From an uncultured Chlamydiae bacterium (lineage in GTDB: Bacteria > Chlamydiota > Chlamydiia > Chlamydiales > JAJFMA01), in the NCBI GenBank assembly GCA_963713615.1, contig CAVQMM010000001.1:3712001-3776000 (forward strand): a DNA stretch of 64,000 nucleotides, given 5' to 3'. The notes under the pieces are model-generated. The model was given only the letters and a program-made list of their open reading frames with translations. It ran no database searches and had not been told where the DNA came from. How positions within the stretch are numbered: position 1 is the first letter of the stretch; each line of letters begins with the position of its first letter. The position numbers and the translations under genes were made by a program. Shown here one piece after another: positions 1 to 64,000 of the stretch.

Positions 1-2844
1 CGTCATAGGTGTCAATCCATGCTGGTCGAGAACGGTATCGTTCAAGCTAAACCTGTCTAAAGTTCTCTGAAGTACTTCGCAGCGGCATTTTCCTTGCGAT
101 CCGAGCATGTAGCTCATGTCCCGTACGTCTCTATTGCGCAAACATAAGGGGAGCTCATCGTCAAGAATAGATTCTTCTTCGAGGATTGTCACTTTCTCCG
201 CTGGACGTTGCATTTTGCGGTTCATGAGTTCAGTCCTAAGCGACTGCAATGCCAGGCTCGGATTTCCACTGAGATCCTTCACATATTGAAATCTCGCTGT
301 GATATAGGTTTCGACAGACCGTAGCTTTGTCGGGTCTTTAATTTGTTCAGCTGCAATTCCATCCAATATTCCGCGTTGGTCGCGGTTTAAGAAGTAAATT
401 AAACCCCTGCTCCAAAAGTCTAAACCATGATTGTTGGTGAACTGGAGTAACTGATCCTTACTGAGTTTGCTAGCCAGGAAGGGCATGATGAGACTTAATC
501 TTTCCTCAGGCAACGCGTTTCTACCTGCGGCTAGTAACTTTTCCATGTTTTGCTGGCAAAAAGATTCATCGGCCGCTAAAAGGCCCAATTGCCAACGGAA
601 ATTGTCTGCCCCGAAACTATGCCAATCTCTATCAAAAAAATAGGTTCGCCAATCTGATGCTATTTTTCGGGATAAGAACTTATCGGCAAATTCTTTGAAT
701 TCTTTTTTGTCTCCACGGTGAAGTTTTAGCAAGCAAGCCATTTCATAGGCTGCTTCAGAGGAACGTTCCCTTGGCTTGGTATCTATACACCAGGTAAAAT
801 ATAATTTATTAACAGTTGTCGCCGTTGGCCAGCGGTGAGGCAGCCCCATGCTGTTATAAATCTCTCTATAAAGACTACGAGCTTCTTCATTTGAGAGCTT
901 AAGTTTCTTCAGAACGGCTGTATATTGCGTGTAGGTCATTTCCTCAACCAACGCCAAAAAACGCTGAGAGCGAGTCTGGCCTCGTATGATTTGTTGTTCC
1001 ACGTAAGCAGGAGAGCCCGGTAGGATTCGATTTCGAAACAATGCTGCAAATTCCTGTGCTACCTTCGGAAAGTTACTTTTTGAAAGATGCTTCATCAGGG
1101 CAGCAGCCACTGATGGCGATGGAGCAGCTAGGCTTTGCTTCACTATATCTGATGAAATCTCAGCATCCTGTAGGACGGATTTTATAAAAGCTTCACCCTT
1201 GACCTGATCTAGAAGCAAAGCGTGTTCACAAACCTCCAGGAAAGAGGCCTTCACTTGTGGATTGCGAAAATTCGCTTTAAACCACTCAATTCCCTGACTA
1301 GATCTTGTGCTAGTAACCATGACTGAGACAATCTGAACCAACAGATTCATTCCACCGCTTTCTAGAAGGTCTCCAAATACACTGAGTATAGATTCCCATT
1401 GTGCATCGGAACATTGCTCATAGAGAGAATTGAAAAATTGACATTTTCGTTGTAGATCATCAGCCTTCGAAGGCTTGTAATTAATTGTGATATTAGTGCA
1501 GCGCAGGCTCTTTATTGAAGATTCAATAAATATTTTAAATTGATTGTCTTTTAAATGATTTACTGAAAACTTAACTAAATTATTTGAAGAGTTATCTCCT
1601 ATAATATAGGCGTTTAAAATACAGGCAATTCCTAAGGCACAGTTTTCCATACTGCTTTGAAGTTTAAATTTACTTAATAAATTCATCAAGTCATCGCAGT
1701 TCAATGTGCAAGCACATGTAGCTAATAAATAACAATAAAATGAATTAAAGTTATATTCTCTATTTTGCATTTTAATGCAATTATTATTCAATAAATCCAC
1801 AAGTCCCTTGCTATCAAATGCCCCTACTATGCCCTGTACTTGCCATGGAGGAATGGAAAAAATAAACGTAGAATTAGAACATGCAGCTTCGTCGATCTGT
1901 TTTAGCCAACCAGACTGTGTTTTGTATTGCTTGCAGCTATGATGCCATAGTTCCTCTGCAAGCTGATCATCTTGAGCATGCACATGGCGAAGGCTAGCAG
2001 CTATTTCGATAAGATCTAACCTGTTGTTTGGACTGTTTAGCACATCCTTAAAGCGTTGCGAATAACAGAGGGGGTAAGTCGTTTGCCTTACTTTTATGAA
2101 GGGACTAAGGTTTATTTTTGGATCCTGTGAGAAGTCGGACCACTGCTGATCGCTAAGTGCTAGCATTAGAGCAGCCCTTAATACATCACGTTCTTCGTCT
2201 TTGTTACGCATTTCATTATAAAGATATTTTACCCTCTCTAAGTCCATCGCAGGAACGATCGCTCTAAAAACACAGTGAATATTCTCCAAATCGAAAAGAG
2301 GTGAATTTAGAAAAGTTTTTGCGAGATCGAAATTAGCCATTATACTGAGAATCAGGACCCAATTCATTTGGCTTGGTGTGATATCTCGGGGTAGGAATTT
2401 GAATTGGTGTTGCTGGGTGATTCTCTGCATCGTACTAACAAGCTCTTGTGGAGGAAGGAGACCCATTAGAAGACCCACACGCTTGTTGATACACCAATAA
2501 AGGTCATTGGTTGGATCCAACACCAAGTATTTTAAGGACGTGATTAATTCTTTACGCTCCTGATCCGTCAGAACTAAGTGCAATACGCGGCCTATAGCTA
2601 TGTGGTTAAATGTACTGGTATCTTCATTGAACGGTTTGCTCTTGTTCATGACAAAATTAAAAACCTGGTGGATTGTGGAAAAACAATCGCGGAGCTGAAG
2701 TCCCAGTTCTTTACCCTTCTGAAAATCTTGATTGTTGCAGGCCCATGTATAAATTTGCTCTGTAATGTTAATTTCTTGATCTTTAGATGAACTATTATTT
2801 ATTTTTGAGGATGAATTAATTGGATTGTTATTAACAGGTTGCAT
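1..2844 (-). CDS. Large orphan protein (>948 aa, runs off the left edge), effector-like
   Basis: Not in the ORF track. ATG at 2844 reads MQPVNNNPINSSSKINNSSSKDQE..., and the frame was open in every segment I translated, including 1-180 and 901-1140. It has an Asn/Ser-rich N-terminus and an AT-rich upstream region. Confidence 0.85.
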   Translation of the reverse strand, partial: MQPVNNNPINSSSKINNSSSKDQEINITEQIYTWACNNQDFQKGKELGLQLRDCFSTIHQVFNFVMNKSKPFNEDTSTFNHIAIGRVLHLVLTDQERKELITSLKYLVLDPTNDLYWCINKRVGLLMGLLPPQELVSTMQRITQQHQFKFLPRDITPSQMNWVLILSIMANFDLAKTFLNSPLFDLENIHCVFRAIVPAMDLERVKYLYNEMRNKDEERDVLRAALMLALSDQQWSDFSQDPKINLSPFIKVRQTTYPLCYSQRFKDVLNSPNNRLDLIEIAASLRHVHAQDDQLAEELWHHSCKQYKTQSGWLKQIDEAACSNSTFIFSIPPWQVQGIVGAFDSKGLVDLLNNNCIKMQNREYNFNSFYCYLLATCACTLNCDDLMNLLSKFKLQSSMENCALGIACILNAYIIGDNSSNNLVKFSVNHLKDNQFKIFIESSIKSLRCTNITINYKPSKADDLQRKCQFFNSLYEQCSDAQWESILSVFGDLLESGGMNLLVQIVSVMVTSTRSSQGIEWFKANFRNPQVKASFLEVCEHALLLDQVKGEAFIKSVLQDAEISSDIVKQSLAAPSPSVAAALMKHLSKSNFPKVAQEFAALFRNRILPGSPAYVEQQIIRGQTRSQRFLALVEEMTYTQYTAVLKKLKLSNEEARSLYREIYNSMGLPHRWPTATTVNKLYFTWCIDTKPRERSSEAAYEMACLLKLHRGDKKEFKEFADKFLSRKIASDWRTYFFDRDWHSFGADNFRWQLGLLAADESFCQQNMEKLLAAGRNALPEERLSLIMPFLASKLSKDQLLQFTNNHGLDFWSRGLIYFLNRDQRGILDGIAAEQIKDPTKLRSVETYITARFQYVKDLSGNPSLALQSLRTELMNRKMQRPAEKVTILEEESILDDELPLCLRNRDVRDMSYMLGSQGKCRCEVLQRTLDRFSLNDTVLDQHGLTPMT

Positions 2845-3265
2845 ATATTTAACTTTTAGTTATTTATTAATGATATAATGCATAAAAATATACGAGGAAT
2901 AACTGTTTTTTGCAATAGATAGCGTGAAAGAATGCGAGTCAAGACATTACAGCCAGAAAGCTACTTGGCCGCAACTCAACATACCGCAAAACCTCTGGCA
3001 GCCAGAAATCAATAATAGGCCTCAAGACAATGCTGGGCTCGGATTTCCATAGGAAAGAGGCCTACTAAGCTGCATTGGAGGAACGGGAAATATGTTTTAA
3101 ATTTTTTATTTTTCTTCTCAGCGGCACTGCGTCTCAGCGCCTCTGCGTCAAATTTTTAATCCATTAATTTCTAAACTGATGCGTTCCGTCTCAAGTCTTC
3201 CCAAGAACCAAAAAAATCAGCCATGCAACACGACACATTCCATGACTGTCCACGAAGGGAATTCG

Positions 3266-4348
3266 CTATTCGCTAAGACCTGATCGATAATAGAGGTCCA
3301 TGGTTAGTAACCCTAAGGCAAAACCAGTAACAAGACCAACAGTTAGGGTTGTCCATGGGTAGCCGGAGGCGTTTCCTAAATTGCGAGGTTTGGATAGTGA
3401 ATGGTGAGATTCTTGTAGTTTTGTAAATGACTGTTTTAAACGTGGACTGGCTCTTGATGGAACAGAAAGAGGGCTGGGCAGATGAGCGCGAAAATCTGGA
3501 GTTCGTGGGTTGCTAATTCGGCTGGGTGGGGGGCTTAGGTATGAGGATGGACTGACCTCTGGTTGCTCGGCGTAAAGCCCCTGACGTATCCATAACATGG
3601 CGCAAACGGCTGGCGATGTTTCAATAAGGTCCCATATTTCAGGACATGCTGTAAGTAGGAAAAGCGTTTCCAGCACTTCTGCATCCAAGAAGTGAGGTCT
3701 TTTGGCGATTTTCTTCCAATCGGTGTTGAGTTGTTCTATGAACTGTTTCCAATATTCTATCTCCTCAGAAGCTAAATCAAGGTCGGAAGCTAGGCATTGC
3801 CGAGCGGTCAGACAATGGCGCGATATGTCGTCAAGAACAGGCAAGGAGTCGGGCCGTGAGATTCCAAAGGGGGAATCAACAAATTTTGAAGAACTCCTCG
3901 TCTCAGCATATGGGCTCAGATAGGAATCAGCATCTATTTGGCCACGCAATCTGCTCACCGCAGTCACTAAGGGACTCCGAAAGCGCCGCGGAGAAGGCAA
4001 GGGACTAGCTGGAGACCATGGGATAGGTGGGTTGTTAGGTTCAGCTTCTAGCCCTTGATGTATCCACAGCATGGCACATGCAGCAGGGGAGTTTTCAATT
4101 AGTGCCCACACCTCCGGAACTTTCGTTAATAGGAAAACTGTTTTTAATACATCAGGATCGAAGTAATTTGGATTGTCAGTGATTGCTTTCCAATCGTTAT
4201 TAATCTTTTGGATGAAAGCGCTCCAATAGGCTATTTGCACTCTATCCAAAGTGCCATTTTTTTTTTCTTCTGATGCAAAAATGTCTTGCACGGTTGCACA
4301 ATGTGGGGCAAGCTCGTCGGGCAGAAATTTGTAGGTCACAGAATCCAT
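3266..4348 (-). CDS. Hypothetical protein with two copies of a ~85-aa domain and a C-terminal transmembrane anchor
   Basis: ORF 3266..4498, with a likely start at MDSVTYKF (4348, GGAG upstream). The motif YW..FI...N.DWK.I...P...D..VL.T.FLLT..PE.W.LIE.SPA.CAMLWI.QGL occurs twice, and the C-terminus is hydrophobic. Confidence 0.8.
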   Translation of the reverse strand: MDSVTYKFLPDELAPHCATVQDIFASEEKKNGTLDRVQIAYWSAFIQKINNDWKAITDNPNYFDPDVLKTVFLLTKVPEVWALIENSPAACAMLWIHQGLEAEPNNPPIPWSPASPLPSPRRFRSPLVTAVSRLRGQIDADSYLSPYAETRSSSKFVDSPFGISRPDSLPVLDDISRHCLTARQCLASDLDLASEEIEYWKQFIEQLNTDWKKIAKRPHFLDAEVLETLFLLTACPEIWDLIETSPAVCAMLWIRQGLYAEQPEVSPSSYLSPPPSRISNPRTPDFRAHLPSPLSVPSRASPRLKQSFTKLQESHHSLSKPRNLGNASGYPWTTLTVGLVTGFALGLLTMDLYYRSGLSE

Positions 4349-4458
4349 GAGTGAGGGGGCTCCGTCAAAAATTAGGTTGGAAAATGAATAGTGGATATAA
4401 AATACACCAGGCTTGGTTTGGAAACAATAACAACCCGCTTTAGAACCATAGGTGCGCA

Positions 4459-5331
4459 TTGATTTTTCAAACGACGTTGACCATACATACATCGTCAAAT
4501 GCGGTGTTGGACAATATTCAAGGCCTTCTGCAGCATGGTGGACTAAAAAATCGTGTTTTAGCTGGAGGATATGCAGGATTTGAGCTGCCGTTGATTTGTA
4601 GCCTTGAAGCTATAACAGGAAGGACACACACGGGCAAAGCTTTTGCGCATCTTATTGCCAGCGGCCTGACGGCTCCGATAGCCTTGCTTTGGCCTGAGCT
4701 TGCCTTGATCGTTGCTCGTCAATTGGGAGTATCGGCCAAATCGCTTCAAAGCTTGCCGGTCAGAGTACAAGAAGTTGTTGGAGATTTTTTAAAACAGACC
4801 GCTATTTTTTTTAAACAACGTAGCACGATCCGAGTCATCAAAGTCAGTGGCTGTCTTGTGGTGGGCTTGTTGGGATACAAAGCCTATAGTCTTGGGCATT
4901 CGGTCATTAAAGCGGGCCAGGAAATTATTAATACGGTGTTTGAAATCAAAGGAAAAGGGGAGAAGACTCTGGAGAATGTGAACAATGCTATGGATATCGT
5001 CACCATGATTAGTTCAAATTTAGTCCATTTTGCAACACTTGGAACCGTCATTTTCGCTTTTCTGACCTACAAGTTTGGGCCTCGGGTGTTAGGGGCGGTT
5101 AGACGTAGATTACCCGCTTATCCCTGGGCTAAAAAGCCCATAAGGGCCCCAGGGTCTCCAGGGGTTATGGTAGAAGCTCTTAGAAATAAATTTGAGCTTG
5201 CTAATGGTAAGCATCTTTATAACCCGCAGCAGGGGTTTAAGGGGTTGCCTTCGGTTAACCAGGCACCTTCGCAGGCACAAGAGAGGGCTGCACAAGGGAA
5301 GCCTTCTGAGAAGCCTTGGAACAGTTCTTAA
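4459..5331 (+). CDS. Hypothetical membrane protein (start uncertain)
   Basis: 290-aa ORF with several hydrophobic stretches and no recognised motif. Confidence 0.65.
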   Translation: MIFQTTLTIHTSSNAVLDNIQGLLQHGGLKNRVLAGGYAGFELPLICSLEAITGRTHTGKAFAHLIASGLTAPIALLWPELALIVARQLGVSAKSLQSLPVRVQEVVGDFLKQTAIFFKQRSTIRVIKVSGCLVVGLLGYKAYSLGHSVIKAGQEIINTVFEIKGKGEKTLENVNNAMDIVTMISSNLVHFATLGTVIFAFLTYKFGPRVLGAVRRRLPAYPWAKKPIRAPGSPGVMVEALRNKFELANGKHLYNPQQGFKGLPSVNQAPSQAQERAAQGKPSEKPWNSS

Positions 5332-5800
5332 ATGTCCATTACTGTCCAGGTAATTGCAAAATTATTTGAGCCATTGAGGATCGATTCTTGGGGAAAAAGG
5401 GAACCTTTTTTGGCGAGAAGGCGATTCTGGAGAGCTCAAATTGCATGGCAGTGAAGAGATTGGCTTTTACCCCTTCCCAGGCCCGAAGGGTCGATATTGC
5501 CATAAGACGCCGGTTTACACACACCGTTTCTGCATACGTTTTATAGCAGCCCTACAGGCTGCGAAATCCCCTCCTGGTATATACCAGGGCGATGCCCTGG
5601 CCTGTTGCAATATCGACCCTTCGGGCCTGAGAAGGGAATGGCTCTCTTTTCATCGGCGTCCGATTTGACTAAATTGACTTCGAGAAATCGAACTTCTGCA
5701 ATTACCTCATAGTGTCCATTTCTGTCCATAAAGTCCATTTACTGCCAGTCGACAATGGACATTATGGACAGCAATGGACACTATTTATGGACATGTTAAA
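5332..5800. repeat. Nested palindromic repeat cluster: (G)AGGTAATTGCA...TGCAATTACCTC element (5348-5708) among GTCCAT/ATGGAC repeats
   Basis: Terminal inverted repeats, plus inner inverted CCCAGGCCCGAAGGGTCGATATTGC arms shared with 17315, 27149 and 38449. Confidence 0.85.
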
Positions 5801-5931
5801 ACAAGAAATTTAATCTTAAAAAATAGTTCTCACCGATTCTGGCAGGCGATATGGTAAAAAAGCCTTTAACATAGGTTCCTCTGGATTTTCATTGTGTTGC
5901 CCATTATGATTCGATGGCTTCCAGGGGCATT

Positions 5932-7062
5932 ATGTCTGACACACACGCAACGAGTAAAAAGATCATTATCAGTGCAGGGGGGACCGGCGGTCACCTGTTC
6001 CCTGCTTTGGCTTTGGCACAAGCGCTTCAGGGCGCGGCAGAATTGTTATTTGTGGGCGGTGGACTCGCCACAAATCCCTATTTTGATCGTGAATCCTTCC
6101 ATTTTAAAGAAATTCCCTGTGGGTCTTTTGTGAGTAAGAAGCCATGGCGTCTTGCTAAAGCGTTATGGAATATTTTTCGCGGAATCCGCCATAGCATTGC
6201 GTTATTTCGGCATTTGCGTCCTGATGTCGTTGTGGGTTTTGGCAGTTTTTATAGCTTTCCGCCTCTTGTTGCGGCACGACTGCTGCGCATTCCGATCGTT
6301 CTCTACGCTGCCGATGCCATTCCGGGACGGGTGGTTCGCCTAGTCGCTCCTTATGCTCACGTTACTGGAACACATTTTGCTCCTACAGCCGCCTTACTGA
6401 AGGGGATTTCCACACCTGTGGGCATGCCTCTACGCGAGACCCTCCGGGCAGACCGCAAGTCTGCTGCAGAAGCTCGAAACTACTTTGGTCTCGACCCTCA
6501 AACCCCCACTCTGCTAATCTTTGGCGGATCACAAGGGGCGCAACGGCTTAATGAATTAATTCTTGAGGGCCTTGAGGATCTTGCCTGCCAAGTCACTAGA
6601 CCCTGGCAGGTGCTGCATTTTACCGGTAACGAGGACGCTGTGATTGCTACGCGAACAAAGTATGAGAAACAGGGCGTCCGTGCATGCGTAAAAGGGTTTG
6701 AAGCGCGTATGGGTTTGGCGTGGTCTGCTGCCAGTTTGGTTGTTTGCCGCTCGGGTGCTGGCACCATCGCTGAAATACAGCAGTTTGAAGTCCCTGCGGT
6801 TTTAGTGCCCTACCCTTATGCGACCGATGCCCATCAAGACCACAATGCCGATATTCTTGTCGCATGCCAGGGGGCAATCAAGTTGTCGCAGCCGACCCTT
6901 GAAGCTTCGGTGTTGGCAGCGCAACTAGCGCGACTTTTAAACGATGATGGGGGGGGCTTGACTCATATGCACCAAGCCCTGGCATTGGCCCAGCAGAATG
7001 TCGTAAAGCAAACTTTAGCAGGTTTAGTTTGGGAAACTCTAAAAAATACGAAGGCATCATGA
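5932..7062 (+). CDS. murG: Undecaprenyldiphospho-muramoylpentapeptide GlcNAc transferase
   Basis: GGTGGHLFP, GGSQGA, RSGAGT and HQDHNA motifs. Confidence 0.96.
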   Translation: MSDTHATSKKIIISAGGTGGHLFPALALAQALQGAAELLFVGGGLATNPYFDRESFHFKEIPCGSFVSKKPWRLAKALWNIFRGIRHSIALFRHLRPDVVVGFGSFYSFPPLVAARLLRIPIVLYAADAIPGRVVRLVAPYAHVTGTHFAPTAALLKGISTPVGMPLRETLRADRKSAAEARNYFGLDPQTPTLLIFGGSQGAQRLNELILEGLEDLACQVTRPWQVLHFTGNEDAVIATRTKYEKQGVRACVKGFEARMGLAWSAASLVVCRSGAGTIAEIQQFEVPAVLVPYPYATDAHQDHNADILVACQGAIKLSQPTLEASVLAAQLARLLNDDGGGLTHMHQALALAQQNVVKQTLAGLVWETLKNTKAS

Positions 7063-9470
7063 AGACGGAACAGTGCCATTTTATTGGAATCGGTGGCATA
7101 GGCATGAGCGGCTTGGCGCGCATTTTGCTCCAACGCAAACAAGTGGTCTCTGGCAGTGACTTGGCTGCTACCTCAGTGACCCAAGCCCTGACCAAACTGG
7201 GAGCTAAGGTGCATGAAGGTCACAGTGAAGAGCATCTTCCGCATGAAGCGACTGTGGTGATTTCGTCAGATATCAAGCCGGAAAACCTCGAATATCAGGC
7301 CGCTCTCAAGCTCAAGTTACCCATTATTCATCGTTCCGATCTCCTCGTACAGTTGATGGAAGGGCATAAAGGGCTTACAGTAACAGGAACACACGGTAAG
7401 ACGACGACTTCAGCACTACTTGCTTGGGTGCTGTTGCATGCTGGCTTGGACCCTGCCTTCGCCATCGGTGGATGGCTGCCGGGCATTGATGCCAATGCTT
7501 CAGCCGGAAAAGGCGAATATTTTGTGGCAGAAGCTGATGAAAGCGATGGTTCTTTCGTGAAGTATCGCTCCTTTGGCGCTATCATCACCAATATTGATCA
7601 CGACCACATGAACCACTTTGGCACCGAAACGAAGTTGGTGAATGCCTTTAAACAGTTTACTAAACATGTCTCCAACCCTCAGCATTTTTTCTGGTGTGGT
7701 GATGACGCCTTGTTGCGTCGCATCTCTCCGCAGGGCATTAGTTACGGTTTTGGAGCAGACTGCAGTATGCGATTGAGCGCTTATCGTCAAAATGGCTGGA
7801 GCTGTTTGTTTAATCTGAGTTGGGCAGGACGCGAAATCCTCGATATCGAAGTCGCTCTTCCGGGAGTTCATAGTGCGCTAAATGCTGCGGCAGTGTTTGG
7901 TTTGGCCAGCTCTTTAAACATTCCCGAAACGGCTATTCGCGAAGCGTTCAGGACTTTTTCGGGTATTAAACGTCGCTGTGAACGCAAAGGCGACCATCGT
8001 GGCATCCTAGTTCTGGATGACTATGCCCATCATCCTGCAGAAATCGATACTACCCTTAAGGGTATTCGCAGAGCGGTTGGAGAGCGCCGTTTGATCGCTG
8101 TCTTCCAGCCTCACCGTTTTACGCGTACCAAGCACTGCATGGGGCAATTTAAAAATGTCTTCGATGTTGCAGATGAAGTACTCATCACAGATATTTATGC
8201 TGCAAATGAAGAGGCGCTTCCAAAGATATCCGCTGAGGCGATTGTCCATGAAGTGGAAAAGCACTCGTCTGTTCCCGTTCGCTATGTTCCCAGAAATAGT
8301 CTCAGAAGTACCTTGGTGACTATTGCAAGACCTCATGATGTCATCCTGACCATGGGGGCTGGTGACATCACTAAACTATCAGGGGAGCTTGCGGAACACT
8401 TCGCCGATCAAAATCCTAAGAGAATGACTGTTGGTTTTATCTGTGGTGGCGCTTCGGTAGAACATGAGGTGTCATGCTTATCGTCCAAACAAATGTTACC
8501 ACATTTGAAAACGGATTATTACGAAGTTAAGCTCTTTGGAATTACCAAAGAGGCGAAATGGCTTGTTGGAGACGACGTTCTAGAAAAGCTTGCTAATGTC
8601 TCCAAGGGTGTCGCTGACAGCCAGCGTAGCCATCCCATTTCGCAGGAGGTCTTGGCTCAGCTTTTGACTTGCGATGTGCTTGTTCCCATGTTGCATGGCT
8701 CTAATGGCGAAGATGGCACCATCCAAGGTTTTTTTGATGTGTTGGGCAAAGCCTACGTGGGATGTGATCAGCGTGCTTCGGCCATTTGCATGGACAAGGT
8801 AGTCACTAAACAGCTAGCCATGGCTGCTGGTGTTCCTGTGGCACCGTTCATTTCGTTCTCAGCACATGAGTGGCAGCGAAATCCTGAAGGCTTGTTAACC
8901 AGTGTCAACAGCACTCTAACGTGGCCCCTTTTCCTCAAACCTCGACATCTTGGATCAAGCATCGAAATTCATCGTGTCACGAATGTCGAAGAGTTTCGCA
9001 ACGCTGTCGAGCGCATTTTACGCGTCGATACGCATGTCGTGGTGGAGACGGAGATGCTCATGCGCGAGCTTGAATTTGGTGTGATCGGTAATGATGATCC
9101 ATTTGTCATGCCCCCAGGGGAGATCTTTTCGGCGGGGCGTATTCACTCCTACGCGGGAAAGTACAGTGACAACCCAACTCCAGATACAACCAAAGCTGAG
9201 TTATCCGATCAAGCTATCGAAGAGGGCAAAGCTTGGGCGATCAAAGCCTATAAGGCGGCGGGCTGCCAGGGGTTAGCGCGCATCGACTTTTTCTTTGACC
9301 AAGATAACCATTATTGGCTTAGTGAGATTAATACTCTGCCGGGATGCACAAAAAACAGCATGTTCCCTCGCCTTTGTGTCGACAACGCTTTGCCTTTGAC
9401 CGAAGTGATGAACCGTTTGATCATCTTGGCATTGGCCCGACGACGGTCTTTGCAGCGTTTAGTTGTGTAG
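7059..9470 (+). CDS. murC-ddl: Bifunctional UDP-MurNAc-L-Ala ligase / D-Ala-D-Ala ligase (chlamydial fusion)
   Basis: MurC motifs GIGGIGMSG, GTHGKTTT, EADESDGSF and DDYAHHP, then Ddl motifs GGASVEHEVS, LHGSNGEDG and EINTLPG. ATGA overlap with the murG stop. Confidence 0.96.
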   Translation: MKTEQCHFIGIGGIGMSGLARILLQRKQVVSGSDLAATSVTQALTKLGAKVHEGHSEEHLPHEATVVISSDIKPENLEYQAALKLKLPIIHRSDLLVQLMEGHKGLTVTGTHGKTTTSALLAWVLLHAGLDPAFAIGGWLPGIDANASAGKGEYFVAEADESDGSFVKYRSFGAIITNIDHDHMNHFGTETKLVNAFKQFTKHVSNPQHFFWCGDDALLRRISPQGISYGFGADCSMRLSAYRQNGWSCLFNLSWAGREILDIEVALPGVHSALNAAAVFGLASSLNIPETAIREAFRTFSGIKRRCERKGDHRGILVLDDYAHHPAEIDTTLKGIRRAVGERRLIAVFQPHRFTRTKHCMGQFKNVFDVADEVLITDIYAANEEALPKISAEAIVHEVEKHSSVPVRYVPRNSLRSTLVTIARPHDVILTMGAGDITKLSGELAEHFADQNPKRMTVGFICGGASVEHEVSCLSSKQMLPHLKTDYYEVKLFGITKEAKWLVGDDVLEKLANVSKGVADSQRSHPISQEVLAQLLTCDVLVPMLHGSNGEDGTIQGFFDVLGKAYVGCDQRASAICMDKVVTKQLAMAAGVPVAPFISFSAHEWQRNPEGLLTSVNSTLTWPLFLKPRHLGSSIEIHRVTNVEEFRNAVERILRVDTHVVVETEMLMRELEFGVIGNDDPFVMPPGEIFSAGRIHSYAGKYSDNPTPDTTKAELSDQAIEEGKAWAIKAYKAAGCQGLARIDFFFDQDNHYWLSEINTLPGCTKNSMFPRLCVDNALPLTEVMNRLIILALARRRSLQRLVV

Positions 9471-9476
9471 CTAAGG

Positions 9477-10352
9477 ATGAAGCAGCGACTTCCTCTCAAA
9501 CGTGCTATCGCCTGGATCTTGGTGAGCTCCTTACTGATCTCTGGATCAGCAACGGCAGCTTGGTATTACTTCCAGTTTGTTGTAGGGGAGAGACGTCTCG
9601 ACCCTGCCTTCGATATTTCGATTTTGGTGCAGACCGGGCCCGAGCGTGAAGCCCTAAAAAGTGATTGTCTTGCCGAGCTGCTCGGAATCTCTGGGGACAA
9701 GCCGACAAGCATTTACGATTTCGATGTCGAGCATGCCACAGCACAGCTTCTGGCTTGTCCGGTAATCAAAGAGGCTGTTGTACGCACCTATAGCCCTAAT
9801 ACCATCTATGTCGATTATGCCATCCGCAAGCCTATCGCGTATCTGGGCGATTATACTAACACAGCCATCGATGCGCAGGGGTATTGCTTTCCTAGTGAGC
9901 CCTATTATACCCCTAAAAAGTTACCCCAATTTTACTTAGGATTGCCTTCTTCAATAGTCACAGAGGATTTATGGGGTAAACCTGTTCAGCAAGAGTCCTT
10001 CACCTTAGCGACTGCTGTATTTGAAACGGCTACACGCATTCTCGGTAGCGACGGCACGCGAATCGTCAAAGTCGATACTTCCATGGCTTTTGCAGATAGC
10101 TATGGTCAGCGCCAAATTGTTCTCGTGATCGAAGAGGTCACTAGTCTTTGCAGAGGATTCGAGACAGTTCTTTGCTATACGCCTAGAATCCTGCGGCTGG
10201 CGACAATCCATTATGAAGAAACTTTACGCGATTATACTGCTCTGCGGCCCTATCTGCGTCAGCAGATCGTTGTGGCAACCGATCAGCCTGTTTTTCGGGC
10301 TCCCACAGTCGTTGTCGATTTGCGTTTACCCAACCTAGCCTATCTTTTTTAA
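9477..10352 (+). CDS. ftsQ: FtsQ/DivIB-like cell division protein
   Basis: N-terminal TM, a POTRA-like segment (CPVIKEAVVRTYSPNTIYVDYAIRKPIAY), C-terminal VDLR, and position after murC-ddl. Confidence 0.75.
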   Translation: MKQRLPLKRAIAWILVSSLLISGSATAAWYYFQFVVGERRLDPAFDISILVQTGPEREALKSDCLAELLGISGDKPTSIYDFDVEHATAQLLACPVIKEAVVRTYSPNTIYVDYAIRKPIAYLGDYTNTAIDAQGYCFPSEPYYTPKKLPQFYLGLPSSIVTEDLWGKPVQQESFTLATAVFETATRILGSDGTRIVKVDTSMAFADSYGQRQIVLVIEEVTSLCRGFETVLCYTPRILRLATIHYEETLRDYTALRPYLRQQIVVATDQPVFRAPTVVVDLRLPNLAYLF

Positions 10353-10456
10353 CGCAAAGAGAAGAAGGAGGAGGAGAGGGTTGAGGAGAGGAGTTAGGAA
10401 TTTTCACCGCCGAGGCGCCGAGACACCGAGATAGGAGAGAGAGGATTAGGAAAGAG
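10346..10456 (+). repeat. Left arm of a ~110-bp inverted repeat (family A: TTTTCACCGCCGAGGCGCCGAGACACCGAGATAGGAGAG)
   Basis: Near-perfect reverse complement of 14431-14550. Confidence 0.92.
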
Positions 10457-10659
10457 GAGGAGAGAATGTCCCGTCTGTGGGGCCTTGGGCAAGCCCTATC
10501 TAAGGGCATCTTGAAGCCACATTGAAGAGCCTAGGATCTTCATAGAAACGCATATCGCAGAGCACGACCTTTCATTGGAACAATAGAGGGCTGTCACCAA
10601 CGTTCTCTGGTCAATCCCTAGAAAATCGACCTAAGTTTGCTTTTATTTAATGGATTTCG

Positions 10660-10727
10660 TATAATGTGACTATGGATCGGACATTTCCGGTCGGCTTTAA
10701 GCCTCGGTTTATCCGGGGCTTTCTGCT
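10660..10727 (-). ncRNA. Putative DUF3800-associated RNA motif
   Basis: Directly after the DUF3800 stop the minus strand reads AGCAGAAAGCCCCGGATAAACCGAGGCTTAAAGCCGACCGGAAATGTCCGATCCA, forming two hairpins. Structured RNA motifs associated with DUF3800 genes are known. Confidence 0.6.
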
Positions 10728-11480
10728 TTATGGAACCTTTGGAAATATTTTTAGGCCGTACCCGTCTTTTTTTCCATTCCTACCAAGGATCTTCTTCTCC
10801 AAGATTTGGAAACTGCGATTTTCTTGCGAGGAATCGATCACATATCTTCCAATTGGATGGGCCACGAGATCGGCGATTTGCAGACCACAGCTATTGGTTT
10901 TTTTATTGGCCAGGATAATTTCAAATGGAAGACGTCTACTATGCCAGTTGCCACTGTCGACAATGCGTCTAAAGGCTAGCTCAAGGTCCTTATCTTCACT
11001 TGCTCCTCTTTGTTCAACAATAATGTTGGTTGCATGCTCAACTCCACTCTGATCTTTCAGGTAGGAGTAGGCTCTCTCAAGGCAGAATTTAAGAGCGGTT
11101 TCATAGGGACTATGTGGCTGGCTATACTTCTCCTTAAGACGCCTTTTGTCGATGACTGTGGCAATAATTGAAAATGGCAGTTCTTCCATTAATTGATTCA
11201 ATCGAGAGAAGAACCTTTCCCGAAGCTCCTCTGATACCCTTAGAAAGCCAAAGTCTTTTTCAGGTCTTCTAATCTCTCTATTGTGCAAAATTGCTAAATC
11301 GTGCCCCCAGAAATCAAATTTGAACTGGTTGACCATAGGGAGTACAATCCCGGTGTAGTCCGATTTTTTAAAGATGCAGAATGCAAGTACAAATACTGGA
11401 TGTTGTTCGTCAACTGATGTTAGGGAATGGTCTCCGCTTTCATCCACATATATGATATACTCACCAAAACCGTTCGACAT
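10728..11480 (-). CDS. DUF3800 domain protein
   Basis: YVDESGDH, LHNREIR and GLQIADLVA motifs, and a C-terminal GYGLKIFP. Confidence 0.88.
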   Translation of the reverse strand: MSNGFGEYIIYVDESGDHSLTSVDEQHPVFVLAFCIFKKSDYTGIVLPMVNQFKFDFWGHDLAILHNREIRRPEKDFGFLRVSEELRERFFSRLNQLMEELPFSIIATVIDKRRLKEKYSQPHSPYETALKFCLERAYSYLKDQSGVEHATNIIVEQRGASEDKDLELAFRRIVDSGNWHSRRLPFEIILANKKTNSCGLQIADLVAHPIGRYVIDSSQENRSFQILEKKILGRNGKKDGYGLKIFPKVP

Positions 11481-11592
11481 CCCCAGTATCCCAATAATTT
11501 TTAGAGTTTGGATAGCCTTTATACGCGAACGCAGGACCTAATCCAAGCAAAAAAACTTCAGCTCTATACGATTCTGAACTGACCATGAAGCC

Positions 11593-12831
11593 CAGGGAAA
11601 TTGCATGAAGAAATGATTTGACTATTTTTCAAATTGTTGCGACTACTTCTCCTTTTCATCAGGGAGATGTATAATGTCACAACAACATGCAGTCAGAGAA
11701 ACTTCTATCATGCTCGCGTTTTCAATCCTACCAGATCCTCGTAAGGCAAGAAACCATGCCTACAGTGTCTCCGAGATCGTATCGATCGCCATCCTCGCTA
11801 TACTTTGCGGGGCTGATGATTGGGTAGAGGTTAGCTTATGGTCTGAGTCTAATCTTGAATGGTTACACGAGCTTCAAATGTGTTCTGATGGTGTCCCTTC
11901 GCATGACACTTTCTCGCGCTTTTTCCGCTTTGTCAACCCACAGGCGTTTGAGCGGTGTTTTATTAACTGGACTCAGCATATTGCCAAAACGATAGGTGGC
12001 ATCATCGCTTTGGACGGCAAAACCTTATGCAACTCTTCCGATACGACAAATGATGTAAGAGCCATTCATATCGTGAGTGCATTTTCAGCGGAAAATCAAC
12101 TTGTTCTAGGGCAGCTTGCAACAGAGCTAAAATCCAATGAAATCACTGCTTTTCCCTTGCTTCTTGCCATGCTCGATATTAGGGGTGCTACAATTACAGT
12201 GGATGCCGGAGGATGTCATAGGCCACTTGTTAAGCAGATCGTGGAGCAAGGAGGAGACTACGTGATAGGTCTAAAAGGGAATCAAGGACATCTACATGCT
12301 GAGGCTCAAAACTTTTTTGAGCAAGTGGTTGAAGGTCTACCGGAAGCCAGTGGTTGTGACTTTTTTGTGAGCGAAGAAAAGTCGCGAGGACGAGTTGAGA
12401 AACGAGAAGTTTGGGTATGTGAAGATCTTGAGTGGCTACCACAAAAAACAGAATGGACAGGTTTAAGGAGTCTTGCCGCAGTTAGGAGTACAAGAACAAT
12501 TAAGGGTGTAACTTCAACAGAAACACGGTTTTACATATCCAGCCTCTCGTCCGATGCGAGGAAAATGGCCCATGCGATACGCTCTCATTGGACAATTGAG
12601 AACCAGTTGCACTGGCAGCTAGATGTATCCTATGCAGAGGATGGATGCAAAGTAAGAAAAGATAATGGGGCGGAAAATTTTTCCGTGCTTCGACGGGCCA
12701 CGCTAAATATTTTAAAGGCAGATAAAAAGACAAAGGCAGGGATTAAAAATCGCCGTTCGAAAGCAGGGTGGAACCGTGGCTACTTATTGGGGTTGCTTGG
12801 CGTAAACTAAATTCTTCATGCAATTTCCCTG
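11593..12831 (+). mobile_element. ISAs1-family insertion sequence
   Basis: 20-bp perfect TIRs CAGGGAAATTGCATGAAGAA / TTCTTCATGCAATTTCCCTG. No target duplication seen. Confidence 0.92.
11674..12810 (+). CDS. ISAs1-family transposase
   Basis: PSHDTF, IALDGKTL, KSNEITA and RSHWTIENQLHWQLDV motifs. Confidence 0.95.
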   Translation: MSQQHAVRETSIMLAFSILPDPRKARNHAYSVSEIVSIAILAILCGADDWVEVSLWSESNLEWLHELQMCSDGVPSHDTFSRFFRFVNPQAFERCFINWTQHIAKTIGGIIALDGKTLCNSSDTTNDVRAIHIVSAFSAENQLVLGQLATELKSNEITAFPLLLAMLDIRGATITVDAGGCHRPLVKQIVEQGGDYVIGLKGNQGHLHAEAQNFFEQVVEGLPEASGCDFFVSEEKSRGRVEKREVWVCEDLEWLPQKTEWTGLRSLAAVRSTRTIKGVTSTETRFYISSLSSDARKMAHAIRSHWTIENQLHWQLDVSYAEDGCKVRKDNGAENFSVLRRATLNILKADKKTKAGIKNRRSKAGWNRGYLLGLLGVN

Positions 12832-12892
12832 ATCTGGTGGGAGACCAAATTTCCGGTGCAGGACTAGGGGTGTTTAAGATTGTTTTAAGATT

Positions 12893-13357
12893 TTGGTCTT
12901 AATTACTTTTTTTCCAATGCTTGTTTGCGCAGGCGAAATGATGCCCAACGAGCTCAACGCAGTCGAAGAATTACCTATAGATACAAGAAGACAGATTTTT
13001 ATACATGAAACAATAAGAGATTACAAGCCAAGCAATCACTCCAATGTAGCAACTGCTATTTCAAATAGTTGCTTGACTGAGCCTGAGCGAAAGGAACTGC
13101 TCTTATCTCTTGAGAAACAAAGTAAACTCCTATATGAAATGACTACCAATGTGTTGTTTCCGTTGCTCCATAGATCAATTCCTTCTAATTACGTCCTGAA
13201 TGAAATAACCAGCTTAGAAAAAAGTGGAAAAATTGAAGTTGGGATAACTGAGTTTATATCTAATGCTATTCATGCAGGTTTTAGTTTAGATGGTTCTCTC
13301 GAATATCTTAGAGAACAAATTAAGGAAGAGCGAGAAAATAAAAAAAGTAAACAATAA
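12893..13357 (+). CDS. Hypothetical protein, possibly exported
   Basis: 154-aa AT-rich ORF with a hydrophobic N-terminus. Confidence 0.55.
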   Translation: MVLITFFPMLVCAGEMMPNELNAVEELPIDTRRQIFIHETIRDYKPSNHSNVATAISNSCLTEPERKELLLSLEKQSKLLYEMTTNVLFPLLHRSIPSNYVLNEITSLEKSGKIEVGITEFISNAIHAGFSLDGSLEYLREQIKEERENKKSKQ

Positions 13358-13632
13358 AAACATGAAAGAATCTCCGAAAGACTTTGTTATGCGAGGTTCT
13401 GGTAGGCTTTTTGTGCATAGGGCCTTTTTTACATTTTCTCAGCTTCGATTTTCGGCAAAACTCAGATCTTCATGAATTTTGTGTTCCCCCATCGGCCATC
13501 AAATCAAAAATCCGAAAAAACACTCTTTTTCTTTGAGAAACTCGCTAACTGAAACGGCATCTTTCCGATGACTATACAGCTCTAATTCTAAGAATAATTA
13601 TTCATGGTCTGATCTGGCTGCCATAGAACTCC

Positions 13633-14430
13633 TTAATAATAACTTAAACCTGAAAAGTCCCCGTAAAGCGGATGCTGCGGCTCGTGGAATGAGGCCATCT
13701 GCTTTCGATACAATTCCTCATCTTCCGCCTGGGTTGTGGCTCTTCTTAAACTCATCACCAGGTACCTAAAAGCGTCACTTCCGTTTGAGAAATGATCGTA
13801 CCTAGGATGGTCACGCCATACACCTAAAGTTTCGTTCCATTCTTTCCGATAGTTTTCCAGAGCTCGGATTCCCTTTTCGCACTTCACCTCATCAAACCAG
13901 CAACGATTTAGCAAGTTTCTCACGGCGTCTATACCTTCTTGCAACCCAAGCCTTGGCAAAACTGCGAATTCAAGCCCAAGATTCCTAGCAGTCTGCACAC
14001 GTGTCAAGCCAGAGCCTAGCTCGTGGCTGCTGGCATCATGCGGAGCAAAAACCCTCTCCGTGACGTATGGTTTCCCTTTGATAACCTTTATATAGTGTGC
14101 CAGCGGCTCCCCTGAGTTTTCGTAATAGTCGATCAATCGCAACTCTGCCCCTAGCTTCTGATACCACCATATCGCCATAGCATCGTTAAAGCCCAAATCC
14201 ATAGCGACGAAGACAGGTAAATTCTCATCATGCGGAACATTTCCGATGCGTCTTTCTACACGTGCCTTGGTCATGTATTTGCTGTAATAATTCCCCTCAA
14301 GGTTAGCTTGGAATGCCTCTTCTGGCGTGCTAGGATACTCCCTTAGCATATCGTCCCCTTGGGTCTTATACTTCGTGGCATACCAGCCCATTTGTGTCGG
14401 AGAAATTGTGATACCATAGCTTTCTTGCAG
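13633..14430 (-). pseudogene. Phage terminase large subunit, C-terminal nuclease portion (5'-truncated)
   Basis: REYPSTPEEAF, AMDLGFNDAMAIWW, PHDA and SDAFRYL motifs. The frame continues upstream (LQESYGITISPTQ) until it meets the repeat arm at 14431. No ATPase domain is present. Confidence 0.8.
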
Positions 14431-14550
14431 CTCTTTCCTAATCCCTCTCTCTCCTATCTCGGTGTCTCGGCGCCTCGGCGGTGAAAATTCCTAACTCCTC
14501 TCCTCAACCCTCTCCTCCTCCTTCTTCTCTTTGCGCCTTTGCGTTAAAAA
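14431..14550 (-). repeat. Right arm of the family A inverted repeat
   Basis: Reverse complement of 10346-10456. Confidence 0.92.
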
Positions 14551-14647
14551 ATCTCACACAACACGACTGAAATTCCTCTATTGACAATAGCTAAGCGCTT
14601 GGATAGCCTTGATGTGCAATCGTTTGGCGATAGGGGAGGTTAATCTT

Positions 14648-16798
14648 ATGAGGTTGTTAATCAAGAGCTTTCGTATTTTCCTCATCGGGGCATGCTTATT
14701 TACGTCGACCCAGGGTTTTGCGTGGAATTATCCTCAGACACCCAAAGATCCGGTGATCGAGTGTTTGCATGGGGTCGAGGTTGTTGACTCATACCGCTGG
14801 TTGGAAGACGCCAACGATCCTCGTGTGGCAAAGTGGACGGCTGCTCAAAATAAACTTACTAAAGATTACCTGAGTAACTTGCCCTTAAGGCAGCCGGTGC
14901 ACGAACGCTTGGAACAGTTAGCAAGGGGTGAGACTCTATCGTTTAAAGATGTTCTTGAAGGAACACGCCGCTTTGTCTGGCTGAAAAAGCCTGAGAATGA
15001 GCATGCCATTTTCTATGGGCGTGAAGCGCCATCGGCGGAGCTTCAAGAGCTTCTCAATCCAAACCAGTGGGCCCAAGGACAGAAACTTGATTTTGCCGTG
15101 CCTTCGCGCGATGGTACCTATGTGGCCTTTGGGATCTCCTCAGGTGGTGATGAGTGTCCAGATATCAAAATCCTTCACGTAGATAGTGGGACTGTGCTTG
15201 CTGACAGTCTCCACGGGCGCAGACAAGGGTGGCCTAATGGCCTTGTAGCTTGGTTGCCAGAGAGTGAAGGCTTTTATTACTCTGCCTATCCCGAACCAGG
15301 TGAGGTAGCCCCTTCCGAAGCTGCCTATTGGTCCGCTGTTTATTATCATCGCTTAGGCACCACTAAAGAGAATGACGTCTGTGTCTTTTCCCATCCTACC
15401 ATCCGCGAAGCCAGTCACTGGATTCAGGTCACAGACGATGGGCGTTATCTTGTGCTAAATAGGGAACTCGCTAATCGAAACGAGATCTATCTTCAACCTA
15501 TCGGTGATCACCAAGCCAATCTCATTCCACTGACCGTTGGCTTGGATGCCAATAGCTCTGTAGCGATGGCTGGAGACCACATTATTTTACTAACAGATTT
15601 TGAAGCGCCGAACTACAGGGCATACCTGATTAATCCAACATGCCCCTGCAGAGACAACTGGCAGGAGTTGGTGCCGGAGACCAATGACCGCCTTTTGGCT
15701 GTTCATGGCATTGCCGGCTATTATTTCGCTGAGTACCTCCACAATGCCTATACAGTGATCAAGGTTCTCAATGCCGAAGGTGTTCCATTACATACAATCC
15801 CGCTGCAGAGCATGGGCACGGCTAGCTTGTCCGGATATTGGTCTAGCCCTGATGTGTGGGTGGAATTTTCCTCATTCGTGCATCCACTCCTTCACTATCG
15901 GTATGATTGCTACCGCAATGCCCTGGAGCCGATTGAAGAAGGCCCTAAGATTGTGGATCCCTCAAGGTTTATTGTAGAACAGGTATGGTACCCCTCTAAA
16001 GATGGTACGCGGATCTCGATGTTTCTCATCTTTGACCAAACCTATGGATCGAGAATGCCCTCTCGTCATGGTCGTCCAACATTATTAGCTGGTTATGGAG
16101 GATTTGGCATTCCTGTGACTCCTTTATTCTTGGATCTCTACATTCCTTTTTTAGAGGCGGGAGGTCTTGTGGCCATTCCGAATCTTCGTGGAGGAGGGGA
16201 ATATGGCGAGCAATGGCATAAGGCGGGTATGTTGGAAAAGAAGCAGAATGTCTTTGATGACTTCATCGCCGCTGCTGAATGGCTGACTAAAAAAGGATAT
16301 ACGAGTACTGGTCGCCTAGCTATTCGTGGACGCAGCAACGGTGGCTTGCTTGTGGGTGCTGTGATGACACAACGTCCAGAGCTTTTTCGTGCGGCATTGT
16401 GTGAAGTACCTCTTCTGGATATGGTCCGGTATCACCAATTTGGCTTTTCCAATATCTGGAGTGGCGAATATGGCAGTTCTGAGAATGTAGATCAGTTTCA
16501 GTATCTCATGAGATATTCTCCCTACCATCAAGTTGTGGATGGCGTTAAGTATCCAGCAGTTCTTATTCGTGGTGCTGAGAACGATGCACGCACTGATCCC
16601 CTTCACGCTCGAAAGATGGTGGCGCGTTTGCAGGCTGCAGATCCCCAAGGCTACCCTAAGCTGTGCCTAATCGACAAGGGCGCTGGTCATCTTGGTGGCA
16701 CTACGGTGAAGCAACAGGTGTCTCAAAAGGTTGCTACATTGACTTTTTTGATGGATCAACTCGGTATGAATGTCGGAGGCGCTGATGGCAGAAACTAA
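14648..16798 (+). CDS. Prolyl oligopeptidase (S9A), with signal peptide
   Basis: DSYRWLED, GYGGFG, NLRGGGEYG, GRSNGG (catalytic Ser) and GAGH (His) motifs. GGGGAGG RBS. Confidence 0.93.
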   Translation: MRLLIKSFRIFLIGACLFTSTQGFAWNYPQTPKDPVIECLHGVEVVDSYRWLEDANDPRVAKWTAAQNKLTKDYLSNLPLRQPVHERLEQLARGETLSFKDVLEGTRRFVWLKKPENEHAIFYGREAPSAELQELLNPNQWAQGQKLDFAVPSRDGTYVAFGISSGGDECPDIKILHVDSGTVLADSLHGRRQGWPNGLVAWLPESEGFYYSAYPEPGEVAPSEAAYWSAVYYHRLGTTKENDVCVFSHPTIREASHWIQVTDDGRYLVLNRELANRNEIYLQPIGDHQANLIPLTVGLDANSSVAMAGDHIILLTDFEAPNYRAYLINPTCPCRDNWQELVPETNDRLLAVHGIAGYYFAEYLHNAYTVIKVLNAEGVPLHTIPLQSMGTASLSGYWSSPDVWVEFSSFVHPLLHYRYDCYRNALEPIEEGPKIVDPSRFIVEQVWYPSKDGTRISMFLIFDQTYGSRMPSRHGRPTLLAGYGGFGIPVTPLFLDLYIPFLEAGGLVAIPNLRGGGEYGEQWHKAGMLEKKQNVFDDFIAAAEWLTKKGYTSTGRLAIRGRSNGGLLVGAVMTQRPELFRAALCEVPLLDMVRYHQFGFSNIWSGEYGSSENVDQFQYLMRYSPYHQVVDGVKYPAVLIRGAENDARTDPLHARKMVARLQAADPQGYPKLCLIDKGAGHLGGTTVKQQVSQKVATLTFLMDQLGMNVGGADGRN

Positions 16799-17216
16799 AG
16801 TTAAGACAGCAGGAAAACTCATCCATGTGGCTCAATACTTCAAAGATCGTGCAGGATGGGTGATGTTGTTTTTGCGTCGCACTCCTGATCAGGGTTACAC
16901 CTGGTTTGAGGAGGTAGAAGAGCGGCAGGAACAGCCGACCTCAGTGACTTCTGCCAGCGCCGAAGAGGCGCTGCGCTTGGCACATCGTCAATGGAAAAAC
17001 CATTCGTTTCGCACAATTCGTTGTGGGTATCGCTTCACATTACCAGAGCGTGATGAAATAGGCAGCAATGCGCTGTTTCACCAAATGATCGCTTCTTACA
17101 GCATCATGAATGGCATCTACTTCGATGAGGAACTGGGACATCAGTGCATTGTCAAAGAGATCTCGCAAGAAGCCCATGATCTTTGGAAGCGCCTCCAGGC
17201 CCAAGGCCGTTTATAG
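16785..17216 (+). CDS. Hypothetical protein
   Basis: 143-aa ORF overlapping the peptidase stop, with a GGAGG RBS. Contains CGYRFTLPERDEIGSNALFHQM. Confidence 0.75.
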   Translation: MAETKVKTAGKLIHVAQYFKDRAGWVMLFLRRTPDQGYTWFEEVEERQEQPTSVTSASAEEALRLAHRQWKNHSFRTIRCGYRFTLPERDEIGSNALFHQMIASYSIMNGIYFDEELGHQCIVKEISQEAHDLWKRLQAQGRL

Positions 17217-17227
17217 GCTCGTGTTAA

Positions 17228-17821
17228 TTTTTAACGCAAAGGCGCAAAAGAGAGCTCACGTTTGCGTCACACAATCATTTTGAATAGTTTTCTTCGTTTT
17301 GTAAATGTCCATAGGAGGTAATTGCAGAAGTCCGATTTCCCGAAGTCAATTTCCTGAAAATCGGACGCCGGTGAAGAGAGAGTCATTCCCTTCCCAGGCC
17401 CGAAGGGTCGATATTGCAACAGGCCATGGCATCGCCATGGTATATGCCAAAACGGTTTTAGCAGCCTGTAGGGCTGCCATAAAGCGCATGCATAAATGGT
17501 GTTTGTAAACTGGCGTCTTGTAGCAGTCCTTCAGACTGCGAAATCCCTTCCTGGCATATACCATAGCGATGCCATGGCCTATTGCAATATCGACCCTTCG
17601 GGCCTGGGAAGGGAATGGCTCTCTCTTCACCAGCATCCGATTTTCAGGAAATTGACTTCGGGAAATCGGACTTCTGCAATTACCTCCTATGGACAACATG
17701 GACATTAAGCCCAAAGTGCTTGTTAGGTTGAGGCCTATGGGGCGATGACGAATTGGACAATCAAAAAAAACATCTTCTTTTTTCCTAATCCTCCTAGATC
17801 CGTGTGCATCCGTGTTACTCC
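17228..17821. repeat. Nested palindromic cluster with a ~370-bp inverted-repeat element (17315-17686)
   Basis: Long arms starting GAGGTAATTGCAGAAGTCCG, flanked by TGTCCATAG/CTATGGACA. AACGCAAAGGCGCAAA and ATCCGTGTGCATCCGTGTT motifs lie at the outer edges. Confidence 0.9.
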
Positions 17822-18330
17822 TATTCCTGTCTCCTAGCCCCAATATTCGCAGAGCCGTGGCTGATGTTTAGGCGGTCACCAACCTTGACGCCATGCCTCT
17901 CAAACCACCCTGCATTCATTTCCAAGGCGTACGATACAGCAAAAGAACTACGCACTTCGTGCTGTTGAAAAAAGCGCACTACAGGATCATAAGGAGGGAG
18001 TCGATTCAATGCAGACACGTCTTTGATTGGTGCTAAGGCCATCATCTTGTCTGGATAGGCTTTGAGTTGATGGATCTCACGAATGACCCCATTGGCATCC
18101 AAATAAGCCAATGACAGGTCTATAAAGGTGTTGAGCATCCAGAAAGCCACTCGCCGAGGTGGGTGAAATTTGAACAACATCCCATGATTTTCCGGTAATG
18201 TACGACGTTGCATTAGGCCCCAGGCCATTTCATCAGGACTAACGGCATGTTCAAGGGTGATCTCGACGGCAGGGCTGGGCCATGCCAAGAAACAGAGGAA
18301 AGATGCGGTAAGGATTCGTACTAACAGCAC
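17821..18330 (-). CDS. DUF192 family protein
   Basis: GLMQR, GMLF, FWMLNT and YALEMNAGWF motifs. Confidence 0.9.
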   Translation of the reverse strand: MLLVRILTASFLCFLAWPSPAVEITLEHAVSPDEMAWGLMQRRTLPENHGMLFKFHPPRRVAFWMLNTFIDLSLAYLDANGVIREIHQLKAYPDKMMALAPIKDVSALNRLPPYDPVVRFFQQHEVRSSFAVSYALEMNAGWFERHGVKVGDRLNISHGSANIGARRQE

Positions 18331-18809
18331 GGGTCTAAGAGAGCCTTCTCCTCCTCCTCATCATTGCTTTCCAAATCGATAATATTGCTCCATATCTGAT
18401 GGTGCCAGCAATCGATGAGGCAGTCCTCATCATACAATTCCACCTTATATGTCATAATCCCGCAACGATTCCAATAGTCGTTGTCAACTAGACGATAGAT
18501 ATAACACCCACGAAAGCGGTTGACGCACACCTCTACGGTCTCTTCCTCACGGTTGCCAAAGCGCACAGTGAGTTCTAAGCGAAGTTCTTTTTTACGCTCT
18601 GTGACTTCAGGAAGACGCCATGAGATGATGAGCTCCTGTCCGGTGACAGGACAATACTGAAGAGGATTAGGAGTGTTCACCCAACTGCTTGCTAGCGTGC
18701 GCTTATCTATAAAATGCGTTTCCACAACGAGGCGCTGATTCTGACAGCTACTTAAGCTCACAAGCAGCACTAGGAGGAGAAGTAAACGACCGCGATCTAA
18801 CATGGGCAT
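18321..18809 (-). CDS. Putative lipoprotein
   Basis: Signal peptide with an LSSC lipobox, overlapping both neighbouring genes. Confidence 0.75.
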   Translation of the reverse strand: MPMLDRGRLLLLLVLLVSLSSCQNQRLVVETHFIDKRTLASSWVNTPNPLQYCPVTGQELIISWRLPEVTERKKELRLELTVRFGNREEETVEVCVNRFRGCYIYRLVDNDYWNRCGIMTYKVELYDEDCLIDCWHHQIWSNIIDLESNDEEEEKALLDPCC

Positions 18810-19888
18810 AGGCTCGCCTCAGCAGGCGAGGCGCTGTATGCTTGCGCCTCCAAGACATCGTAGGCCCATAGAACGATTTCCTCTGTCGCTTCCCAATCCA
18901 GGCAAGGATCGGTCACCGAAATCCCGGGATTCAAAGAACTTACACCTTCCTGGATGCTCTGACAGCCACTTAGAAGATAGCTTTCAAGGATGACGCCTAT
19001 AATATCTGAATTACCTTCCAAGATTTGGTCGATAATACTGCCAAAGACGACTTTTTGCCTGCTTGGCTCCTTGCCTGAATTATCGTGTGAACAGTCTATG
19101 AGCACCTTAGCACGCAGGTCCCTTTCAATCAGCAATGACAAGGTCCGCTGCACCGATAGGCGGTCATAATTCGGCTGTCCATTGCCCCCACGCAGTACCA
19201 TATGACAATAGGGATTGCCATTAGAACGTACCACGCTGATACGTCCATCATCATCGAGTCCAAAAAAACCATGGTGCGCTTTGGCTACTGTCAAAGCGTT
19301 GATGGCGATTTCTAAGTTGCCATCAGTCCCATTTTTAAAGCCTGTGGGGATGCATAAACCGGATACCATCTGACGATGAGGTTGTGACTCCGTAGTACGC
19401 GACCCTATAGAACCCCAAGAAATGAGATCGCCAAGATACAGGGGCGATGCGAGATCGAGGAATTCCGTGGCGGCTGGTAATTCCAAATCGGCAAGATCTA
19501 GCAGAAACTGGCGCGATTGTCGCAGGCCGTTTAGAAGATCATTGGATCCATCCAAGTCAGGGTCGTAGAGCAGACCTTTCCATCCCAAGCTTGTGCGTGG
19601 CTTTTCAACGTAGGCGCGCATGACCAGCTGAAATCGGCCAGCAACGCGATCGGCTAGCCCTCGCAATTTCTTGGCAAAATCCTTTGCTGCTGTGGTATCG
19701 TGAATCGAGCACGGGCCTATGACAAATAGTTTTCGAGAACTTGTACCCTCGAGGATATCAATGATTGCCTGGCGCGACTGTCGGATGAATTCTATTTGGC
19801 GTGTGGACGCAGGCAGCTGCTCTAGCAGTTCCCTAGGAGCAGGTAACGGCTCATGCGATGGCATTTGAGGGTAGTTAGGTTCGGACAT
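18797..19888 (-). CDS. aroG: DAHP synthase (class I-alpha)
   Basis: GPCSIHD, KPRT, GWKGL, GFKNGTDG, DCSHDNS and SVTDPC motifs. Confidence 0.93.
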   Translation of the reverse strand: MSEPNYPQMPSHEPLPAPRELLEQLPASTRQIEFIRQSRQAIIDILEGTSSRKLFVIGPCSIHDTTAAKDFAKKLRGLADRVAGRFQLVMRAYVEKPRTSLGWKGLLYDPDLDGSNDLLNGLRQSRQFLLDLADLELPAATEFLDLASPLYLGDLISWGSIGSRTTESQPHRQMVSGLCIPTGFKNGTDGNLEIAINALTVAKAHHGFFGLDDDGRISVVRSNGNPYCHMVLRGGNGQPNYDRLSVQRTLSLLIERDLRAKVLIDCSHDNSGKEPSRQKVVFGSIIDQILEGNSDIIGVILESYLLSGCQSIQEGVSSLNPGISVTDPCLDWEATEEIVLWAYDVLEAQAYSASPAEASLCPC

Positions 19889-19958
19889 AAGGCACCATGC
19901 AAAGTTGCAGAATCATTGGCCTCGGATGGTACAAAAACTTCGATTTAATGCCTAGCCT

Positions 19959-21638
19959 ATGAAAAAAACAGCTCAATTACTTGACGTTTTCAAAAAACGC
20001 TTCTCGTCAGCGATTGCCGAAAGGAAAATCTCTCCTTTCACTCTCCGTTTACGCAAACGCCCTTCGCACATGCGGCTTTATGAAGCTGCTTGTCGAGCGG
20101 GAGAACTGGAGATTATCGGTGGCGATGACCTTGATCTCTCCTATGGCCTTGCACAAGCCCTTGTAGGGTTATTAAGTGGGCATCGTGAAGAATTTCTCGG
20201 TTCTCATCGGCCACATCTGTCCCGTAGGGTCTTGTGGATGCGGGGTAACACGATGTGTCAGATCGTTCCAGGTCTTACTACTGCGGTTCCTCAAGCGTTA
20301 GTAGGCCCCAAAGGTGCAGAGACAATCGCAAGATGGGCTAGTAGAATTGTTGAGTTTGGTTTCAATACGATCATTTTCGGTGGTGGATCATTAGTTCCTG
20401 AAAATCCCACTTCGACTGCCGCGTTAGCGAATATTCTCAGTCTTTTTAAAGATTATGGCCTTACTGTTGGATTACGCATATCTCTGTCCGGTCGGCCCTC
20501 GGATAGTCGTTGTCCTTTTGATCCTGACTACCGCCAAAAAATTGCGGAAGCTTTCAAGGGTATGGTGTCGGAGGGAGTGTCTCCTGACCTTATTTTGTGG
20601 GAAAGTCAGTTGCTGCACCCCAGTTTTTTGAGTCATTCTCAAGCTAGTGATGCTCTTCTCTTTGAGGTAGCCCAAGCTGAGGTTCATCTACTCGAGCAGG
20701 TTTTGCCGACTTCCACGACATTAATTTTCTACCTTCCTGTGGGCGGACGGGACTTTGTCGAGCAGCACACACATGGAATTCTTTCTCTATGCGATACTGT
20801 TGGTGAGTCTACGATCATCGCTTTTCCAGCTGTTGCCGGGGAACCCGAACGTGATCATCTCCCAGAGCATCCCGTCTGGGACGCTCTTCGTCGCTATGGC
20901 GAACCTTCCGCAACGCCGCTGCTGCCGGTAGTAAATGTCGGTGCTGTCGGACAGGGTGATGGGCTGTGGCCGGCCTTGACTTGTGAAGTCCTGGAGCGTT
21001 ACTCAGACCATCAGTTTCGAGCGCCATTTGCTGGCATTATGGCTTTAGTCGATGAGATTCCTCAAGGTAATGGCTTTCTCGCTTGCAATCTGTGGGTTGC
21101 TGGTCAGGTTTTGTGGCATCAGCGCCCACCAGCAAGATTGATAGAAACATGGTTCGATGCCTATCGGCCAGATCTACAATATCGGTCACACATTCAGGCT
21201 CTCAAATTGGCCAGAGAAGTCGTCCTAGACCTTAGCCACCTCGCCGACATCAAAGCTAGCCTCTCACGTCCCACACAGGCAGCACTCTCGCCGGCACATA
21301 TCGATCTCCTAGCAGCGAGGTTGCGCCTGCTTGACCAGCTTTTTCGCTTCGATAGTGAAGTTTCGCAGGGGCTTAATTCCTCGATGGCCGATTATTTTCA
21401 TTACTTCAGCCGCGATGCTTGGTGCTTATTGCACTGGCATCTTGATCGCCTACGCTTGCCCGCTCCTGGCGTCGCTGCGGCGGTTGACCACTCTGGTGGT
21501 TTCTGGACTTCCATCAAAGCTCAGGGGGGCAGAAATGTTCCGGGAGGTGCTACGGTGACGTGCTTAGATAGCCCGCGCTGGATTTCCGAGGATGCCCGGA
21601 TGGGACTTGTCTTCCACGAAAACCGAGCGGAGAAATAG
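19959..21638 (+). CDS. Hypothetical protein, possibly a degenerate GH67 (alpha-glucuronidase)-like TIM barrel
   Basis: 559-aa ORF with segments reminiscent of GH67 (see findings). Confidence 0.6.
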   Translation: MKKTAQLLDVFKKRFSSAIAERKISPFTLRLRKRPSHMRLYEAACRAGELEIIGGDDLDLSYGLAQALVGLLSGHREEFLGSHRPHLSRRVLWMRGNTMCQIVPGLTTAVPQALVGPKGAETIARWASRIVEFGFNTIIFGGGSLVPENPTSTAALANILSLFKDYGLTVGLRISLSGRPSDSRCPFDPDYRQKIAEAFKGMVSEGVSPDLILWESQLLHPSFLSHSQASDALLFEVAQAEVHLLEQVLPTSTTLIFYLPVGGRDFVEQHTHGILSLCDTVGESTIIAFPAVAGEPERDHLPEHPVWDALRRYGEPSATPLLPVVNVGAVGQGDGLWPALTCEVLERYSDHQFRAPFAGIMALVDEIPQGNGFLACNLWVAGQVLWHQRPPARLIETWFDAYRPDLQYRSHIQALKLAREVVLDLSHLADIKASLSRPTQAALSPAHIDLLAARLRLLDQLFRFDSEVSQGLNSSMADYFHYFSRDAWCLLHWHLDRLRLPAPGVAAAVDHSGGFWTSIKAQGGRNVPGGATVTCLDSPRWISEDARMGLVFHENRAEK

Positions 21639-22255
21639 GAGAGAGAGGAAGGAGGAGAGGATAGGAGATAGGATTTTTACCGCCGAGACGCCGAGACACC
21701 GAGATAGGAAAGAGGGGAAAGGGAAGAGAGAGGATGAGGAGGAACATCAGGCACCGAGCGCTAAATCCTTTTGCAAGGGTGCCCCCTTTCAAAAGGACTT
21801 AGCGCTCGGTCCTGATGTTCCACTGCTCCCTATAGACCAGGGGTAGAGATTTTTCCTTTTCAACCTCTAGTTGAAGGCCTTATTCACCTTTGCGGTCAGT
21901 TTTCGGTCGACTGCAAAAGGATCGTCTGTCGCGTTTTGCTCCTCAGACATAGCTGGCGCTATGCCCTCGTCACAAACCACGACATCCGACCTTTTTCGTC
22001 CGACCGAAATTCTGACCGTAAAGGTGAACAAGGCCCCTTCCTGGTAACGACATCCTCTCGAAAGCTATCTACCATTCTCACTCGCCAATATTTTTTTACA
22101 AATTCTAATAGATAGAAAGGCAAAAATCAACAATGATGTTCCTCCTCATCCTCTCTTTCCTATCTCGGTGTCTCGGCGGTAAAAATTCCTAAATCCTCTC
22201 CTCTTTCTCCCTTTTTCCTTACTCTCCTTCTCTCTTTTTCTCTTTCCGACTTCTC
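21637..22255. repeat. Family A inverted arms enclosing an ~80-bp hairpin (21741-21821) and a 160-bp MITE
   Basis: ACCGCCGAGACGCCGAGACACCGAGATAGG near 21679, with its complement near 22159-22190. Confidence 0.85.
21876..22035. mobile_element. 160-bp MITE copy 1 (no target duplication)
   Basis: TIRs GGCCTTATTCACCTTTGCGGTCAG / CTGACCGTAAAGGTGAACAAGGCC. Near-identical to three other copies. Confidence 0.9.
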
Positions 22256-22368
22256 ATCTCTTGACTCTTATATCTCTAATTCTTACAATAGTTAAATTTA
22301 TTGATTTTTATTTTTAATTTTGTTAAAGTTGTTGTAATGATAATTAAATAAAATTAAAGGTTATTGTT

Positions 22369-23787
22369 ATGGATAGTTTGTTTGCGCATCAGAGGGCGAG
22401 ATCGGGATATATTGAACAAACCCCTTTTGGCGAGAAGCTGGGTTTTGACGGTATAGATCTTAATTCCATGAAAGAAGAAGAGGTCAATTCACTATTACAG
22501 ACCCATGGGATTCTACCGACCCTAGATGAGGCCAAAGCGGTTTTTTATAGTTTGGGGGATGATTATTGGAAAATCCTTATCGACGGAGAATATCATCATC
22601 TTAACAGTCAGCTAGTGTTTGATCTAGGCTTACATGGCAACCAGCAAGAGCCCGGCTATTGGGACAGCTTAAATGCAGCAGCTGAGTTGCTATGGAATGA
22701 TCCATACTTGAAGATGGACGTTTATCGAAATGTTCACAGGACGGCCTGTCGCCATTTTGAGGGTGCACAAAATCATACCGCTTGCAAGGCCAGTGACAGC
22801 GATAGGTGGAGATCCGGCAATCAACAGGTCACTTATCTAAGTGATGCGATACTGGATACGAATGGGTCCCGGCAGTTCAAATATATGGTAGGCTCCTGGA
22901 GTAAGATAAAGAAATGTTTAGATTCGGATCCCTCTAGTTCTCATCTCATAAAGATGAAGGGACAGGCGTTTATAGAACAGACGCTCAATGAGTTTAAAAG
23001 TCTTGCTCAGAACATCGCTACTAAATCGTTGCCTATCGGTATCGAAGCAAGTTTATTAAAACTTAGGCGAGATCACTTTGCAATGATTTGGAGTCCCAGC
23101 GACATGCTGGAGCTTGAGGAAGAGAATCACAAAATTTGTGAAGCCCTGAAGCAAATCAACGGTTTGTTTGTTGACATGTTATCCTCTGAAAGCAAGGACA
23201 GGGAAGATCTTTTGCAATCTCTTTTGCTCTATAGGCGTTGTTTTATCGAAGACAACAGCAAATTTATCATAAAGTCTCAAGTGAGCAAGGTGAGGGAGCT
23301 TGTGAAACAGATTGGTGTGGAGACTGAGATACAAGAAAACGTCGAAGTGATGTCGACAGGCGACGGTTACATTGTAATAAAATATCCCGATTCACGTCAT
23401 GTGCAAGACATCATAACGAAACTCATGGACGCGTTTAATACCGCAATCTTGATGGCCAGAAAGGATGCCCTCCTAGCCCTGCAAAAAGGGAAGATTGCGC
23501 TTCAAGTCAGGGAAGAGTATCAGGCAACGGCTCGGAAACTAATATCGGATTTTTACGCGAAGATGGAGATTGAGCATCCATTCATCGATGGAAATGGTAG
23601 AACCCATATCCTCTTTCAAAATGTCCTGTTGTGCATGAATGGCCTGCATCCCTGCATTTTGGATAATCCTTATTACGCCGACGCACACAGCCTGGAGGAG
23701 AGCGAGCTTTACCTGAGAAAGGGATTAGAGCGGTTTGAGCAGGTATTTTTGAAGACCCACCGTTCTGCACTTGACGAGGCAATATAG
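22369..23787 (+). CDS. Fic-domain protein
   Basis: HPFIDGNGRTHI motif near the C-terminus. Confidence 0.85.
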   Translation: MDSLFAHQRARSGYIEQTPFGEKLGFDGIDLNSMKEEEVNSLLQTHGILPTLDEAKAVFYSLGDDYWKILIDGEYHHLNSQLVFDLGLHGNQQEPGYWDSLNAAAELLWNDPYLKMDVYRNVHRTACRHFEGAQNHTACKASDSDRWRSGNQQVTYLSDAILDTNGSRQFKYMVGSWSKIKKCLDSDPSSSHLIKMKGQAFIEQTLNEFKSLAQNIATKSLPIGIEASLLKLRRDHFAMIWSPSDMLELEEENHKICEALKQINGLFVDMLSSESKDREDLLQSLLLYRRCFIEDNSKFIIKSQVSKVRELVKQIGVETEIQENVEVMSTGDGYIVIKYPDSRHVQDIITKLMDAFNTAILMARKDALLALQKGKIALQVREEYQATARKLISDFYAKMEIEHPFIDGNGRTHILFQNVLLCMNGLHPCILDNPYYADAHSLEESELYLRKGLERFEQVFLKTHRSALDEAI

Positions 23788-23914
23788 CGATACAGCGGTG
23801 TGAAAAGTCCTAAATCCTCTTTCGTTTCTCTTTCTCACTTCTTAACTATTACCTTGAAAATAAAGATAATATTGGTTATAATGTTTATAATTTAGTGTGT
23901 TTAGAAGGTAGAAG

Positions 23915-25294
23915 ATGGATTCCCTGCAATCTTATATTGAACTCTTTAAGAGCCTGGTTTGGGGAATTCCACTTCTGCTACTCTTGTTAGGGGCTGGGGC
24001 GTATCTAACCATTCTGCTGCGCGGTATTCAGTTCCGCTACCTCTTTTTCGGGCTACGCGAATCTTGGAGGCCTCAATATCAGGAAGAAAAAGGTGACATC
24101 TCTCACTTTGAAGCTCTAATGACTACTCTAGCAGGTGCCATCGGCACAGGGACCATTGTTGGTGTCGCCACGGGTATTAGCATTGGCGGCGTGGGCTGTA
24201 TTTTCTGGATGTGGGTCACCGCTTTGCTGGGTATGGCCACTAAATATGCTGAATCGTTGCTGGCGGTCAAATATCGCGTTCAAGATAGCCGTGGAGAAAT
24301 GGTTGGTGGGCCGATGGAGTACATCGAGCGCGGTTTAGGCTGGCGCTGGTTAGCAGTTACCTTCGCTGTTCTAGGAGCTCTTGCTGCCATTGGTACCGGT
24401 AACCTCGTTCAGGCCAATTCCATCGCTGACGCTGCTGGACATATCTGGAGCCTAGATCCTTGGGTCAGCGGTGTCTTTCTCGCCGTTCTTGTAGGGATTG
24501 TTACCCTCGGTGGCGTTAAAGTGATCGGACGTGTTGCGGCTATCATTGTTCCTTTTATGGCACTCTTCTACATGGCTGGTGGGCTATGGATCATCTGGCT
24601 CAATGCTGAGCATGTTCCCGCCGCTTTTGCCTCTATTTTTGATGAAGCTTTCAACGGCCGAGCCGCCGCTGGTGGTGTCGTCGGTATCACCGTCTTGATG
24701 GCCATCCAGCAGGGTGTTGCCAGGGCGATCTTTGCTACGGAATCGGGCTTAGGCATTTCTTCGATTGCCGCTGCTGCTGCCCGTACCAATAATCCAGCGC
24801 GTCAGGCAACTGTGTTTATGACTGGTGGGCTGATCTCCACTGTTATCGTCTGTACTGTTACAGCGCTTGTTTTAATCGTCACCGGGGTTACCGATCAGCT
24901 AGATCAAAATGGCACTCCTCTAAGAGGTGCTTCGATGGCTATCGCTGCCTTTACTGGTTCATTCCCTGGCAGTCACTATATCCTCACGGCTGCGCTGATG
25001 CTCTTCGCTTACACCACGATGTTAGCTTGGTCTTATTATGGCGAAAAGTGTGCCGAATATCTCTTTGGTGCTCGTGCTGTCCGTTGGTATCGCATCATCT
25101 TTGCCTGCGCAGTCATTCCAGGAGCTGCTATTCAGCTAAATATCGTCTGGACTATTGCTGATTCAATGAATGGTCTAATGGCTATTCCTAACCTGATCGC
25201 TGTCTTGGCATTGTCTGGTGTGCTTGTAAAAGAAACAAAATTGTTTGATGCCCTCCAGAAGAAGCCGAAACACGTGACAGGTGTTGTGGGATGA
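23915..25294 (+). CDS. dagA: Alanine/glycine:cation symporter (AGCS family)
   Basis: GCIFWMW, KYAESLLAVKYR and GGPMEYI motifs, with many TM helices. Confidence 0.9.
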   Translation: MDSLQSYIELFKSLVWGIPLLLLLLGAGAYLTILLRGIQFRYLFFGLRESWRPQYQEEKGDISHFEALMTTLAGAIGTGTIVGVATGISIGGVGCIFWMWVTALLGMATKYAESLLAVKYRVQDSRGEMVGGPMEYIERGLGWRWLAVTFAVLGALAAIGTGNLVQANSIADAAGHIWSLDPWVSGVFLAVLVGIVTLGGVKVIGRVAAIIVPFMALFYMAGGLWIIWLNAEHVPAAFASIFDEAFNGRAAAGGVVGITVLMAIQQGVARAIFATESGLGISSIAAAAARTNNPARQATVFMTGGLISTVIVCTVTALVLIVTGVTDQLDQNGTPLRGASMAIAAFTGSFPGSHYILTAALMLFAYTTMLAWSYYGEKCAEYLFGARAVRWYRIIFACAVIPGAAIQLNIVWTIADSMNGLMAIPNLIAVLALSGVLVKETKLFDALQKKPKHVTGVVG

Positions 25295-26685
25295 GCTTTA
25301 TGTCACTACTTGAACTCATTAACTACTGGGTCTGGGGAGCTCCCTTTCAACTCCTCTTCTTTGGCTTAGCCATCTACCTCACCATAGCCCTTAGGGGGCT
25401 CCAGTTCCGCTACCTGCTGAAAGCCTTCAAATTGGCCTTCGGTAGGCAAAATGCCCAAGCAAAAGGGGATATCAGCCACTATCAATCTCTGATGACAGCC
25501 TTGGCAGCCACTGTAGGGATTGGCAACATCGCTGGCGTCGCCACAGCGGTCACCGCCGGAGGGCCTGGGGCGTTATTTTGGATGTGGGTGACGGCTCTTT
25601 TGGGGATGATCACCAAATACGCTGAATCTATCTTAGCAGTAAAATACCGCATTGTTGACGAGCGTGGTGAAATGGCTGGCGGTCCGATGTATTTTATCGA
25701 ACGAGGACTCGGCTGGCGTTGGCTAGCGGTAGCTTTTGCCGGTTTTGGTTGTTTAGTGGCTCTTGGCGGTGGCAATATGCTTCAGGCTAACTCCATAGCC
25801 CAGGTGATAGAACGCTTATTTGAGATCAATCCTTGGTATACTGGATTCGTTCTGGCAGCGCTTACAGGCTTGACAGTACTTGGAGGCATCAGGTCCATTG
25901 GCACCGTTGCAGGTTTCGCCGTACCCTTCATGGCCTTGTCATATATGTTTGGTGGGCTTGTCATCCTAGTGATGAACTTTACCGATATCCCAGCAGCTAT
26001 GTGGGCTATTCTGCAAGATGCCTTCAGTGGTATGGCCGTTGCTGGTGGGTTTCTTGGCTTTGCTACACAGAATGCTGTCAGGGTCGGTCTTGCACGTGGG
26101 ATTATGACTAGCGAAGCTGGTCTAGGCACTGCCAGCATCGCCTCTGCAGCTGCTAAGACTGATAGTGCCGGCGAGCAAGGGCTTGTTTCCATGACGGGCA
26201 GCTTTTTGACGACGGTCATCATGTGCAGTGTGACGGCACTGGTCCTGCAAGTCACCGATGCTGTGAATATGGTTGACGGCATGGGAATGCGTCTTAATGG
26301 TGCGGCCATGACCGTAGCAGCTTTTCAGACGGTCTTTTCATCTTGGGGTGCTTATATGGTATCCATGGCCCTGGTATTCTTCGGATTTACTACAATTATC
26401 GGTTATGCCTACTACGCGGAGAAGTGCCTCGAATACTTATTTGGCGCGCGTGCAGTTCCGTTTTATAGGGTGATCTTCACGGCTTTTGTTGTGATTGGTT
26501 GTGTCTTGAAGCTGGAGATTGTTTGGTTAGTATCGGACATCGCCAACGGTCTGATGGCCTATCCAAACCTGATCGGGCTGATCTTTCTATCGGGCGTTGT
26601 TGTTCAAGAAACACGTGCCTTTCTCCCAACTCTCGACACCAAGAAAAAACCTCCTGTCGCTGTAGCCCCTGAAACTCTTTCTTAA
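25291..26685 (+). CDS. dagA: Alanine/glycine:cation symporter (AGCS family), tandem paralogue
   Basis: GIGNIAGVA, GGPGALFWMW and SEAGLG motifs. ATGA overlap with the upstream paralogue. Confidence 0.9.
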   Translation: MSFMSLLELINYWVWGAPFQLLFFGLAIYLTIALRGLQFRYLLKAFKLAFGRQNAQAKGDISHYQSLMTALAATVGIGNIAGVATAVTAGGPGALFWMWVTALLGMITKYAESILAVKYRIVDERGEMAGGPMYFIERGLGWRWLAVAFAGFGCLVALGGGNMLQANSIAQVIERLFEINPWYTGFVLAALTGLTVLGGIRSIGTVAGFAVPFMALSYMFGGLVILVMNFTDIPAAMWAILQDAFSGMAVAGGFLGFATQNAVRVGLARGIMTSEAGLGTASIASAAAKTDSAGEQGLVSMTGSFLTTVIMCSVTALVLQVTDAVNMVDGMGMRLNGAAMTVAAFQTVFSSWGAYMVSMALVFFGFTTIIGYAYYAEKCLEYLFGARAVPFYRVIFTAFVVIGCVLKLEIVWLVSDIANGLMAYPNLIGLIFLSGVVVQETRAFLPTLDTKKKPPVAVAPETLS

Positions 26686-26816
26686 TGCAAAGGTGCAAAG
26701 AAGAGCTTACGTAGATGGACTATCGGCGGAACAGACCTGTTTTCCTGTTTGTTTCGCCTGTTATGCTTTTACTAAAGATGTAAGGCACGGCTTATACCTC
26801 TCATGTCTCATGTGTT

Positions 26817-27116
26817 TTAAAGAAAAATTTTGTAATCAGTTTCAAAGAGAACCGCAAATTTTTTTGCCATAGCTTTGCCAATTGAACGCTTGCCATGTTC
26901 CATTTTGGAAATATTGGCCTGATTTACGCCAGTCTGTTTAGCAAGCTCTATCTGTGTCATACCTTCGCGCAAACGGAAACCGCGAAGAGCTGCGCCCGAT
27001 TCAGAAAACTTTTCAATCAAATCTCCAAAAGCTGAACGCCAGTCAACTGAGCCTTTGTGTTCTGCACCAGTTGCAACGTTTTTTTCAGTAGGGAGCCTTT
27101 TCGTGTGTGCCCGCAT
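26817..27116 (-). CDS. XRE-family HTH protein (HigA-like antitoxin or regulator)
   Basis: LRGFRLREGMTQIELAKQTGVNQANISKMEHGKRSIG. GAGGT RBS before the ATG at 27116. Confidence 0.85.
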   Translation of the reverse strand: MRAHTKRLPTEKNVATGAEHKGSVDWRSAFGDLIEKFSESGAALRGFRLREGMTQIELAKQTGVNQANISKMEHGKRSIGKAMAKKFAVLFETDYKIFL

Positions 27117-27148
27117 AATATACCTCAATCAATCTCCCTGGTCATATA

Positions 27149-27897
27149 GAGGTAATTGCAGAAGTCCGATTCTCCGAAGTCAATTTCCTGAAAATCGGAT
27201 GCCGGTGAAGAGAGAGTCATTCCCTTCCCAGGCCCGAAGGGTCGATATTGCAACAGGCCATGGCATCGCCATGGTATATGCCAAAACGGTTTTAGCAGTC
27301 TGTAGGGCTGCCATAAAGCGCATGCATAAATGTTTGTAAACTGGCGTCTTGTAGCAGTCCTTCAGACTGCGAAATCCCTTCCTGGCATATACCATGGCGA
27401 TGCCACATAGGCCTCAACCTAACAGGTCTTTTGAGCTTATATCTCAATGACTTAGGACTTCACAATCGTATCTCGGCGCGCAGCGCTTTGGAGTGCGGTC
27501 GCTTGCGACCGCTTTTCGTTCCTTGGGACGGCAATGCTAAACGGCATTGTATGGATTCGTCGAAGGCTGCATGTACTAACTATTTTACCCTTAGGGAATT
27601 ATAGTGATGCCGTTGCACACGACCGTCGCAAGGAACCCAAAGCGGTCGCAAGCGACCGCACTCCAAAGCGCTGCGCGCCGAGATACGATTGTTAGGCTTA
27701 GGTTGAGGCCTATGTGGCGATGCCCTGGCCTGTTGCAATATAGACCCTTCGGGCCTGGGAAGGGAGAAAAGCCTGTCTTTCCAGACTGGATAGTGCCATA
27801 CCACTTAAGCTCTCTAGAATCGCCTTCTCACAAAAAAAGGTAACCTTTTTTCCCGAGAATCGATTCTCAAGGGCTCAAATAATTTTGCAATTACCTC
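27149..27897. mobile_element. Composite non-autonomous element bounded by GAGGTAATTGCA TIRs, containing REP-like hairpins and a REPIN-like unit (27462-27692)
   Basis: TATA flanks both ends. Inner arms are ATAGGCCTCAACCTAA and GGAGTGCGGTCGCTTGCGACCGCTTT with their complements. Confidence 0.8.
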
Positions 27898-27916
27898 TAT
27901 ATGTCCTTTAGTCCAT

Positions 27917-28921
27917 CTACACAAACCGCTGCTTCACACTATCCACAATGACTTCTTTGGGGATGTCCAGGACATGTGCTGTGGAGACCAAGCACGTCGC
28001 TTTATCGCTTAAAGGGTGCCATTGTGTGACGATATCGTGACCGAATAACACTGTCTGGGGCTTATCTAAGGCGGCAGCCAAATGCATGATGCCGCCATCA
28101 CCCACTAACACGTTATCTACGAGGCTTAGGATAGCGATGAGTTCATTGACGTTGCGAGAAGCGATGATTTTTGCAGCGCATTTAAGGCGAGGTAATAGGT
28201 CTTGAGCTTTAGGAAGATCCCTTGGTTCACAGGAGATCACAACGCGAAAATCGGTCTTCGTTGCTAGTCTATTGAGGATTTCAGTGTGACCCTCGACGCC
28301 TAATGAACTTGCAGCACGGTTGTTAGTTAGAGAAACAAACAGCAGTGGAAGCGACAGATCCCCAAAGGCAAGCAAATCGCGCATGCTAGATACAGGACCA
28401 GCTTGAAAGGGCGCATCGAGGGTCAGCTTTGGCCAGAGCTCTTTGGGGATTTCATGTAGGTTAGGATCAAGCATACGCAGTGCCGCCAGAGCTTGGTGTA
28501 TCTTGCCCTCCGGAATAAGATCTAGGGGTACTGGATGATTGATAAATCGGCAGTACCATTTGTCATTGACAGCAGCGACCCGATGACGCGCTCGCAGAGC
28601 CCAAAGGGCAAAAGACATCAGGCGTGTTGGCGTTGGCTTCGTGGCTATAGCGATGTCGACACGTGGCCACCAGTGAAGAGCCCCAACAGCTAAAGCACTC
28701 AAATATTTGTTACCTCGGGGCAGCACCACGCTGCGATCAAAACCACGCAGAAAGGGTAATAATGGTGCATTGCGATGCTCCACAATCAGCGTGATTTTGG
28801 CCTCTGGAGATTGCCTTCGGCAATATTCTAACACCGGCATAGCGCACAAAAGATCGCCTAGGCCATTGCGCCGGATGATAGCGATACTTCGTGCTGTAGA
28901 CAAAGGTAGCGATGATACCAT
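27917..28921 (-). CDS. Glycosyltransferase family 9 (LPS heptosyltransferase-like)
   Basis: RRNGLGDLL and GDGGIMHLAAAL...TVLFG motifs. Confidence 0.9.
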   Translation of the reverse strand: MVSSLPLSTARSIAIIRRNGLGDLLCAMPVLEYCRRQSPEAKITLIVEHRNAPLLPFLRGFDRSVVLPRGNKYLSALAVGALHWWPRVDIAIATKPTPTRLMSFALWALRARHRVAAVNDKWYCRFINHPVPLDLIPEGKIHQALAALRMLDPNLHEIPKELWPKLTLDAPFQAGPVSSMRDLLAFGDLSLPLLFVSLTNNRAASSLGVEGHTEILNRLATKTDFRVVISCEPRDLPKAQDLLPRLKCAAKIIASRNVNELIAILSLVDNVLVGDGGIMHLAAALDKPQTVLFGHDIVTQWHPLSDKATCLVSTAHVLDIPKEVIVDSVKQRFV

Positions 28922-29438
28922 AAAACCATTCCTGGGTGGGTTTTGTGGTATTATTGTAGCTGAGTTCTCAGTAAAGATAAAGCACAGGAGAGAGTGTGGG
29001 CGCTTTAAGGTGAGATCTAACCGTTAATGCTGGTAAAAATCACTTAGAATTGCATCGCATTTTTTAAGTCTATATTGATAAAATCTGATCAATAATTCTT
29101 TGGCTTGATTGATCAATTTTACCTTCTATTTGGCCATACCATGCAAAAAATAGTCTTGGTGATGGTTCGCAATTGTCGCGCAAGAGAAACCCCGTCAGCC
29201 CTTGATTCTAAGAAAACATGGCCATCACTTATCAATCCACAAATTGTCTACCTATTAAAACATATCGCTCTTGCTCGATTTCAGTCGCTCCAATCCCCTG
29301 GATTTGGGGGAATTGGAGGTCCCTCCGTCGATAGTTACTCAATTGGCAATATTTATGGATAAAAAGAGCTATCTCATGTAAAAACTATTTTCACATCTAT
29401 CTAAGAGTTGCATGTCTCCACAAAAAGAGAGATTTTTC

Positions 29439-29598
29439 GGCCTTATTCACCTTTGCGGTCAGTTTTCGGTCGACTGCAAAAGGATCGTCTGTCGCGTTTT
29501 GCTCCTCGGACATAGCTGGCGCTATGCCCTCGTCACAAACCACGACATCCGACCTTTTTCGTCCGACCGAAATTCTGACCGTAAAGGTGAACAAGGCC
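29439..29598. mobile_element. 160-bp MITE copy 2
   Basis: 8-bp TSD GATTTTTC at 29431-29438 and 29599-29606. Confidence 0.93.
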
Positions 29599-29650
29599 GA
29601 TTTTTCACGTGATGAAAACGAGCATTGATCGATAAGGGGAATCGGCTTTT

Positions 29651-30439
29651 ATGAGCGTTCAAAATCTGACGTCAGATGTCCAGGTGCTGCACTATGAAAA
29701 AGAGCAGGTCCTCTTTCGGTATCTTCTTTTTCATTATGGGAGCAAAGAAGACCAGATGCCTTTTGAGTTAGATCTCCAGCATGCACTTGACTTCCCGGCA
29801 AGGTGTGTGAGGGAATGCCTAAATGTCAAAGCCTTGCCAAATGCTTCCAGGGCCTTAGAGATAGGATGTGGAGTGGGTCGATCGAGTTTTGAACTTTCGC
29901 ATTATTGTGAAAGCGTATTAGCAATCGATAACTCTAAAACGTTCATTTCTGTCGCCAAACAAATCCAAGAAACAGGACAGAAGGAATACTTGATCACTGT
30001 TGAAGGTGCTCAAAGGCACAGGCGCATCGCACGTCGACCAGCTGAGAGCAGGCCTGAACACATTGTGTTTCGATGTGAAGATGCGCTCAATCTGATTGAG
30101 GAGCCTTTTACAGCCTTTGATGTCGTTCTGGTCGCCAATGTCCTTTGCCGCATGCACAATCCTTTAGCCTTTTTGCAAGCATTGCCTCAATTAACCGCTT
30201 TAGGAGGCCAACTCATTTTAATCTCACCCTATTCCTGGTCCCAAGAGTTCACTCCGAAAAATAACTGGCTTGGAGGGGTGGAAGACAATGCAGGGAAAAA
30301 CTCTTTAGATTACATTCAGGGAGCATTGCAGGATTCCTTTGATCTCAATCGCGTTTTTGATATGCCCTTCATGATACGTGAGCATTTCCGTAAATATGAA
30401 TTGGTAATCGCTCAGGCCACTCTTTGGACCCGTATTTAG
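29651..30439 (+). CDS. SAM methyltransferase resembling the OvoA C-terminal (mercaptohistidine N-methyltransferase) domain
   Basis: YLLFHYG, ALEIGCGVGRSSFEL, SPYSWSQEFTP..WLGG and PFMIREHFRKY motifs. Confidence 0.8.
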   Translation: MSVQNLTSDVQVLHYEKEQVLFRYLLFHYGSKEDQMPFELDLQHALDFPARCVRECLNVKALPNASRALEIGCGVGRSSFELSHYCESVLAIDNSKTFISVAKQIQETGQKEYLITVEGAQRHRRIARRPAESRPEHIVFRCEDALNLIEEPFTAFDVVLVANVLCRMHNPLAFLQALPQLTALGGQLILISPYSWSQEFTPKNNWLGGVEDNAGKNSLDYIQGALQDSFDLNRVFDMPFMIREHFRKYELVIAQATLWTRI

Positions 30440-30580
30440 GAGGATAGGAATTAGGATTTTTACCGCCGAGACACCGAGATAGGGGAGAGAGGATTTAGGA
30501 AAGAATATCCCGTTTGTGGAGCCTAGGACATTCTCTCCTAAATCCTCTCTCTCCTTAGAATGACACCAGATCGAATAGCC

Positions 30581-30740
30581 GGCCTTATTCACCTTTGCGG
30601 TCAGTTTTCGGTCGACTGCAAAAGGATCGTCTGTCGCGTTTTGCTCCTCGGACATAGCTGGCGCTATGCCCTCGTCACAAACCACGACATCCGACCTTTT
30701 TCGTCCGACCGAAATTCTGACCGTAAAGGTGAACAAGGCC
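30581..30740. mobile_element. 160-bp MITE copy 3
   Basis: 8-bp TSD GAATAGCC at 30573-30580 and 30741-30748. Confidence 0.93.
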
Positions 30741-30748
30741 GAATAGCC

Positions 30749-30880
30749 GAATACTGAAAACGTCTTTTTGTGAACTTCTATTCCTAGAAATACGGTATTT
30801 TCATATGATGCTGTCATGAACAGTCCTCCTTCTCGTTGTTGTTCGTTACTTCGCGAGAATACGGACTGTTCTTTTTTTTG
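30749..30880 (-). pseudogene. IS110-family transposase N-terminal remnant with its upstream non-coding end
   Basis: MTASYENTVFLGIEVHKKTFSV resembles the IS110 GIDVHKK motif. AGGAGG RBS upstream, and the frame is interrupted by the MITE. Confidence 0.6.
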
Positions 30881-30978
30881 CTACTCTCTTTCCCTCAGCA
30901 TAGCAACTCGGTGTCTCGGCGCCTCGGCGGTAAAAATCCTAATTCCTATCCTCCTAGATCCGTGCATATGTTACTACA

Positions 30979-31989
30979 CTACTCCTCTCCTTCTCCCTCT
31001 TTCTCTTCTCCTCTTCCTAGCATTGCCTCCCACTTTTCGTGGAGCCTAGCGAGGCGTTCCACCAGTTGCTTAAGGAGATCGAGATTTTCTTCATCGGAAG
31101 GGCGAGGCACACGTCCAGTGGTGGCCAGACCAATGTCTCTTGCCAACGCTAAAGGAGGAGGGTGAGCTGCATTTTCACCGGTTTTGCCTTCCATCTGATT
31201 GAGGAGGCGCTCCATCTTTTTGAGCTCTTGTGCTACAGCCGCTGTCATCATAGCTTTCTCCTCTTCCAGCACAAAGGCTGGGGGAGTAGCGGGTGCTGCC
31301 AAAGGGGCTTGAGCAGTAGCGTCCTGTGGCTGCAGCTTGGCTACTAGAGTCTTCAGCTCAGCATTCTGCCGTTGCACGGACTCCACTTCTCCTTGAAGCG
31401 TGTCGATAATGGCATCTTTGCTGAGGACTTCCTCATGAAGCTGGTCCACGGGAGACTTTGGGATAGCTACAGCGACGTCTAAACCTTCGCGGAGAGCTTG
31501 ACGCGACTCATTAACGATCTCTAGGACCTTTTGAGCATGGTCGACGACATCTTGGTGCCGAATGCTCTGCAGGGCTACTAGAAAGGCGGGCAACCGAATA
31601 GTCTCTACTTCCGTGGCGGGCCAATTCTGCACTTCGATGAGCCAACGGATGAACCCTTCGTAGGTCGCAAAGCCATCCGGCGCTATAGGCAAATCCAGCA
31701 GCAGCGCTGGGCTGACGATGCGATGAAAGTGAATTAGCTGCAGCAAGAGGCCAGGAATGGATTCTATAGCGCTGCAGCTCTTCTCAACAGCCCAAGAGAG
31801 TCGGCTGGTACTGACGAGTATCAGCCCATTGATGAACGAGTAGTAACGGCCAGTGCGTGATCCTTTTGCGTAGAGATTACCTTGGCCATCAGCCACCAAT
31901 CCCACAGGTAAACCGTTCACTAGCTTGACATGACGCAACAAGGCCACGTTTGCCGCTAGCTTTTCCCACGTGAATGGAATACTGGACAT
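30979..31989 (-). CDS. Hypothetical coiled-coil protein
   Basis: 336-aa ORF immediately downstream of valS, with a heptad-rich C-terminal half. Confidence 0.75.
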   Translation of the reverse strand: MSSIPFTWEKLAANVALLRHVKLVNGLPVGLVADGQGNLYAKGSRTGRYYSFINGLILVSTSRLSWAVEKSCSAIESIPGLLLQLIHFHRIVSPALLLDLPIAPDGFATYEGFIRWLIEVQNWPATEVETIRLPAFLVALQSIRHQDVVDHAQKVLEIVNESRQALREGLDVAVAIPKSPVDQLHEEVLSKDAIIDTLQGEVESVQRQNAELKTLVAKLQPQDATAQAPLAAPATPPAFVLEEEKAMMTAAVAQELKKMERLLNQMEGKTGENAAHPPPLALARDIGLATTGRVPRPSDEENLDLLKQLVERLARLHEKWEAMLGRGEEKEGEGEE

Positions 31990-31993
31990 TGCT

Positions 31994-34870
31994 CTACTCC
32001 TTCATGTTGCCGAATCCTATCAACTTGGAGGTGACTTCGCTTAGTTCCTTCTCCCCTTGCAGCAGCTGCTCTCGTTGCTTTGCTAGGAACTGCTGGGGGG
32101 CTTTCTCAATGAACTCTGGATTTTCCAGCTGACGCCGTAGCTTATCAGTCGCTAAAGTCAGGCGCTCCTGTTCTTTAGAGAGCCTGTTTTTTTCTTTTTC
32201 GACAAGTTCTGGTGGAAGAGGAATCATAATTTTTACCGAATCCAGCACTCCGGTAGAGCAAAATCCTATAGCAGGTTCATCGCCGGTATGCACGGCGATC
32301 TGGTGTATGCGCACCAAAGCTTGGATAATTCCGAAATTGTCTTCTAGAGTCTTGAGATTTGCATCGCCCGCTTGACCGACGAATTGTACTTCTGTAGACG
32401 TCGATGGGGGAAGCTGCATCTCGCCACGGATGTTGCGGATGGTGTAAACGGCTCTTTCTACCAGGTCGAAGGTTGCGTTGATCTCGGGATTGATGTCTTT
32501 TTCTCTCACTACCGTGGGGTATGGAGCAACGATACAAGCAGGGCTTTGCAGTGCCTGAATGGTTTCTGCTGTATAGGGATCTACCCCAGCCTTTAGGCTG
32601 ACCCCGCTTAGACGTTCCTTGAGTTTTTGAAAGAGTTCTTCAGTGATGAAGGGAGCCATCGGGTGCAACAGTCGCATCGCCTGGTTTAGCACGATCACCA
32701 ACAACCTTTGCTTGTTCTGGCGTTCCTGTGGAGTGCCTCTCTTGCCAAATAGGACAGGCTTGACGATCTCCAAGTAGAAGGCACAAAACTCCTTCCAGAA
32801 GAATTCGTAGGCCTCCATGGCAGCCTGATCAAAGGCATAAACACCCAGCTTCTCGTTAACGTCCCGGACAGTGCGGTTTAGCACCGATAGAATCCAATGG
32901 TCTTCGAGTGAGAGCAGGCTCTCATCCAACCCTTCTGAGAACACTTCAGCCGACAGGGGTGTGGTCCCTGCCGCTTCATCACCTTCCAGGTGCATGAATA
33001 CAAAGCGTGCTCCGTTCCAAACTTTGTTGGCAAAGTTTTTGAACTCTTCGAAACGACGGCGATCGAGGTCGATCTGACGAGCCTGTGTGGCGCTGGAGCA
33101 CAAAGCCATACGCATGGCATCGGTGCCATAAAGTTCGATGACTTCCAACGGGTCTATGATGTTGCCTTTGGATTTCGACATCTTTTCCCACTTGGACTTA
33201 ACGTCTTTGGCAAGAGGTTTGCCTAGGTCATAGCCTTCGCGTTCCTGGTCACTGACATAGGTGATGCCTCCATCGGCGTTGTCACGCCAATAGGACTTTC
33301 CGTAGATCAAGCCATGCAGAAATACTTCTGGAAAGGGAACCTTCCCCAAAGCATATTCTCCCATCATAATCATACGCGCTACCCAGAAGAATAGGATGTC
33401 ATGGCCAGTGATGAGCAAACTGTTGGGGTAAAAGGCGTTCATTTCTGGAGTCATTTCTGGCCAACCAAGTGTGCTAAAGGGCCATAATGCCGCCGAAAAC
33501 CATGTGTCGAGGACGTCTTCGTCCTGAATCCACATGTCTGGCTCCTTCTCCACCTGAGGAGGTTGCCCTTCACCTTCATAGCAGAGGCATACATCGGCAT
33601 TGTCCTTGCGGTACCAAATGGGTATGCGGTGGCCCCACCAAAGCTGACGGCTGATACACCAGTCACGCAGGTTATCGATCCAGTGAAAATAAACCTTATC
33701 CCAATGTTGTGGAATGAGTTTTGTCTTCTGTTGCTCAATGGCTGCCCGCAGGTGTTTGCCAAAATTCTCCATGCGCACGAACCACTGCTTAGACATATAA
33801 GGCTCAATGATGGCCTTGCTGCGATAGGAACGGCCTACGCGGTTGATGTGTGGATCCACCTTCACCAAAAGGCCTGCATCCTTCATGGCCTGGACTACAG
33901 CAGCACGTCCTTCTTCCATTGTCATCCCAGCAAAACGCCCACCGTTTTCGTTGATGCGTCCATCCGGAGTCATCATGTTCACGAAGGGTAACTGGTGTCT
34001 GAAGGCCATCTGGTAATCATTAGGGTCGTGTGCTGGTGTAATTTTAACAGCCCCAGTACCAAATTGAGAGTCGACATAGTGGTCAGCAATTAGCGGTATA
34101 TCGCGTTCGGCGAGAGGCTGACGTATCATCTTTCCCACAAGCTTACTGAAACGTGCATCAGAGGGAGATACAGCGACGGCGGTATCCCCAAGCATCGTTT
34201 CAGGGCGCGTTGTGGCTATTTCCACATAACCACTGCCATCGACAAAAGGGTACTTAAAGTACCACAGAAACGATTGGCGCTCTTCGTACTCCACCTCGTC
34301 GTCGGCCAGGGCGGTCTGCGTCACTGGATCCCAGTTCACCAAATAGTCGCCACGGTAGATGAGGTCTGCGTTGTACAGCTTTTTGAACATCGTTCGTACA
34401 GCGTGGTTGGCGGCAGGATCCATGGTAAACCGCTCGCGATTCCAGTCACAACTGCATCCTAGAGCCTTTAACTGACCTATTATGCGCTTCTGGCTATCTT
34501 CCTTCCAATCCCAAACCCGCTTAAGGAATTCTTCGCGGCTATAATCCTTGCGACGCTTGCCCTCGGTTTTGATCAAGTGCCGCTCGACAACAGTTTGCGT
34601 TGCTATTCCTGCATGATCAGTGCCAGGCACCCATAAAACTTCCTTGCCTTGCATCCGACGCCAACGCACAATCACATCCTGCAATGTGCTAACTAAGGCG
34701 TGGCCCATGTGAAGCACACCCGTCACATTTGGCGGAGGCATCACAATGCTAAATTTTTCTTTATCAGAATCAGGGTTAGCACTGAAGTAGCCCTTCTGCT
34801 GCCAAAGGGCGTACAATTTTTGCTCTATCGTCTTGGCCTCGTAGGCTTTCGGAAGATCTGTCTCGGGCAT
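31994..34870 (-). CDS. valS: Valyl-tRNA synthetase
   Basis: PPPNVTGVLHMGH, DWCISRQLWWGH and KMSKS motifs. Confidence 0.98.
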   Translation of the reverse strand: MPETDLPKAYEAKTIEQKLYALWQQKGYFSANPDSDKEKFSIVMPPPNVTGVLHMGHALVSTLQDVIVRWRRMQGKEVLWVPGTDHAGIATQTVVERHLIKTEGKRRKDYSREEFLKRVWDWKEDSQKRIIGQLKALGCSCDWNRERFTMDPAANHAVRTMFKKLYNADLIYRGDYLVNWDPVTQTALADDEVEYEERQSFLWYFKYPFVDGSGYVEIATTRPETMLGDTAVAVSPSDARFSKLVGKMIRQPLAERDIPLIADHYVDSQFGTGAVKITPAHDPNDYQMAFRHQLPFVNMMTPDGRINENGGRFAGMTMEEGRAAVVQAMKDAGLLVKVDPHINRVGRSYRSKAIIEPYMSKQWFVRMENFGKHLRAAIEQQKTKLIPQHWDKVYFHWIDNLRDWCISRQLWWGHRIPIWYRKDNADVCLCYEGEGQPPQVEKEPDMWIQDEDVLDTWFSAALWPFSTLGWPEMTPEMNAFYPNSLLITGHDILFFWVARMIMMGEYALGKVPFPEVFLHGLIYGKSYWRDNADGGITYVSDQEREGYDLGKPLAKDVKSKWEKMSKSKGNIIDPLEVIELYGTDAMRMALCSSATQARQIDLDRRRFEEFKNFANKVWNGARFVFMHLEGDEAAGTTPLSAEVFSEGLDESLLSLEDHWILSVLNRTVRDVNEKLGVYAFDQAAMEAYEFFWKEFCAFYLEIVKPVLFGKRGTPQERQNKQRLLVIVLNQAMRLLHPMAPFITEELFQKLKERLSGVSLKAGVDPYTAETIQALQSPACIVAPYPTVVREKDINPEINATFDLVERAVYTIRNIRGEMQLPPSTSTEVQFVGQAGDANLKTLEDNFGIIQALVRIHQIAVHTGDEPAIGFCSTGVLDSVKIMIPLPPELVEKEKNRLSKEQERLTLATDKLRRQLENPEFIEKAPQQFLAKQREQLLQGEKELSEVTSKLIGFGNMKE

Positions 34871-35301
34871 GATGATTGTAAAATTTATCAGGGGTTATCG
34901 AAGTTGTTTCATTGGAAAATCTAGCATACTCGTTTTCGATTTGCTAGGGTATAGATTTTGCTCGGTCTTTTTGATGACTTTTTAACATTACCAATATAGT
35001 ATTAATATTTGTAAAACTAATTATATTAACTATAAGTGAATTTTAAATTTAGTTATAAAATGCGGCAATAGTATAATTATGTTTGAGGTTGAGAATGAAG
35101 GACGTAATAGATGACTCTGAGGTTTCCTAGATGAATCGGCATGAATCTTGCTCTGATATAGTAACTATATAAGGCGGCCGAAGAAAGGCCGTTAGGGCTC
35201 CTCAGGACAGAGTGTATTATCAGGCGACAAAACAATAATTTGGCCTATATGATATACTTAGGTTAGAGATCAGAGAGGCGTCCGGAGTGGAGGTAAAGGC
35301 T

Positions 35302-37113
35302 ATGTTTAAGATGCAAAGACCACATGAGCTAGCCGAGGCCCTAAGAGGACAGAAGAACGTTGTCCTTTCCCGCAGGGGGAACTGGAAGATCCGTGGAGAC
35401 TTCCTGAGCGGACTTCAACAGGTCTTAGGTTTATCTGCCAATCGTCGCTTAGCGGTTGCTAGAGTCTTTCTACGCGCTCTGGACCAGCTAGAAGTAGTTC
35501 CAGTTCGCTTTGGTGAAGACGAAGATCAAGTGGTCGATTTCGTTGGTTACCTGGAAGTTGCCTCTGCCTTAGAAGAACTACTAAGCCGTCAAGCCTCTCC
35601 AAAAGCCCAAGAACTCCTCTTCCGCCTCCAAGATCGTATCGTAGGCCTTAAGTATCGCCTGGAAGGCGTCAATGGTGGTCTTGATGCCTTTGATGATGTA
35701 GAAGTTCTCTTTGCTCACCTAAGTCAACAAGCTGCTGAATGGAAAAGTCAACAAACCTCCTTCTACGGTGTAGGCTTGGACGAAAGTGATGTACGCCGTC
35801 TCCGTGAGACAGCTGGTTATACAGCTTTTGTAAAGCTCCTGGATAGCAATACTGCTCTTCGCGAAGCTTTCTTCCAGTGGACAATCCGTGACCGTGTTGA
35901 CGTAGACACCTTCATCCAATTCCCAGCTCTCCGCGAACGTCTCAGTAAAGCCTACTTAACGGCCCGCATTGGCCGTTTCGGCGGCAGCTTCGCCCGCGCT
36001 CAGAAAGTTGCCACTCAAGGCGGCATGCGCAAACTCGTTACTCTACCTTTCGAAGGTAAACAGATCAGCGTCCTTGATGACCAACGTGCCGTTACCTTCC
36101 GTGGCAACTATCGTCTGACCATGAAACAAATCTTCGCTATCTTCGCCGCCAAAATGGAACGTGTCGGCGACCTAGAATTTCTTGGCAATGGGATTAATAA
36201 CTGGAATGCACATCTGTTAGGATGGTGGGACGCTGATGCTAAAGAATATCAACAAGTAACTGTTACACGTAACGCTTGGTGGAAAGAACTTCCTGTCATG
36301 GAACAACTCACCCTAGCCCAAGCTAGACAACGTTATGGAGAACATCTAGACGGTCAGCAATGGGCTTTAGCCGTTAACGCCACTCGTACTACCCGTACCT
36401 TAAACCCTGATGCTAGCCATGCCTTTGTGGAGATGGTTGTTCCGATGAGCGATAGCAATTATGCCGTTTATGCCATGGGTAAGTTCGCCACCACCTATGC
36501 CGGTAGCCTCTTTGATTCGTTGAAACTCTTCACAGCTACACTCCATGCTACCGTGGCCTATCCTGATGAGAATATCTTCTACACTCACCGCCAGCATATC
36601 CGTAAGAGCTTCCCTATTACCCCTGCGGAAGGGATGAAATACATGGAATCTATCCGCAAAGACATCGTTAAAGCCCGTGAAGGTAACCTGACCTACCAGA
36701 TCGAGTCTGAAAACTGTGCCAAATGGATTCAAGATAAGCTTGAAGAACAGTTTGGTTCCGAACGAGTACCTAACCTGTTCCGTATCTCCATGCTGGACAC
36801 GGAACCTCCTGGAGCTGCTGCTGGTCTCTTCGTTGTTCTGCGCCTTCTGCCCCGTTCTCTGCATAGCCCAGTGCTTTCCATGCTTCACTATTTCGTTGGC
36901 GCTTGGCGCGGTGTCTGGATAGAAGAAAATGGCCAACAGCAATGGCGCTCTATCACCACAACACAGTTCTGGCAAGACAAAGTATGTTATCTGCCAGCAG
37001 TCATGCACCAACAGAATCAGCCAGTTGCTACGGTTGCTGTAACTCATAGCGTGCCTGCTGTTGGTGGATCTGGCTCTGACTTTCCTTCTGCTGGAGCCTT
37101 GGTTTTAGCATAG
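35302..37113 (+). CDS. Hypothetical protein with a possible permuted papain-like (His...Cys) catalytic motif
   Basis: 603-aa ORF with a GGAGG RBS. SHAFVEM precedes YQIESENCAKW. Confidence 0.75.
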   Translation: MFKMQRPHELAEALRGQKNVVLSRRGNWKIRGDFLSGLQQVLGLSANRRLAVARVFLRALDQLEVVPVRFGEDEDQVVDFVGYLEVASALEELLSRQASPKAQELLFRLQDRIVGLKYRLEGVNGGLDAFDDVEVLFAHLSQQAAEWKSQQTSFYGVGLDESDVRRLRETAGYTAFVKLLDSNTALREAFFQWTIRDRVDVDTFIQFPALRERLSKAYLTARIGRFGGSFARAQKVATQGGMRKLVTLPFEGKQISVLDDQRAVTFRGNYRLTMKQIFAIFAAKMERVGDLEFLGNGINNWNAHLLGWWDADAKEYQQVTVTRNAWWKELPVMEQLTLAQARQRYGEHLDGQQWALAVNATRTTRTLNPDASHAFVEMVVPMSDSNYAVYAMGKFATTYAGSLFDSLKLFTATLHATVAYPDENIFYTHRQHIRKSFPITPAEGMKYMESIRKDIVKAREGNLTYQIESENCAKWIQDKLEEQFGSERVPNLFRISMLDTEPPGAAAGLFVVLRLLPRSLHSPVLSMLHYFVGAWRGVWIEENGQQQWRSITTTQFWQDKVCYLPAVMHQQNQPVATVAVTHSVPAVGGSGSDFPSAGALVLA

Positions 37114-37250
37114 TAGCCACTGCCTTCGGCTTCCTCCCTTCCTCTCATGTCCTTGCGGATCAGATATCTTTGTGCTATAATACTTTGCGCTCAAGTAATT
37201 GTGGCATAGGGATATTCAAAATATGTTTTACAAACCCATGGAGAGATATT

Positions 37251-38357
37251 ATGCAATTAGTCACTAGCTTCATACCGCCGTTATTTCAAGTGGATAGATC
37301 CGAAAGTACTGAAAAACTGCAGAACACGCAATCATCACCGCACACGATGTTCTCATTCCATGTTCCCGGCAGCTCATTCTGGTCTTGGGATGAGTGCAAA
37401 GTTAGAATTATACGTTATGCTGAACTCACCCCTGATCTTTTTACTCTCGCGGATTCTACGAAGACATTGGTTAATGCAACGTATCATTCTGTGCCTATTG
37501 TTCTACGAGTGACTTTTGCTTCAGTTGGTCTGTCCAACATGTTGATGATCCCTGTGCTGGTTAAGTACACCCATGGTCTTTTAACGAGGCTTATTCCGAA
37601 CCTATTCCATAGATCTATCGGGGGATCCATCGATTTTTCCCTAAAACTCAGCTATATTGGTACTCTGGTCGTAGCTTGTTCCGCCTTGGTTACATTCGGT
37701 ATTAATGAAGCCCGCTCCTTACTGAATTTGAGCCCTATCTTGGGAAGATTTCTTAACATGGTGGTTCCTTATTTAAGCTATATCATTCGTCTATCGGCTA
37801 TCTTACAGATCATGGACATCTTCTGTGGTGCTCGGTTCACAAGCCAGATAGATGATGCGATGAAGATTTCCGAGCGTCGTCCCGACTGGATGGCGAATCG
37901 TCGATTTCCGGTAATGGCAATGCTCAATCCCATTAATAGTCTCAGCTTCGTGTTTCAGGGGATTAAAGATAGTTGTGACCGAGCAAAGGCATCCGTGGAC
38001 ATTATTAAGCATAATCGTCGCTATTTGCGTCGAGCCAATGGTCATGCTATAGGACTTAAGACGACAGTTAAAAGATTAGAGGCAGGTTTACAGTCCTGGA
38101 ATCCCATTCGCTGCCTCGGAGCTATAGCAGAAGCTAACCAGCTGGCGGTAAAGCTGCGCGATCGTTCTGTAGGTCATATCACCTACCAAGTGTATGGGTT
38201 GGGAGCTAACGCGTTTGGTTTGTTTGCGATGTTATTGACCAACTCCGTTGCCGTAGCTATCTTTGCGCTCGGTTCAGCTGGGTACTATATAAGTCAGACA
38301 GTTCATGGATGGTACATGGATTCATCCCCGCAGTTTGATAAGAAGCGTACCATTTAG
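37251..38357 (+). CDS. Hypothetical multi-pass membrane protein (Inc-like orphan)
   Basis: Several long hydrophobic segments and a GGAG RBS. Confidence 0.7.
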   Translation: MQLVTSFIPPLFQVDRSESTEKLQNTQSSPHTMFSFHVPGSSFWSWDECKVRIIRYAELTPDLFTLADSTKTLVNATYHSVPIVLRVTFASVGLSNMLMIPVLVKYTHGLLTRLIPNLFHRSIGGSIDFSLKLSYIGTLVVACSALVTFGINEARSLLNLSPILGRFLNMVVPYLSYIIRLSAILQIMDIFCGARFTSQIDDAMKISERRPDWMANRRFPVMAMLNPINSLSFVFQGIKDSCDRAKASVDIIKHNRRYLRRANGHAIGLKTTVKRLEAGLQSWNPIRCLGAIAEANQLAVKLRDRSVGHITYQVYGLGANAFGLFAMLLTNSVAVAIFALGSAGYYISQTVHGWYMDSSPQFDKKRTI

Positions 38358-38706
38358 CCCTGAGGCAAAAAAAGAAAGTTCAACGCAAAGATGCAAAGAA
38401 AAGCTCACGCGGATGGACTAAAGGACCAAGGGACATAAAAGACATAAAGAGGTAATTGCAGAAGTCCGGTTTCCGAAGTCAATTTCCTGAAACTCGACGG
38501 CTGGCGAAGAGAGATAAGCCATTCCCTTCCCAGGCCCGAAGGGTCGATATTGCAACAGGCCAGGGCATCGCCCCATAGGCCTCAACCTAACAGGTCTTTT
38601 GAGCTTATATCTCAATGACTTAGGACTTCACAATCGTATCTCGGCGCGCAGCGCTTTGGAGTGCGGTCGCTTGCGACGTAAGCGTCAATTGAGGCCATCT
38701 GGCGAT

Positions 38707-40251
38707 TTATTCGGCAGTGGGGGCTGATGAGGTGGATGAGGCCTTTGCTTGTCGCCTGGCGGCAGCCCAAGCGTCGGGCAGAAGCTCGTGAAGTTTTTGA
38801 GAATTATGGGCTGGCAGGCGCCTCATCACATCCTCTAGGTATTCGTGGGGGTTGACTCCTATCGCGCGGCAGGTCTGTACCAGGCTTAGCAGTACGGCGG
38901 AAGCTTCCCCACCCTCCTCGCTTCCAATAAACATCCAGTTCTTGCGGCCAATAGCTAGAGGGCGTATCGCTCGCTCCGCTACATTGTTGTCGAGACGCGC
39001 AAATGCATGTTGGGTGTAGTTTTTCAGATGGGGAATTAAGCTGCAATAATAGCCTAGAGCCTCCCTTAGATTCGATTTGGGAAGAGCCTTGCCATTAACC
39101 AGCCGGTCCTTGATGCGTGCAGTCAGCTCATCTATTATTGGAGCTTCTTTCTCTTGTCTTATCCGCAGACGTTCCTCTGGAGAACGTTCCCAAGCAACTC
39201 TCTCTAACATAAATAGATATTTTATCTTGCGCAGTACCCAGCTAACAAATTTTTTATCGCCACCTACAGCGTCGAAAAACTTGCGCCGAATGTGACTCCA
39301 GCATGGACACCAAGTGAATTGCTTCTTATTAGCCAGTGCTTCATAGGCTCCATATTTATCCGAATGGACAACACCTTTATATCCAGCTAGTATTTCCACA
39401 GCATGCTTGTGGCAGCGGTCCGTGCGAAAATGATAGACTCGATAAGGCGGATTTTTTTCCTGCCCTCCAACGATCACCCACATAAAAGCCTGGTGCACCT
39501 TTCCCTTACCAGGGACAAGCATGTCCACAGGAGATTCGTCCACAAAAACATTGTTGCTGCTGAGCACGCGAGCAATCATTTCTTCATATAGCGCCTTTAA
39601 GGCATATCCACAGCGCATTACCCACTTGCAAAGTATTTGTCGGCTGATGAGAATGCCCTCGCGAGCTAAGATTTCCGATTGACGAAATAAAGGAAGGTGA
39701 TCGGCGAATTTTTTCACGATCACACTGGCTAAAAGACTTTCATCGGCTTGACAGCGAGGAAAAATGCTATCTGGTAAATCTGCGATAAAAACGCCCTCTT
39801 CACTATGTGCTCTACATGCATACTTGGGACGTACTAGCTCCTTGACGTAGTAGCTACCTGGCGTATGCGCTATTTTGTGAGTGACTTCTTCGCCAATTTT
39901 GACGAGGGCTTCACCCGTTGTAGGGCAAACTTTTTGATCCTCTGGCAAATCTAAAATACAGCGTTGAACGGGAATATTGTCTGGAAGCGTAATTTTATCT
40001 TTGCCATTGCGCCCCTGCTTAACCCGTCGATGAGCAGGCACATTTATTGTCTCTTTTTGCTCTTCGGAACCAAGATTTTCGAAACCTTCCAGGTAGAGTT
40101 GTTGACCGCCATCGTCGACTACTTTTTCCGAACGTTTCCCAAAAATCTGACGCCTAAACCATTCAAGCTGCTCCTTGAGAAAGCTATTCTCATTTCGCAG
40201 GGAATAAATTTCCGATTGAAGATGTTCTAGTGATAGTGTTGAGGTTTCCAT
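38707..40251 (-). CDS. tnpC: IS66 transposase TnpC
   Basis: FGKRSEK, KFADHLPLFRQ, VDESP, CWSHIRRKF and DNNVAERAIR motifs. Confidence 0.95.
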   Translation of the reverse strand: METSTLSLEHLQSEIYSLRNENSFLKEQLEWFRRQIFGKRSEKVVDDGGQQLYLEGFENLGSEEQKETINVPAHRRVKQGRNGKDKITLPDNIPVQRCILDLPEDQKVCPTTGEALVKIGEEVTHKIAHTPGSYYVKELVRPKYACRAHSEEGVFIADLPDSIFPRCQADESLLASVIVKKFADHLPLFRQSEILAREGILISRQILCKWVMRCGYALKALYEEMIARVLSSNNVFVDESPVDMLVPGKGKVHQAFMWVIVGGQEKNPPYRVYHFRTDRCHKHAVEILAGYKGVVHSDKYGAYEALANKKQFTWCPCWSHIRRKFFDAVGGDKKFVSWVLRKIKYLFMLERVAWERSPEERLRIRQEKEAPIIDELTARIKDRLVNGKALPKSNLREALGYYCSLIPHLKNYTQHAFARLDNNVAERAIRPLAIGRKNWMFIGSEEGGEASAVLLSLVQTCRAIGVNPHEYLEDVMRRLPAHNSQKLHELLPDAWAAARRQAKASSTSSAPTAE

Positions 40252-40327
40252 ATGCTCTAAATCATATCACAGACCCCCTCTATTATCAAGTATTTTATCT
40301 AATAAAATACACATTGTTTTTAGGATT

Positions 40328-40915
40328 TTAGGCTCGATGACTACTCTCCAACAACATTAGAAATTCTCGACGATCGATAGCGGAATCTGGAATGCTTCCA
40401 TTGCGAAAACTTCCTTTTTCAAGTCGCTTGTACCAGACGGCATGACCATTACCATCCCAGTAAAAGACCTTCACTAGATTTCTACGACGATTTAAAAAAA
40501 CGAAGTAGGCCCCGCAGGTAAATTCGCCCGAGAACGAACTGTCAACAAGATTGCTCAAGCACTCAAATCCCTTTCGCATATCGATCGGCTCTTGATAGAG
40601 AAAGACACCCTTGTTTTTCTGATATGACGACCTCAGAGTTTTGCTCGCAGACTTTAGGGTTAGATAGACGCTCTTCTGATCAAGCGAAAGCTTGAGCTCG
40701 GGCAGGGTAATGTCTATCCAACCCGTCGAGGAAATGTGGTCGGGCGGGCTAACTTTAAAGCGTTGGTACCAGTACAAGAGCTGCTGGTAGCTTATATTGT
40801 TCTCTAGGCACCACCTGCGGCCACTCTGACCGCTCGCCATCCATTGGTCTATGCGTCGAGCCCACTCAGAACGCTTCCTTTTGAAATCCATTAGTATCTC
40901 CATGGTTAGGGTCAT
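40328..40915 (-). CDS. tnpB: IS66 accessory protein, apparent TnpA-TnpB fusion
   Basis: N-terminal TnpA-like HTH (W..SGQSGRRWC...ISYQQLLYW) is in frame with TnpB motifs DMRKGF, FVFLNRRR and WDGNG...YKRLEKG. Confidence 0.85.
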   Translation of the reverse strand: MTLTMEILMDFKRKRSEWARRIDQWMASGQSGRRWCLENNISYQQLLYWYQRFKVSPPDHISSTGWIDITLPELKLSLDQKSVYLTLKSASKTLRSSYQKNKGVFLYQEPIDMRKGFECLSNLVDSSFSGEFTCGAYFVFLNRRRNLVKVFYWDGNGHAVWYKRLEKGSFRNGSIPDSAIDRREFLMLLESSHRA

Positions 40916-41348
40916 GGAGAAAACTTAGAACCTCGCGGAATTACGAAAAAGATGGCTTCAATTGACGCTTACCTTGCGACCGCTTTTCGTTCCTTGGGAC
41001 GGCAATGCTAAACGGCATTGTATGGATTCGTCGAAGGCTGCATGTACTAACTATTTTACCCTTAGGGAATTATAGTGATGCCGTTGCACACGACCGTCGC
41101 AAGGAACCCAAAGCGGTCGCAAGCGACCGCACTCCAAAGCGCTGCGCGCCGAGATACGATTGTTAGGCTTAGGTTGATGCCTATGGGGCATCGCCCTGGT
41201 ATATGCCAGGAAGGGATTTCGCAGTCTGAAAGACTGCCATAAGGCGCTTGCATAAATAGCGTGTGAATACAGACGTCTTGTAGCAGTCCTTTATGTCTTT
41301 TATGTCCCTTTGGTCCTTTAGTCCATCCGCGTTAAAAGTTTTCACGAA

Positions 41349-44300
41349 CTAATCGCTGATAAAGACGAATTCCTCGCGGGCGAGCTTATGATAGTGCTCC
41401 GAGAGCGTGCGCTGTCCTCCACAATAATAGTAGAGGCTAAGTTGGCGATACAGCTGCCTGTGTTCCCACATAAAGGCTTTGGGAAACCAACGATCTCCCT
41501 CGGCGATATTGCCGGTTAGGAAGTGGCTGGTCAGGGCCCAGATACGTGGATAGGGAGCATCTAAAACCCCGGAGAAGTGAATTTCGGCGATTTCATGTCC
41601 CTCCGAAGCATTTAACCAACAGCCATATAGAAAGTATAGGGGAGTCTTTTCGCTACTCAGCAGGGCCATAGGGTAATTGCGCAACATCTCCCCAGCCAGG
41701 GCCCAGTGGCTGGTCTGGAGCTCTGCCCAGATGTGATAGCTATGAATGAGTAAGCGGTCCTTGGGTGAAATCTGTAACTCATTGAGTGCCTTGGCTAACT
41801 CAATGGTGAGCTCAGGGCTTCCGCGATCGAGTGCTTCTTCCATTAGGTAGCTTACCAGGCGCATATCCTGAGACCGCAAGCTTGCCCGCTCCAGTGCGCG
41901 AAAGCGTGCTATGCCATCGGCTACAGAATGTTCGCGGACCGCTACGGCGATTTGTATCAGCTCTAGCACTTCCTCAAGGCCCTCGTACTTCTCACGTTCC
42001 AAGGTGCTCTTCATGTGCTGGATTTTGTTTTTAGCGAGCTGCCATGATCCCAATTCTACAATGCTAAACAAGACGTTGCCAGCGGCGATGGCATCGGGGA
42101 TAGGATCGGAGGCAATCTCCTCCAGGATTTCTACCAGCACATATGGTTTGGCTAGCCAGAACGCCAAGGAAATGGCTAAGTAGCGGTTTTTTGTATGTTC
42201 ACAGGGAGCCCCTGCTGGACAGGGTTCTAGGAAAGGCAATGGCTCCCAATGCGTTTGAAGGTTTTCGAAGAGCTTCTGTGCGTTGGGGGTACTAGCAATG
42301 TCGGGTAAGTAGCGGATCACCAACAGCGCAAAATTATAGGTGGCTTTGCGGTGGCGCCGTGAGCTTTCATGCAGACGATGGGCGATATGTTCTTGAATGA
42401 CATAGAGCAGAGGATGCTGTGGATAGCGCCTGAGCGTTAACTCAAAACACTTGATTTCCTCTTCATAATCCCCTTGAGCTTGATATACCAGAGCTTTACC
42501 CAGGTACTCCAATGGCGCTCCTGGTGTGGCGTGAAGCTTGGCAAACTCCTCCAATGCGAGTTCATAGAATTCTATGGCTTTAGTCTCTTCGCCACACAAC
42601 CTTGCCTGTTCTAATAATGTTATACCTGCTCGAAACATGGCCTCACGGCCTTCAGCTCTGCCAGGAAAAGAGTATCCAATACGACGGTATTCCGTCAGAG
42701 CTGTTTGGTAATCTTTGTGCGCTAAAAAGGCATCAGGTACCGCTAGGCAGTTGAGCGTTAGGTTATGACTGCCGCCAGAGATTTTGAAATCTTTTATAGT
42801 GAAATCTACGTCGCGGCTTAAAAGGCCTATGTGTGTTCCCGCCAATGGAAGATGACTAATAAAAGACAGTTGTAGCTGATCATCTAGATAGAAATGTATA
42901 TTATCGTCGATCTTCTCGATGCGCACGCGATAGGGCGTTCCAGGCTTCAGAAAGGTGTCTGGAGAGCGCATGACTTCAACATTAGACCTCAAGAGCTTGG
43001 TGTCGGGGTCTTTTGGCGATCCTATCCACAAGCAGTAACCATCGATGAGATGCCTCCTCTCTGGTGGCTCGGGGACATTCATCAGGAAGCCTAACCCGGA
43101 GGACCCCTCTTCAAGAGTCACTATCCCTTCAAGGCACAGATTTTGCGGGAAGGACGACCGAGAGATCATAAGACTAAACCAGTCCGAGACCTCAGTATTA
43201 CGGGTGATTTCGACATGCTCAGCAATAAGCACATTTTCCTGGAATTCCCAATCCTCTTTCGTATTAAGATCTAGCGTAGCTAGAGGAAACCACTCTGAAC
43301 GGCCCTCTAGATAGATTTCAAGATCACGGATGAGTTCTTCAAGGTTCTGGTAGCGGTCTTCTGGGTGCGCCGCCAGGCACTTATAGGCAACCTGTGACAA
43401 GGCTGGCGGAACCTCCCGATAAGGAGCTACCTCAGAAGGTTCGAGAAGACGCTCCTTGGCAGCATTCTGGCGAAAATCTTTCAGTGACTCTCGACGAAAG
43501 GGTAGGTGCAATGTCAGAAGCTGATACAGAGTAACTCCCAGAGCGTAGATGTCTGTCTGGATCGATGCCGGCTGTCCAAAGGCTCGTTCAGGAGCCATGT
43601 AGGCAATCGTACCGACGACTTTACCCAGGTTGGTGAGGTGGCGCATGGGGTTGGCTTCGGTGGTCGCTGCAGTAGCTTCTCCTATGACTTCTTCGGGATC
43701 AGGAGGGGACTCCAAGAGCTTTGCCAGGCCCCAATCGAGAATGAGCACTTCGCCATAACGTCCGACCATCACATTTTCTGGCTTGAGATCGCGGTGCAGA
43801 ACACCTTTGGCATGAGCATAGGCGACTGCCTGGCAGACGGTGATAAAGATACGGACCAACGCCGGAATTGACGCCCCAATATGATGTAGAGGCTCGCCAC
43901 GCTTTTCCTGCTGACGCGTCTTTCTCAGGATCTGCTTTAGAGATTCCCCTTCCACATAAGGCATTGTATAGTAGAGCAGCTCATCGGATGCATGAATCGC
44001 ATAAATAGGAATAATGGCTGGGTGTGTCAACTGCCCTGTAATGCGCGCTTCCTTCAGAAATCGATTGTGAAGCTGTTGTCGTTCTCCAAGATCGCCACGG
44101 ATGCGCTTTAAGGCGATGCGTCGGCCGCAGGTGGTATCATAAGCTAGGAACACCTCTCCCATGCCCCCTTTACCGATGCTGGACAGAATCAAGTAAGGGC
44201 CAATGGAAAACTGCACCTCGTCTTTTTCGGGAACATGCCCTTTTACAATAGCTATAGGAGCTTCGGCTCCCCACTGAGAAACCTCTCCAGGTGCCGATGG

Positions 44301-44474
44301 TGAAGAGCTTTCCATCGTTACCGTTTTGTCTGTCGCTAGGCCCAGCGGGGCTCCGCAATAGAGGCAGAAATTTAGTGGACGGTCCAATTCGGTAAGTGTA
44401 GGCAGACGTGCATGGCATGAAGGACATACCCGTAGCGGCATTGACGAAGGAGTTGTACCCTGTGGTTCTTTCAT
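41349..44474 (-). CDS. pknD: Hanks-type Ser/Thr protein kinase PknD
   Basis: IGKGGMGEV, ALKRIR, HRDLKPEN, DWG and YMAPE motifs, an N-terminal CxxC pair, a helical C-terminus, and chlamydial valS/uvrA context. Confidence 0.9.
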   Translation of the reverse strand: MKEPQGTTPSSMPLRVCPSCHARLPTLTELDRPLNFCLYCGAPLGLATDKTVTMESSSPSAPGEVSQWGAEAPIAIVKGHVPEKDEVQFSIGPYLILSSIGKGGMGEVFLAYDTTCGRRIALKRIRGDLGERQQLHNRFLKEARITGQLTHPAIIPIYAIHASDELLYYTMPYVEGESLKQILRKTRQQEKRGEPLHHIGASIPALVRIFITVCQAVAYAHAKGVLHRDLKPENVMVGRYGEVLILDWGLAKLLESPPDPEEVIGEATAATTEANPMRHLTNLGKVVGTIAYMAPERAFGQPASIQTDIYALGVTLYQLLTLHLPFRRESLKDFRQNAAKERLLEPSEVAPYREVPPALSQVAYKCLAAHPEDRYQNLEELIRDLEIYLEGRSEWFPLATLDLNTKEDWEFQENVLIAEHVEITRNTEVSDWFSLMISRSSFPQNLCLEGIVTLEEGSSGLGFLMNVPEPPERRHLIDGYCLWIGSPKDPDTKLLRSNVEVMRSPDTFLKPGTPYRVRIEKIDDNIHFYLDDQLQLSFISHLPLAGTHIGLLSRDVDFTIKDFKISGGSHNLTLNCLAVPDAFLAHKDYQTALTEYRRIGYSFPGRAEGREAMFRAGITLLEQARLCGEETKAIEFYELALEEFAKLHATPGAPLEYLGKALVYQAQGDYEEEIKCFELTLRRYPQHPLLYVIQEHIAHRLHESSRRHRKATYNFALLVIRYLPDIASTPNAQKLFENLQTHWEPLPFLEPCPAGAPCEHTKNRYLAISLAFWLAKPYVLVEILEEIASDPIPDAIAAGNVLFSIVELGSWQLAKNKIQHMKSTLEREKYEGLEEVLELIQIAVAVREHSVADGIARFRALERASLRSQDMRLVSYLMEEALDRGSPELTIELAKALNELQISPKDRLLIHSYHIWAELQTSHWALAGEMLRNYPMALLSSEKTPLYFLYGCWLNASEGHEIAEIHFSGVLDAPYPRIWALTSHFLTGNIAEGDRWFPKAFMWEHRQLYRQLSLYYYCGGQRTLSEHYHKLAREEFVFISD

Positions 44475-44722
44475 AAAGCTCAAATTAGCATTATAGGTGG
44501 CACGGATTATTGTATGAAGCCGCATAAATGTGAAGAATATTATACAGAATGTTGCGATCGAACCTCAGATTGCTAGAGGTGTCCTATTCCGTCAAGCAAT
44601 TAGAGACTATATACCGCGCATGGTACAACAAAACTTTGACCTTCGTTTGCATCTCGTGTACCATGGCGCCCCAAAAACAGAAACTAGAGATTCGCTGAAC
44701 TAGTACAACTAGGAGAGTAACG

Positions 44723-45472
44723 ATGGCCATAACACTATTTTCTACAGGGCGATTGACTGCCCATAACCAAGTTTCTTGGAATACTCAAGGAGTTGTAGAA
44801 GGCATCAATCTAAATACACAACCCCATACTGAGAGGATGGGAGAGATGAGGTCACGTGTCCTAGCCGTTGCTTTACCAGCTGTAGAGGCATGGGATGGAA
44901 TCGGCTTTTCAGGGCGAGCGATTCAAGATTTTTCGGCTTATGCCCTGGCTACTGGCATGCGCATGATCGGGGCTACCGACGCAATCACCATGGGTATTCA
45001 TTTGGAAGCCAAGCATGTGATTCAGGCTTTTAAGCACTTTTTTGCAGCTATAATCACCACTGTCGCCATCATTGTGCCGGTCATTTTAGTGTATCCTAAG
45101 ATAGCCATCTGGATTCATGATGGCTTGGGTGTAGGTGCTCAAAAGGCGGATGATATTCGGGGACGCCTCCTTCCATGGCTGCATATTGCCAAGCAGAAGT
45201 GCCTTGAGGCTGGCCGTATCTGTGATTTTAGAGGTGTGAAAGAAAACACTAAGTTATTGATAGCGGCTTTGACAATACTGGGAGCGGTTGCAACGATAGT
45301 CTATCGGCCTACGATCGTAAAACAAGATTACATATACACGAACAATTTGTGCGAACCATGTGAAGATCAGGAGTTTATTCGTTGGTTATGCGAGTTCACT
45401 ATTGGTTTTGGAATACTAGCAATTTTTTGTTGCGGTGGCTCGGCTATCTCAAATTTGATTAGAGCGAGGTAA
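44723..45472 (+). CDS. Hypothetical membrane protein
   Basis: 249 aa with three hydrophobic segments and an AGGAG RBS. Confidence 0.7.
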   Translation: MAITLFSTGRLTAHNQVSWNTQGVVEGINLNTQPHTERMGEMRSRVLAVALPAVEAWDGIGFSGRAIQDFSAYALATGMRMIGATDAITMGIHLEAKHVIQAFKHFFAAIITTVAIIVPVILVYPKIAIWIHDGLGVGAQKADDIRGRLLPWLHIAKQKCLEAGRICDFRGVKENTKLLIAALTILGAVATIVYRPTIVKQDYIYTNNLCEPCEDQEFIRWLCEFTIGFGILAIFCCGGSAISNLIRAR

Positions 45473-45571
45473 CACACGCACTTCGGAGTAACTCTTGACT
45501 ATCACACCTTCTAATCGTAAGATCAAATGCTTTAAAAAATACCTATACGCTATATATGCGAGGCTCTATCC

Positions 45572-46255
45572 ATGGTCACCGCTCTGACAGCTACCTCTAA
45601 TCCGACATCAGATACTTCTAATAGCAGCAGTAGCATCACTTCTTCGCGACCGACCAGTCGGTCATCTACTTCATTAAAGAGATCTAGTACGAGCATGGTC
45701 GCCGAACGAATGATTCCCCCAGTAGCTACTTCCAGCGGAAACAGGCTGTCACAGTGCTTAGGCTCGATCATGGTGTCAACTTTGGTATTTGCGCCTACTT
45801 TGATTGCTATTGATGCTCTGAGCCTATATGGAAAAGAATCGTCGGAGCTCTTTGGTGTGGTCGATTTGCTTTTGCCTGAACCAGGATGGCGACTGGCCTG
45901 GACAGCTCTCGCTTTCGCTGCAGCCTATCAACTTCCCAAAGTACGCAAGTACATTTTAGTGGGTTGGTTGATTGATCATGTGTTGGCACTTACTCCTGTG
46001 GAGGGCCTTCTCCCAGTGACCCAACTCACTTTAACTCATGCCGTAGACATCTACCGCGAGATTCCCCCATGGGGCTTCAGACTAGCGCGGTACATTAGCG
46101 TGTCTTCTATGGCTCTCCTACTGGTTTCGAATTTCTTCGGTGCAATTCGGCCTGCCTTCAATTGCACTCAAAGAATGGTTCTCTATGTTGGCAGGCCTAT
46201 TGTCAATGTGACCGCCCTTTTGTTCAGGTTTTTTCAGATTATAAGGAATTTGTGA
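45572..46255 (+). CDS. Hypothetical membrane protein with a Ser/Thr-rich N-terminus
   Basis: Low-complexity N-terminus followed by multiple TM-like segments. Confidence 0.7.
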   Translation: MVTALTATSNPTSDTSNSSSSITSSRPTSRSSTSLKRSSTSMVAERMIPPVATSSGNRLSQCLGSIMVSTLVFAPTLIAIDALSLYGKESSELFGVVDLLLPEPGWRLAWTALAFAAAYQLPKVRKYILVGWLIDHVLALTPVEGLLPVTQLTLTHAVDIYREIPPWGFRLARYISVSSMALLLVSNFFGAIRPAFNCTQRMVLYVGRPIVNVTALLFRFFQIIRNL

Positions 46256-46275
46256 GAAAGAATCGCTCCTCAGGA

Positions 46276-48240
46276 CTAGCGTCGATGGATTTCCCATTCC
46301 TCATCGGATGCAGGAGATTCTTTGTCGCCCCCTAAATGTTCAGCTAGAAAGTACTCTACGGCGGCATAGAAGCGTTTCTTGTTCTCCGGGCGTTGGAAAC
46401 CGTGTCCTTCATCTTCAAAGACTAAATATTCCACAGGCTTCTGGTGTTCGCGCATGGCAGCGACAATCTGGTCGCTTTCGCTTTTTTTCACTCTTGGATC
46501 GTTAGCGCCTTGAGCAATCAGGAGTGGTCTGGTGATATGATGCGCTTTAAACAAGGGCGAGCGTTCTTTTAGAAACTCTGGTTCCTCGTTGAGACTGCCC
46601 ACACGTGAGTCAAAGAGGGCTCGTCCAGCGCTCCAATAGGGAGGAATCGTCTGGAGAAGGGTGATGAGGTTTGAGGGGCCGACAACATCGATCCCACAGC
46701 AAAACTCTTCTGGAGTAAAGGCTAGGCCGGCCAAAGTGGCATATCCGCCGTAGCTGCCACCAAAGATGGCAATTTTCTTTGGATCAGCTATGCCATTATC
46801 GACGAGCCATTTTTTGCCATCGAGGATATCATCATGCATCTTGGCGCCCCATTCTTTGTTGCCAGCGTTGACAAATTCCTTGCCATATCCTGTGGACCCA
46901 CGGAAGTTGATCTGCAAGACGCCATAGCCACGGTTTGCTAGCCATTGCATGGGAGGCTGAAAATCGCCACTATCGCGGGTCCAGGGGCCTCCATGGACAT
47001 AAATAATCACCGGAAGGTTCTTGGCAGGCTTGTTGGAGGGTACACTTAGGTAGCCATGAATGTTCATGCCATCGCGAGCTTTGTACTCAATAGGCTTTTT
47101 GCCGACGAGTTTGTACTTTGCCAGTTCTGGCATGGTGGTGAACAGAAACTGAGATTTTTTGTCTGGCCGATGATACAGGTAGTACTTTGTAGGGGCTGCA
47201 TCGGAGCGCGCTGCGATGATCCATGTCTGGTCATCGAGCGAACGGCTGCTGATGCCGAAGGATGGACCTGCAAATTTTTCAATCGCTTTGACATCGGACT
47301 TCAGGGAGTCATCTAGGACAATCCAGCCATACCGTTCACGCTCTACTGAAACAACCTGAGGTAAGTGTGTGGTGGGGTGTCTCATCAGGCCCTCTACATC
47401 GTATGTAGGGTCGCTGGCCAGAGAAATCATGGCTCCGGAGACGAGGTCAAGGCTAACCAATCTTACGGTGTTATTGCCTAGACTGGTCAGGATATATAGC
47501 CCTTTATTATTAGGAGTGAAGGCTGTAGCACCGCCCAAACCTTCTTCTGGCCCCCATTTGATAAGGTCTCGCCAGGGGCTATTGATGGTATCACGGACAC
47601 GGATGACGATACCTCCATCAGGAGAAAAAGCCTGTGAAGCGCGAATCTGTAGGTTATTGTCGGCGACCCAATCGTGGATATCGCCAGGATTCTGGGTGTC
47701 GAGGACGACGGCTCCAGTATCCAGGTTGATACGGTGCACATCGAAATAGCTGCGGTCTCTGAGATTCATGGACACCAAAATCTCATTGGGTCGCGCTGGT
47801 TCATAGGCAAGGACATCTGCACGTACACCACCGAAGGGGGTGAGATCACGCGTTAGCTTGGTATTGATGTTCGTTTGGAGGAGGTGCCAGTCTTCGTTTC
47901 CATCGACGTCTTGAAGATAAACGATTGCGCTGCCATCAAATTGCCAGAAATAGGAGCGGACACCACGCTTTGTATCAGAGGTAATACGAGAGGCTTTAGC
48001 GAGATCGTTAGTAGGAGCTACATAGACATTCAGAATATCATTGCCATCGGGAGCCAGATAGGCGATCCACTTCGCATCTGGAGAAAGCTTAGGATTTGTT
48101 TTCTCTGGGTTACCAAAGAGTGTTTTGCGAGGGATGATCGCTGCAGATTCTTCCGGCCAATGCGCTTGTGTTGCGACAAATAGACCAATCACACCGAGGA
48201 CACTAATCAGAGAAACGAACCAGTTGAAGGGCTTTTTCAT
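46276..48240 (-). CDS. S9 family peptidase (dipeptidyl aminopeptidase / acylaminoacyl peptidase)
   Basis: VHGGPW, NFRGSTGYG, GGSYGG, GANDPRV and DEGHG motifs. Confidence 0.93.
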   Translation of the reverse strand: MKKPFNWFVSLISVLGVIGLFVATQAHWPEESAAIIPRKTLFGNPEKTNPKLSPDAKWIAYLAPDGNDILNVYVAPTNDLAKASRITSDTKRGVRSYFWQFDGSAIVYLQDVDGNEDWHLLQTNINTKLTRDLTPFGGVRADVLAYEPARPNEILVSMNLRDRSYFDVHRINLDTGAVVLDTQNPGDIHDWVADNNLQIRASQAFSPDGGIVIRVRDTINSPWRDLIKWGPEEGLGGATAFTPNNKGLYILTSLGNNTVRLVSLDLVSGAMISLASDPTYDVEGLMRHPTTHLPQVVSVERERYGWIVLDDSLKSDVKAIEKFAGPSFGISSRSLDDQTWIIAARSDAAPTKYYLYHRPDKKSQFLFTTMPELAKYKLVGKKPIEYKARDGMNIHGYLSVPSNKPAKNLPVIIYVHGGPWTRDSGDFQPPMQWLANRGYGVLQINFRGSTGYGKEFVNAGNKEWGAKMHDDILDGKKWLVDNGIADPKKIAIFGGSYGGYATLAGLAFTPEEFCCGIDVVGPSNLITLLQTIPPYWSAGRALFDSRVGSLNEEPEFLKERSPLFKAHHITRPLLIAQGANDPRVKKSESDQIVAAMREHQKPVEYLVFEDEGHGFQRPENKKRFYAAVEYFLAEHLGGDKESPASDEEWEIHRR

Positions 48241-48350
48241 GACAAAGCAAGGCTCCTTAATAAATGGAAAGAGTGAAGCATAACTGAATAAGATTTGGAA
48301 ACCATAAAGAAATCTTCAATATGTGGTCAAGGCTTTGTGGGCGCCATGGA

Positions 48351-48386
48351 TTAGGAGTAACACGGATGCATCCGTGTTACTCCTAA
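48351..48386. repeat. Perfect 36-bp palindrome (collapsed AACACGGATGC-family element)
   Basis: TTAGGAGTAACACGGATGCATCCGTGTTACTCCTAA. The half-site matches the sequence at ~17803-17823. Confidence 0.85.
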
Positions 48387-48474
48387 AAACAACACGAACC
48401 GTTTGCATAAGTCTTGCATCGTTGTGGCTACGGTTGTTAGACTGCAAATCGCATCTTTAACAGAGGGTTGGGTT

Positions 48475-48828
48475 ATGACAAATTTTATCGAGGTTCAGTG
48501 GACCGCCGGAAGTATTGATGAGGCGCGTATGGTATGTCGCTTTTTAGTCCAGGAGCGGCTGGTAGCCTGCGCTCAGATTATCCCTTGGATTGAATCGGTC
48601 TACATGTGGGACAACCGTTTAGAAACCTCACAAGAGAGCAAGGTGGTATTAAAAACGCGCGCTGAGAAGTTCGACCGCGTAAAAGAGGTTATTTTGTCCA
48701 ACGCCAAGTATGAAGTTCCAGAGATCACCTTCCACACCATCGAAGGTGGCAATAAGGAGTATCTCGATTGGATACAACAGTCGACTCCTGATCTGTCTAG
48801 TTACGATATTGAGAGAGCCAGCACCTGA
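48475..48828 (+). CDS. cutA: Divalent-cation tolerance protein CutA
   Basis: LVQERLVACAQI, SVYMW and YEVPEI motifs. Confidence 0.92.
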   Translation: MTNFIEVQWTAGSIDEARMVCRFLVQERLVACAQIIPWIESVYMWDNRLETSQESKVVLKTRAEKFDRVKEVILSNAKYEVPEITFHTIEGGNKEYLDWIQQSTPDLSSYDIERAST

Positions 48829-51614
48829 CCTGTTGGTGTATCGGATTTAGCAAGCTTGTCGGGGGATCCTTGGAAGATGACCGATCCTCCCAACGGCCCA
48901 CCCTCAGGGCCGAGTTCGATGAGCCAGTCACATTGTCGCAGCAGCATGAGATTGTGTTCGACAACAATCACGGAATGACCTCCATCGACTAAGCGATGGA
49001 GTATTTTCGCCAGTTTGGCCACATCGCTGAAGTGGAGACCTACGCACGGCTCATCCATGACATATAGGGTAGGACGCAGAGCGGTACGGGCGAGTTCGGC
49101 GATGAGCTTAAGACGCTGGATTTCTCCTCCTGAGAGCGTTGTGAAGCTTTGACCGAGAGTGAGATAATCGAGTCCCAACTCTTGCATTAGAGTGAGTATA
49201 TTCGCCAGCTCGGGGATATTGCGAAATTGTTCGAGGGCTTTCTCGACGGATAGATCAAGGACATCGGCTATGGAGAGCCCTTCCCATAAAACCTGCAGCG
49301 TTTCATAGTTATACCTTTTTCCCTGACAGACATCACAGATAAGGTACAGATCTGGCATGAACTCCATGTCGATACGTCTTACACCCAAGCCTTCACAGGC
49401 GTCACAGCGACCACCTTTTTTGTTCGTGGTAAATCGTGATGCCGTGTAGCCACGCGTGCGTGCCATCTTGGTCTTGGCGAAAAGCTGTCTTAGCGGTGTC
49501 ATTAGCCCTACAAACGTTGCAGGCATAGCCCGAGCCGTGATTCCGCTAGGACGCTGTGATACGATTTGCAGTCTCTCGATATTGCTCACGTCGGGCATGT
49601 GTGGGCAGTTGTCGCCACGCAACAAATAACGCTGAAGTTCGGCGGCGATGACATCGATGGCTAGCGACGATTTTCCCGATCCTGAAACGCCACAAAACCC
49701 CATGAGCGTTCCCAAGGGGATATCAACGGTGACGTTCTTAAGGTTGTGCGTGGTGGCTTTCACAACCCTTAGAGTACCGGTTCCTTTGCGTCGACGTTTT
49801 GGTTTGGGTAGGGTTCGACGGCCGGATAACCATTCGCCCGTGGGTGATGACGACGTTAACAGCTCCTGCGTTGTGCCAGAAAATACTAGCTCTCCACCAT
49901 GTATTCCAGAGCCCGGTCCGATTTCTACAATGTGGTCGGCTTGGCCAATGAGAGTAGGGTCATGCTCGACGACGACGACAGTGTTTCCAATGTCTTTAAG
50001 CCTTCCAAACACCTTGGCGAGGTGAGCAATATCCCGTCTGTGCAGCCCTCGCGATGGCTCATCAAGAACATAGAGAATTCCGCAAAGGTGCGCGCCGATT
50101 TGCGAAGCTAGAAGGACACGCTGCGCTTCGCCGTCGCTGAGGGTGCGCCCCGGGCGGCTTAGCTCAATATAGCCTAAACCGACTTCTTGGAGAAACAATA
50201 ACCGGCTGGTGATTTCAGGAATGATCTCACTGGCGATGTGCTGGGCAGGCGCTTCCAGAGTCCAGCCACCTATCTCCTTCATCAGACCATCCGCGGTGAG
50301 CGCACAGAGTTCGGCAATGTTCTTAGTTCCCACACGGCATGCCAGCGCCTCACGCTTGAGCTTAGTGCCTTGGCACCTTGGACAAGATTGCCAAGAGACA
50401 TATTCCTCAGTCTGAAAGCTTGAGCGTGCTCGTCGTTCAGCTAGGTCTTCCTCTACGATAGCCTTGAGGCCTTTCCAATGGGTATTGATGCTGCTCAGAC
50501 CTTCAGGAGTAGACACTACGGCCTTGAGCGCTTTGGAGCTGCCTCGTAGGGTATCCTCAAGTAGTGAGGCGTCGACGTCTGTGGCTAGCCACTCCTCGGA
50601 TAGACCTATAGCATGGCAGAAGGCCATCCAGATAGCCTGGTAAGGCTCTGCTGTCGCCGAAGGAAGTCTGTCTAAGAGGTCTAGAACCTGGTCATAGAGG
50701 CTTGTTTCCGGATCGTAATGAAAAGCGGTTTCCACAAACGAATCTTTGCCACCACGACCTTGACAGACCGGACAAGCCCCTCGAGCCGAGTGAAAATTAA
50801 AATCTGCAGGCTCTAGAGGAGCGAAGGACAAACCGCTTTCGGGGCATAGAAATACCTCAGTCAGGTGACGAGCGTGACCTTCTGTTCCCTCTAGAACCTT
50901 GAGGACCCCGCGGCTTAGGTCCATAGCGGTTTCTACTGATGCTCCAAGGCGTTCGCGAATACCCTCTTTCATAATGATTCGGTCTATGACAACTTCTAGA
51001 ATGTCGGCGCTATTGCTATCTGGAGGTAGAGAGTCGCCTGCTTCAAATTCCTGGTTATGTAAACGCATGCGCAGGAAACCCATTTTTTGAAGACGCTGAA
51101 TAGCATCTGACAAAGATTCCCCTTTCAATGTAATAGGAGCAATAAGCTGTAAACGACTTCCTTCTGGATAATCTTTGAGGAGCACTTCAATGATCTCTTG
51201 GCGCGTGTGCCTAATCAGGCGCTGGTTGGTGATGGGGCTATATTGAATGCCCACTCGCGCAAATAAGAGGCATAGAAAGTCATAGAGATCTGTATGTGTT
51301 GCTACCGTGCTGAGGGCAGGAAGTACGCTGCGACTTTGTTGGACAGCCAGAGTCGGTGACAGACCTTCAATAAGGTCTACATCAGGTTTGGGAAGCTGAC
51401 GAATAAGCTGTCGAGCCTGCGGAGAAAGGTATTCCAGAAATCGACGTTGCCCTTCTGCAAAGAGAGTGTCGAAGGCCAATGAGGATTTTCCTGAGCCGCT
51501 GACGCCCGTAATCACCGTAATGGCATATCGTGGGAGAAGTACGTCTATGTTTTTGAGGTTGTTTTGACGACAACCCTTCAGACGGATGAATTCGGTGGTA
51601 AGCGATTTAGACAT
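48801..51614 (-). CDS. uvrA: Excinuclease ABC subunit A (single module)
   Basis: Two [11 protein letters not shown]alker A motifs, zinc fingers, and LSDGE/LSGGE ABC signatures. Confidence 0.92.
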
Positions 51615-51631
51615 AGAAGTGTGTGTAGCTC

Positions 51632-52050
51632 TTTTAACGCAAAGGAGGGATTTCCTTTCGTTCATCACAATATTAGCAGTTGAATTAGGATTTTTACCAC
51701 AGTAGTCCATTTTTTGAAGTTCGTGGGGCTTTTTAGGATTTTACCACAGAGAACACAGAGACGCTGAGATAGGAGAGAGAGGAGAAAATGACCCGTTTAT
51801 GGAGCCTTAGACAAAATTCACTTTAAGGTCCCACAAACGGGTCAGGTGCTCGATCTAACTTTTTTGTTAAATTGAGGACCGGTCTATTCTTATGCTGTAC
51901 AAAATCCTGTCTGAGGCCTCTACAAGGTTGTATTTTCACGGAACCCTCAGACAGGATTTTGTACAGCATAAGAAATGGACATTATCTCCTCTCTCTGCTA
52001 TCGGTGTCTCTGTGTTCTCAGTGGTAAAATCCTAAAAATCCCTACGAACC
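51632..52050. repeat. Nested palindromic cluster (ACCACAGAGAACACAGAG arms around two TG...CA hairpin units)
   Basis: Arms at ~51732-51790 and ~51981-52046. Inner hairpins at 51789-51844 and ~51887-51981. Confidence 0.85.
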
Positions 52051-52262
52051 TTCCTCCTCTTTTCGTTGGCATGCCGCTTGCATTTTCATCTTATTATAAA
52101 CGGAGGTTGTCAAAAAAAAACTTTTCAGTATTGTGAGTGTTGGACCGATAGAATAAGAGGGAAGGCTCTGGCGCCGAGATGTGAAAACAGTCTTGGCAGC
52201 CGCCTTTGTTGTCTTTCGCGGTAGGTTCAATTTTTGAATATTACGGGGGATAGGGGGGTCTT

Positions 52263-52661
52263 ATGGTTGCCTTAAACAAAGTGCTTATCGCAGGACGGTT
52301 AACGCGCAGGCCAGAACTACGCAAAACTCCTGGCGGCATGTCCGTTACTGACCTGTTAGTGGCGTTAAATCGCGAGTATTTTACCTTAAGTGGTGAACGT
52401 CAGCAAGAAGTCTGTTTTGTAGACGTTGTTGTATGGGGAAAGCAGGCCGAGGCGTGTACTAGAGTGCTGGATTGTTCTTCACCAGTTCTTGTCGAAGGGC
52501 ACCTTCAGCTTGATGTATGGTATAGTCGCGAAGGCGAAAAGCGTTGTAAGCTTCGAGTCGCTGCAGAACGCGTGCAGTTCCTCGACAAGCCTAATCCAGT
52601 ACAGGAAAGAACTGTTCCTACAGAGGAAAAAATACCTGCTATTTCAGGTAGTCAAGAATAA
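52263..52661 (+). CDS. ssb: Single-stranded DNA-binding protein
   Basis: LNKVLIAGRLTRRPELR, DVVVWGKQAE and VLVEG motifs. Confidence 0.9.
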   Translation: MVALNKVLIAGRLTRRPELRKTPGGMSVTDLLVALNREYFTLSGERQQEVCFVDVVVWGKQAEACTRVLDCSSPVLVEGHLQLDVWYSREGEKRCKLRVAAERVQFLDKPNPVQERTVPTEEKIPAISGSQE

Positions 52662-52711
52662 CGAATAAAGGTGAGTTTCGCGTCACAATGACAGCGAGGG
52701 CATCATAAAGT

Positions 52712-53704
52712 ATGTGGCGCGATGTTAAGCGCATAATTCAAAAGCACAACGTCTTTCTGTTGACTACACACGTCAATCCAGATGGCGATGGGGTTGGGGC
52801 CGCCTGTGCTCTGACTGAATTGTTGCTGCATAAAGGCAAGCGCGTGCGCATTGTCTGCGATAGCCCCGTGCCATCCAAACTCTCCTTCCTGAACTGTCAT
52901 GGGCTCCATGAGCAGTACCAGCCCGAAGGTGACTACAGTGATGTCGAGGTAGTTATCGTCTTGGATGCTCATCGTCGAGACCGCATCGGTGCTGTGGCGG
53001 CCATATTGGACCGCCCCGGCGTGGTAGCAGTGTGCATCGATCATCATGAGGCTGCGAGTGTCTTTACGCCACATGCTGTCATCGATCCGCACTCCTGTTC
53101 CGTTGGGGCGATGGTCTATACTCTTTGTAAAGAGTGCGGTTATGGCTTAAATCTCAATGCTGCAAACGGCATTTATACGAGCATTTTGTGTGATACAGGA
53201 CGCTTTTCGTATTCCTCAACAACACGGAAAGCTCATAAAATCGCAGATGAATGCATTAAGCTTGGCGTTGATCCCGATGCCATGTACTCAAAGCTATTTC
53301 AACACCTGAGTATGGCGCAGATGCAGATCTTTTCCAGAGCTCTTCAGAGCATGGAGCTATACCTAGACAATAAGGTCCTCATTCAGACACTCACGCTGGC
53401 GGATTGCCGAGCGATTGGCGTTGATGCCATGGAGTTGGAGAACCTTGACCTTGAGTATATTCTGGAATTTGACAAATCGGTAGGAGATGTAGAATGCGTC
53501 GCCCTACTGCGTGAGGTTGGGGATGATAAAGTTCGCGTGTCGCTTCGCGCGACGGCGCATCTAGATTTGACTATGGTGAGTCGCGATCTGGGTGGAGGTG
53601 GGCATAGCAAGGCTGCCGGGGCACTCGTCCATGGTAGCTTACACAACGTTAAAGTGCGCATTCTAGAGGGGCTAGCCTCTCTTCTTCATGCCACACCAAT
53701 CTAG
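52712..53704 (+). CDS. nrnA: DHH/DHHA1 phosphoesterase (nanoRNase / pAp phosphatase)
   Basis: HVNPDGD, IDHH, DTGRF and GGGGH motifs. Confidence 0.9.
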   Translation: MWRDVKRIIQKHNVFLLTTHVNPDGDGVGAACALTELLLHKGKRVRIVCDSPVPSKLSFLNCHGLHEQYQPEGDYSDVEVVIVLDAHRRDRIGAVAAILDRPGVVAVCIDHHEAASVFTPHAVIDPHSCSVGAMVYTLCKECGYGLNLNAANGIYTSILCDTGRFSYSSTTRKAHKIADECIKLGVDPDAMYSKLFQHLSMAQMQIFSRALQSMELYLDNKVLIQTLTLADCRAIGVDAMELENLDLEYILEFDKSVGDVECVALLREVGDDKVRVSLRATAHLDLTMVSRDLGGGGHSKAAGALVHGSLHNVKVRILEGLASLLHATPI

Positions 53705-53774
53705 CTGAAATAATTGAATGTCGTTTATAGTGTAGATGGGGGAGAATCCTACCTATGCCCAGCCGTGGAGATTT

Positions 53775-54122
53775 ATGCGTGATGAAGTGCAAATTGAACA
53801 AGAGAAGATGGGTGATGTTTTGCTTTTGCGAATCATTGGACGTCTAGATGCCCTCTCGTCAGAGGCTACTGAAAAAAAGGTGTTAGCGATCATTAAGCAG
53901 GGAGAGCATAATGATGTTCTCCTCGATTTCACAGAGGTTAACTACCTAAGTAGTGCGGGCATGAGGATGCTATTGGCTATCTTTAAGCATCTTCGCGAAG
54001 CTTCTGGTAAGCTTGCGGTATGTTCTGTCGACGATGGCGTGATGGATGTCCTCAAAATGTCTGGTTTTGACGAAGTATTTGATGTTTTTGCTACACAAGA
54101 TGAAGCCCTCAAAAGATTTTAG
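53775..54122 (+). CDS. rsbV: STAS anti-sigma factor antagonist
   Basis: GRLDA and YLSSAGMRML motifs. Confidence 0.9.
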   Translation: MRDEVQIEQEKMGDVLLLRIIGRLDALSSEATEKKVLAIIKQGEHNDVLLDFTEVNYLSSAGMRMLLAIFKHLREASGKLAVCSVDDGVMDVLKMSGFDEVFDVFATQDEALKRF

Positions 54123-54137
54123 AGGTTTGTCAAGGAT

Positions 54138-55181
54138 GTGGCAGATGTGAGTAGTGATATTTCGCAGCAAACATCTAGCGCTGACCTCACACTGTTTAAC
54201 CTTTGTGTAGAGGCACGTACGAATCCAGAAGAGACCGAAAAACGCTCAAAGTCCAAAGTGATTGTTATCGCAGGGCCTACGGCTTGCGGAAAGTCTGACT
54301 TTGCCCTCATGCTCGCCAAAGCTGTGGGTGGTGAGATCATTTCCGGCGATGCTATGCAGATCTACCGGGGTCTGGATATTGGTACTGCCAAGCCCTCCAA
54401 GGAGGAACAGCTTGTTGTGCCGCATCATTTAGTTGATGTTTGCGATGTCCATCAGCCCTTTACCGCTTTCGATTTTCATCGCGATGCTTCGCACATTGCT
54501 CAGGCAATTATCGATCGCAAGGGCATTCCTATCGTGGTGGGAGGCTCAGGCTTCTACCTGCACACACTTATCTATGGCCCACCCGCTGGGCCACCACCAT
54601 CACCTGAAGTGCGCGCGATCCTAGAAGCTGAAATGGCTCTGCTAGGACCGCAAGTGATGTATCAGAGGCTTTTCGAGCTTGATCCTATCTATGCTGAGGG
54701 CATCACACATAACGATAAGCATAAGATCGTTAGGGCCTTGGAGATCATAGCCATCACTGGCAAAAGGGTTAGTAGTATTCCCTGGAGAGGGCGCAGTGTC
54801 CAGACAAAATTTGATTTTCGCTGCTGGTTTTTGCATCGGCCCAAGGACATTTTATATCGACGTATTGAGAAGCGTTGCCACAAGATGATTGAGATGGGGC
54901 TTCTTGAGGAAGTCGAAAAGATGGATCAGTTGGGGCTGCGCCAAAATACGGCAGCTAGCCAGGCCATAGGATATCGTCAAACCCTGGAATATTTGGACTC
55001 TCCACGCACGGCTCAGGACTATCAGCATTTTGTGGAGAGCTTTCTTCAGGCTAGTCGTCATTATGCTAAGAGGCAATTTACTTGGTTTAGGAAAGAGGCT
55101 ATGTATCGTTGGCTGGATGTCGATGTCCTAGATTTCGAGAATGTTATGGAGCTCGTAATGAAAGACTATGAGCTTCTGTAG
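54138..55181 (+). CDS. miaA: tRNA dimethylallyltransferase
   Basis: GPTACGKS, QIYRGLDIGTAK and YAKRQFTWF motifs. Confidence 0.96.
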   Translation: MADVSSDISQQTSSADLTLFNLCVEARTNPEETEKRSKSKVIVIAGPTACGKSDFALMLAKAVGGEIISGDAMQIYRGLDIGTAKPSKEEQLVVPHHLVDVCDVHQPFTAFDFHRDASHIAQAIIDRKGIPIVVGGSGFYLHTLIYGPPAGPPPSPEVRAILEAEMALLGPQVMYQRLFELDPIYAEGITHNDKHKIVRALEIIAITGKRVSSIPWRGRSVQTKFDFRCWFLHRPKDILYRRIEKRCHKMIEMGLLEEVEKMDQLGLRQNTAASQAIGYRQTLEYLDSPRTAQDYQHFVESFLQASRHYAKRQFTWFRKEAMYRWLDVDVLDFENVMELVMKDYELL

Positions 55182-55630
55182 GTAGAAGAAAGAAGAGGAA
55201 GGAGAGGAAAGAGGAATTAGGAGTTTTTACCGCCGAGATAGGAGAGAGAGGATTAGAAGAGAATGTTCAGTTACTGGTGGCTCTGGACAAAATCCAGTCT
55301 AAGGGTTCCCGCAGGAATACGATTCTAAAGAGGCCTTAGACAGGACTTTGTCCAGAGCCACCAGTAACCGAACAGGTCCTCAATTTAACAAAAAATGAGC
55401 ACCTGTGCCGTTTGTGGGGCCTTGGGCAAAATTTTGCCTAAGGGCTTAACCAAAACGATAATCTCTCAAGAGGCCCTTAGATAGAATTTTGCCCAAGGCC
55501 CCACAAACGGCACATCTCTCCTAATCCTCTCTCTCTCCTATCTCGGTGTCTCGGCGCCTCGGCGGTGAAAAATCCTAATTCCTCTTTCCTCTCCTTCCTC
55601 TTCCTCCTCCTCTCTCTTTTCCTCACCCTC
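55182..55630. repeat. Family A arms enclosing two ~110-bp TGT...ACA hairpin units, between convergent genes
   Basis: Hairpins at 55264-55374 and 55403-55514. The linker GGTCCTCAATTTAACAAAAAA is shared, inverted, with 51860-51881. Confidence 0.9.
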
Positions 55631-56758
55631 TCACTGGCTGAGGATGGCGACACGATCTTCTTCTTGGACTCGTCCCGCCTCCGGCATCTCCACTTTATCA
55701 ATACCTTCATAGGTGCGGATGATATCGTACAATGCAGAGCGGCGCTGAACGGGTTCAAAGCCCGCCGCCCTGATCATGTCCAACATCCCCTGATGGTCCG
55801 TCTTATTGATAAATCCCGTCGCACGATGCACGTTCTCTTCCAAGATAGTGCCGCCGAAGTCGTCCGCGCCATAATGAAGCGCTTTTATCCCTGTTTCTTT
55901 GCCCTCGCCAAACCAGGAAGCTTGGATATGATCAAAGTTGTCTAGATAAATGCGCGAGAAGGCCAATATGCGAAAATAGGCATCTATCCCTGCCCAGTGC
56001 TTGACCGTACGTCTTAGAGCCGTGCGGTCACGTTTATAACTCCACGGGACAAAAGCCACAAAGCCAGGGATCTTATCTTGAGCCTGCCGCAAAGTGTCGA
56101 GGTGTAATACGATATCCTCAGGCTCCTCCACGTGGCCATACATCATCGTCGCCGTTGTTTTGAAGCCGATCTCGTGAGCTGTTTGATGCAGTTCCATCCA
56201 TGCACCTGGCGTCATTTTTTTTGGTGAAATCGCTAGTCGCACTCGCTCGGAAACAATCTCCGCACCACCGCCAGGGATGGTGCGCTGACCAGCATCCCAT
56301 AACGCTTGTAAGACCTCTCGGACAGAAACATTGGAAACTCTAGCACAATTCCACAACTCAGGAGCCGTAAAGAAGTGAGGGTGAATATCAGGATATTCTA
56401 GTCGCGTGCGCTGAACGATCTCCACATAGTAGTCGAGCTTAAGGTTGTCATTAAGGCCCCCTTGAAGAAGGACGGTGGTTATCCCAGCGCGTCGAGCAAA
56501 TTCTAGGTGTTTCATGACCTCATCGATACTTTTCTCATAGGCATCCTTGGCGCCTGGGTGTCGATAAAAAGCGCAGAATGAGCAATCCGCATTGCAGATA
56601 TTTGTGTAGTTGGGGTTGGTGTCTAGGACAAAAGTGACCCTATTCGGAGGGTTCTTGGCATTGCGGATTGCGATGGCACGCTTTTGGAGCTCTTCTAATG
56701 GAGCGTGGGTGAAGAGGTCCTGGCCTTCCTGAAAACTGATGCGGTCAAAAGTTGTCAT
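55631..56758 (-). CDS. mqnC: Radical SAM enzyme of the futalosine pathway (CofH/MqnC family)
   Basis: NYTNICNADCSFC, LQGG, IPGGGAEI and TATMMYGHVE motifs. Confidence 0.85.
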   Translation of the reverse strand: MTTFDRISFQEGQDLFTHAPLEELQKRAIAIRNAKNPPNRVTFVLDTNPNYTNICNADCSFCAFYRHPGAKDAYEKSIDEVMKHLEFARRAGITTVLLQGGLNDNLKLDYYVEIVQRTRLEYPDIHPHFFTAPELWNCARVSNVSVREVLQALWDAGQRTIPGGGAEIVSERVRLAISPKKMTPGAWMELHQTAHEIGFKTTATMMYGHVEEPEDIVLHLDTLRQAQDKIPGFVAFVPWSYKRDRTALRRTVKHWAGIDAYFRILAFSRIYLDNFDHIQASWFGEGKETGIKALHYGADDFGGTILEENVHRATGFINKTDHQGMLDMIRAAGFEPVQRRSALYDIIRTYEGIDKVEMPEAGRVQEEDRVAILSQ

Positions 56759-56881
56759 AGTAACCCCTGGTTGTTAATGAGGCGGTATTATGTAATTTTT
56801 TGTTCATTCTGTCCAGAGCCACTCTTTATTCTCCCTTAATCGTTGATTGGTAGCATTGTCTCATTCACAAGGGGAGGGGCC

Positions 56882-57421
56882 ATGAATTTAGCTGCAATAA
56901 AAGGATCGGCTGAACGCATTCTCAGCGAGGGTATCGCGCTAGCATTAGACCGAACCTTCACGACCATTATCAATCGTATAAGCATCCTATGTCGCACAGC
57001 TTTGGGAGGACCCAGCGGGGCAGAAGTAGAACAAGTCCGCCGTCAGATCACCTACATGGACCGCGCACAGAAGGTTGCGCTGGTGATCACTGGGATGGCA
57101 ACGTTGATTTCTACTGGAGTGTTGCTGCGTGAGGTCAATGTACCTTGTCGTCCAGCAATGACTATGTTGGCTTTTCCTATCACCTCCATGGGCTTTATTG
57201 CAGCTCTATTTAGTGGGGTGGCTACCATACAACAAGCCCCTGCAAATCTGGTTTGTGGTGCAGAAGACTCTCCACCCATAGCTGCAGTAACCCCTATCAT
57301 TGGTGGGATTATCGGTTTAGCTGCCTACAAATGCCTCGGACTTATGAAGCATTGGATGGCTTCTGATGTGATAAAACGTAATGGCGGTAGTCTTCCTTTC
57401 GAAATTCGTGGCCTTTTTTAG
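56882..57421 (+). CDS. Hypothetical membrane protein (Inc-like)
   Basis: Paired hydrophobic segments and a GGGAGG RBS. Confidence 0.7.
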   Translation: MNLAAIKGSAERILSEGIALALDRTFTTIINRISILCRTALGGPSGAEVEQVRRQITYMDRAQKVALVITGMATLISTGVLLREVNVPCRPAMTMLAFPITSMGFIAALFSGVATIQQAPANLVCGAEDSPPIAAVTPIIGGIIGLAAYKCLGLMKHWMASDVIKRNGGSLPFEIRGLF

Positions 57422-57517
57422 TTTGGTTAAGTTTATTAATCTTTATGTTTGACTATTTGTAAAACATCTACTATTATTTCATTTTAGTTTAGTTTAAATT
57501 ATAAATGGAGTTAGTAA

Positions 57518-58096
57518 ATGTTTGAAATATCGATGGAAAATGAAGGTCTACGTCATCGCAAGGATGTAAGTTCTCAGGAACGTCCTATCCCTGAAGTTGC
57601 AGAGAAGGGACTGGTCGATTATGGCAAGTTGGAAGCACGTCGAACAGTCAAGCTGGCTATAGCTGGGGTTGTCGGTTGCTTTGCCGCCATGGTGTTAATT
57701 GATGTTGGCATGGCTTTTCAAGAAGGCGGTACGACATTAAAAGGAACTGCGATGGGTCTTGTAGGCGACGCTATATTATCTCTAGAGGCGGGTGTGGTGG
57801 CAGGTGTCTTCTATGCGGCGACCACAACGAGTCTTTCTATGTGGGCCCTAGCAGGTAAGATTGTTACGTGCTGCAGACCGGTATGCTCCCGCACTACAGT
57901 TCATAAGTGCATTGTGGCATTATCGTATGTTACAACAGCGCTGCCCTACGCTTTTTTTACGGGCTCAGTCTTTGGGGCATTTGTATCTACTAAGGCTGCA
58001 GTAGCACTGACCATAGCAGCCTTCGCTGTGGGTGCCAAAACATACCAATACCTGAATGCACCAACGAGCGTCGACTATAGACTCCCTGTCCGTTAA
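57518..58096 (+). CDS. Hypothetical membrane protein (Inc-like)
   Basis: Hydrophilic N-terminus followed by two bilobed hydrophobic regions. GGAG RBS. Confidence 0.7.
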   Translation: MFEISMENEGLRHRKDVSSQERPIPEVAEKGLVDYGKLEARRTVKLAIAGVVGCFAAMVLIDVGMAFQEGGTTLKGTAMGLVGDAILSLEAGVVAGVFYAATTTSLSMWALAGKIVTCCRPVCSRTTVHKCIVALSYVTTALPYAFFTGSVFGAFVSTKAAVALTIAAFAVGAKTYQYLNAPTSVDYRLPVR

Positions 58097-58234
58097 CTTT
58101 GCAATTACTTCGAACTGGACCCAGTTCAAAATATATTTTTCATTTTTTCTCTGCAGAAGATGGGGGTTGGCAGCAGCTGCCAAAAATCTATATATTTCTT
58201 GACAACTCTATGCAAATTGCATAGATTTTAGCGC

Positions 58235-58855
58235 ATGAAGGTGAGTATCAAGAAAGCAGCTCAGGAACTTGGCGTACACGAGGCTACACTCCGTCGTTGG
58301 GAGGCTGCTGGCAAAATCCAGGTTGAGCGTACACCCAAGGGACACCGACGTTATCTATTGTCTAGCCTAAAAGGATTTAGTCCTAAAGCCACCTCCTCTA
58401 AGGTTTCTAACGGTTTGACGCTCTGTTACGCGCGGGTTTCGAGTCATGATCAAAAAAAAGACCTCGTTTGTCAAAAAGCGGTGTTAGAGTCTTTTTGTGC
58501 AGCTCATGGATGGACCCATGAAGTCATTGAGGATCTCGGCTCGGGATTGAATTATCAAAAGAAGGGTTTAAAAAAGCTCATTAAAGCGATATGCTCTGGC
58601 ATCGTTGGCCGTTTAGTGATCACACACAAAGATCGCCTGATGCGGTTTGGGGCCGAACTGATCTTTTCTCTTTGTGAGAGCTTTGGTACGGAGATTGTAA
58701 TCATCAATGCTAAAGAAGACACGACTTTCGAGGATGATCTCGTCCAGGACGTGCTAGAAATCATCACCCTGTTTTCGGCAAGACTTTACGGCGCAAGAAG
58801 CCGTAAAAATCAGAAGCTGCTTAAGGCACTTAGTAAGGCTGCTAATGCCGTCTAA
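58235..58855 (+). CDS. tnpA: IS607 serine recombinase TnpA
   Basis: MerR-like HTH (TLRRWE..G, TPKGHRRY), then YARVSS, DLGSGLNY and FSARLYG motifs. Confidence 0.95.
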   Translation: MKVSIKKAAQELGVHEATLRRWEAAGKIQVERTPKGHRRYLLSSLKGFSPKATSSKVSNGLTLCYARVSSHDQKKDLVCQKAVLESFCAAHGWTHEVIEDLGSGLNYQKKGLKKLIKAICSGIVGRLVITHKDRLMRFGAELIFSLCESFGTEIVIINAKEDTTFEDDLVQDVLEIITLFSARLYGARSRKNQKLLKALSKAANAV

Positions 58856-60488
58856 AGATGACTCTAAAACGTTTACATACCAAATGCGGCTTAATCTGGA
58901 TAAGTCTTCTGCAAGCATTTTGGATGCTTGCGCGCAACTGTTTTCCAAGCTTGAACGTAAATTGTTTGCAGATGTCTGCAAAGGGAAGACTCCTGGTGAG
59001 CTTAAAGCAAGATACATTCGGGAATATGAAATTACCGCCCGTCATTTCAATGCTCTTCGTGTTCAGATCGAGGGGAAAGTGAGATCGATACGAGAGAGAC
59101 GGCCGGGGCTGATTGCTGAAATCCGGGATAAAATAGCGTCGGCTCAGAAGGTCATTGCACGTTTGGAAGAGAGAAAACTTAATTCCGAGAAGCTCCATCA
59201 AAAGAAGCGACGCTTGGGGAATCTGAAACGTGGTCTTGAGAAACTCCAAGCGGATCAAGCGACGGGAAAAGTGTCCCTATGCTTCGGATCGAAGCGTCTA
59301 TTTCGAGCTCAGTTCGCCTTGCATGAAAATGGCTATCAAAGTCACGAGGAATGGCTTGCAGAGTGGCGCCAGTCGCGGAGCAACAGCTTTTTTCTTCTCG
59401 GATCCAAAGACGAATCCAGTGGAAACCAATCCTGTACGGCTACGCTCACAGAAGAGGGCAGTCTAAGGTTACGACTCCGCCTTCCATCCGCGCTGGCAGG
59501 GCAAGAAAAGTACTTATGGCTTCCCCCGATTCGTTTTAAATACGGCCATGACAACATTGTGGAGGCTTTAAGATCCTGCGAGGAAAGAAAGCGACTACAG
59601 GCATCAAAAAGTCCTGAAGCGAGCCATTGTGGAGTGGCTCTCAGCTATCGATTCGTACGCGACGAAAAAGGATGGCGCGTGTTTATCAGCATGCCCGTTC
59701 AGAAACCCCAGACAGTCACTTCACAGCATCAGGGAGTCATCGGCGTCGACATCAATGCGAATCATCTAGCCATCACAGAAACAGATCGCTTTGGCAACCC
59801 TATCGCCAAGAAGTCGCTTCCACTAAACACCTATGGAAAAAGTCGAAACCAAATCCAAGCTATCGTTGGCGATGCCTGTGCTAACCTTGTGGAAGCTGCG
59901 AGAAGTACCGGCAAGCCCCTAGTTATCGAACAACTCGACTTTCAAAAAAAGAAAGCAGAGCTAAAAGACCACGCAAGTCCCAAACTGGCACGAATGCTCT
60001 CAGGCCTAGCCTATAGTACCATCATAAGCGGCCTGAACTCACGAGCTTGGAGATTGGGCGTAGAGGTCATGGAAGTGAATCCAGCCTATACTTCAATCAT
60101 AGGACGCGTCAAATTTGCAAAAAGATATGGATTGTCAGTCCATCATGCGGCCGCACTGGTCATAGGCCGCCGATCCCTTAGAGCCTCCGAAAGAGTTCCT
60201 CGCGATCTGGACTCAATACCAGATGGCAAAGGAAGCCATGTCGCTTTGTCCCTACCCGAGAGGAATCGGGATAAACACGTATGGCATACCTGGGGAATCG
60301 TCAATAGAAGGTTTAAAACCGTGCATGCAGCACACTTCCGGGCGAAAAAAAATCGATCCTCATGCTCTAAGCCAGCATGCGTGATAGAGCCCATCCCGGA
60401 TGTTGCCGGTGAGATTCCGGCTGGTGAATCCGTCAACACAACTGCTCGGTTGGCGTCCTTAACTAGGCCTACAACGATAAATGTGTAG
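58845..60488 (+). CDS. tnpB: TnpB-like RuvC protein (547 aa, atypical RuvC-III)
   Basis: GVDIN (RuvC-I), VIEQLDF (RuvC-II), VNPAYTS and HHAAALVIGRR motifs. No CxxC zinc finger. Confidence 0.85.
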   Translation: MPSKDDSKTFTYQMRLNLDKSSASILDACAQLFSKLERKLFADVCKGKTPGELKARYIREYEITARHFNALRVQIEGKVRSIRERRPGLIAEIRDKIASAQKVIARLEERKLNSEKLHQKKRRLGNLKRGLEKLQADQATGKVSLCFGSKRLFRAQFALHENGYQSHEEWLAEWRQSRSNSFFLLGSKDESSGNQSCTATLTEEGSLRLRLRLPSALAGQEKYLWLPPIRFKYGHDNIVEALRSCEERKRLQASKSPEASHCGVALSYRFVRDEKGWRVFISMPVQKPQTVTSQHQGVIGVDINANHLAITETDRFGNPIAKKSLPLNTYGKSRNQIQAIVGDACANLVEAARSTGKPLVIEQLDFQKKKAELKDHASPKLARMLSGLAYSTIISGLNSRAWRLGVEVMEVNPAYTSIIGRVKFAKRYGLSVHHAAALVIGRRSLRASERVPRDLDSIPDGKGSHVALSLPERNRDKHVWHTWGIVNRRFKTVHAAHFRAKKNRSSCSKPACVIEPIPDVAGEIPAGESVNTTARLASLTRPTTINV

Positions 60489-60621
60489 ATTTGTTAAGGT
60501 TTTTAGGAGCGGTGCCCGATCGATCTCGATCCCAACCAGTACAAAGAGATGATGTTTCAGGTCCTGTGATGGCTAAGAATGATTTTACTCCGTTGATGAG
60601 AATACCGGTTTCTCTTTTTTG

Positions 60622-60781
60622 GGCCTTATTCACCTTTGCGGTCAGTTTTCGGTCGACTGCAAAAGGATCGTCTGTCGCGTTTTGCTCCTCGGACATAGCT
60701 GACGCTATGCCCTCGTCACAAACCACGACATCCGACCTTTTTCGTCCGACCGAAATTCTGACCGTAAAGGTGAACAAGGCC
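60622..60781. mobile_element. 160-bp MITE copy 4
   Basis: 8-bp TSD CTTTTTTG at 60614-60621 and 60782-60789. Confidence 0.93.
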
Positions 60782-61007
60782 CTTTTTTGCTATTGGCTTG
60801 GTGAATCGGAAATTTCTCAGAAGAGTATTCTCGCATAATTGCTAATCCGAAATGGGTCACTGCAAAGAAGGTTATGAAAACCTCTTTCCTCCCAAAAATC
60901 CTTTACCGAAAAAGAATCCTCTTCTACAATGCCTTCAATAGACCATCCTCCCTGTGGCTCAATGGTTCTTCCTATATCTTAGGCCTTTAACGAAAGACTT
61001 CTGTGCG

Positions 61008-62732
61008 ATGAGTGAACTAGACGCGACCCCCCCAGCAGAGCAAGAAAACCCCAATCCGGCTGTAGAGCCCGGACCAGACGAGTCGCGTGAGGAAGCCTCA
61101 AGCCCCACTGTGCATGAAGGTTCTGGGCATTCCGAGGAGACGTCTGCTGACGAAGGCGGTGATGCGTCCAGAGGATCTGAACGGCGCGATAGTGTGGGGT
61201 TGGAAGCTGCGTTGGTTGAGATCAACAAGTGCGACAATATCGATGCTAAGGTGGAGCGCACCATTGAGCTGATGGAGCAGTCTATTGCACAGACAGGAGC
61301 ACCCCATTTCAAGACTTTCTGGGAGCTGCGTAAGCTTGCTTTGGAGTATTTCAAAGAAAACGTCACACCAGCTTTGCGCCTTCAGTTATGGGGGCGATAT
61401 ACTGAGTTGACCAAAGAAGCCCGTCGACTTAAAGAGATCCTCGATGAGCAGACAGCCTTTGCTGTGGAGCAGATTGAGATCGCTATTAAGGCCTTGGAAG
61501 ACGAATTGGAAGCCTTCCAAGAACGTCTGGAGAAGGCTCCACAAGTCGATTTTGGGGCTAGAAGTGCGACTGTGGAGGAGCGCGAGGAGTTCTATCGTTC
61601 GCGGCAACGTGAGCTGCATTTGCTGAACGCTGAAGCCACACGCATTAATGTGCTGCGCAAAGAACTGATCAAAACAGACATGCGTGTGCGTCAGAAGAAC
61701 AAGTTTTTTCAGAGGCTATCTGCAGCCGGTGACCGTGTTTTTCCTCGGCGTAAAGACCTCATCAGAGAAGTTAGCGACACGTTCATTAGCGACATCGAAG
61801 CATTTGTTACCAAGTATTTTTCTACGCCTGAGTCAGAGGATTCGCTCTTCTTCTTGCGAGAGGAGATCAAGGCCTTGCAGACTGTCGCCAAAGTCCTCAC
61901 CCTTAATACACGTTCCTTTACACTCACACGCACGAAGCTGAGCGAGTGTTGGGAGAAGCTCAAAGTTCTGGAGAAAGAACGCAAGAAAGAGCGTGTCAAG
62001 AAAAAGGCGCAGTATCGTCAGCATTTTGATGCATTATTTCAGAAAATTGAAGAGGTCTCTAAAGCCTTTGGAGCCGGTACCCTGTCCATTAACGAAGCTA
62101 ACAAGCAACTCGATGCTATTAGTGGCGAGATGCGTTCCGTCGAGCTAGGTCGTGAGGAAGTCTTTGAACTTCGCGAAAAGCTACAAGAAGCTGGCAAGCC
62201 GATTAGAGACAAGGTTCGTCAGGGCGAGGCAGACCGTAAGAGAGGTGAGCAACAGAAGGAAGAGGCACGCCGTGCCAAAGTAATATCACTTCGCGAGCGT
62301 ATCGAAGCGCTCTTTAATGGCGACTCTTCTCAGACTGTCGAAGCGATCACCATTGAACGCGATGCCATTCTAGCCGAACTGACCGACAAAGCGATTTCTC
62401 GATCCGAGCGTGTGGAGCTCGAACGGCAGCTTAAGCCCGTACGCGATTTAATTGCTGATCGGCGTGCGCAGGCTCTAATGAATTTATCGCAGGACGATCA
62501 AGACACCTTGAATCAGTTGCGGGAGATCCATAAGGAACGCCTTGCCCTACGGCAGGAAATTAAGGCTCAGTTAGAGCATTACCGTAAAACCTTAGGTTCT
62601 TCGGGGCTTGACTTTGAACAAGCAATGCAGTACCACGAACAGCAGCGCTTGGAAAAGGAGCGGCTCGAGCGGGCCGATCACTCTCTCCGAGAGATTGAAG
62701 AGAAAATTACGCAGCTAGAGGCCAAAATATAA
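61008..62732 (+). CDS. Chlamydial coiled-coil hypothetical protein (CT768-like)
   Basis: Acidic N-terminus and a long helical body. Its position after miaA/mqnC matches the chlamydial gene order as I recall it. Confidence 0.75.
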   Translation: MSELDATPPAEQENPNPAVEPGPDESREEASSPTVHEGSGHSEETSADEGGDASRGSERRDSVGLEAALVEINKCDNIDAKVERTIELMEQSIAQTGAPHFKTFWELRKLALEYFKENVTPALRLQLWGRYTELTKEARRLKEILDEQTAFAVEQIEIAIKALEDELEAFQERLEKAPQVDFGARSATVEEREEFYRSRQRELHLLNAEATRINVLRKELIKTDMRVRQKNKFFQRLSAAGDRVFPRRKDLIREVSDTFISDIEAFVTKYFSTPESEDSLFFLREEIKALQTVAKVLTLNTRSFTLTRTKLSECWEKLKVLEKERKKERVKKKAQYRQHFDALFQKIEEVSKAFGAGTLSINEANKQLDAISGEMRSVELGREEVFELREKLQEAGKPIRDKVRQGEADRKRGEQQKEEARRAKVISLRERIEALFNGDSSQTVEAITIERDAILAELTDKAISRSERVELERQLKPVRDLIADRRAQALMNLSQDDQDTLNQLREIHKERLALRQEIKAQLEHYRKTLGSSGLDFEQAMQYHEQQRLEKERLERADHSLREIEEKITQLEAKI

Positions 62733-62744
62733 GAAGGTCGGTCA

Positions 62745-63392
62745 GTGGGTGCTTTTGTTGATGCTTTTGATCTGGATCACACCTTAATTACTGTCAACGC
62801 CAGCTTTCGTTTTGGCACTTATCTTTTTCGTAAGAAAGTGTTCAATCTTTTTACTATGATCTCCCTAATTACTTATTATGGACGTTATAAGTTTTTTGGC
62901 ATGCCGGTGCTTGAACTTCATCATAAATCTTTTCGGAAGCTATTCGCTGGGCGGCTTAGACAGCAAGTAATCCAGCATGTGGAAGACTTCTTAGACGAGT
63001 ATCTGCACACCTTATTTTATGCTCCAGCGGTAGAACGTCTACGTCTTGCACAGCAAGAGCAGCATGTTACCGCCATCTTTTCCAGCTCGCCGGATTTTCT
63101 GGTGGCACCGATAGCGCGCAGGCTTGGAGTGCATCATTGGCGGGCCTCACGCTATGCGGTGAATAGTTGTGGGGCTTTTGAAACCATTAAGGACGTTCTT
63201 CAGGGCGAAGAAAAAGCGACTCTTTTAAGCGCTCTCGTAGAAGATTTAGGAGTTGGCCTCGATGCGGCCACTGTCTACTCTGATAGTGTTCTGGATTTGC
63301 CATTTCTTAAGGCTGCAGGCAAAGCTGTCGCTGTCAACCCCGATAAGACCCTGCGAGCTGTATCAAGACAACAGGGTTGGGAAGTCATCTAG
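62745..63392 (+). CDS. HAD-IB family hydrolase
   Basis: FDLDHTL, SSS and YSDSVLDLPFL...AVNPD motifs. Confidence 0.9.
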   Translation: MGAFVDAFDLDHTLITVNASFRFGTYLFRKKVFNLFTMISLITYYGRYKFFGMPVLELHHKSFRKLFAGRLRQQVIQHVEDFLDEYLHTLFYAPAVERLRLAQQEQHVTAIFSSSPDFLVAPIARRLGVHHWRASRYAVNSCGAFETIKDVLQGEEKATLLSALVEDLGVGLDAATVYSDSVLDLPFLKAAGKAVAVNPDKTLRAVSRQQGWEVI

Positions 63393-63485
63393 TTTGTTAA
63401 GAGGGTTTGACAGCGGTTCCTGTGCGAAAAGAATTCGAATTGTGCCGACTCCAACTTTGTAAACACCCTCTGGGAGGAGAAAGTC

Positions 63486-64000
63486 ATGAATGTACGTACG
63501 AAGGCCCTAGAGGTCATCAGTAATCGTTCGACCAATCATTCGAGCCAAAATGGTAAGGAACGCCAGAATCCCGCCGATAGCTTTGGAGCACATGTCTTTA
63601 ATCGATCGGTCATGCAGCGTATGCTTCCCCCTAGTGTCTATGAGAATGTCATCAACGCTATGGAAGGCCGGGAAAAGATAAAAACGGAAAATTCCGATGT
63701 CATCGCAGGGGCCATGAAGGATTGGGCCATCGGACTGGGGGCTACTCACTATACCCATTGGTTTCAGCCTTTAACGGGTATGTCAGCCGAAAAGCATGAT
63801 GCGTTCATCGATTGGCATTCTCCCGATAGAGTCATTGAGCGCTTTGTGGGGCATCAGCTCCTTCAGGGTGAACCAGATGCTTCTTCTTTTCCCTCCGGAG
63901 GCCTACGCAGTACCTTTGAGGCACGCGGCTATACAGGTTGGGATCCTTCGTCTCCGGTATTTGTCTGGAAAACACCTTCTGGGGTCACTCTGTGCGTGCC
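63486..64000 (+). CDS. glnN: Glutamine synthetase type III (runs off the right edge)
   Basis: Not in the ORF track. The frame from ATG 63486 contains [19 protein letters not shown] and [32 protein letters not shown]. Confidence 0.93.

What the first reader, a model, noticed from the sequence alone, without database searches (positions are those of the whole stretch)
5332..55630. Russian-doll system of at least eight palindromic miniature element families
Seen: clusters at 5.3-5.8, 10.3/14.5, 17.2-17.8, 21.6-22.3, 26.7-27.9, 30.4-31.0, 38.4-41.3, 51.6-52.0 and 55.2-55.6 kb are built from recurring arms in a consistent order. One series runs AACGCAAAGGCGCAAAG > ATGGAC(TAAAGGAC) > GAGGTAATTGCA > CCCAGGCCCGAAGGGTCG > ATAGGCCTCAACCTAA > GGAGTGCGGTCGCTTGCGACC. 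The other runs purine-rich ACCGCCGAG arms > TG...CA hairpins. From memory, similar motifs flank RAYT, GxxExxY and four-helix-bundle genes in PVC and Bacteroidota genomes, but none of those genes is in this window. Inference: unrelated non-autonomous elements target each other's centres, forming BIME-like mosaics in a phylum whose pathogenic members are repeat-poor.
Basis: partly seen in the sequence, partly recalled or inferred. Interest (0 to 1): 0.8.

Follow-up and report, generated by a model that had tools for sequence, protein, structure and literature searches.

The report
Nested mobile hairpins in environmental chlamydia
This genome, likely an environmental chlamydia, carries hundreds of small mirror-image DNA elements stacked five or more deep in a fixed order, most likely because successive waves of jumping elements each found their short landing sequence in the arms of an older one; the oldest layers match the repeats that bracket two small genes of unknown function, which are untested candidates for new mobilising proteins.

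Summary
The clusters are real and the order holds genome-wide (C>D 93:0, D>E1 62:0, E1>F 79:0, F>IS66 12:0, G>K 30:0; reversals only E2/F and N/F). But the elements do not target each other's centres. Two tiers are fixed passengers (REP-like D inside MITE C, REP-like F inside MITE E). The others are repeated insertions into short target sites in the host's arms: an IS231-like IS4 MITE (11-bp duplication, 70 of 83), an IS5-like MITE whose target matches the 9-base period of the B arrays, IS66 and IS1634. Outer families are old (63-81% alike), inner ones young (99.5-99.9%), so the nest is a time record. The outer arms bracket single-copy GxxExxY nuclease-like and four-helix-bundle genes here; GxxExxY genes have inverted flanks in 22 of 31 loci against 0 of 42 neighbours. 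No paper on that link turned up in my searches, but this scan noted it before in other genomes. IS insertion into REPs is known. Verdict: new variant of known kinds, with one open, testable lead.

The parts
5347..5708 (.). C MITE (first base of left end changed) holding a shortened D (5469-5638); B arrays on both sides to about 5795
10353..10510 (+). Left A arm, left G arm and the start of a K hairpin
10728..14391 (.). About 3.9 kb between the A/G arms: DUF3800 gene, ISAs1 (11593-12831), an unknown ORF and a phage-family gene (phrog_2472)
14431..14550 (-). Right G arm and right A arm; 14431-14535 is 99% inverted-identical to 10353-10456
17233..17314 (+). A arm, then a B unit
17315..17686 (.). 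Symmetric C copy (the same short body on both sides) holding D (17386-17615); flanks are mirror images
17687..17830 (-). B units, a lone right end of E (to 17739) and a right J arm
21675..22184 (.). G element holding hairpin H (about 21745-21820) and an I MITE (21876-22035)
26685..27148 (.). A arm, B unit and an HTH gene (26817-27128, minus strand) lying inside the B arms
27149..27897 (.). C MITE with a 4-bp duplication, followed by B units
27220..27766 (.). D, REP-like palindrome, passenger of C
27406..27714 (.). E1 MITE (309 bp) in the right arm of D; 11-bp duplication with one mismatch
27462..27692 (.). F, REP-like palindrome, passenger of E1
29439..29598 (.). Free-standing I MITE with 8-bp duplication
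30458..30935 (.). G element holding an I MITE (30581-30740)
38382..38573 (+). A arm, B array, left end of C (38449) and left arm of D
38574..41185 (.). E1 with perfect 11-bp duplication, holding F (38630-41163)
38678..40972 (-). Complete IS66 (transposase 38707-40251, accessory ORF 40328-40915) in the left arm of F, 8-bp duplication
41186..41335 (-). Rest of D (right part deleted, no right end of C) and closing B array
48353..48384 (.). Minimal J hairpin
51719..52049 (.). G variant holding diverged K-type hairpins
55184..55611 (.). G element holding two K hairpins (55264-55374, 55404-55514)
60622..60781 (.). Free-standing I MITE with 8-bp duplication

Best explanation
The clusters are layered insertions that likely record successive bursts of transposition: old hairpin families (A, B, G, J) whose arms bracket single-copy GxxExxY and four-helix-bundle genes form the outer layer, and younger insertion sequences and MITEs sit at short target sites in the arms of the layer outside them. 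Step 1 (inferred): the GxxExxY and four-helix cassettes seeded gene-less copies of their own arms around the genome, without target duplication. Step 2 (target shown, enzyme inferred): MITE C, IS5-like, inserts between two three-base half-sites nine bases apart, a spacing that the B arrays supply over and over. Step 3 (shown): C carries one captured REP-like palindrome D at a fixed junction, so D was multiplied by C. Step 4 (shown): the IS231-like IS4 MITE E1 inserted many times into an 11-base palindromic site in either arm of D; E1 carries one captured REP-like palindrome F. Step 5 (shown): IS66 and an IS1634 element inserted into the arms of F. The order is therefore set by age plus sequence preference and by hitch-hiking, not by recognition of hairpin centres.
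For: Order. Age gradient, median pairwise identity: A 0.63 (7 copies), J 0.73 (24), G with K 0.73 (12), free F 0.81 (66), C 0.95 (33), D 0.98 (44), F in E1 0.995 (66), E1 0.997 (66), IS66 0.999 (18). Passengers: D-C and F-E1 junctions are one per side; C and E MITEs in relatives carry other interiors (L097, L103, L105, L075). Repeated targeting by E1: 80 of 83 paired copies have D-arm flanks, all four arm-by-orientation classes occur (20, 18, 6, 5) and nine classes differ once the duplicated 11-mer is counted; 70 of 83 have a perfect 11-bp duplication. Full-length elements of about 1.5 kb with the same ends occur in six metagenome contigs, four tested and all four over the IS4 cut-off; two sit in D-like REP arms, and one of them plus two MITEs sit in G-like elements. 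The ends fit the IS231 subgroup pattern and its 10-12-bp duplication (PMC2266710 Table 1). C target: 43 of 109 pairs have a 4-bp duplication, with half-site bases conserved at 94-95%; 80 of 107 copies lie in B arrays, against 256 of 328 free intergenic consensus sites. IS66: 17 of 18 paired copies have F-arm flanks by my reading (12 of 18 by the bracket parse); IS1634: 5 of 5. Gene links: F brackets Y1 gene L006, D follows Y1 gene L003, G brackets GxxExxY L007, J brackets GxxExxY L008, B-type arrays bracket four-helix genes L009 and L010; the GxxExxY coding parts are single-copy while their arms hit 170-200 places. In other genomes: 22 of 31 against 0 of 42 and 16 of 600; 15 of 16 four-helix loci with three or more B words on one side; 35 of 41 genomes with four or more G-motif copies have the gene, against 31 of 159 others.
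Against: No full-length IS with C or E ends is in this assembly, so the transposases that moved them are not in hand, and no partner of C was found anywhere. 66 of 109 C pairs lack the duplication. E1's 11-base consensus has 208 of 486 free matches outside D, so the consensus alone does not explain its preference. Six genomes have four or more G-motif copies and no GxxExxY match, and 31 have the gene with fewer copies; 9 of 31 GxxExxY loci lack a scored inverted repeat. No A-linked gene is in this genome; the link rests on L029 and L048. No empty-versus-filled orthologous site was seen for G, J, A or B. Low identity in G, J and A may partly reflect fast change in low-complexity arms and not age. 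No activity was measured.
Confidence: 0.72

Rival explanations
1. GxxExxY and four-helix genes are cargo or regulated passengers between hairpin arms; the hairpins spread by another enzyme or by host recombination and repair. The inner layers stay as described.
For: G and A arms also bracket unrelated genes in single cases (an ATPase-like ORF at C1:3322562, a 210-aa ORF at C1:1863176, the 3.9-kb block at window 10728-14391). A four-helix bundle has no catalytic site known to me (recalled). Motif-rich genomes without the gene exist.
Against: The same gene families are bracketed across many host families, and protein clades go with arm types on a 32-row tree: L033/L034/L040, L035/L039 and L029/L048 each share a type of their own (kin share labels, no independent-pairs test run).
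Confidence: 0.35
2. Safe haven: elements insert with little preference and only those landing inside existing repeats survive selection.
For: C's share in B arrays (75%) equals that of free intergenic sites (78%) and exceeds that of all free sites (290 of 611, 47%), so selection against coding insertions likely contributes.
Against: The equally young I MITE is scattered, with 265 different junctions among 270 ends, so much intergenic room is tolerated; E1, IS66 and IS1634 hit the same few bases again and again.
Confidence: 0.1
3. One reading: each family recognises the loop or centre of another family's hairpin.
For: K lies near the centre of G in 26 of 39 pairs; a C-type MITE sits at the centre of a G-type element in L111; 5 of 109 C pairs have purely mirror 4-mers.
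Against: Offsets for D, E1, F, IS66 and IS1634 are all off-centre and fixed.
Confidence: 0.07
4. Assembly artefact from collapsed or chimeric repeats.
For: No public contig spans a whole nest with both unique flanks; no long reads were seen.
Against: Copies carry locus-specific target duplications. Contigs of four runs from four studies hold these repeats, and show the E-in-D and IS66-in-F junctions and the tandem C spacer in two or more runs each. Metagenome contig L128 holds D>E>F>IS66 at 99.5-99.9% (it may come from the same population).
Confidence: 0.02

Closest known systems
IS elements that target REP sequences (IS621, IS1594; Tobes and Pareja 2006, as reviewed in PMC3184786, passages; ISPpu9, search listing)
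   Same: IS66, IS1634, IS110 and the IS4 MITE insert at fixed sites in REP-like palindromes.
   Different: Here it is a chain of five or more tiers, and two REP-like units are multiplied as passengers of MITEs.
IS4 family, IS231 subgroup (PMC2266710, passages and Table 1)
   Same: End pattern, 11-bp duplication, site specificity; full-length IS4 elements with the same ends exist.
   Different: E is a 309-bp gene-less derivative, three quarters of it a captured REP-like palindrome; no full-length copy in this assembly.
REP/REPIN with RAYT (TnpA-REP) (PMC6006769, passages; PMC3733652, passages and section 7)
   Same: F and D flank Y1 HUH genes, have paired inverted arms and no target duplication; section 7 of PMC3733652 reports REPs inside other palindromes and mosaic regions in Neisseria.
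   Different: D's gene has the subclass 1.2 signature, for which the passages I saw describe no REPs. G, J, A and B have the REPIN layout but bracket a PD-(D/E)xK or four-helix gene, not a RAYT.
BIME and NIME mosaics (PMC3184786, passages)
   Same: Intergenic clusters made of several repeat families.
   Different: Nested insertions with target duplications, not alternating REP units with linkers.
ORF-bearing 23S rRNA intervening sequences (Pfam PF05635 name; the wider link comes from earlier scan notes)
   Same: Four-helix-bundle gene between inverted repeats.
   Different: L010 lies between protein-coding genes and L009 follows one; gene-less copies of the arms are spread over the chromosome.

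Membership tests
IS4 family, IS231 subgroup MITE (E) | End pattern of PMC2266710 Table 1 | tested here: met
   ends against Table 1
IS4 family, IS231 subgroup MITE (E) | 10-12-bp target duplication | tested here: met
   70 of 83 pairs, 11 bp
IS4 family, IS231 subgroup MITE (E) | Full-length IS4 with the same ends | tested here: met
   in metagenome contigs L127, L132, L133, L137; none in this genome
IS4 family, IS231 subgroup MITE (E) | YREK motif and subgroup placement of the transposase | not tested
   only the family model NF033592 was scored
IS5-family MITE (C) | Terminal inverted repeats and short target duplication | tested here: met
   4-bp duplication in 43 of 109 pairs; the IS5 label for such ends is recalled, from no call
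IS5-family MITE (C) | Cognate IS5 transposase between the same ends | tested here: inconclusive
   none in this genome or in 23 loci of relatives; a family search in five genomes was not completed
REPIN/RAYT (F) | Y1 HUH gene bracketed by the repeat; free dispersed copies; no duplication | tested here: met
   L006; 84 of 180 paired copies stand alone; L006 was not scored against the NCBIfam RAYT model
REPIN/RAYT (D) | Y1 HUH gene flanked by the repeat | tested here: met
   L003, one side only; D-like arms also beside L015 and L017 in relatives
REPIN/RAYT (D) | Copies dispersed by the Y1 enzyme itself | tested here: not met
   93 of 112 paired copies are passengers of C at one junction
Classical MITE (G, J, A, B) | Target duplication and sharp ends | tested here: not met
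   G: 0 of 66 with a direct repeat of 5 or more bases, ragged ends; J and A none evident; B not tested
Classical MITE (G, J, A, B) | DDE transposase between the same ends | tested here: not met
   the bracketed genes are GxxExxY and four-helix bundle
REPIN/RAYT (G, J, A, B) | Cognate RAYT gene | tested here: not met
   none of the six Y1 matches is bracketed by these arms
REPIN/RAYT (G, J, A, B) | Mobilisation in trans by the bracketed single-copy gene | not testable with these tools
   association only
BIME | Alternating REP units with conserved linkers; IHF or gyrase binding | tested here: not met
   layout is nested; protein binding not testable
23S rRNA intervening sequence | Location inside an rRNA gene | tested here: not met
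   gene context of L009 and L010; no RNA-family scan was completed

The most novel reading that the evidence does not exclude
GxxExxY nucleases and four-helix-bundle proteins are the mobilisers of a class of non-autonomous palindromic elements parallel to RAYT/REPIN but with different enzymes: each protein clade recognises its own short-period arm, spreads gene-less hairpins without target duplication, and these hairpins seed landing sites on which IS elements and MITEs build multi-tier nests.
Probability: 0.45. Interest if true: 0.8.

Novelty: new variant of a known kind. Interest (0 to 1): 0.52.

Why it matters
The nest gives a dated sequence of transposition bursts in one genome and shows how REP-like sequences can reach high copy number by riding on MITEs while supplying the target for the next element. 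It gives base-precise target rules for an IS5-like and an IS231-like element. Most of all, it ties two widespread protein families of unknown function to hundreds of gene-less hairpins, with matched gene-and-arm pairs (L007 with G, L008 with J, L009 and L010 with B) that can be tested directly. It also shows that this lineage can be repeat-rich (8.5% of the main contig in 16-mers with 8 or more copies), while the family of 1.0-1.4-Mb genomes in the same order has neither the gene (0 of 28) nor the G motif (0 of 29).

Tried and rejected
IS1595 as partner of I: no match; the partner is a DUF6399 gene. Full-length IS with C or E ends in this genome: none. K as an IS-type MITE: no target duplication, no partner gene; left unexplained. 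The C-D-E-F composite in 40 relatives: only 25-45-base matches in 7, so no empty-versus-filled comparison. The search for related loci with L008 gave 2 loci only. Solved relatives of GxxExxY L007 and four-helix L010 by sequence: nothing below E 0.07. Gene-orientation bias of the elements: mixed, no control beyond all gaps, not used. My recollection that the ProPhylo paper covers these repeats was wrong (PMC3226654, term search, 0 hits). Literature searches: GxxExxY, 3 papers hold the term and the 2 listed are on other subjects by title and abstract start, not read; four-helix bundle with inverted or palindromic repeats, 0 papers at three of five terms; searches listed nothing on this link or on such nests in chlamydiae. 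The library lacks most subscription journals and I opened no supplements. No structure model, fold search or RNA-family scan was obtained, so the fold of GxxExxY rests on its Pfam label and any RNA identity of the hairpins is open.
Full report
Setting. The window is G000:C1:3712001-3776000 of a 3.97-Mb, three-contig genome, 99.1% complete. A MurC-Ddl fusion at 7029-9470 (its chlamydial character is recalled) and an order that includes a family of 1.0-1.4-Mb genomes make an environmental chlamydia likely. 8.5% of the main contig lies in 16-mers with 8 or more copies (this includes IS copies, CRISPR repeats and a coding tandem repeat). Paired miniature elements up to 800 bases cover 135,333 bases, 3.4%.

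Observation. Every cluster is present. Labels: A to F for the first series, G and K for the second, plus I, J, N and others from de novo discovery. I paired left and right ends genome-wide with a stack rule. Ends were found by short patterns with mismatches, so some are false and many stay unpaired (for example G 223 ends and 69 pairs, A 66 ends and 10 pairs); B was scored by flank content and not bracketed. The order is strongly one-way: C>D 93:0, E1>F 79:0, D>E1 62:0, G>K 30:0, F>IS66 12:0, F>IS1634 5:0. Reversals: E2>F 6:3 and F>N 4:2. Eleven elements have four enclosing elements. At 38.4-41.3 kb the arms read A, B, C, D, E1, F, IS66.

What each tier is. C is a 430-base element with terminal inverted repeats. 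43 of 109 pairs have a 4-bp duplication; rebuilt targets show two G-(A/T)-C half-sites nine bases apart, with the G and C at 94-95%. B arrays have that period. 80 of 107 C copies lie in B arrays, the same share as free intergenic consensus sites (256 of 328) and more than all free sites (290 of 611). Sequence preference plus avoidance of genes therefore explains B>C. D, 230 bases, sits at one junction 71/130 bases from C's ends with no duplication: one capture, then amplification by C. D-like repeats follow the Y1 HUH gene L003 and flank related genes in two other genomes. E1, 309 bases, has an 11-bp duplication in 70 of 83 pairs and ends that fit the IS231 subgroup (PMC2266710, passages and Table 1). 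It inserts 52 bases from either end of D, in both orientations, duplicating whichever variant of the site is there, which implies at least four and likely nine or more separate insertions. A metagenome scan gave 35 loci; six hold full elements of 1.5-1.7 kb with these ends, the four tested pass the IS4 cut-off, and their targets include D-like REP arms and G-like elements. That IS231A prefers three G's, five free bases and three C's is recalled; many of these targets fit it. F, 231 bases, is a fixed passenger in E1 but also has 84 free paired copies and brackets the Y1 gene L006. IS66 and IS1634 go into F's arms. I, 160 bases with an 8-bp duplication in 97 of 114, is scattered and has a full-length partner in the genome; it serves as the internal control for untargeted insertion.

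The outer layer. G, J and A are long imperfect palindromes of variable length. G has ragged purine-rich ends and no duplication (0 of 66; control 8 of 330). Many J copies share a diverged central spacer and many G copies share K, so arms and interior were copied as a unit. G brackets GxxExxY L007, J brackets GxxExxY L008, and B-type arrays bracket four-helix genes L009 and L010. GxxExxY occurs in 66 of 200 scored genomes of the phylum. Of 32 loci (best-scoring ones, two from this genome, one from another phylum) one was left out at a contig edge; 22 of 31 have an inverted-repeat score of 15 or more across the gene, against 0 of 42 neighbouring ORFs and 16 of 600 random genes of this genome (L050 is also at an edge and counts as a miss). 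A-type arms lie beside GxxExxY in L029 and L048. Of 41 genomes with four or more copies of the G motif 35 have the gene; of the other 159, 31 do (kin are not independent, so I give no P value). The four-helix suffix family is in 12 of 200 genomes, and 15 of its 16 loci have three or more B words within 130 bases on one side (my count; no matched control beyond 1.7% of random sites with two words in 40 bases). On a 32-row tree several clades each share an arm type and mix host families, which suggests but does not show co-evolution and horizontal spread.

Age. Within-family identity rises inward: A 0.63, J 0.73, G 0.73, free F 0.81, C 0.95, D 0.98, E1 0.997, IS66 0.999. The nest reads as a stratigraphy.

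Artefact check. Contigs of four public runs from four studies hold the repeats at far higher depth than the unique DNA (95 against about 1 in X1) and show the E-in-D junction (X1, X3, X5), IS66 in F (X1, X2) and the tandem C spacer (X3, X5); short pieces of unique window genes match without differences, but no contig spans a nest with both flanks.

Mechanism and odds. Inner tiers: cut-and-paste or replicative DDE transposition in trans with target preference, plus passengers; shown by duplications and junction classes, about 0.85. Outer tier: I favour spreading by the bracketed genes, with GxxExxY, a PD-(D/E)xK family member by Pfam, nicking at its arms and host repair copying the hairpin; wholly inferred, about 0.45-0.5. 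Results against this reading are listed in the Against line and the first rival.

Prior knowledge. IS insertion into REPs, REPs inside other palindromes and repeat mosaics are in print (PMC3184786 passages; PMC3733652 passages and section 7). Y1 subclasses are from PMC6006769 (passages). I found no paper on GxxExxY or four-helix arms as dispersed elements, nor on such nests in chlamydiae (open-access library only). Earlier unchecked notes of this scan report the same gene-and-arm layout in other genomes; they are not independent support, and I had reached the link before reading them. This genome adds matched pairs, copy numbers, a co-occurrence count and the layered targeting.

Noticed in passing
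L011:800-2683 (G000:C1:1035799-1037682); window 21876-22035, 29439-29598, 30581-30740, 60622-60781: The only full-length partner of the I MITE encodes a 559-aa DUF6399 protein with no NCBIfam match, between I ends with an 8-bp duplication. With 114 MITE copies 99.4% alike, DUF6399 is likely a transposase family. MITE plus duplication is 168 bases, three of six frames are stop-free, and a copy sits in frame in an ISAs1 transposase gene.
   Followed up: partly
window 10353-14550: A and G arms, 99% inverted-identical, bracket 3.9 kb with a DUF3800 gene, ISAs1 and a phage-family gene that reads to me like a terminase fragment (recalled). Hairpin interiors may be capture sites for foreign DNA; an HTH gene lies inside B arms at 26817-27128.
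   Followed up: partly
G000:C1 near 476.5-479, 1173-1175, 2273-2277 and 2600-2603 kb: Tandem arrays of C with D and a short B spacer, period about 455-473 bases; the spacer joint is also in public contigs X3 and X5.
   Followed up: no
genome-wide: 66 of 109 C pairs lack the target duplication though most ends still abut a half-site, and 13 have the same kind of body on both sides; this suggests many rearrangements through these repeats.
   Followed up: no
L002, L003, L015: Y1 genes with the subclass 1.2 signature of PMC6006769 are flanked by long palindromes that are dispersed in the genome; the passages I saw describe no REPs for that subclass.
   Followed up: partly
L004, L005: Y1 genes with a DnaA-like C-terminal domain (scored for L004) bracketed by short inverted repeats of the TIRYT type, about 45 ends genome-wide.
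   Followed up: no
window 58235-60488: IS607-type element with a serine transposase and a 547-aa TnpB-like gene.
   Followed up: no
L013; G000:C1:1137409 and 1197430: An IS110 inserted in an arm of D, and ORFs that look like group II intron fragments (recalled) inside a C and a G element.
   Followed up: no
genome-wide: Two CRISPR-like repeat families with unique spacers (types I-F and I-C by recall), and further palindromic families (N, O, P, R) for which no bracketed gene was found.
   Followed up: no
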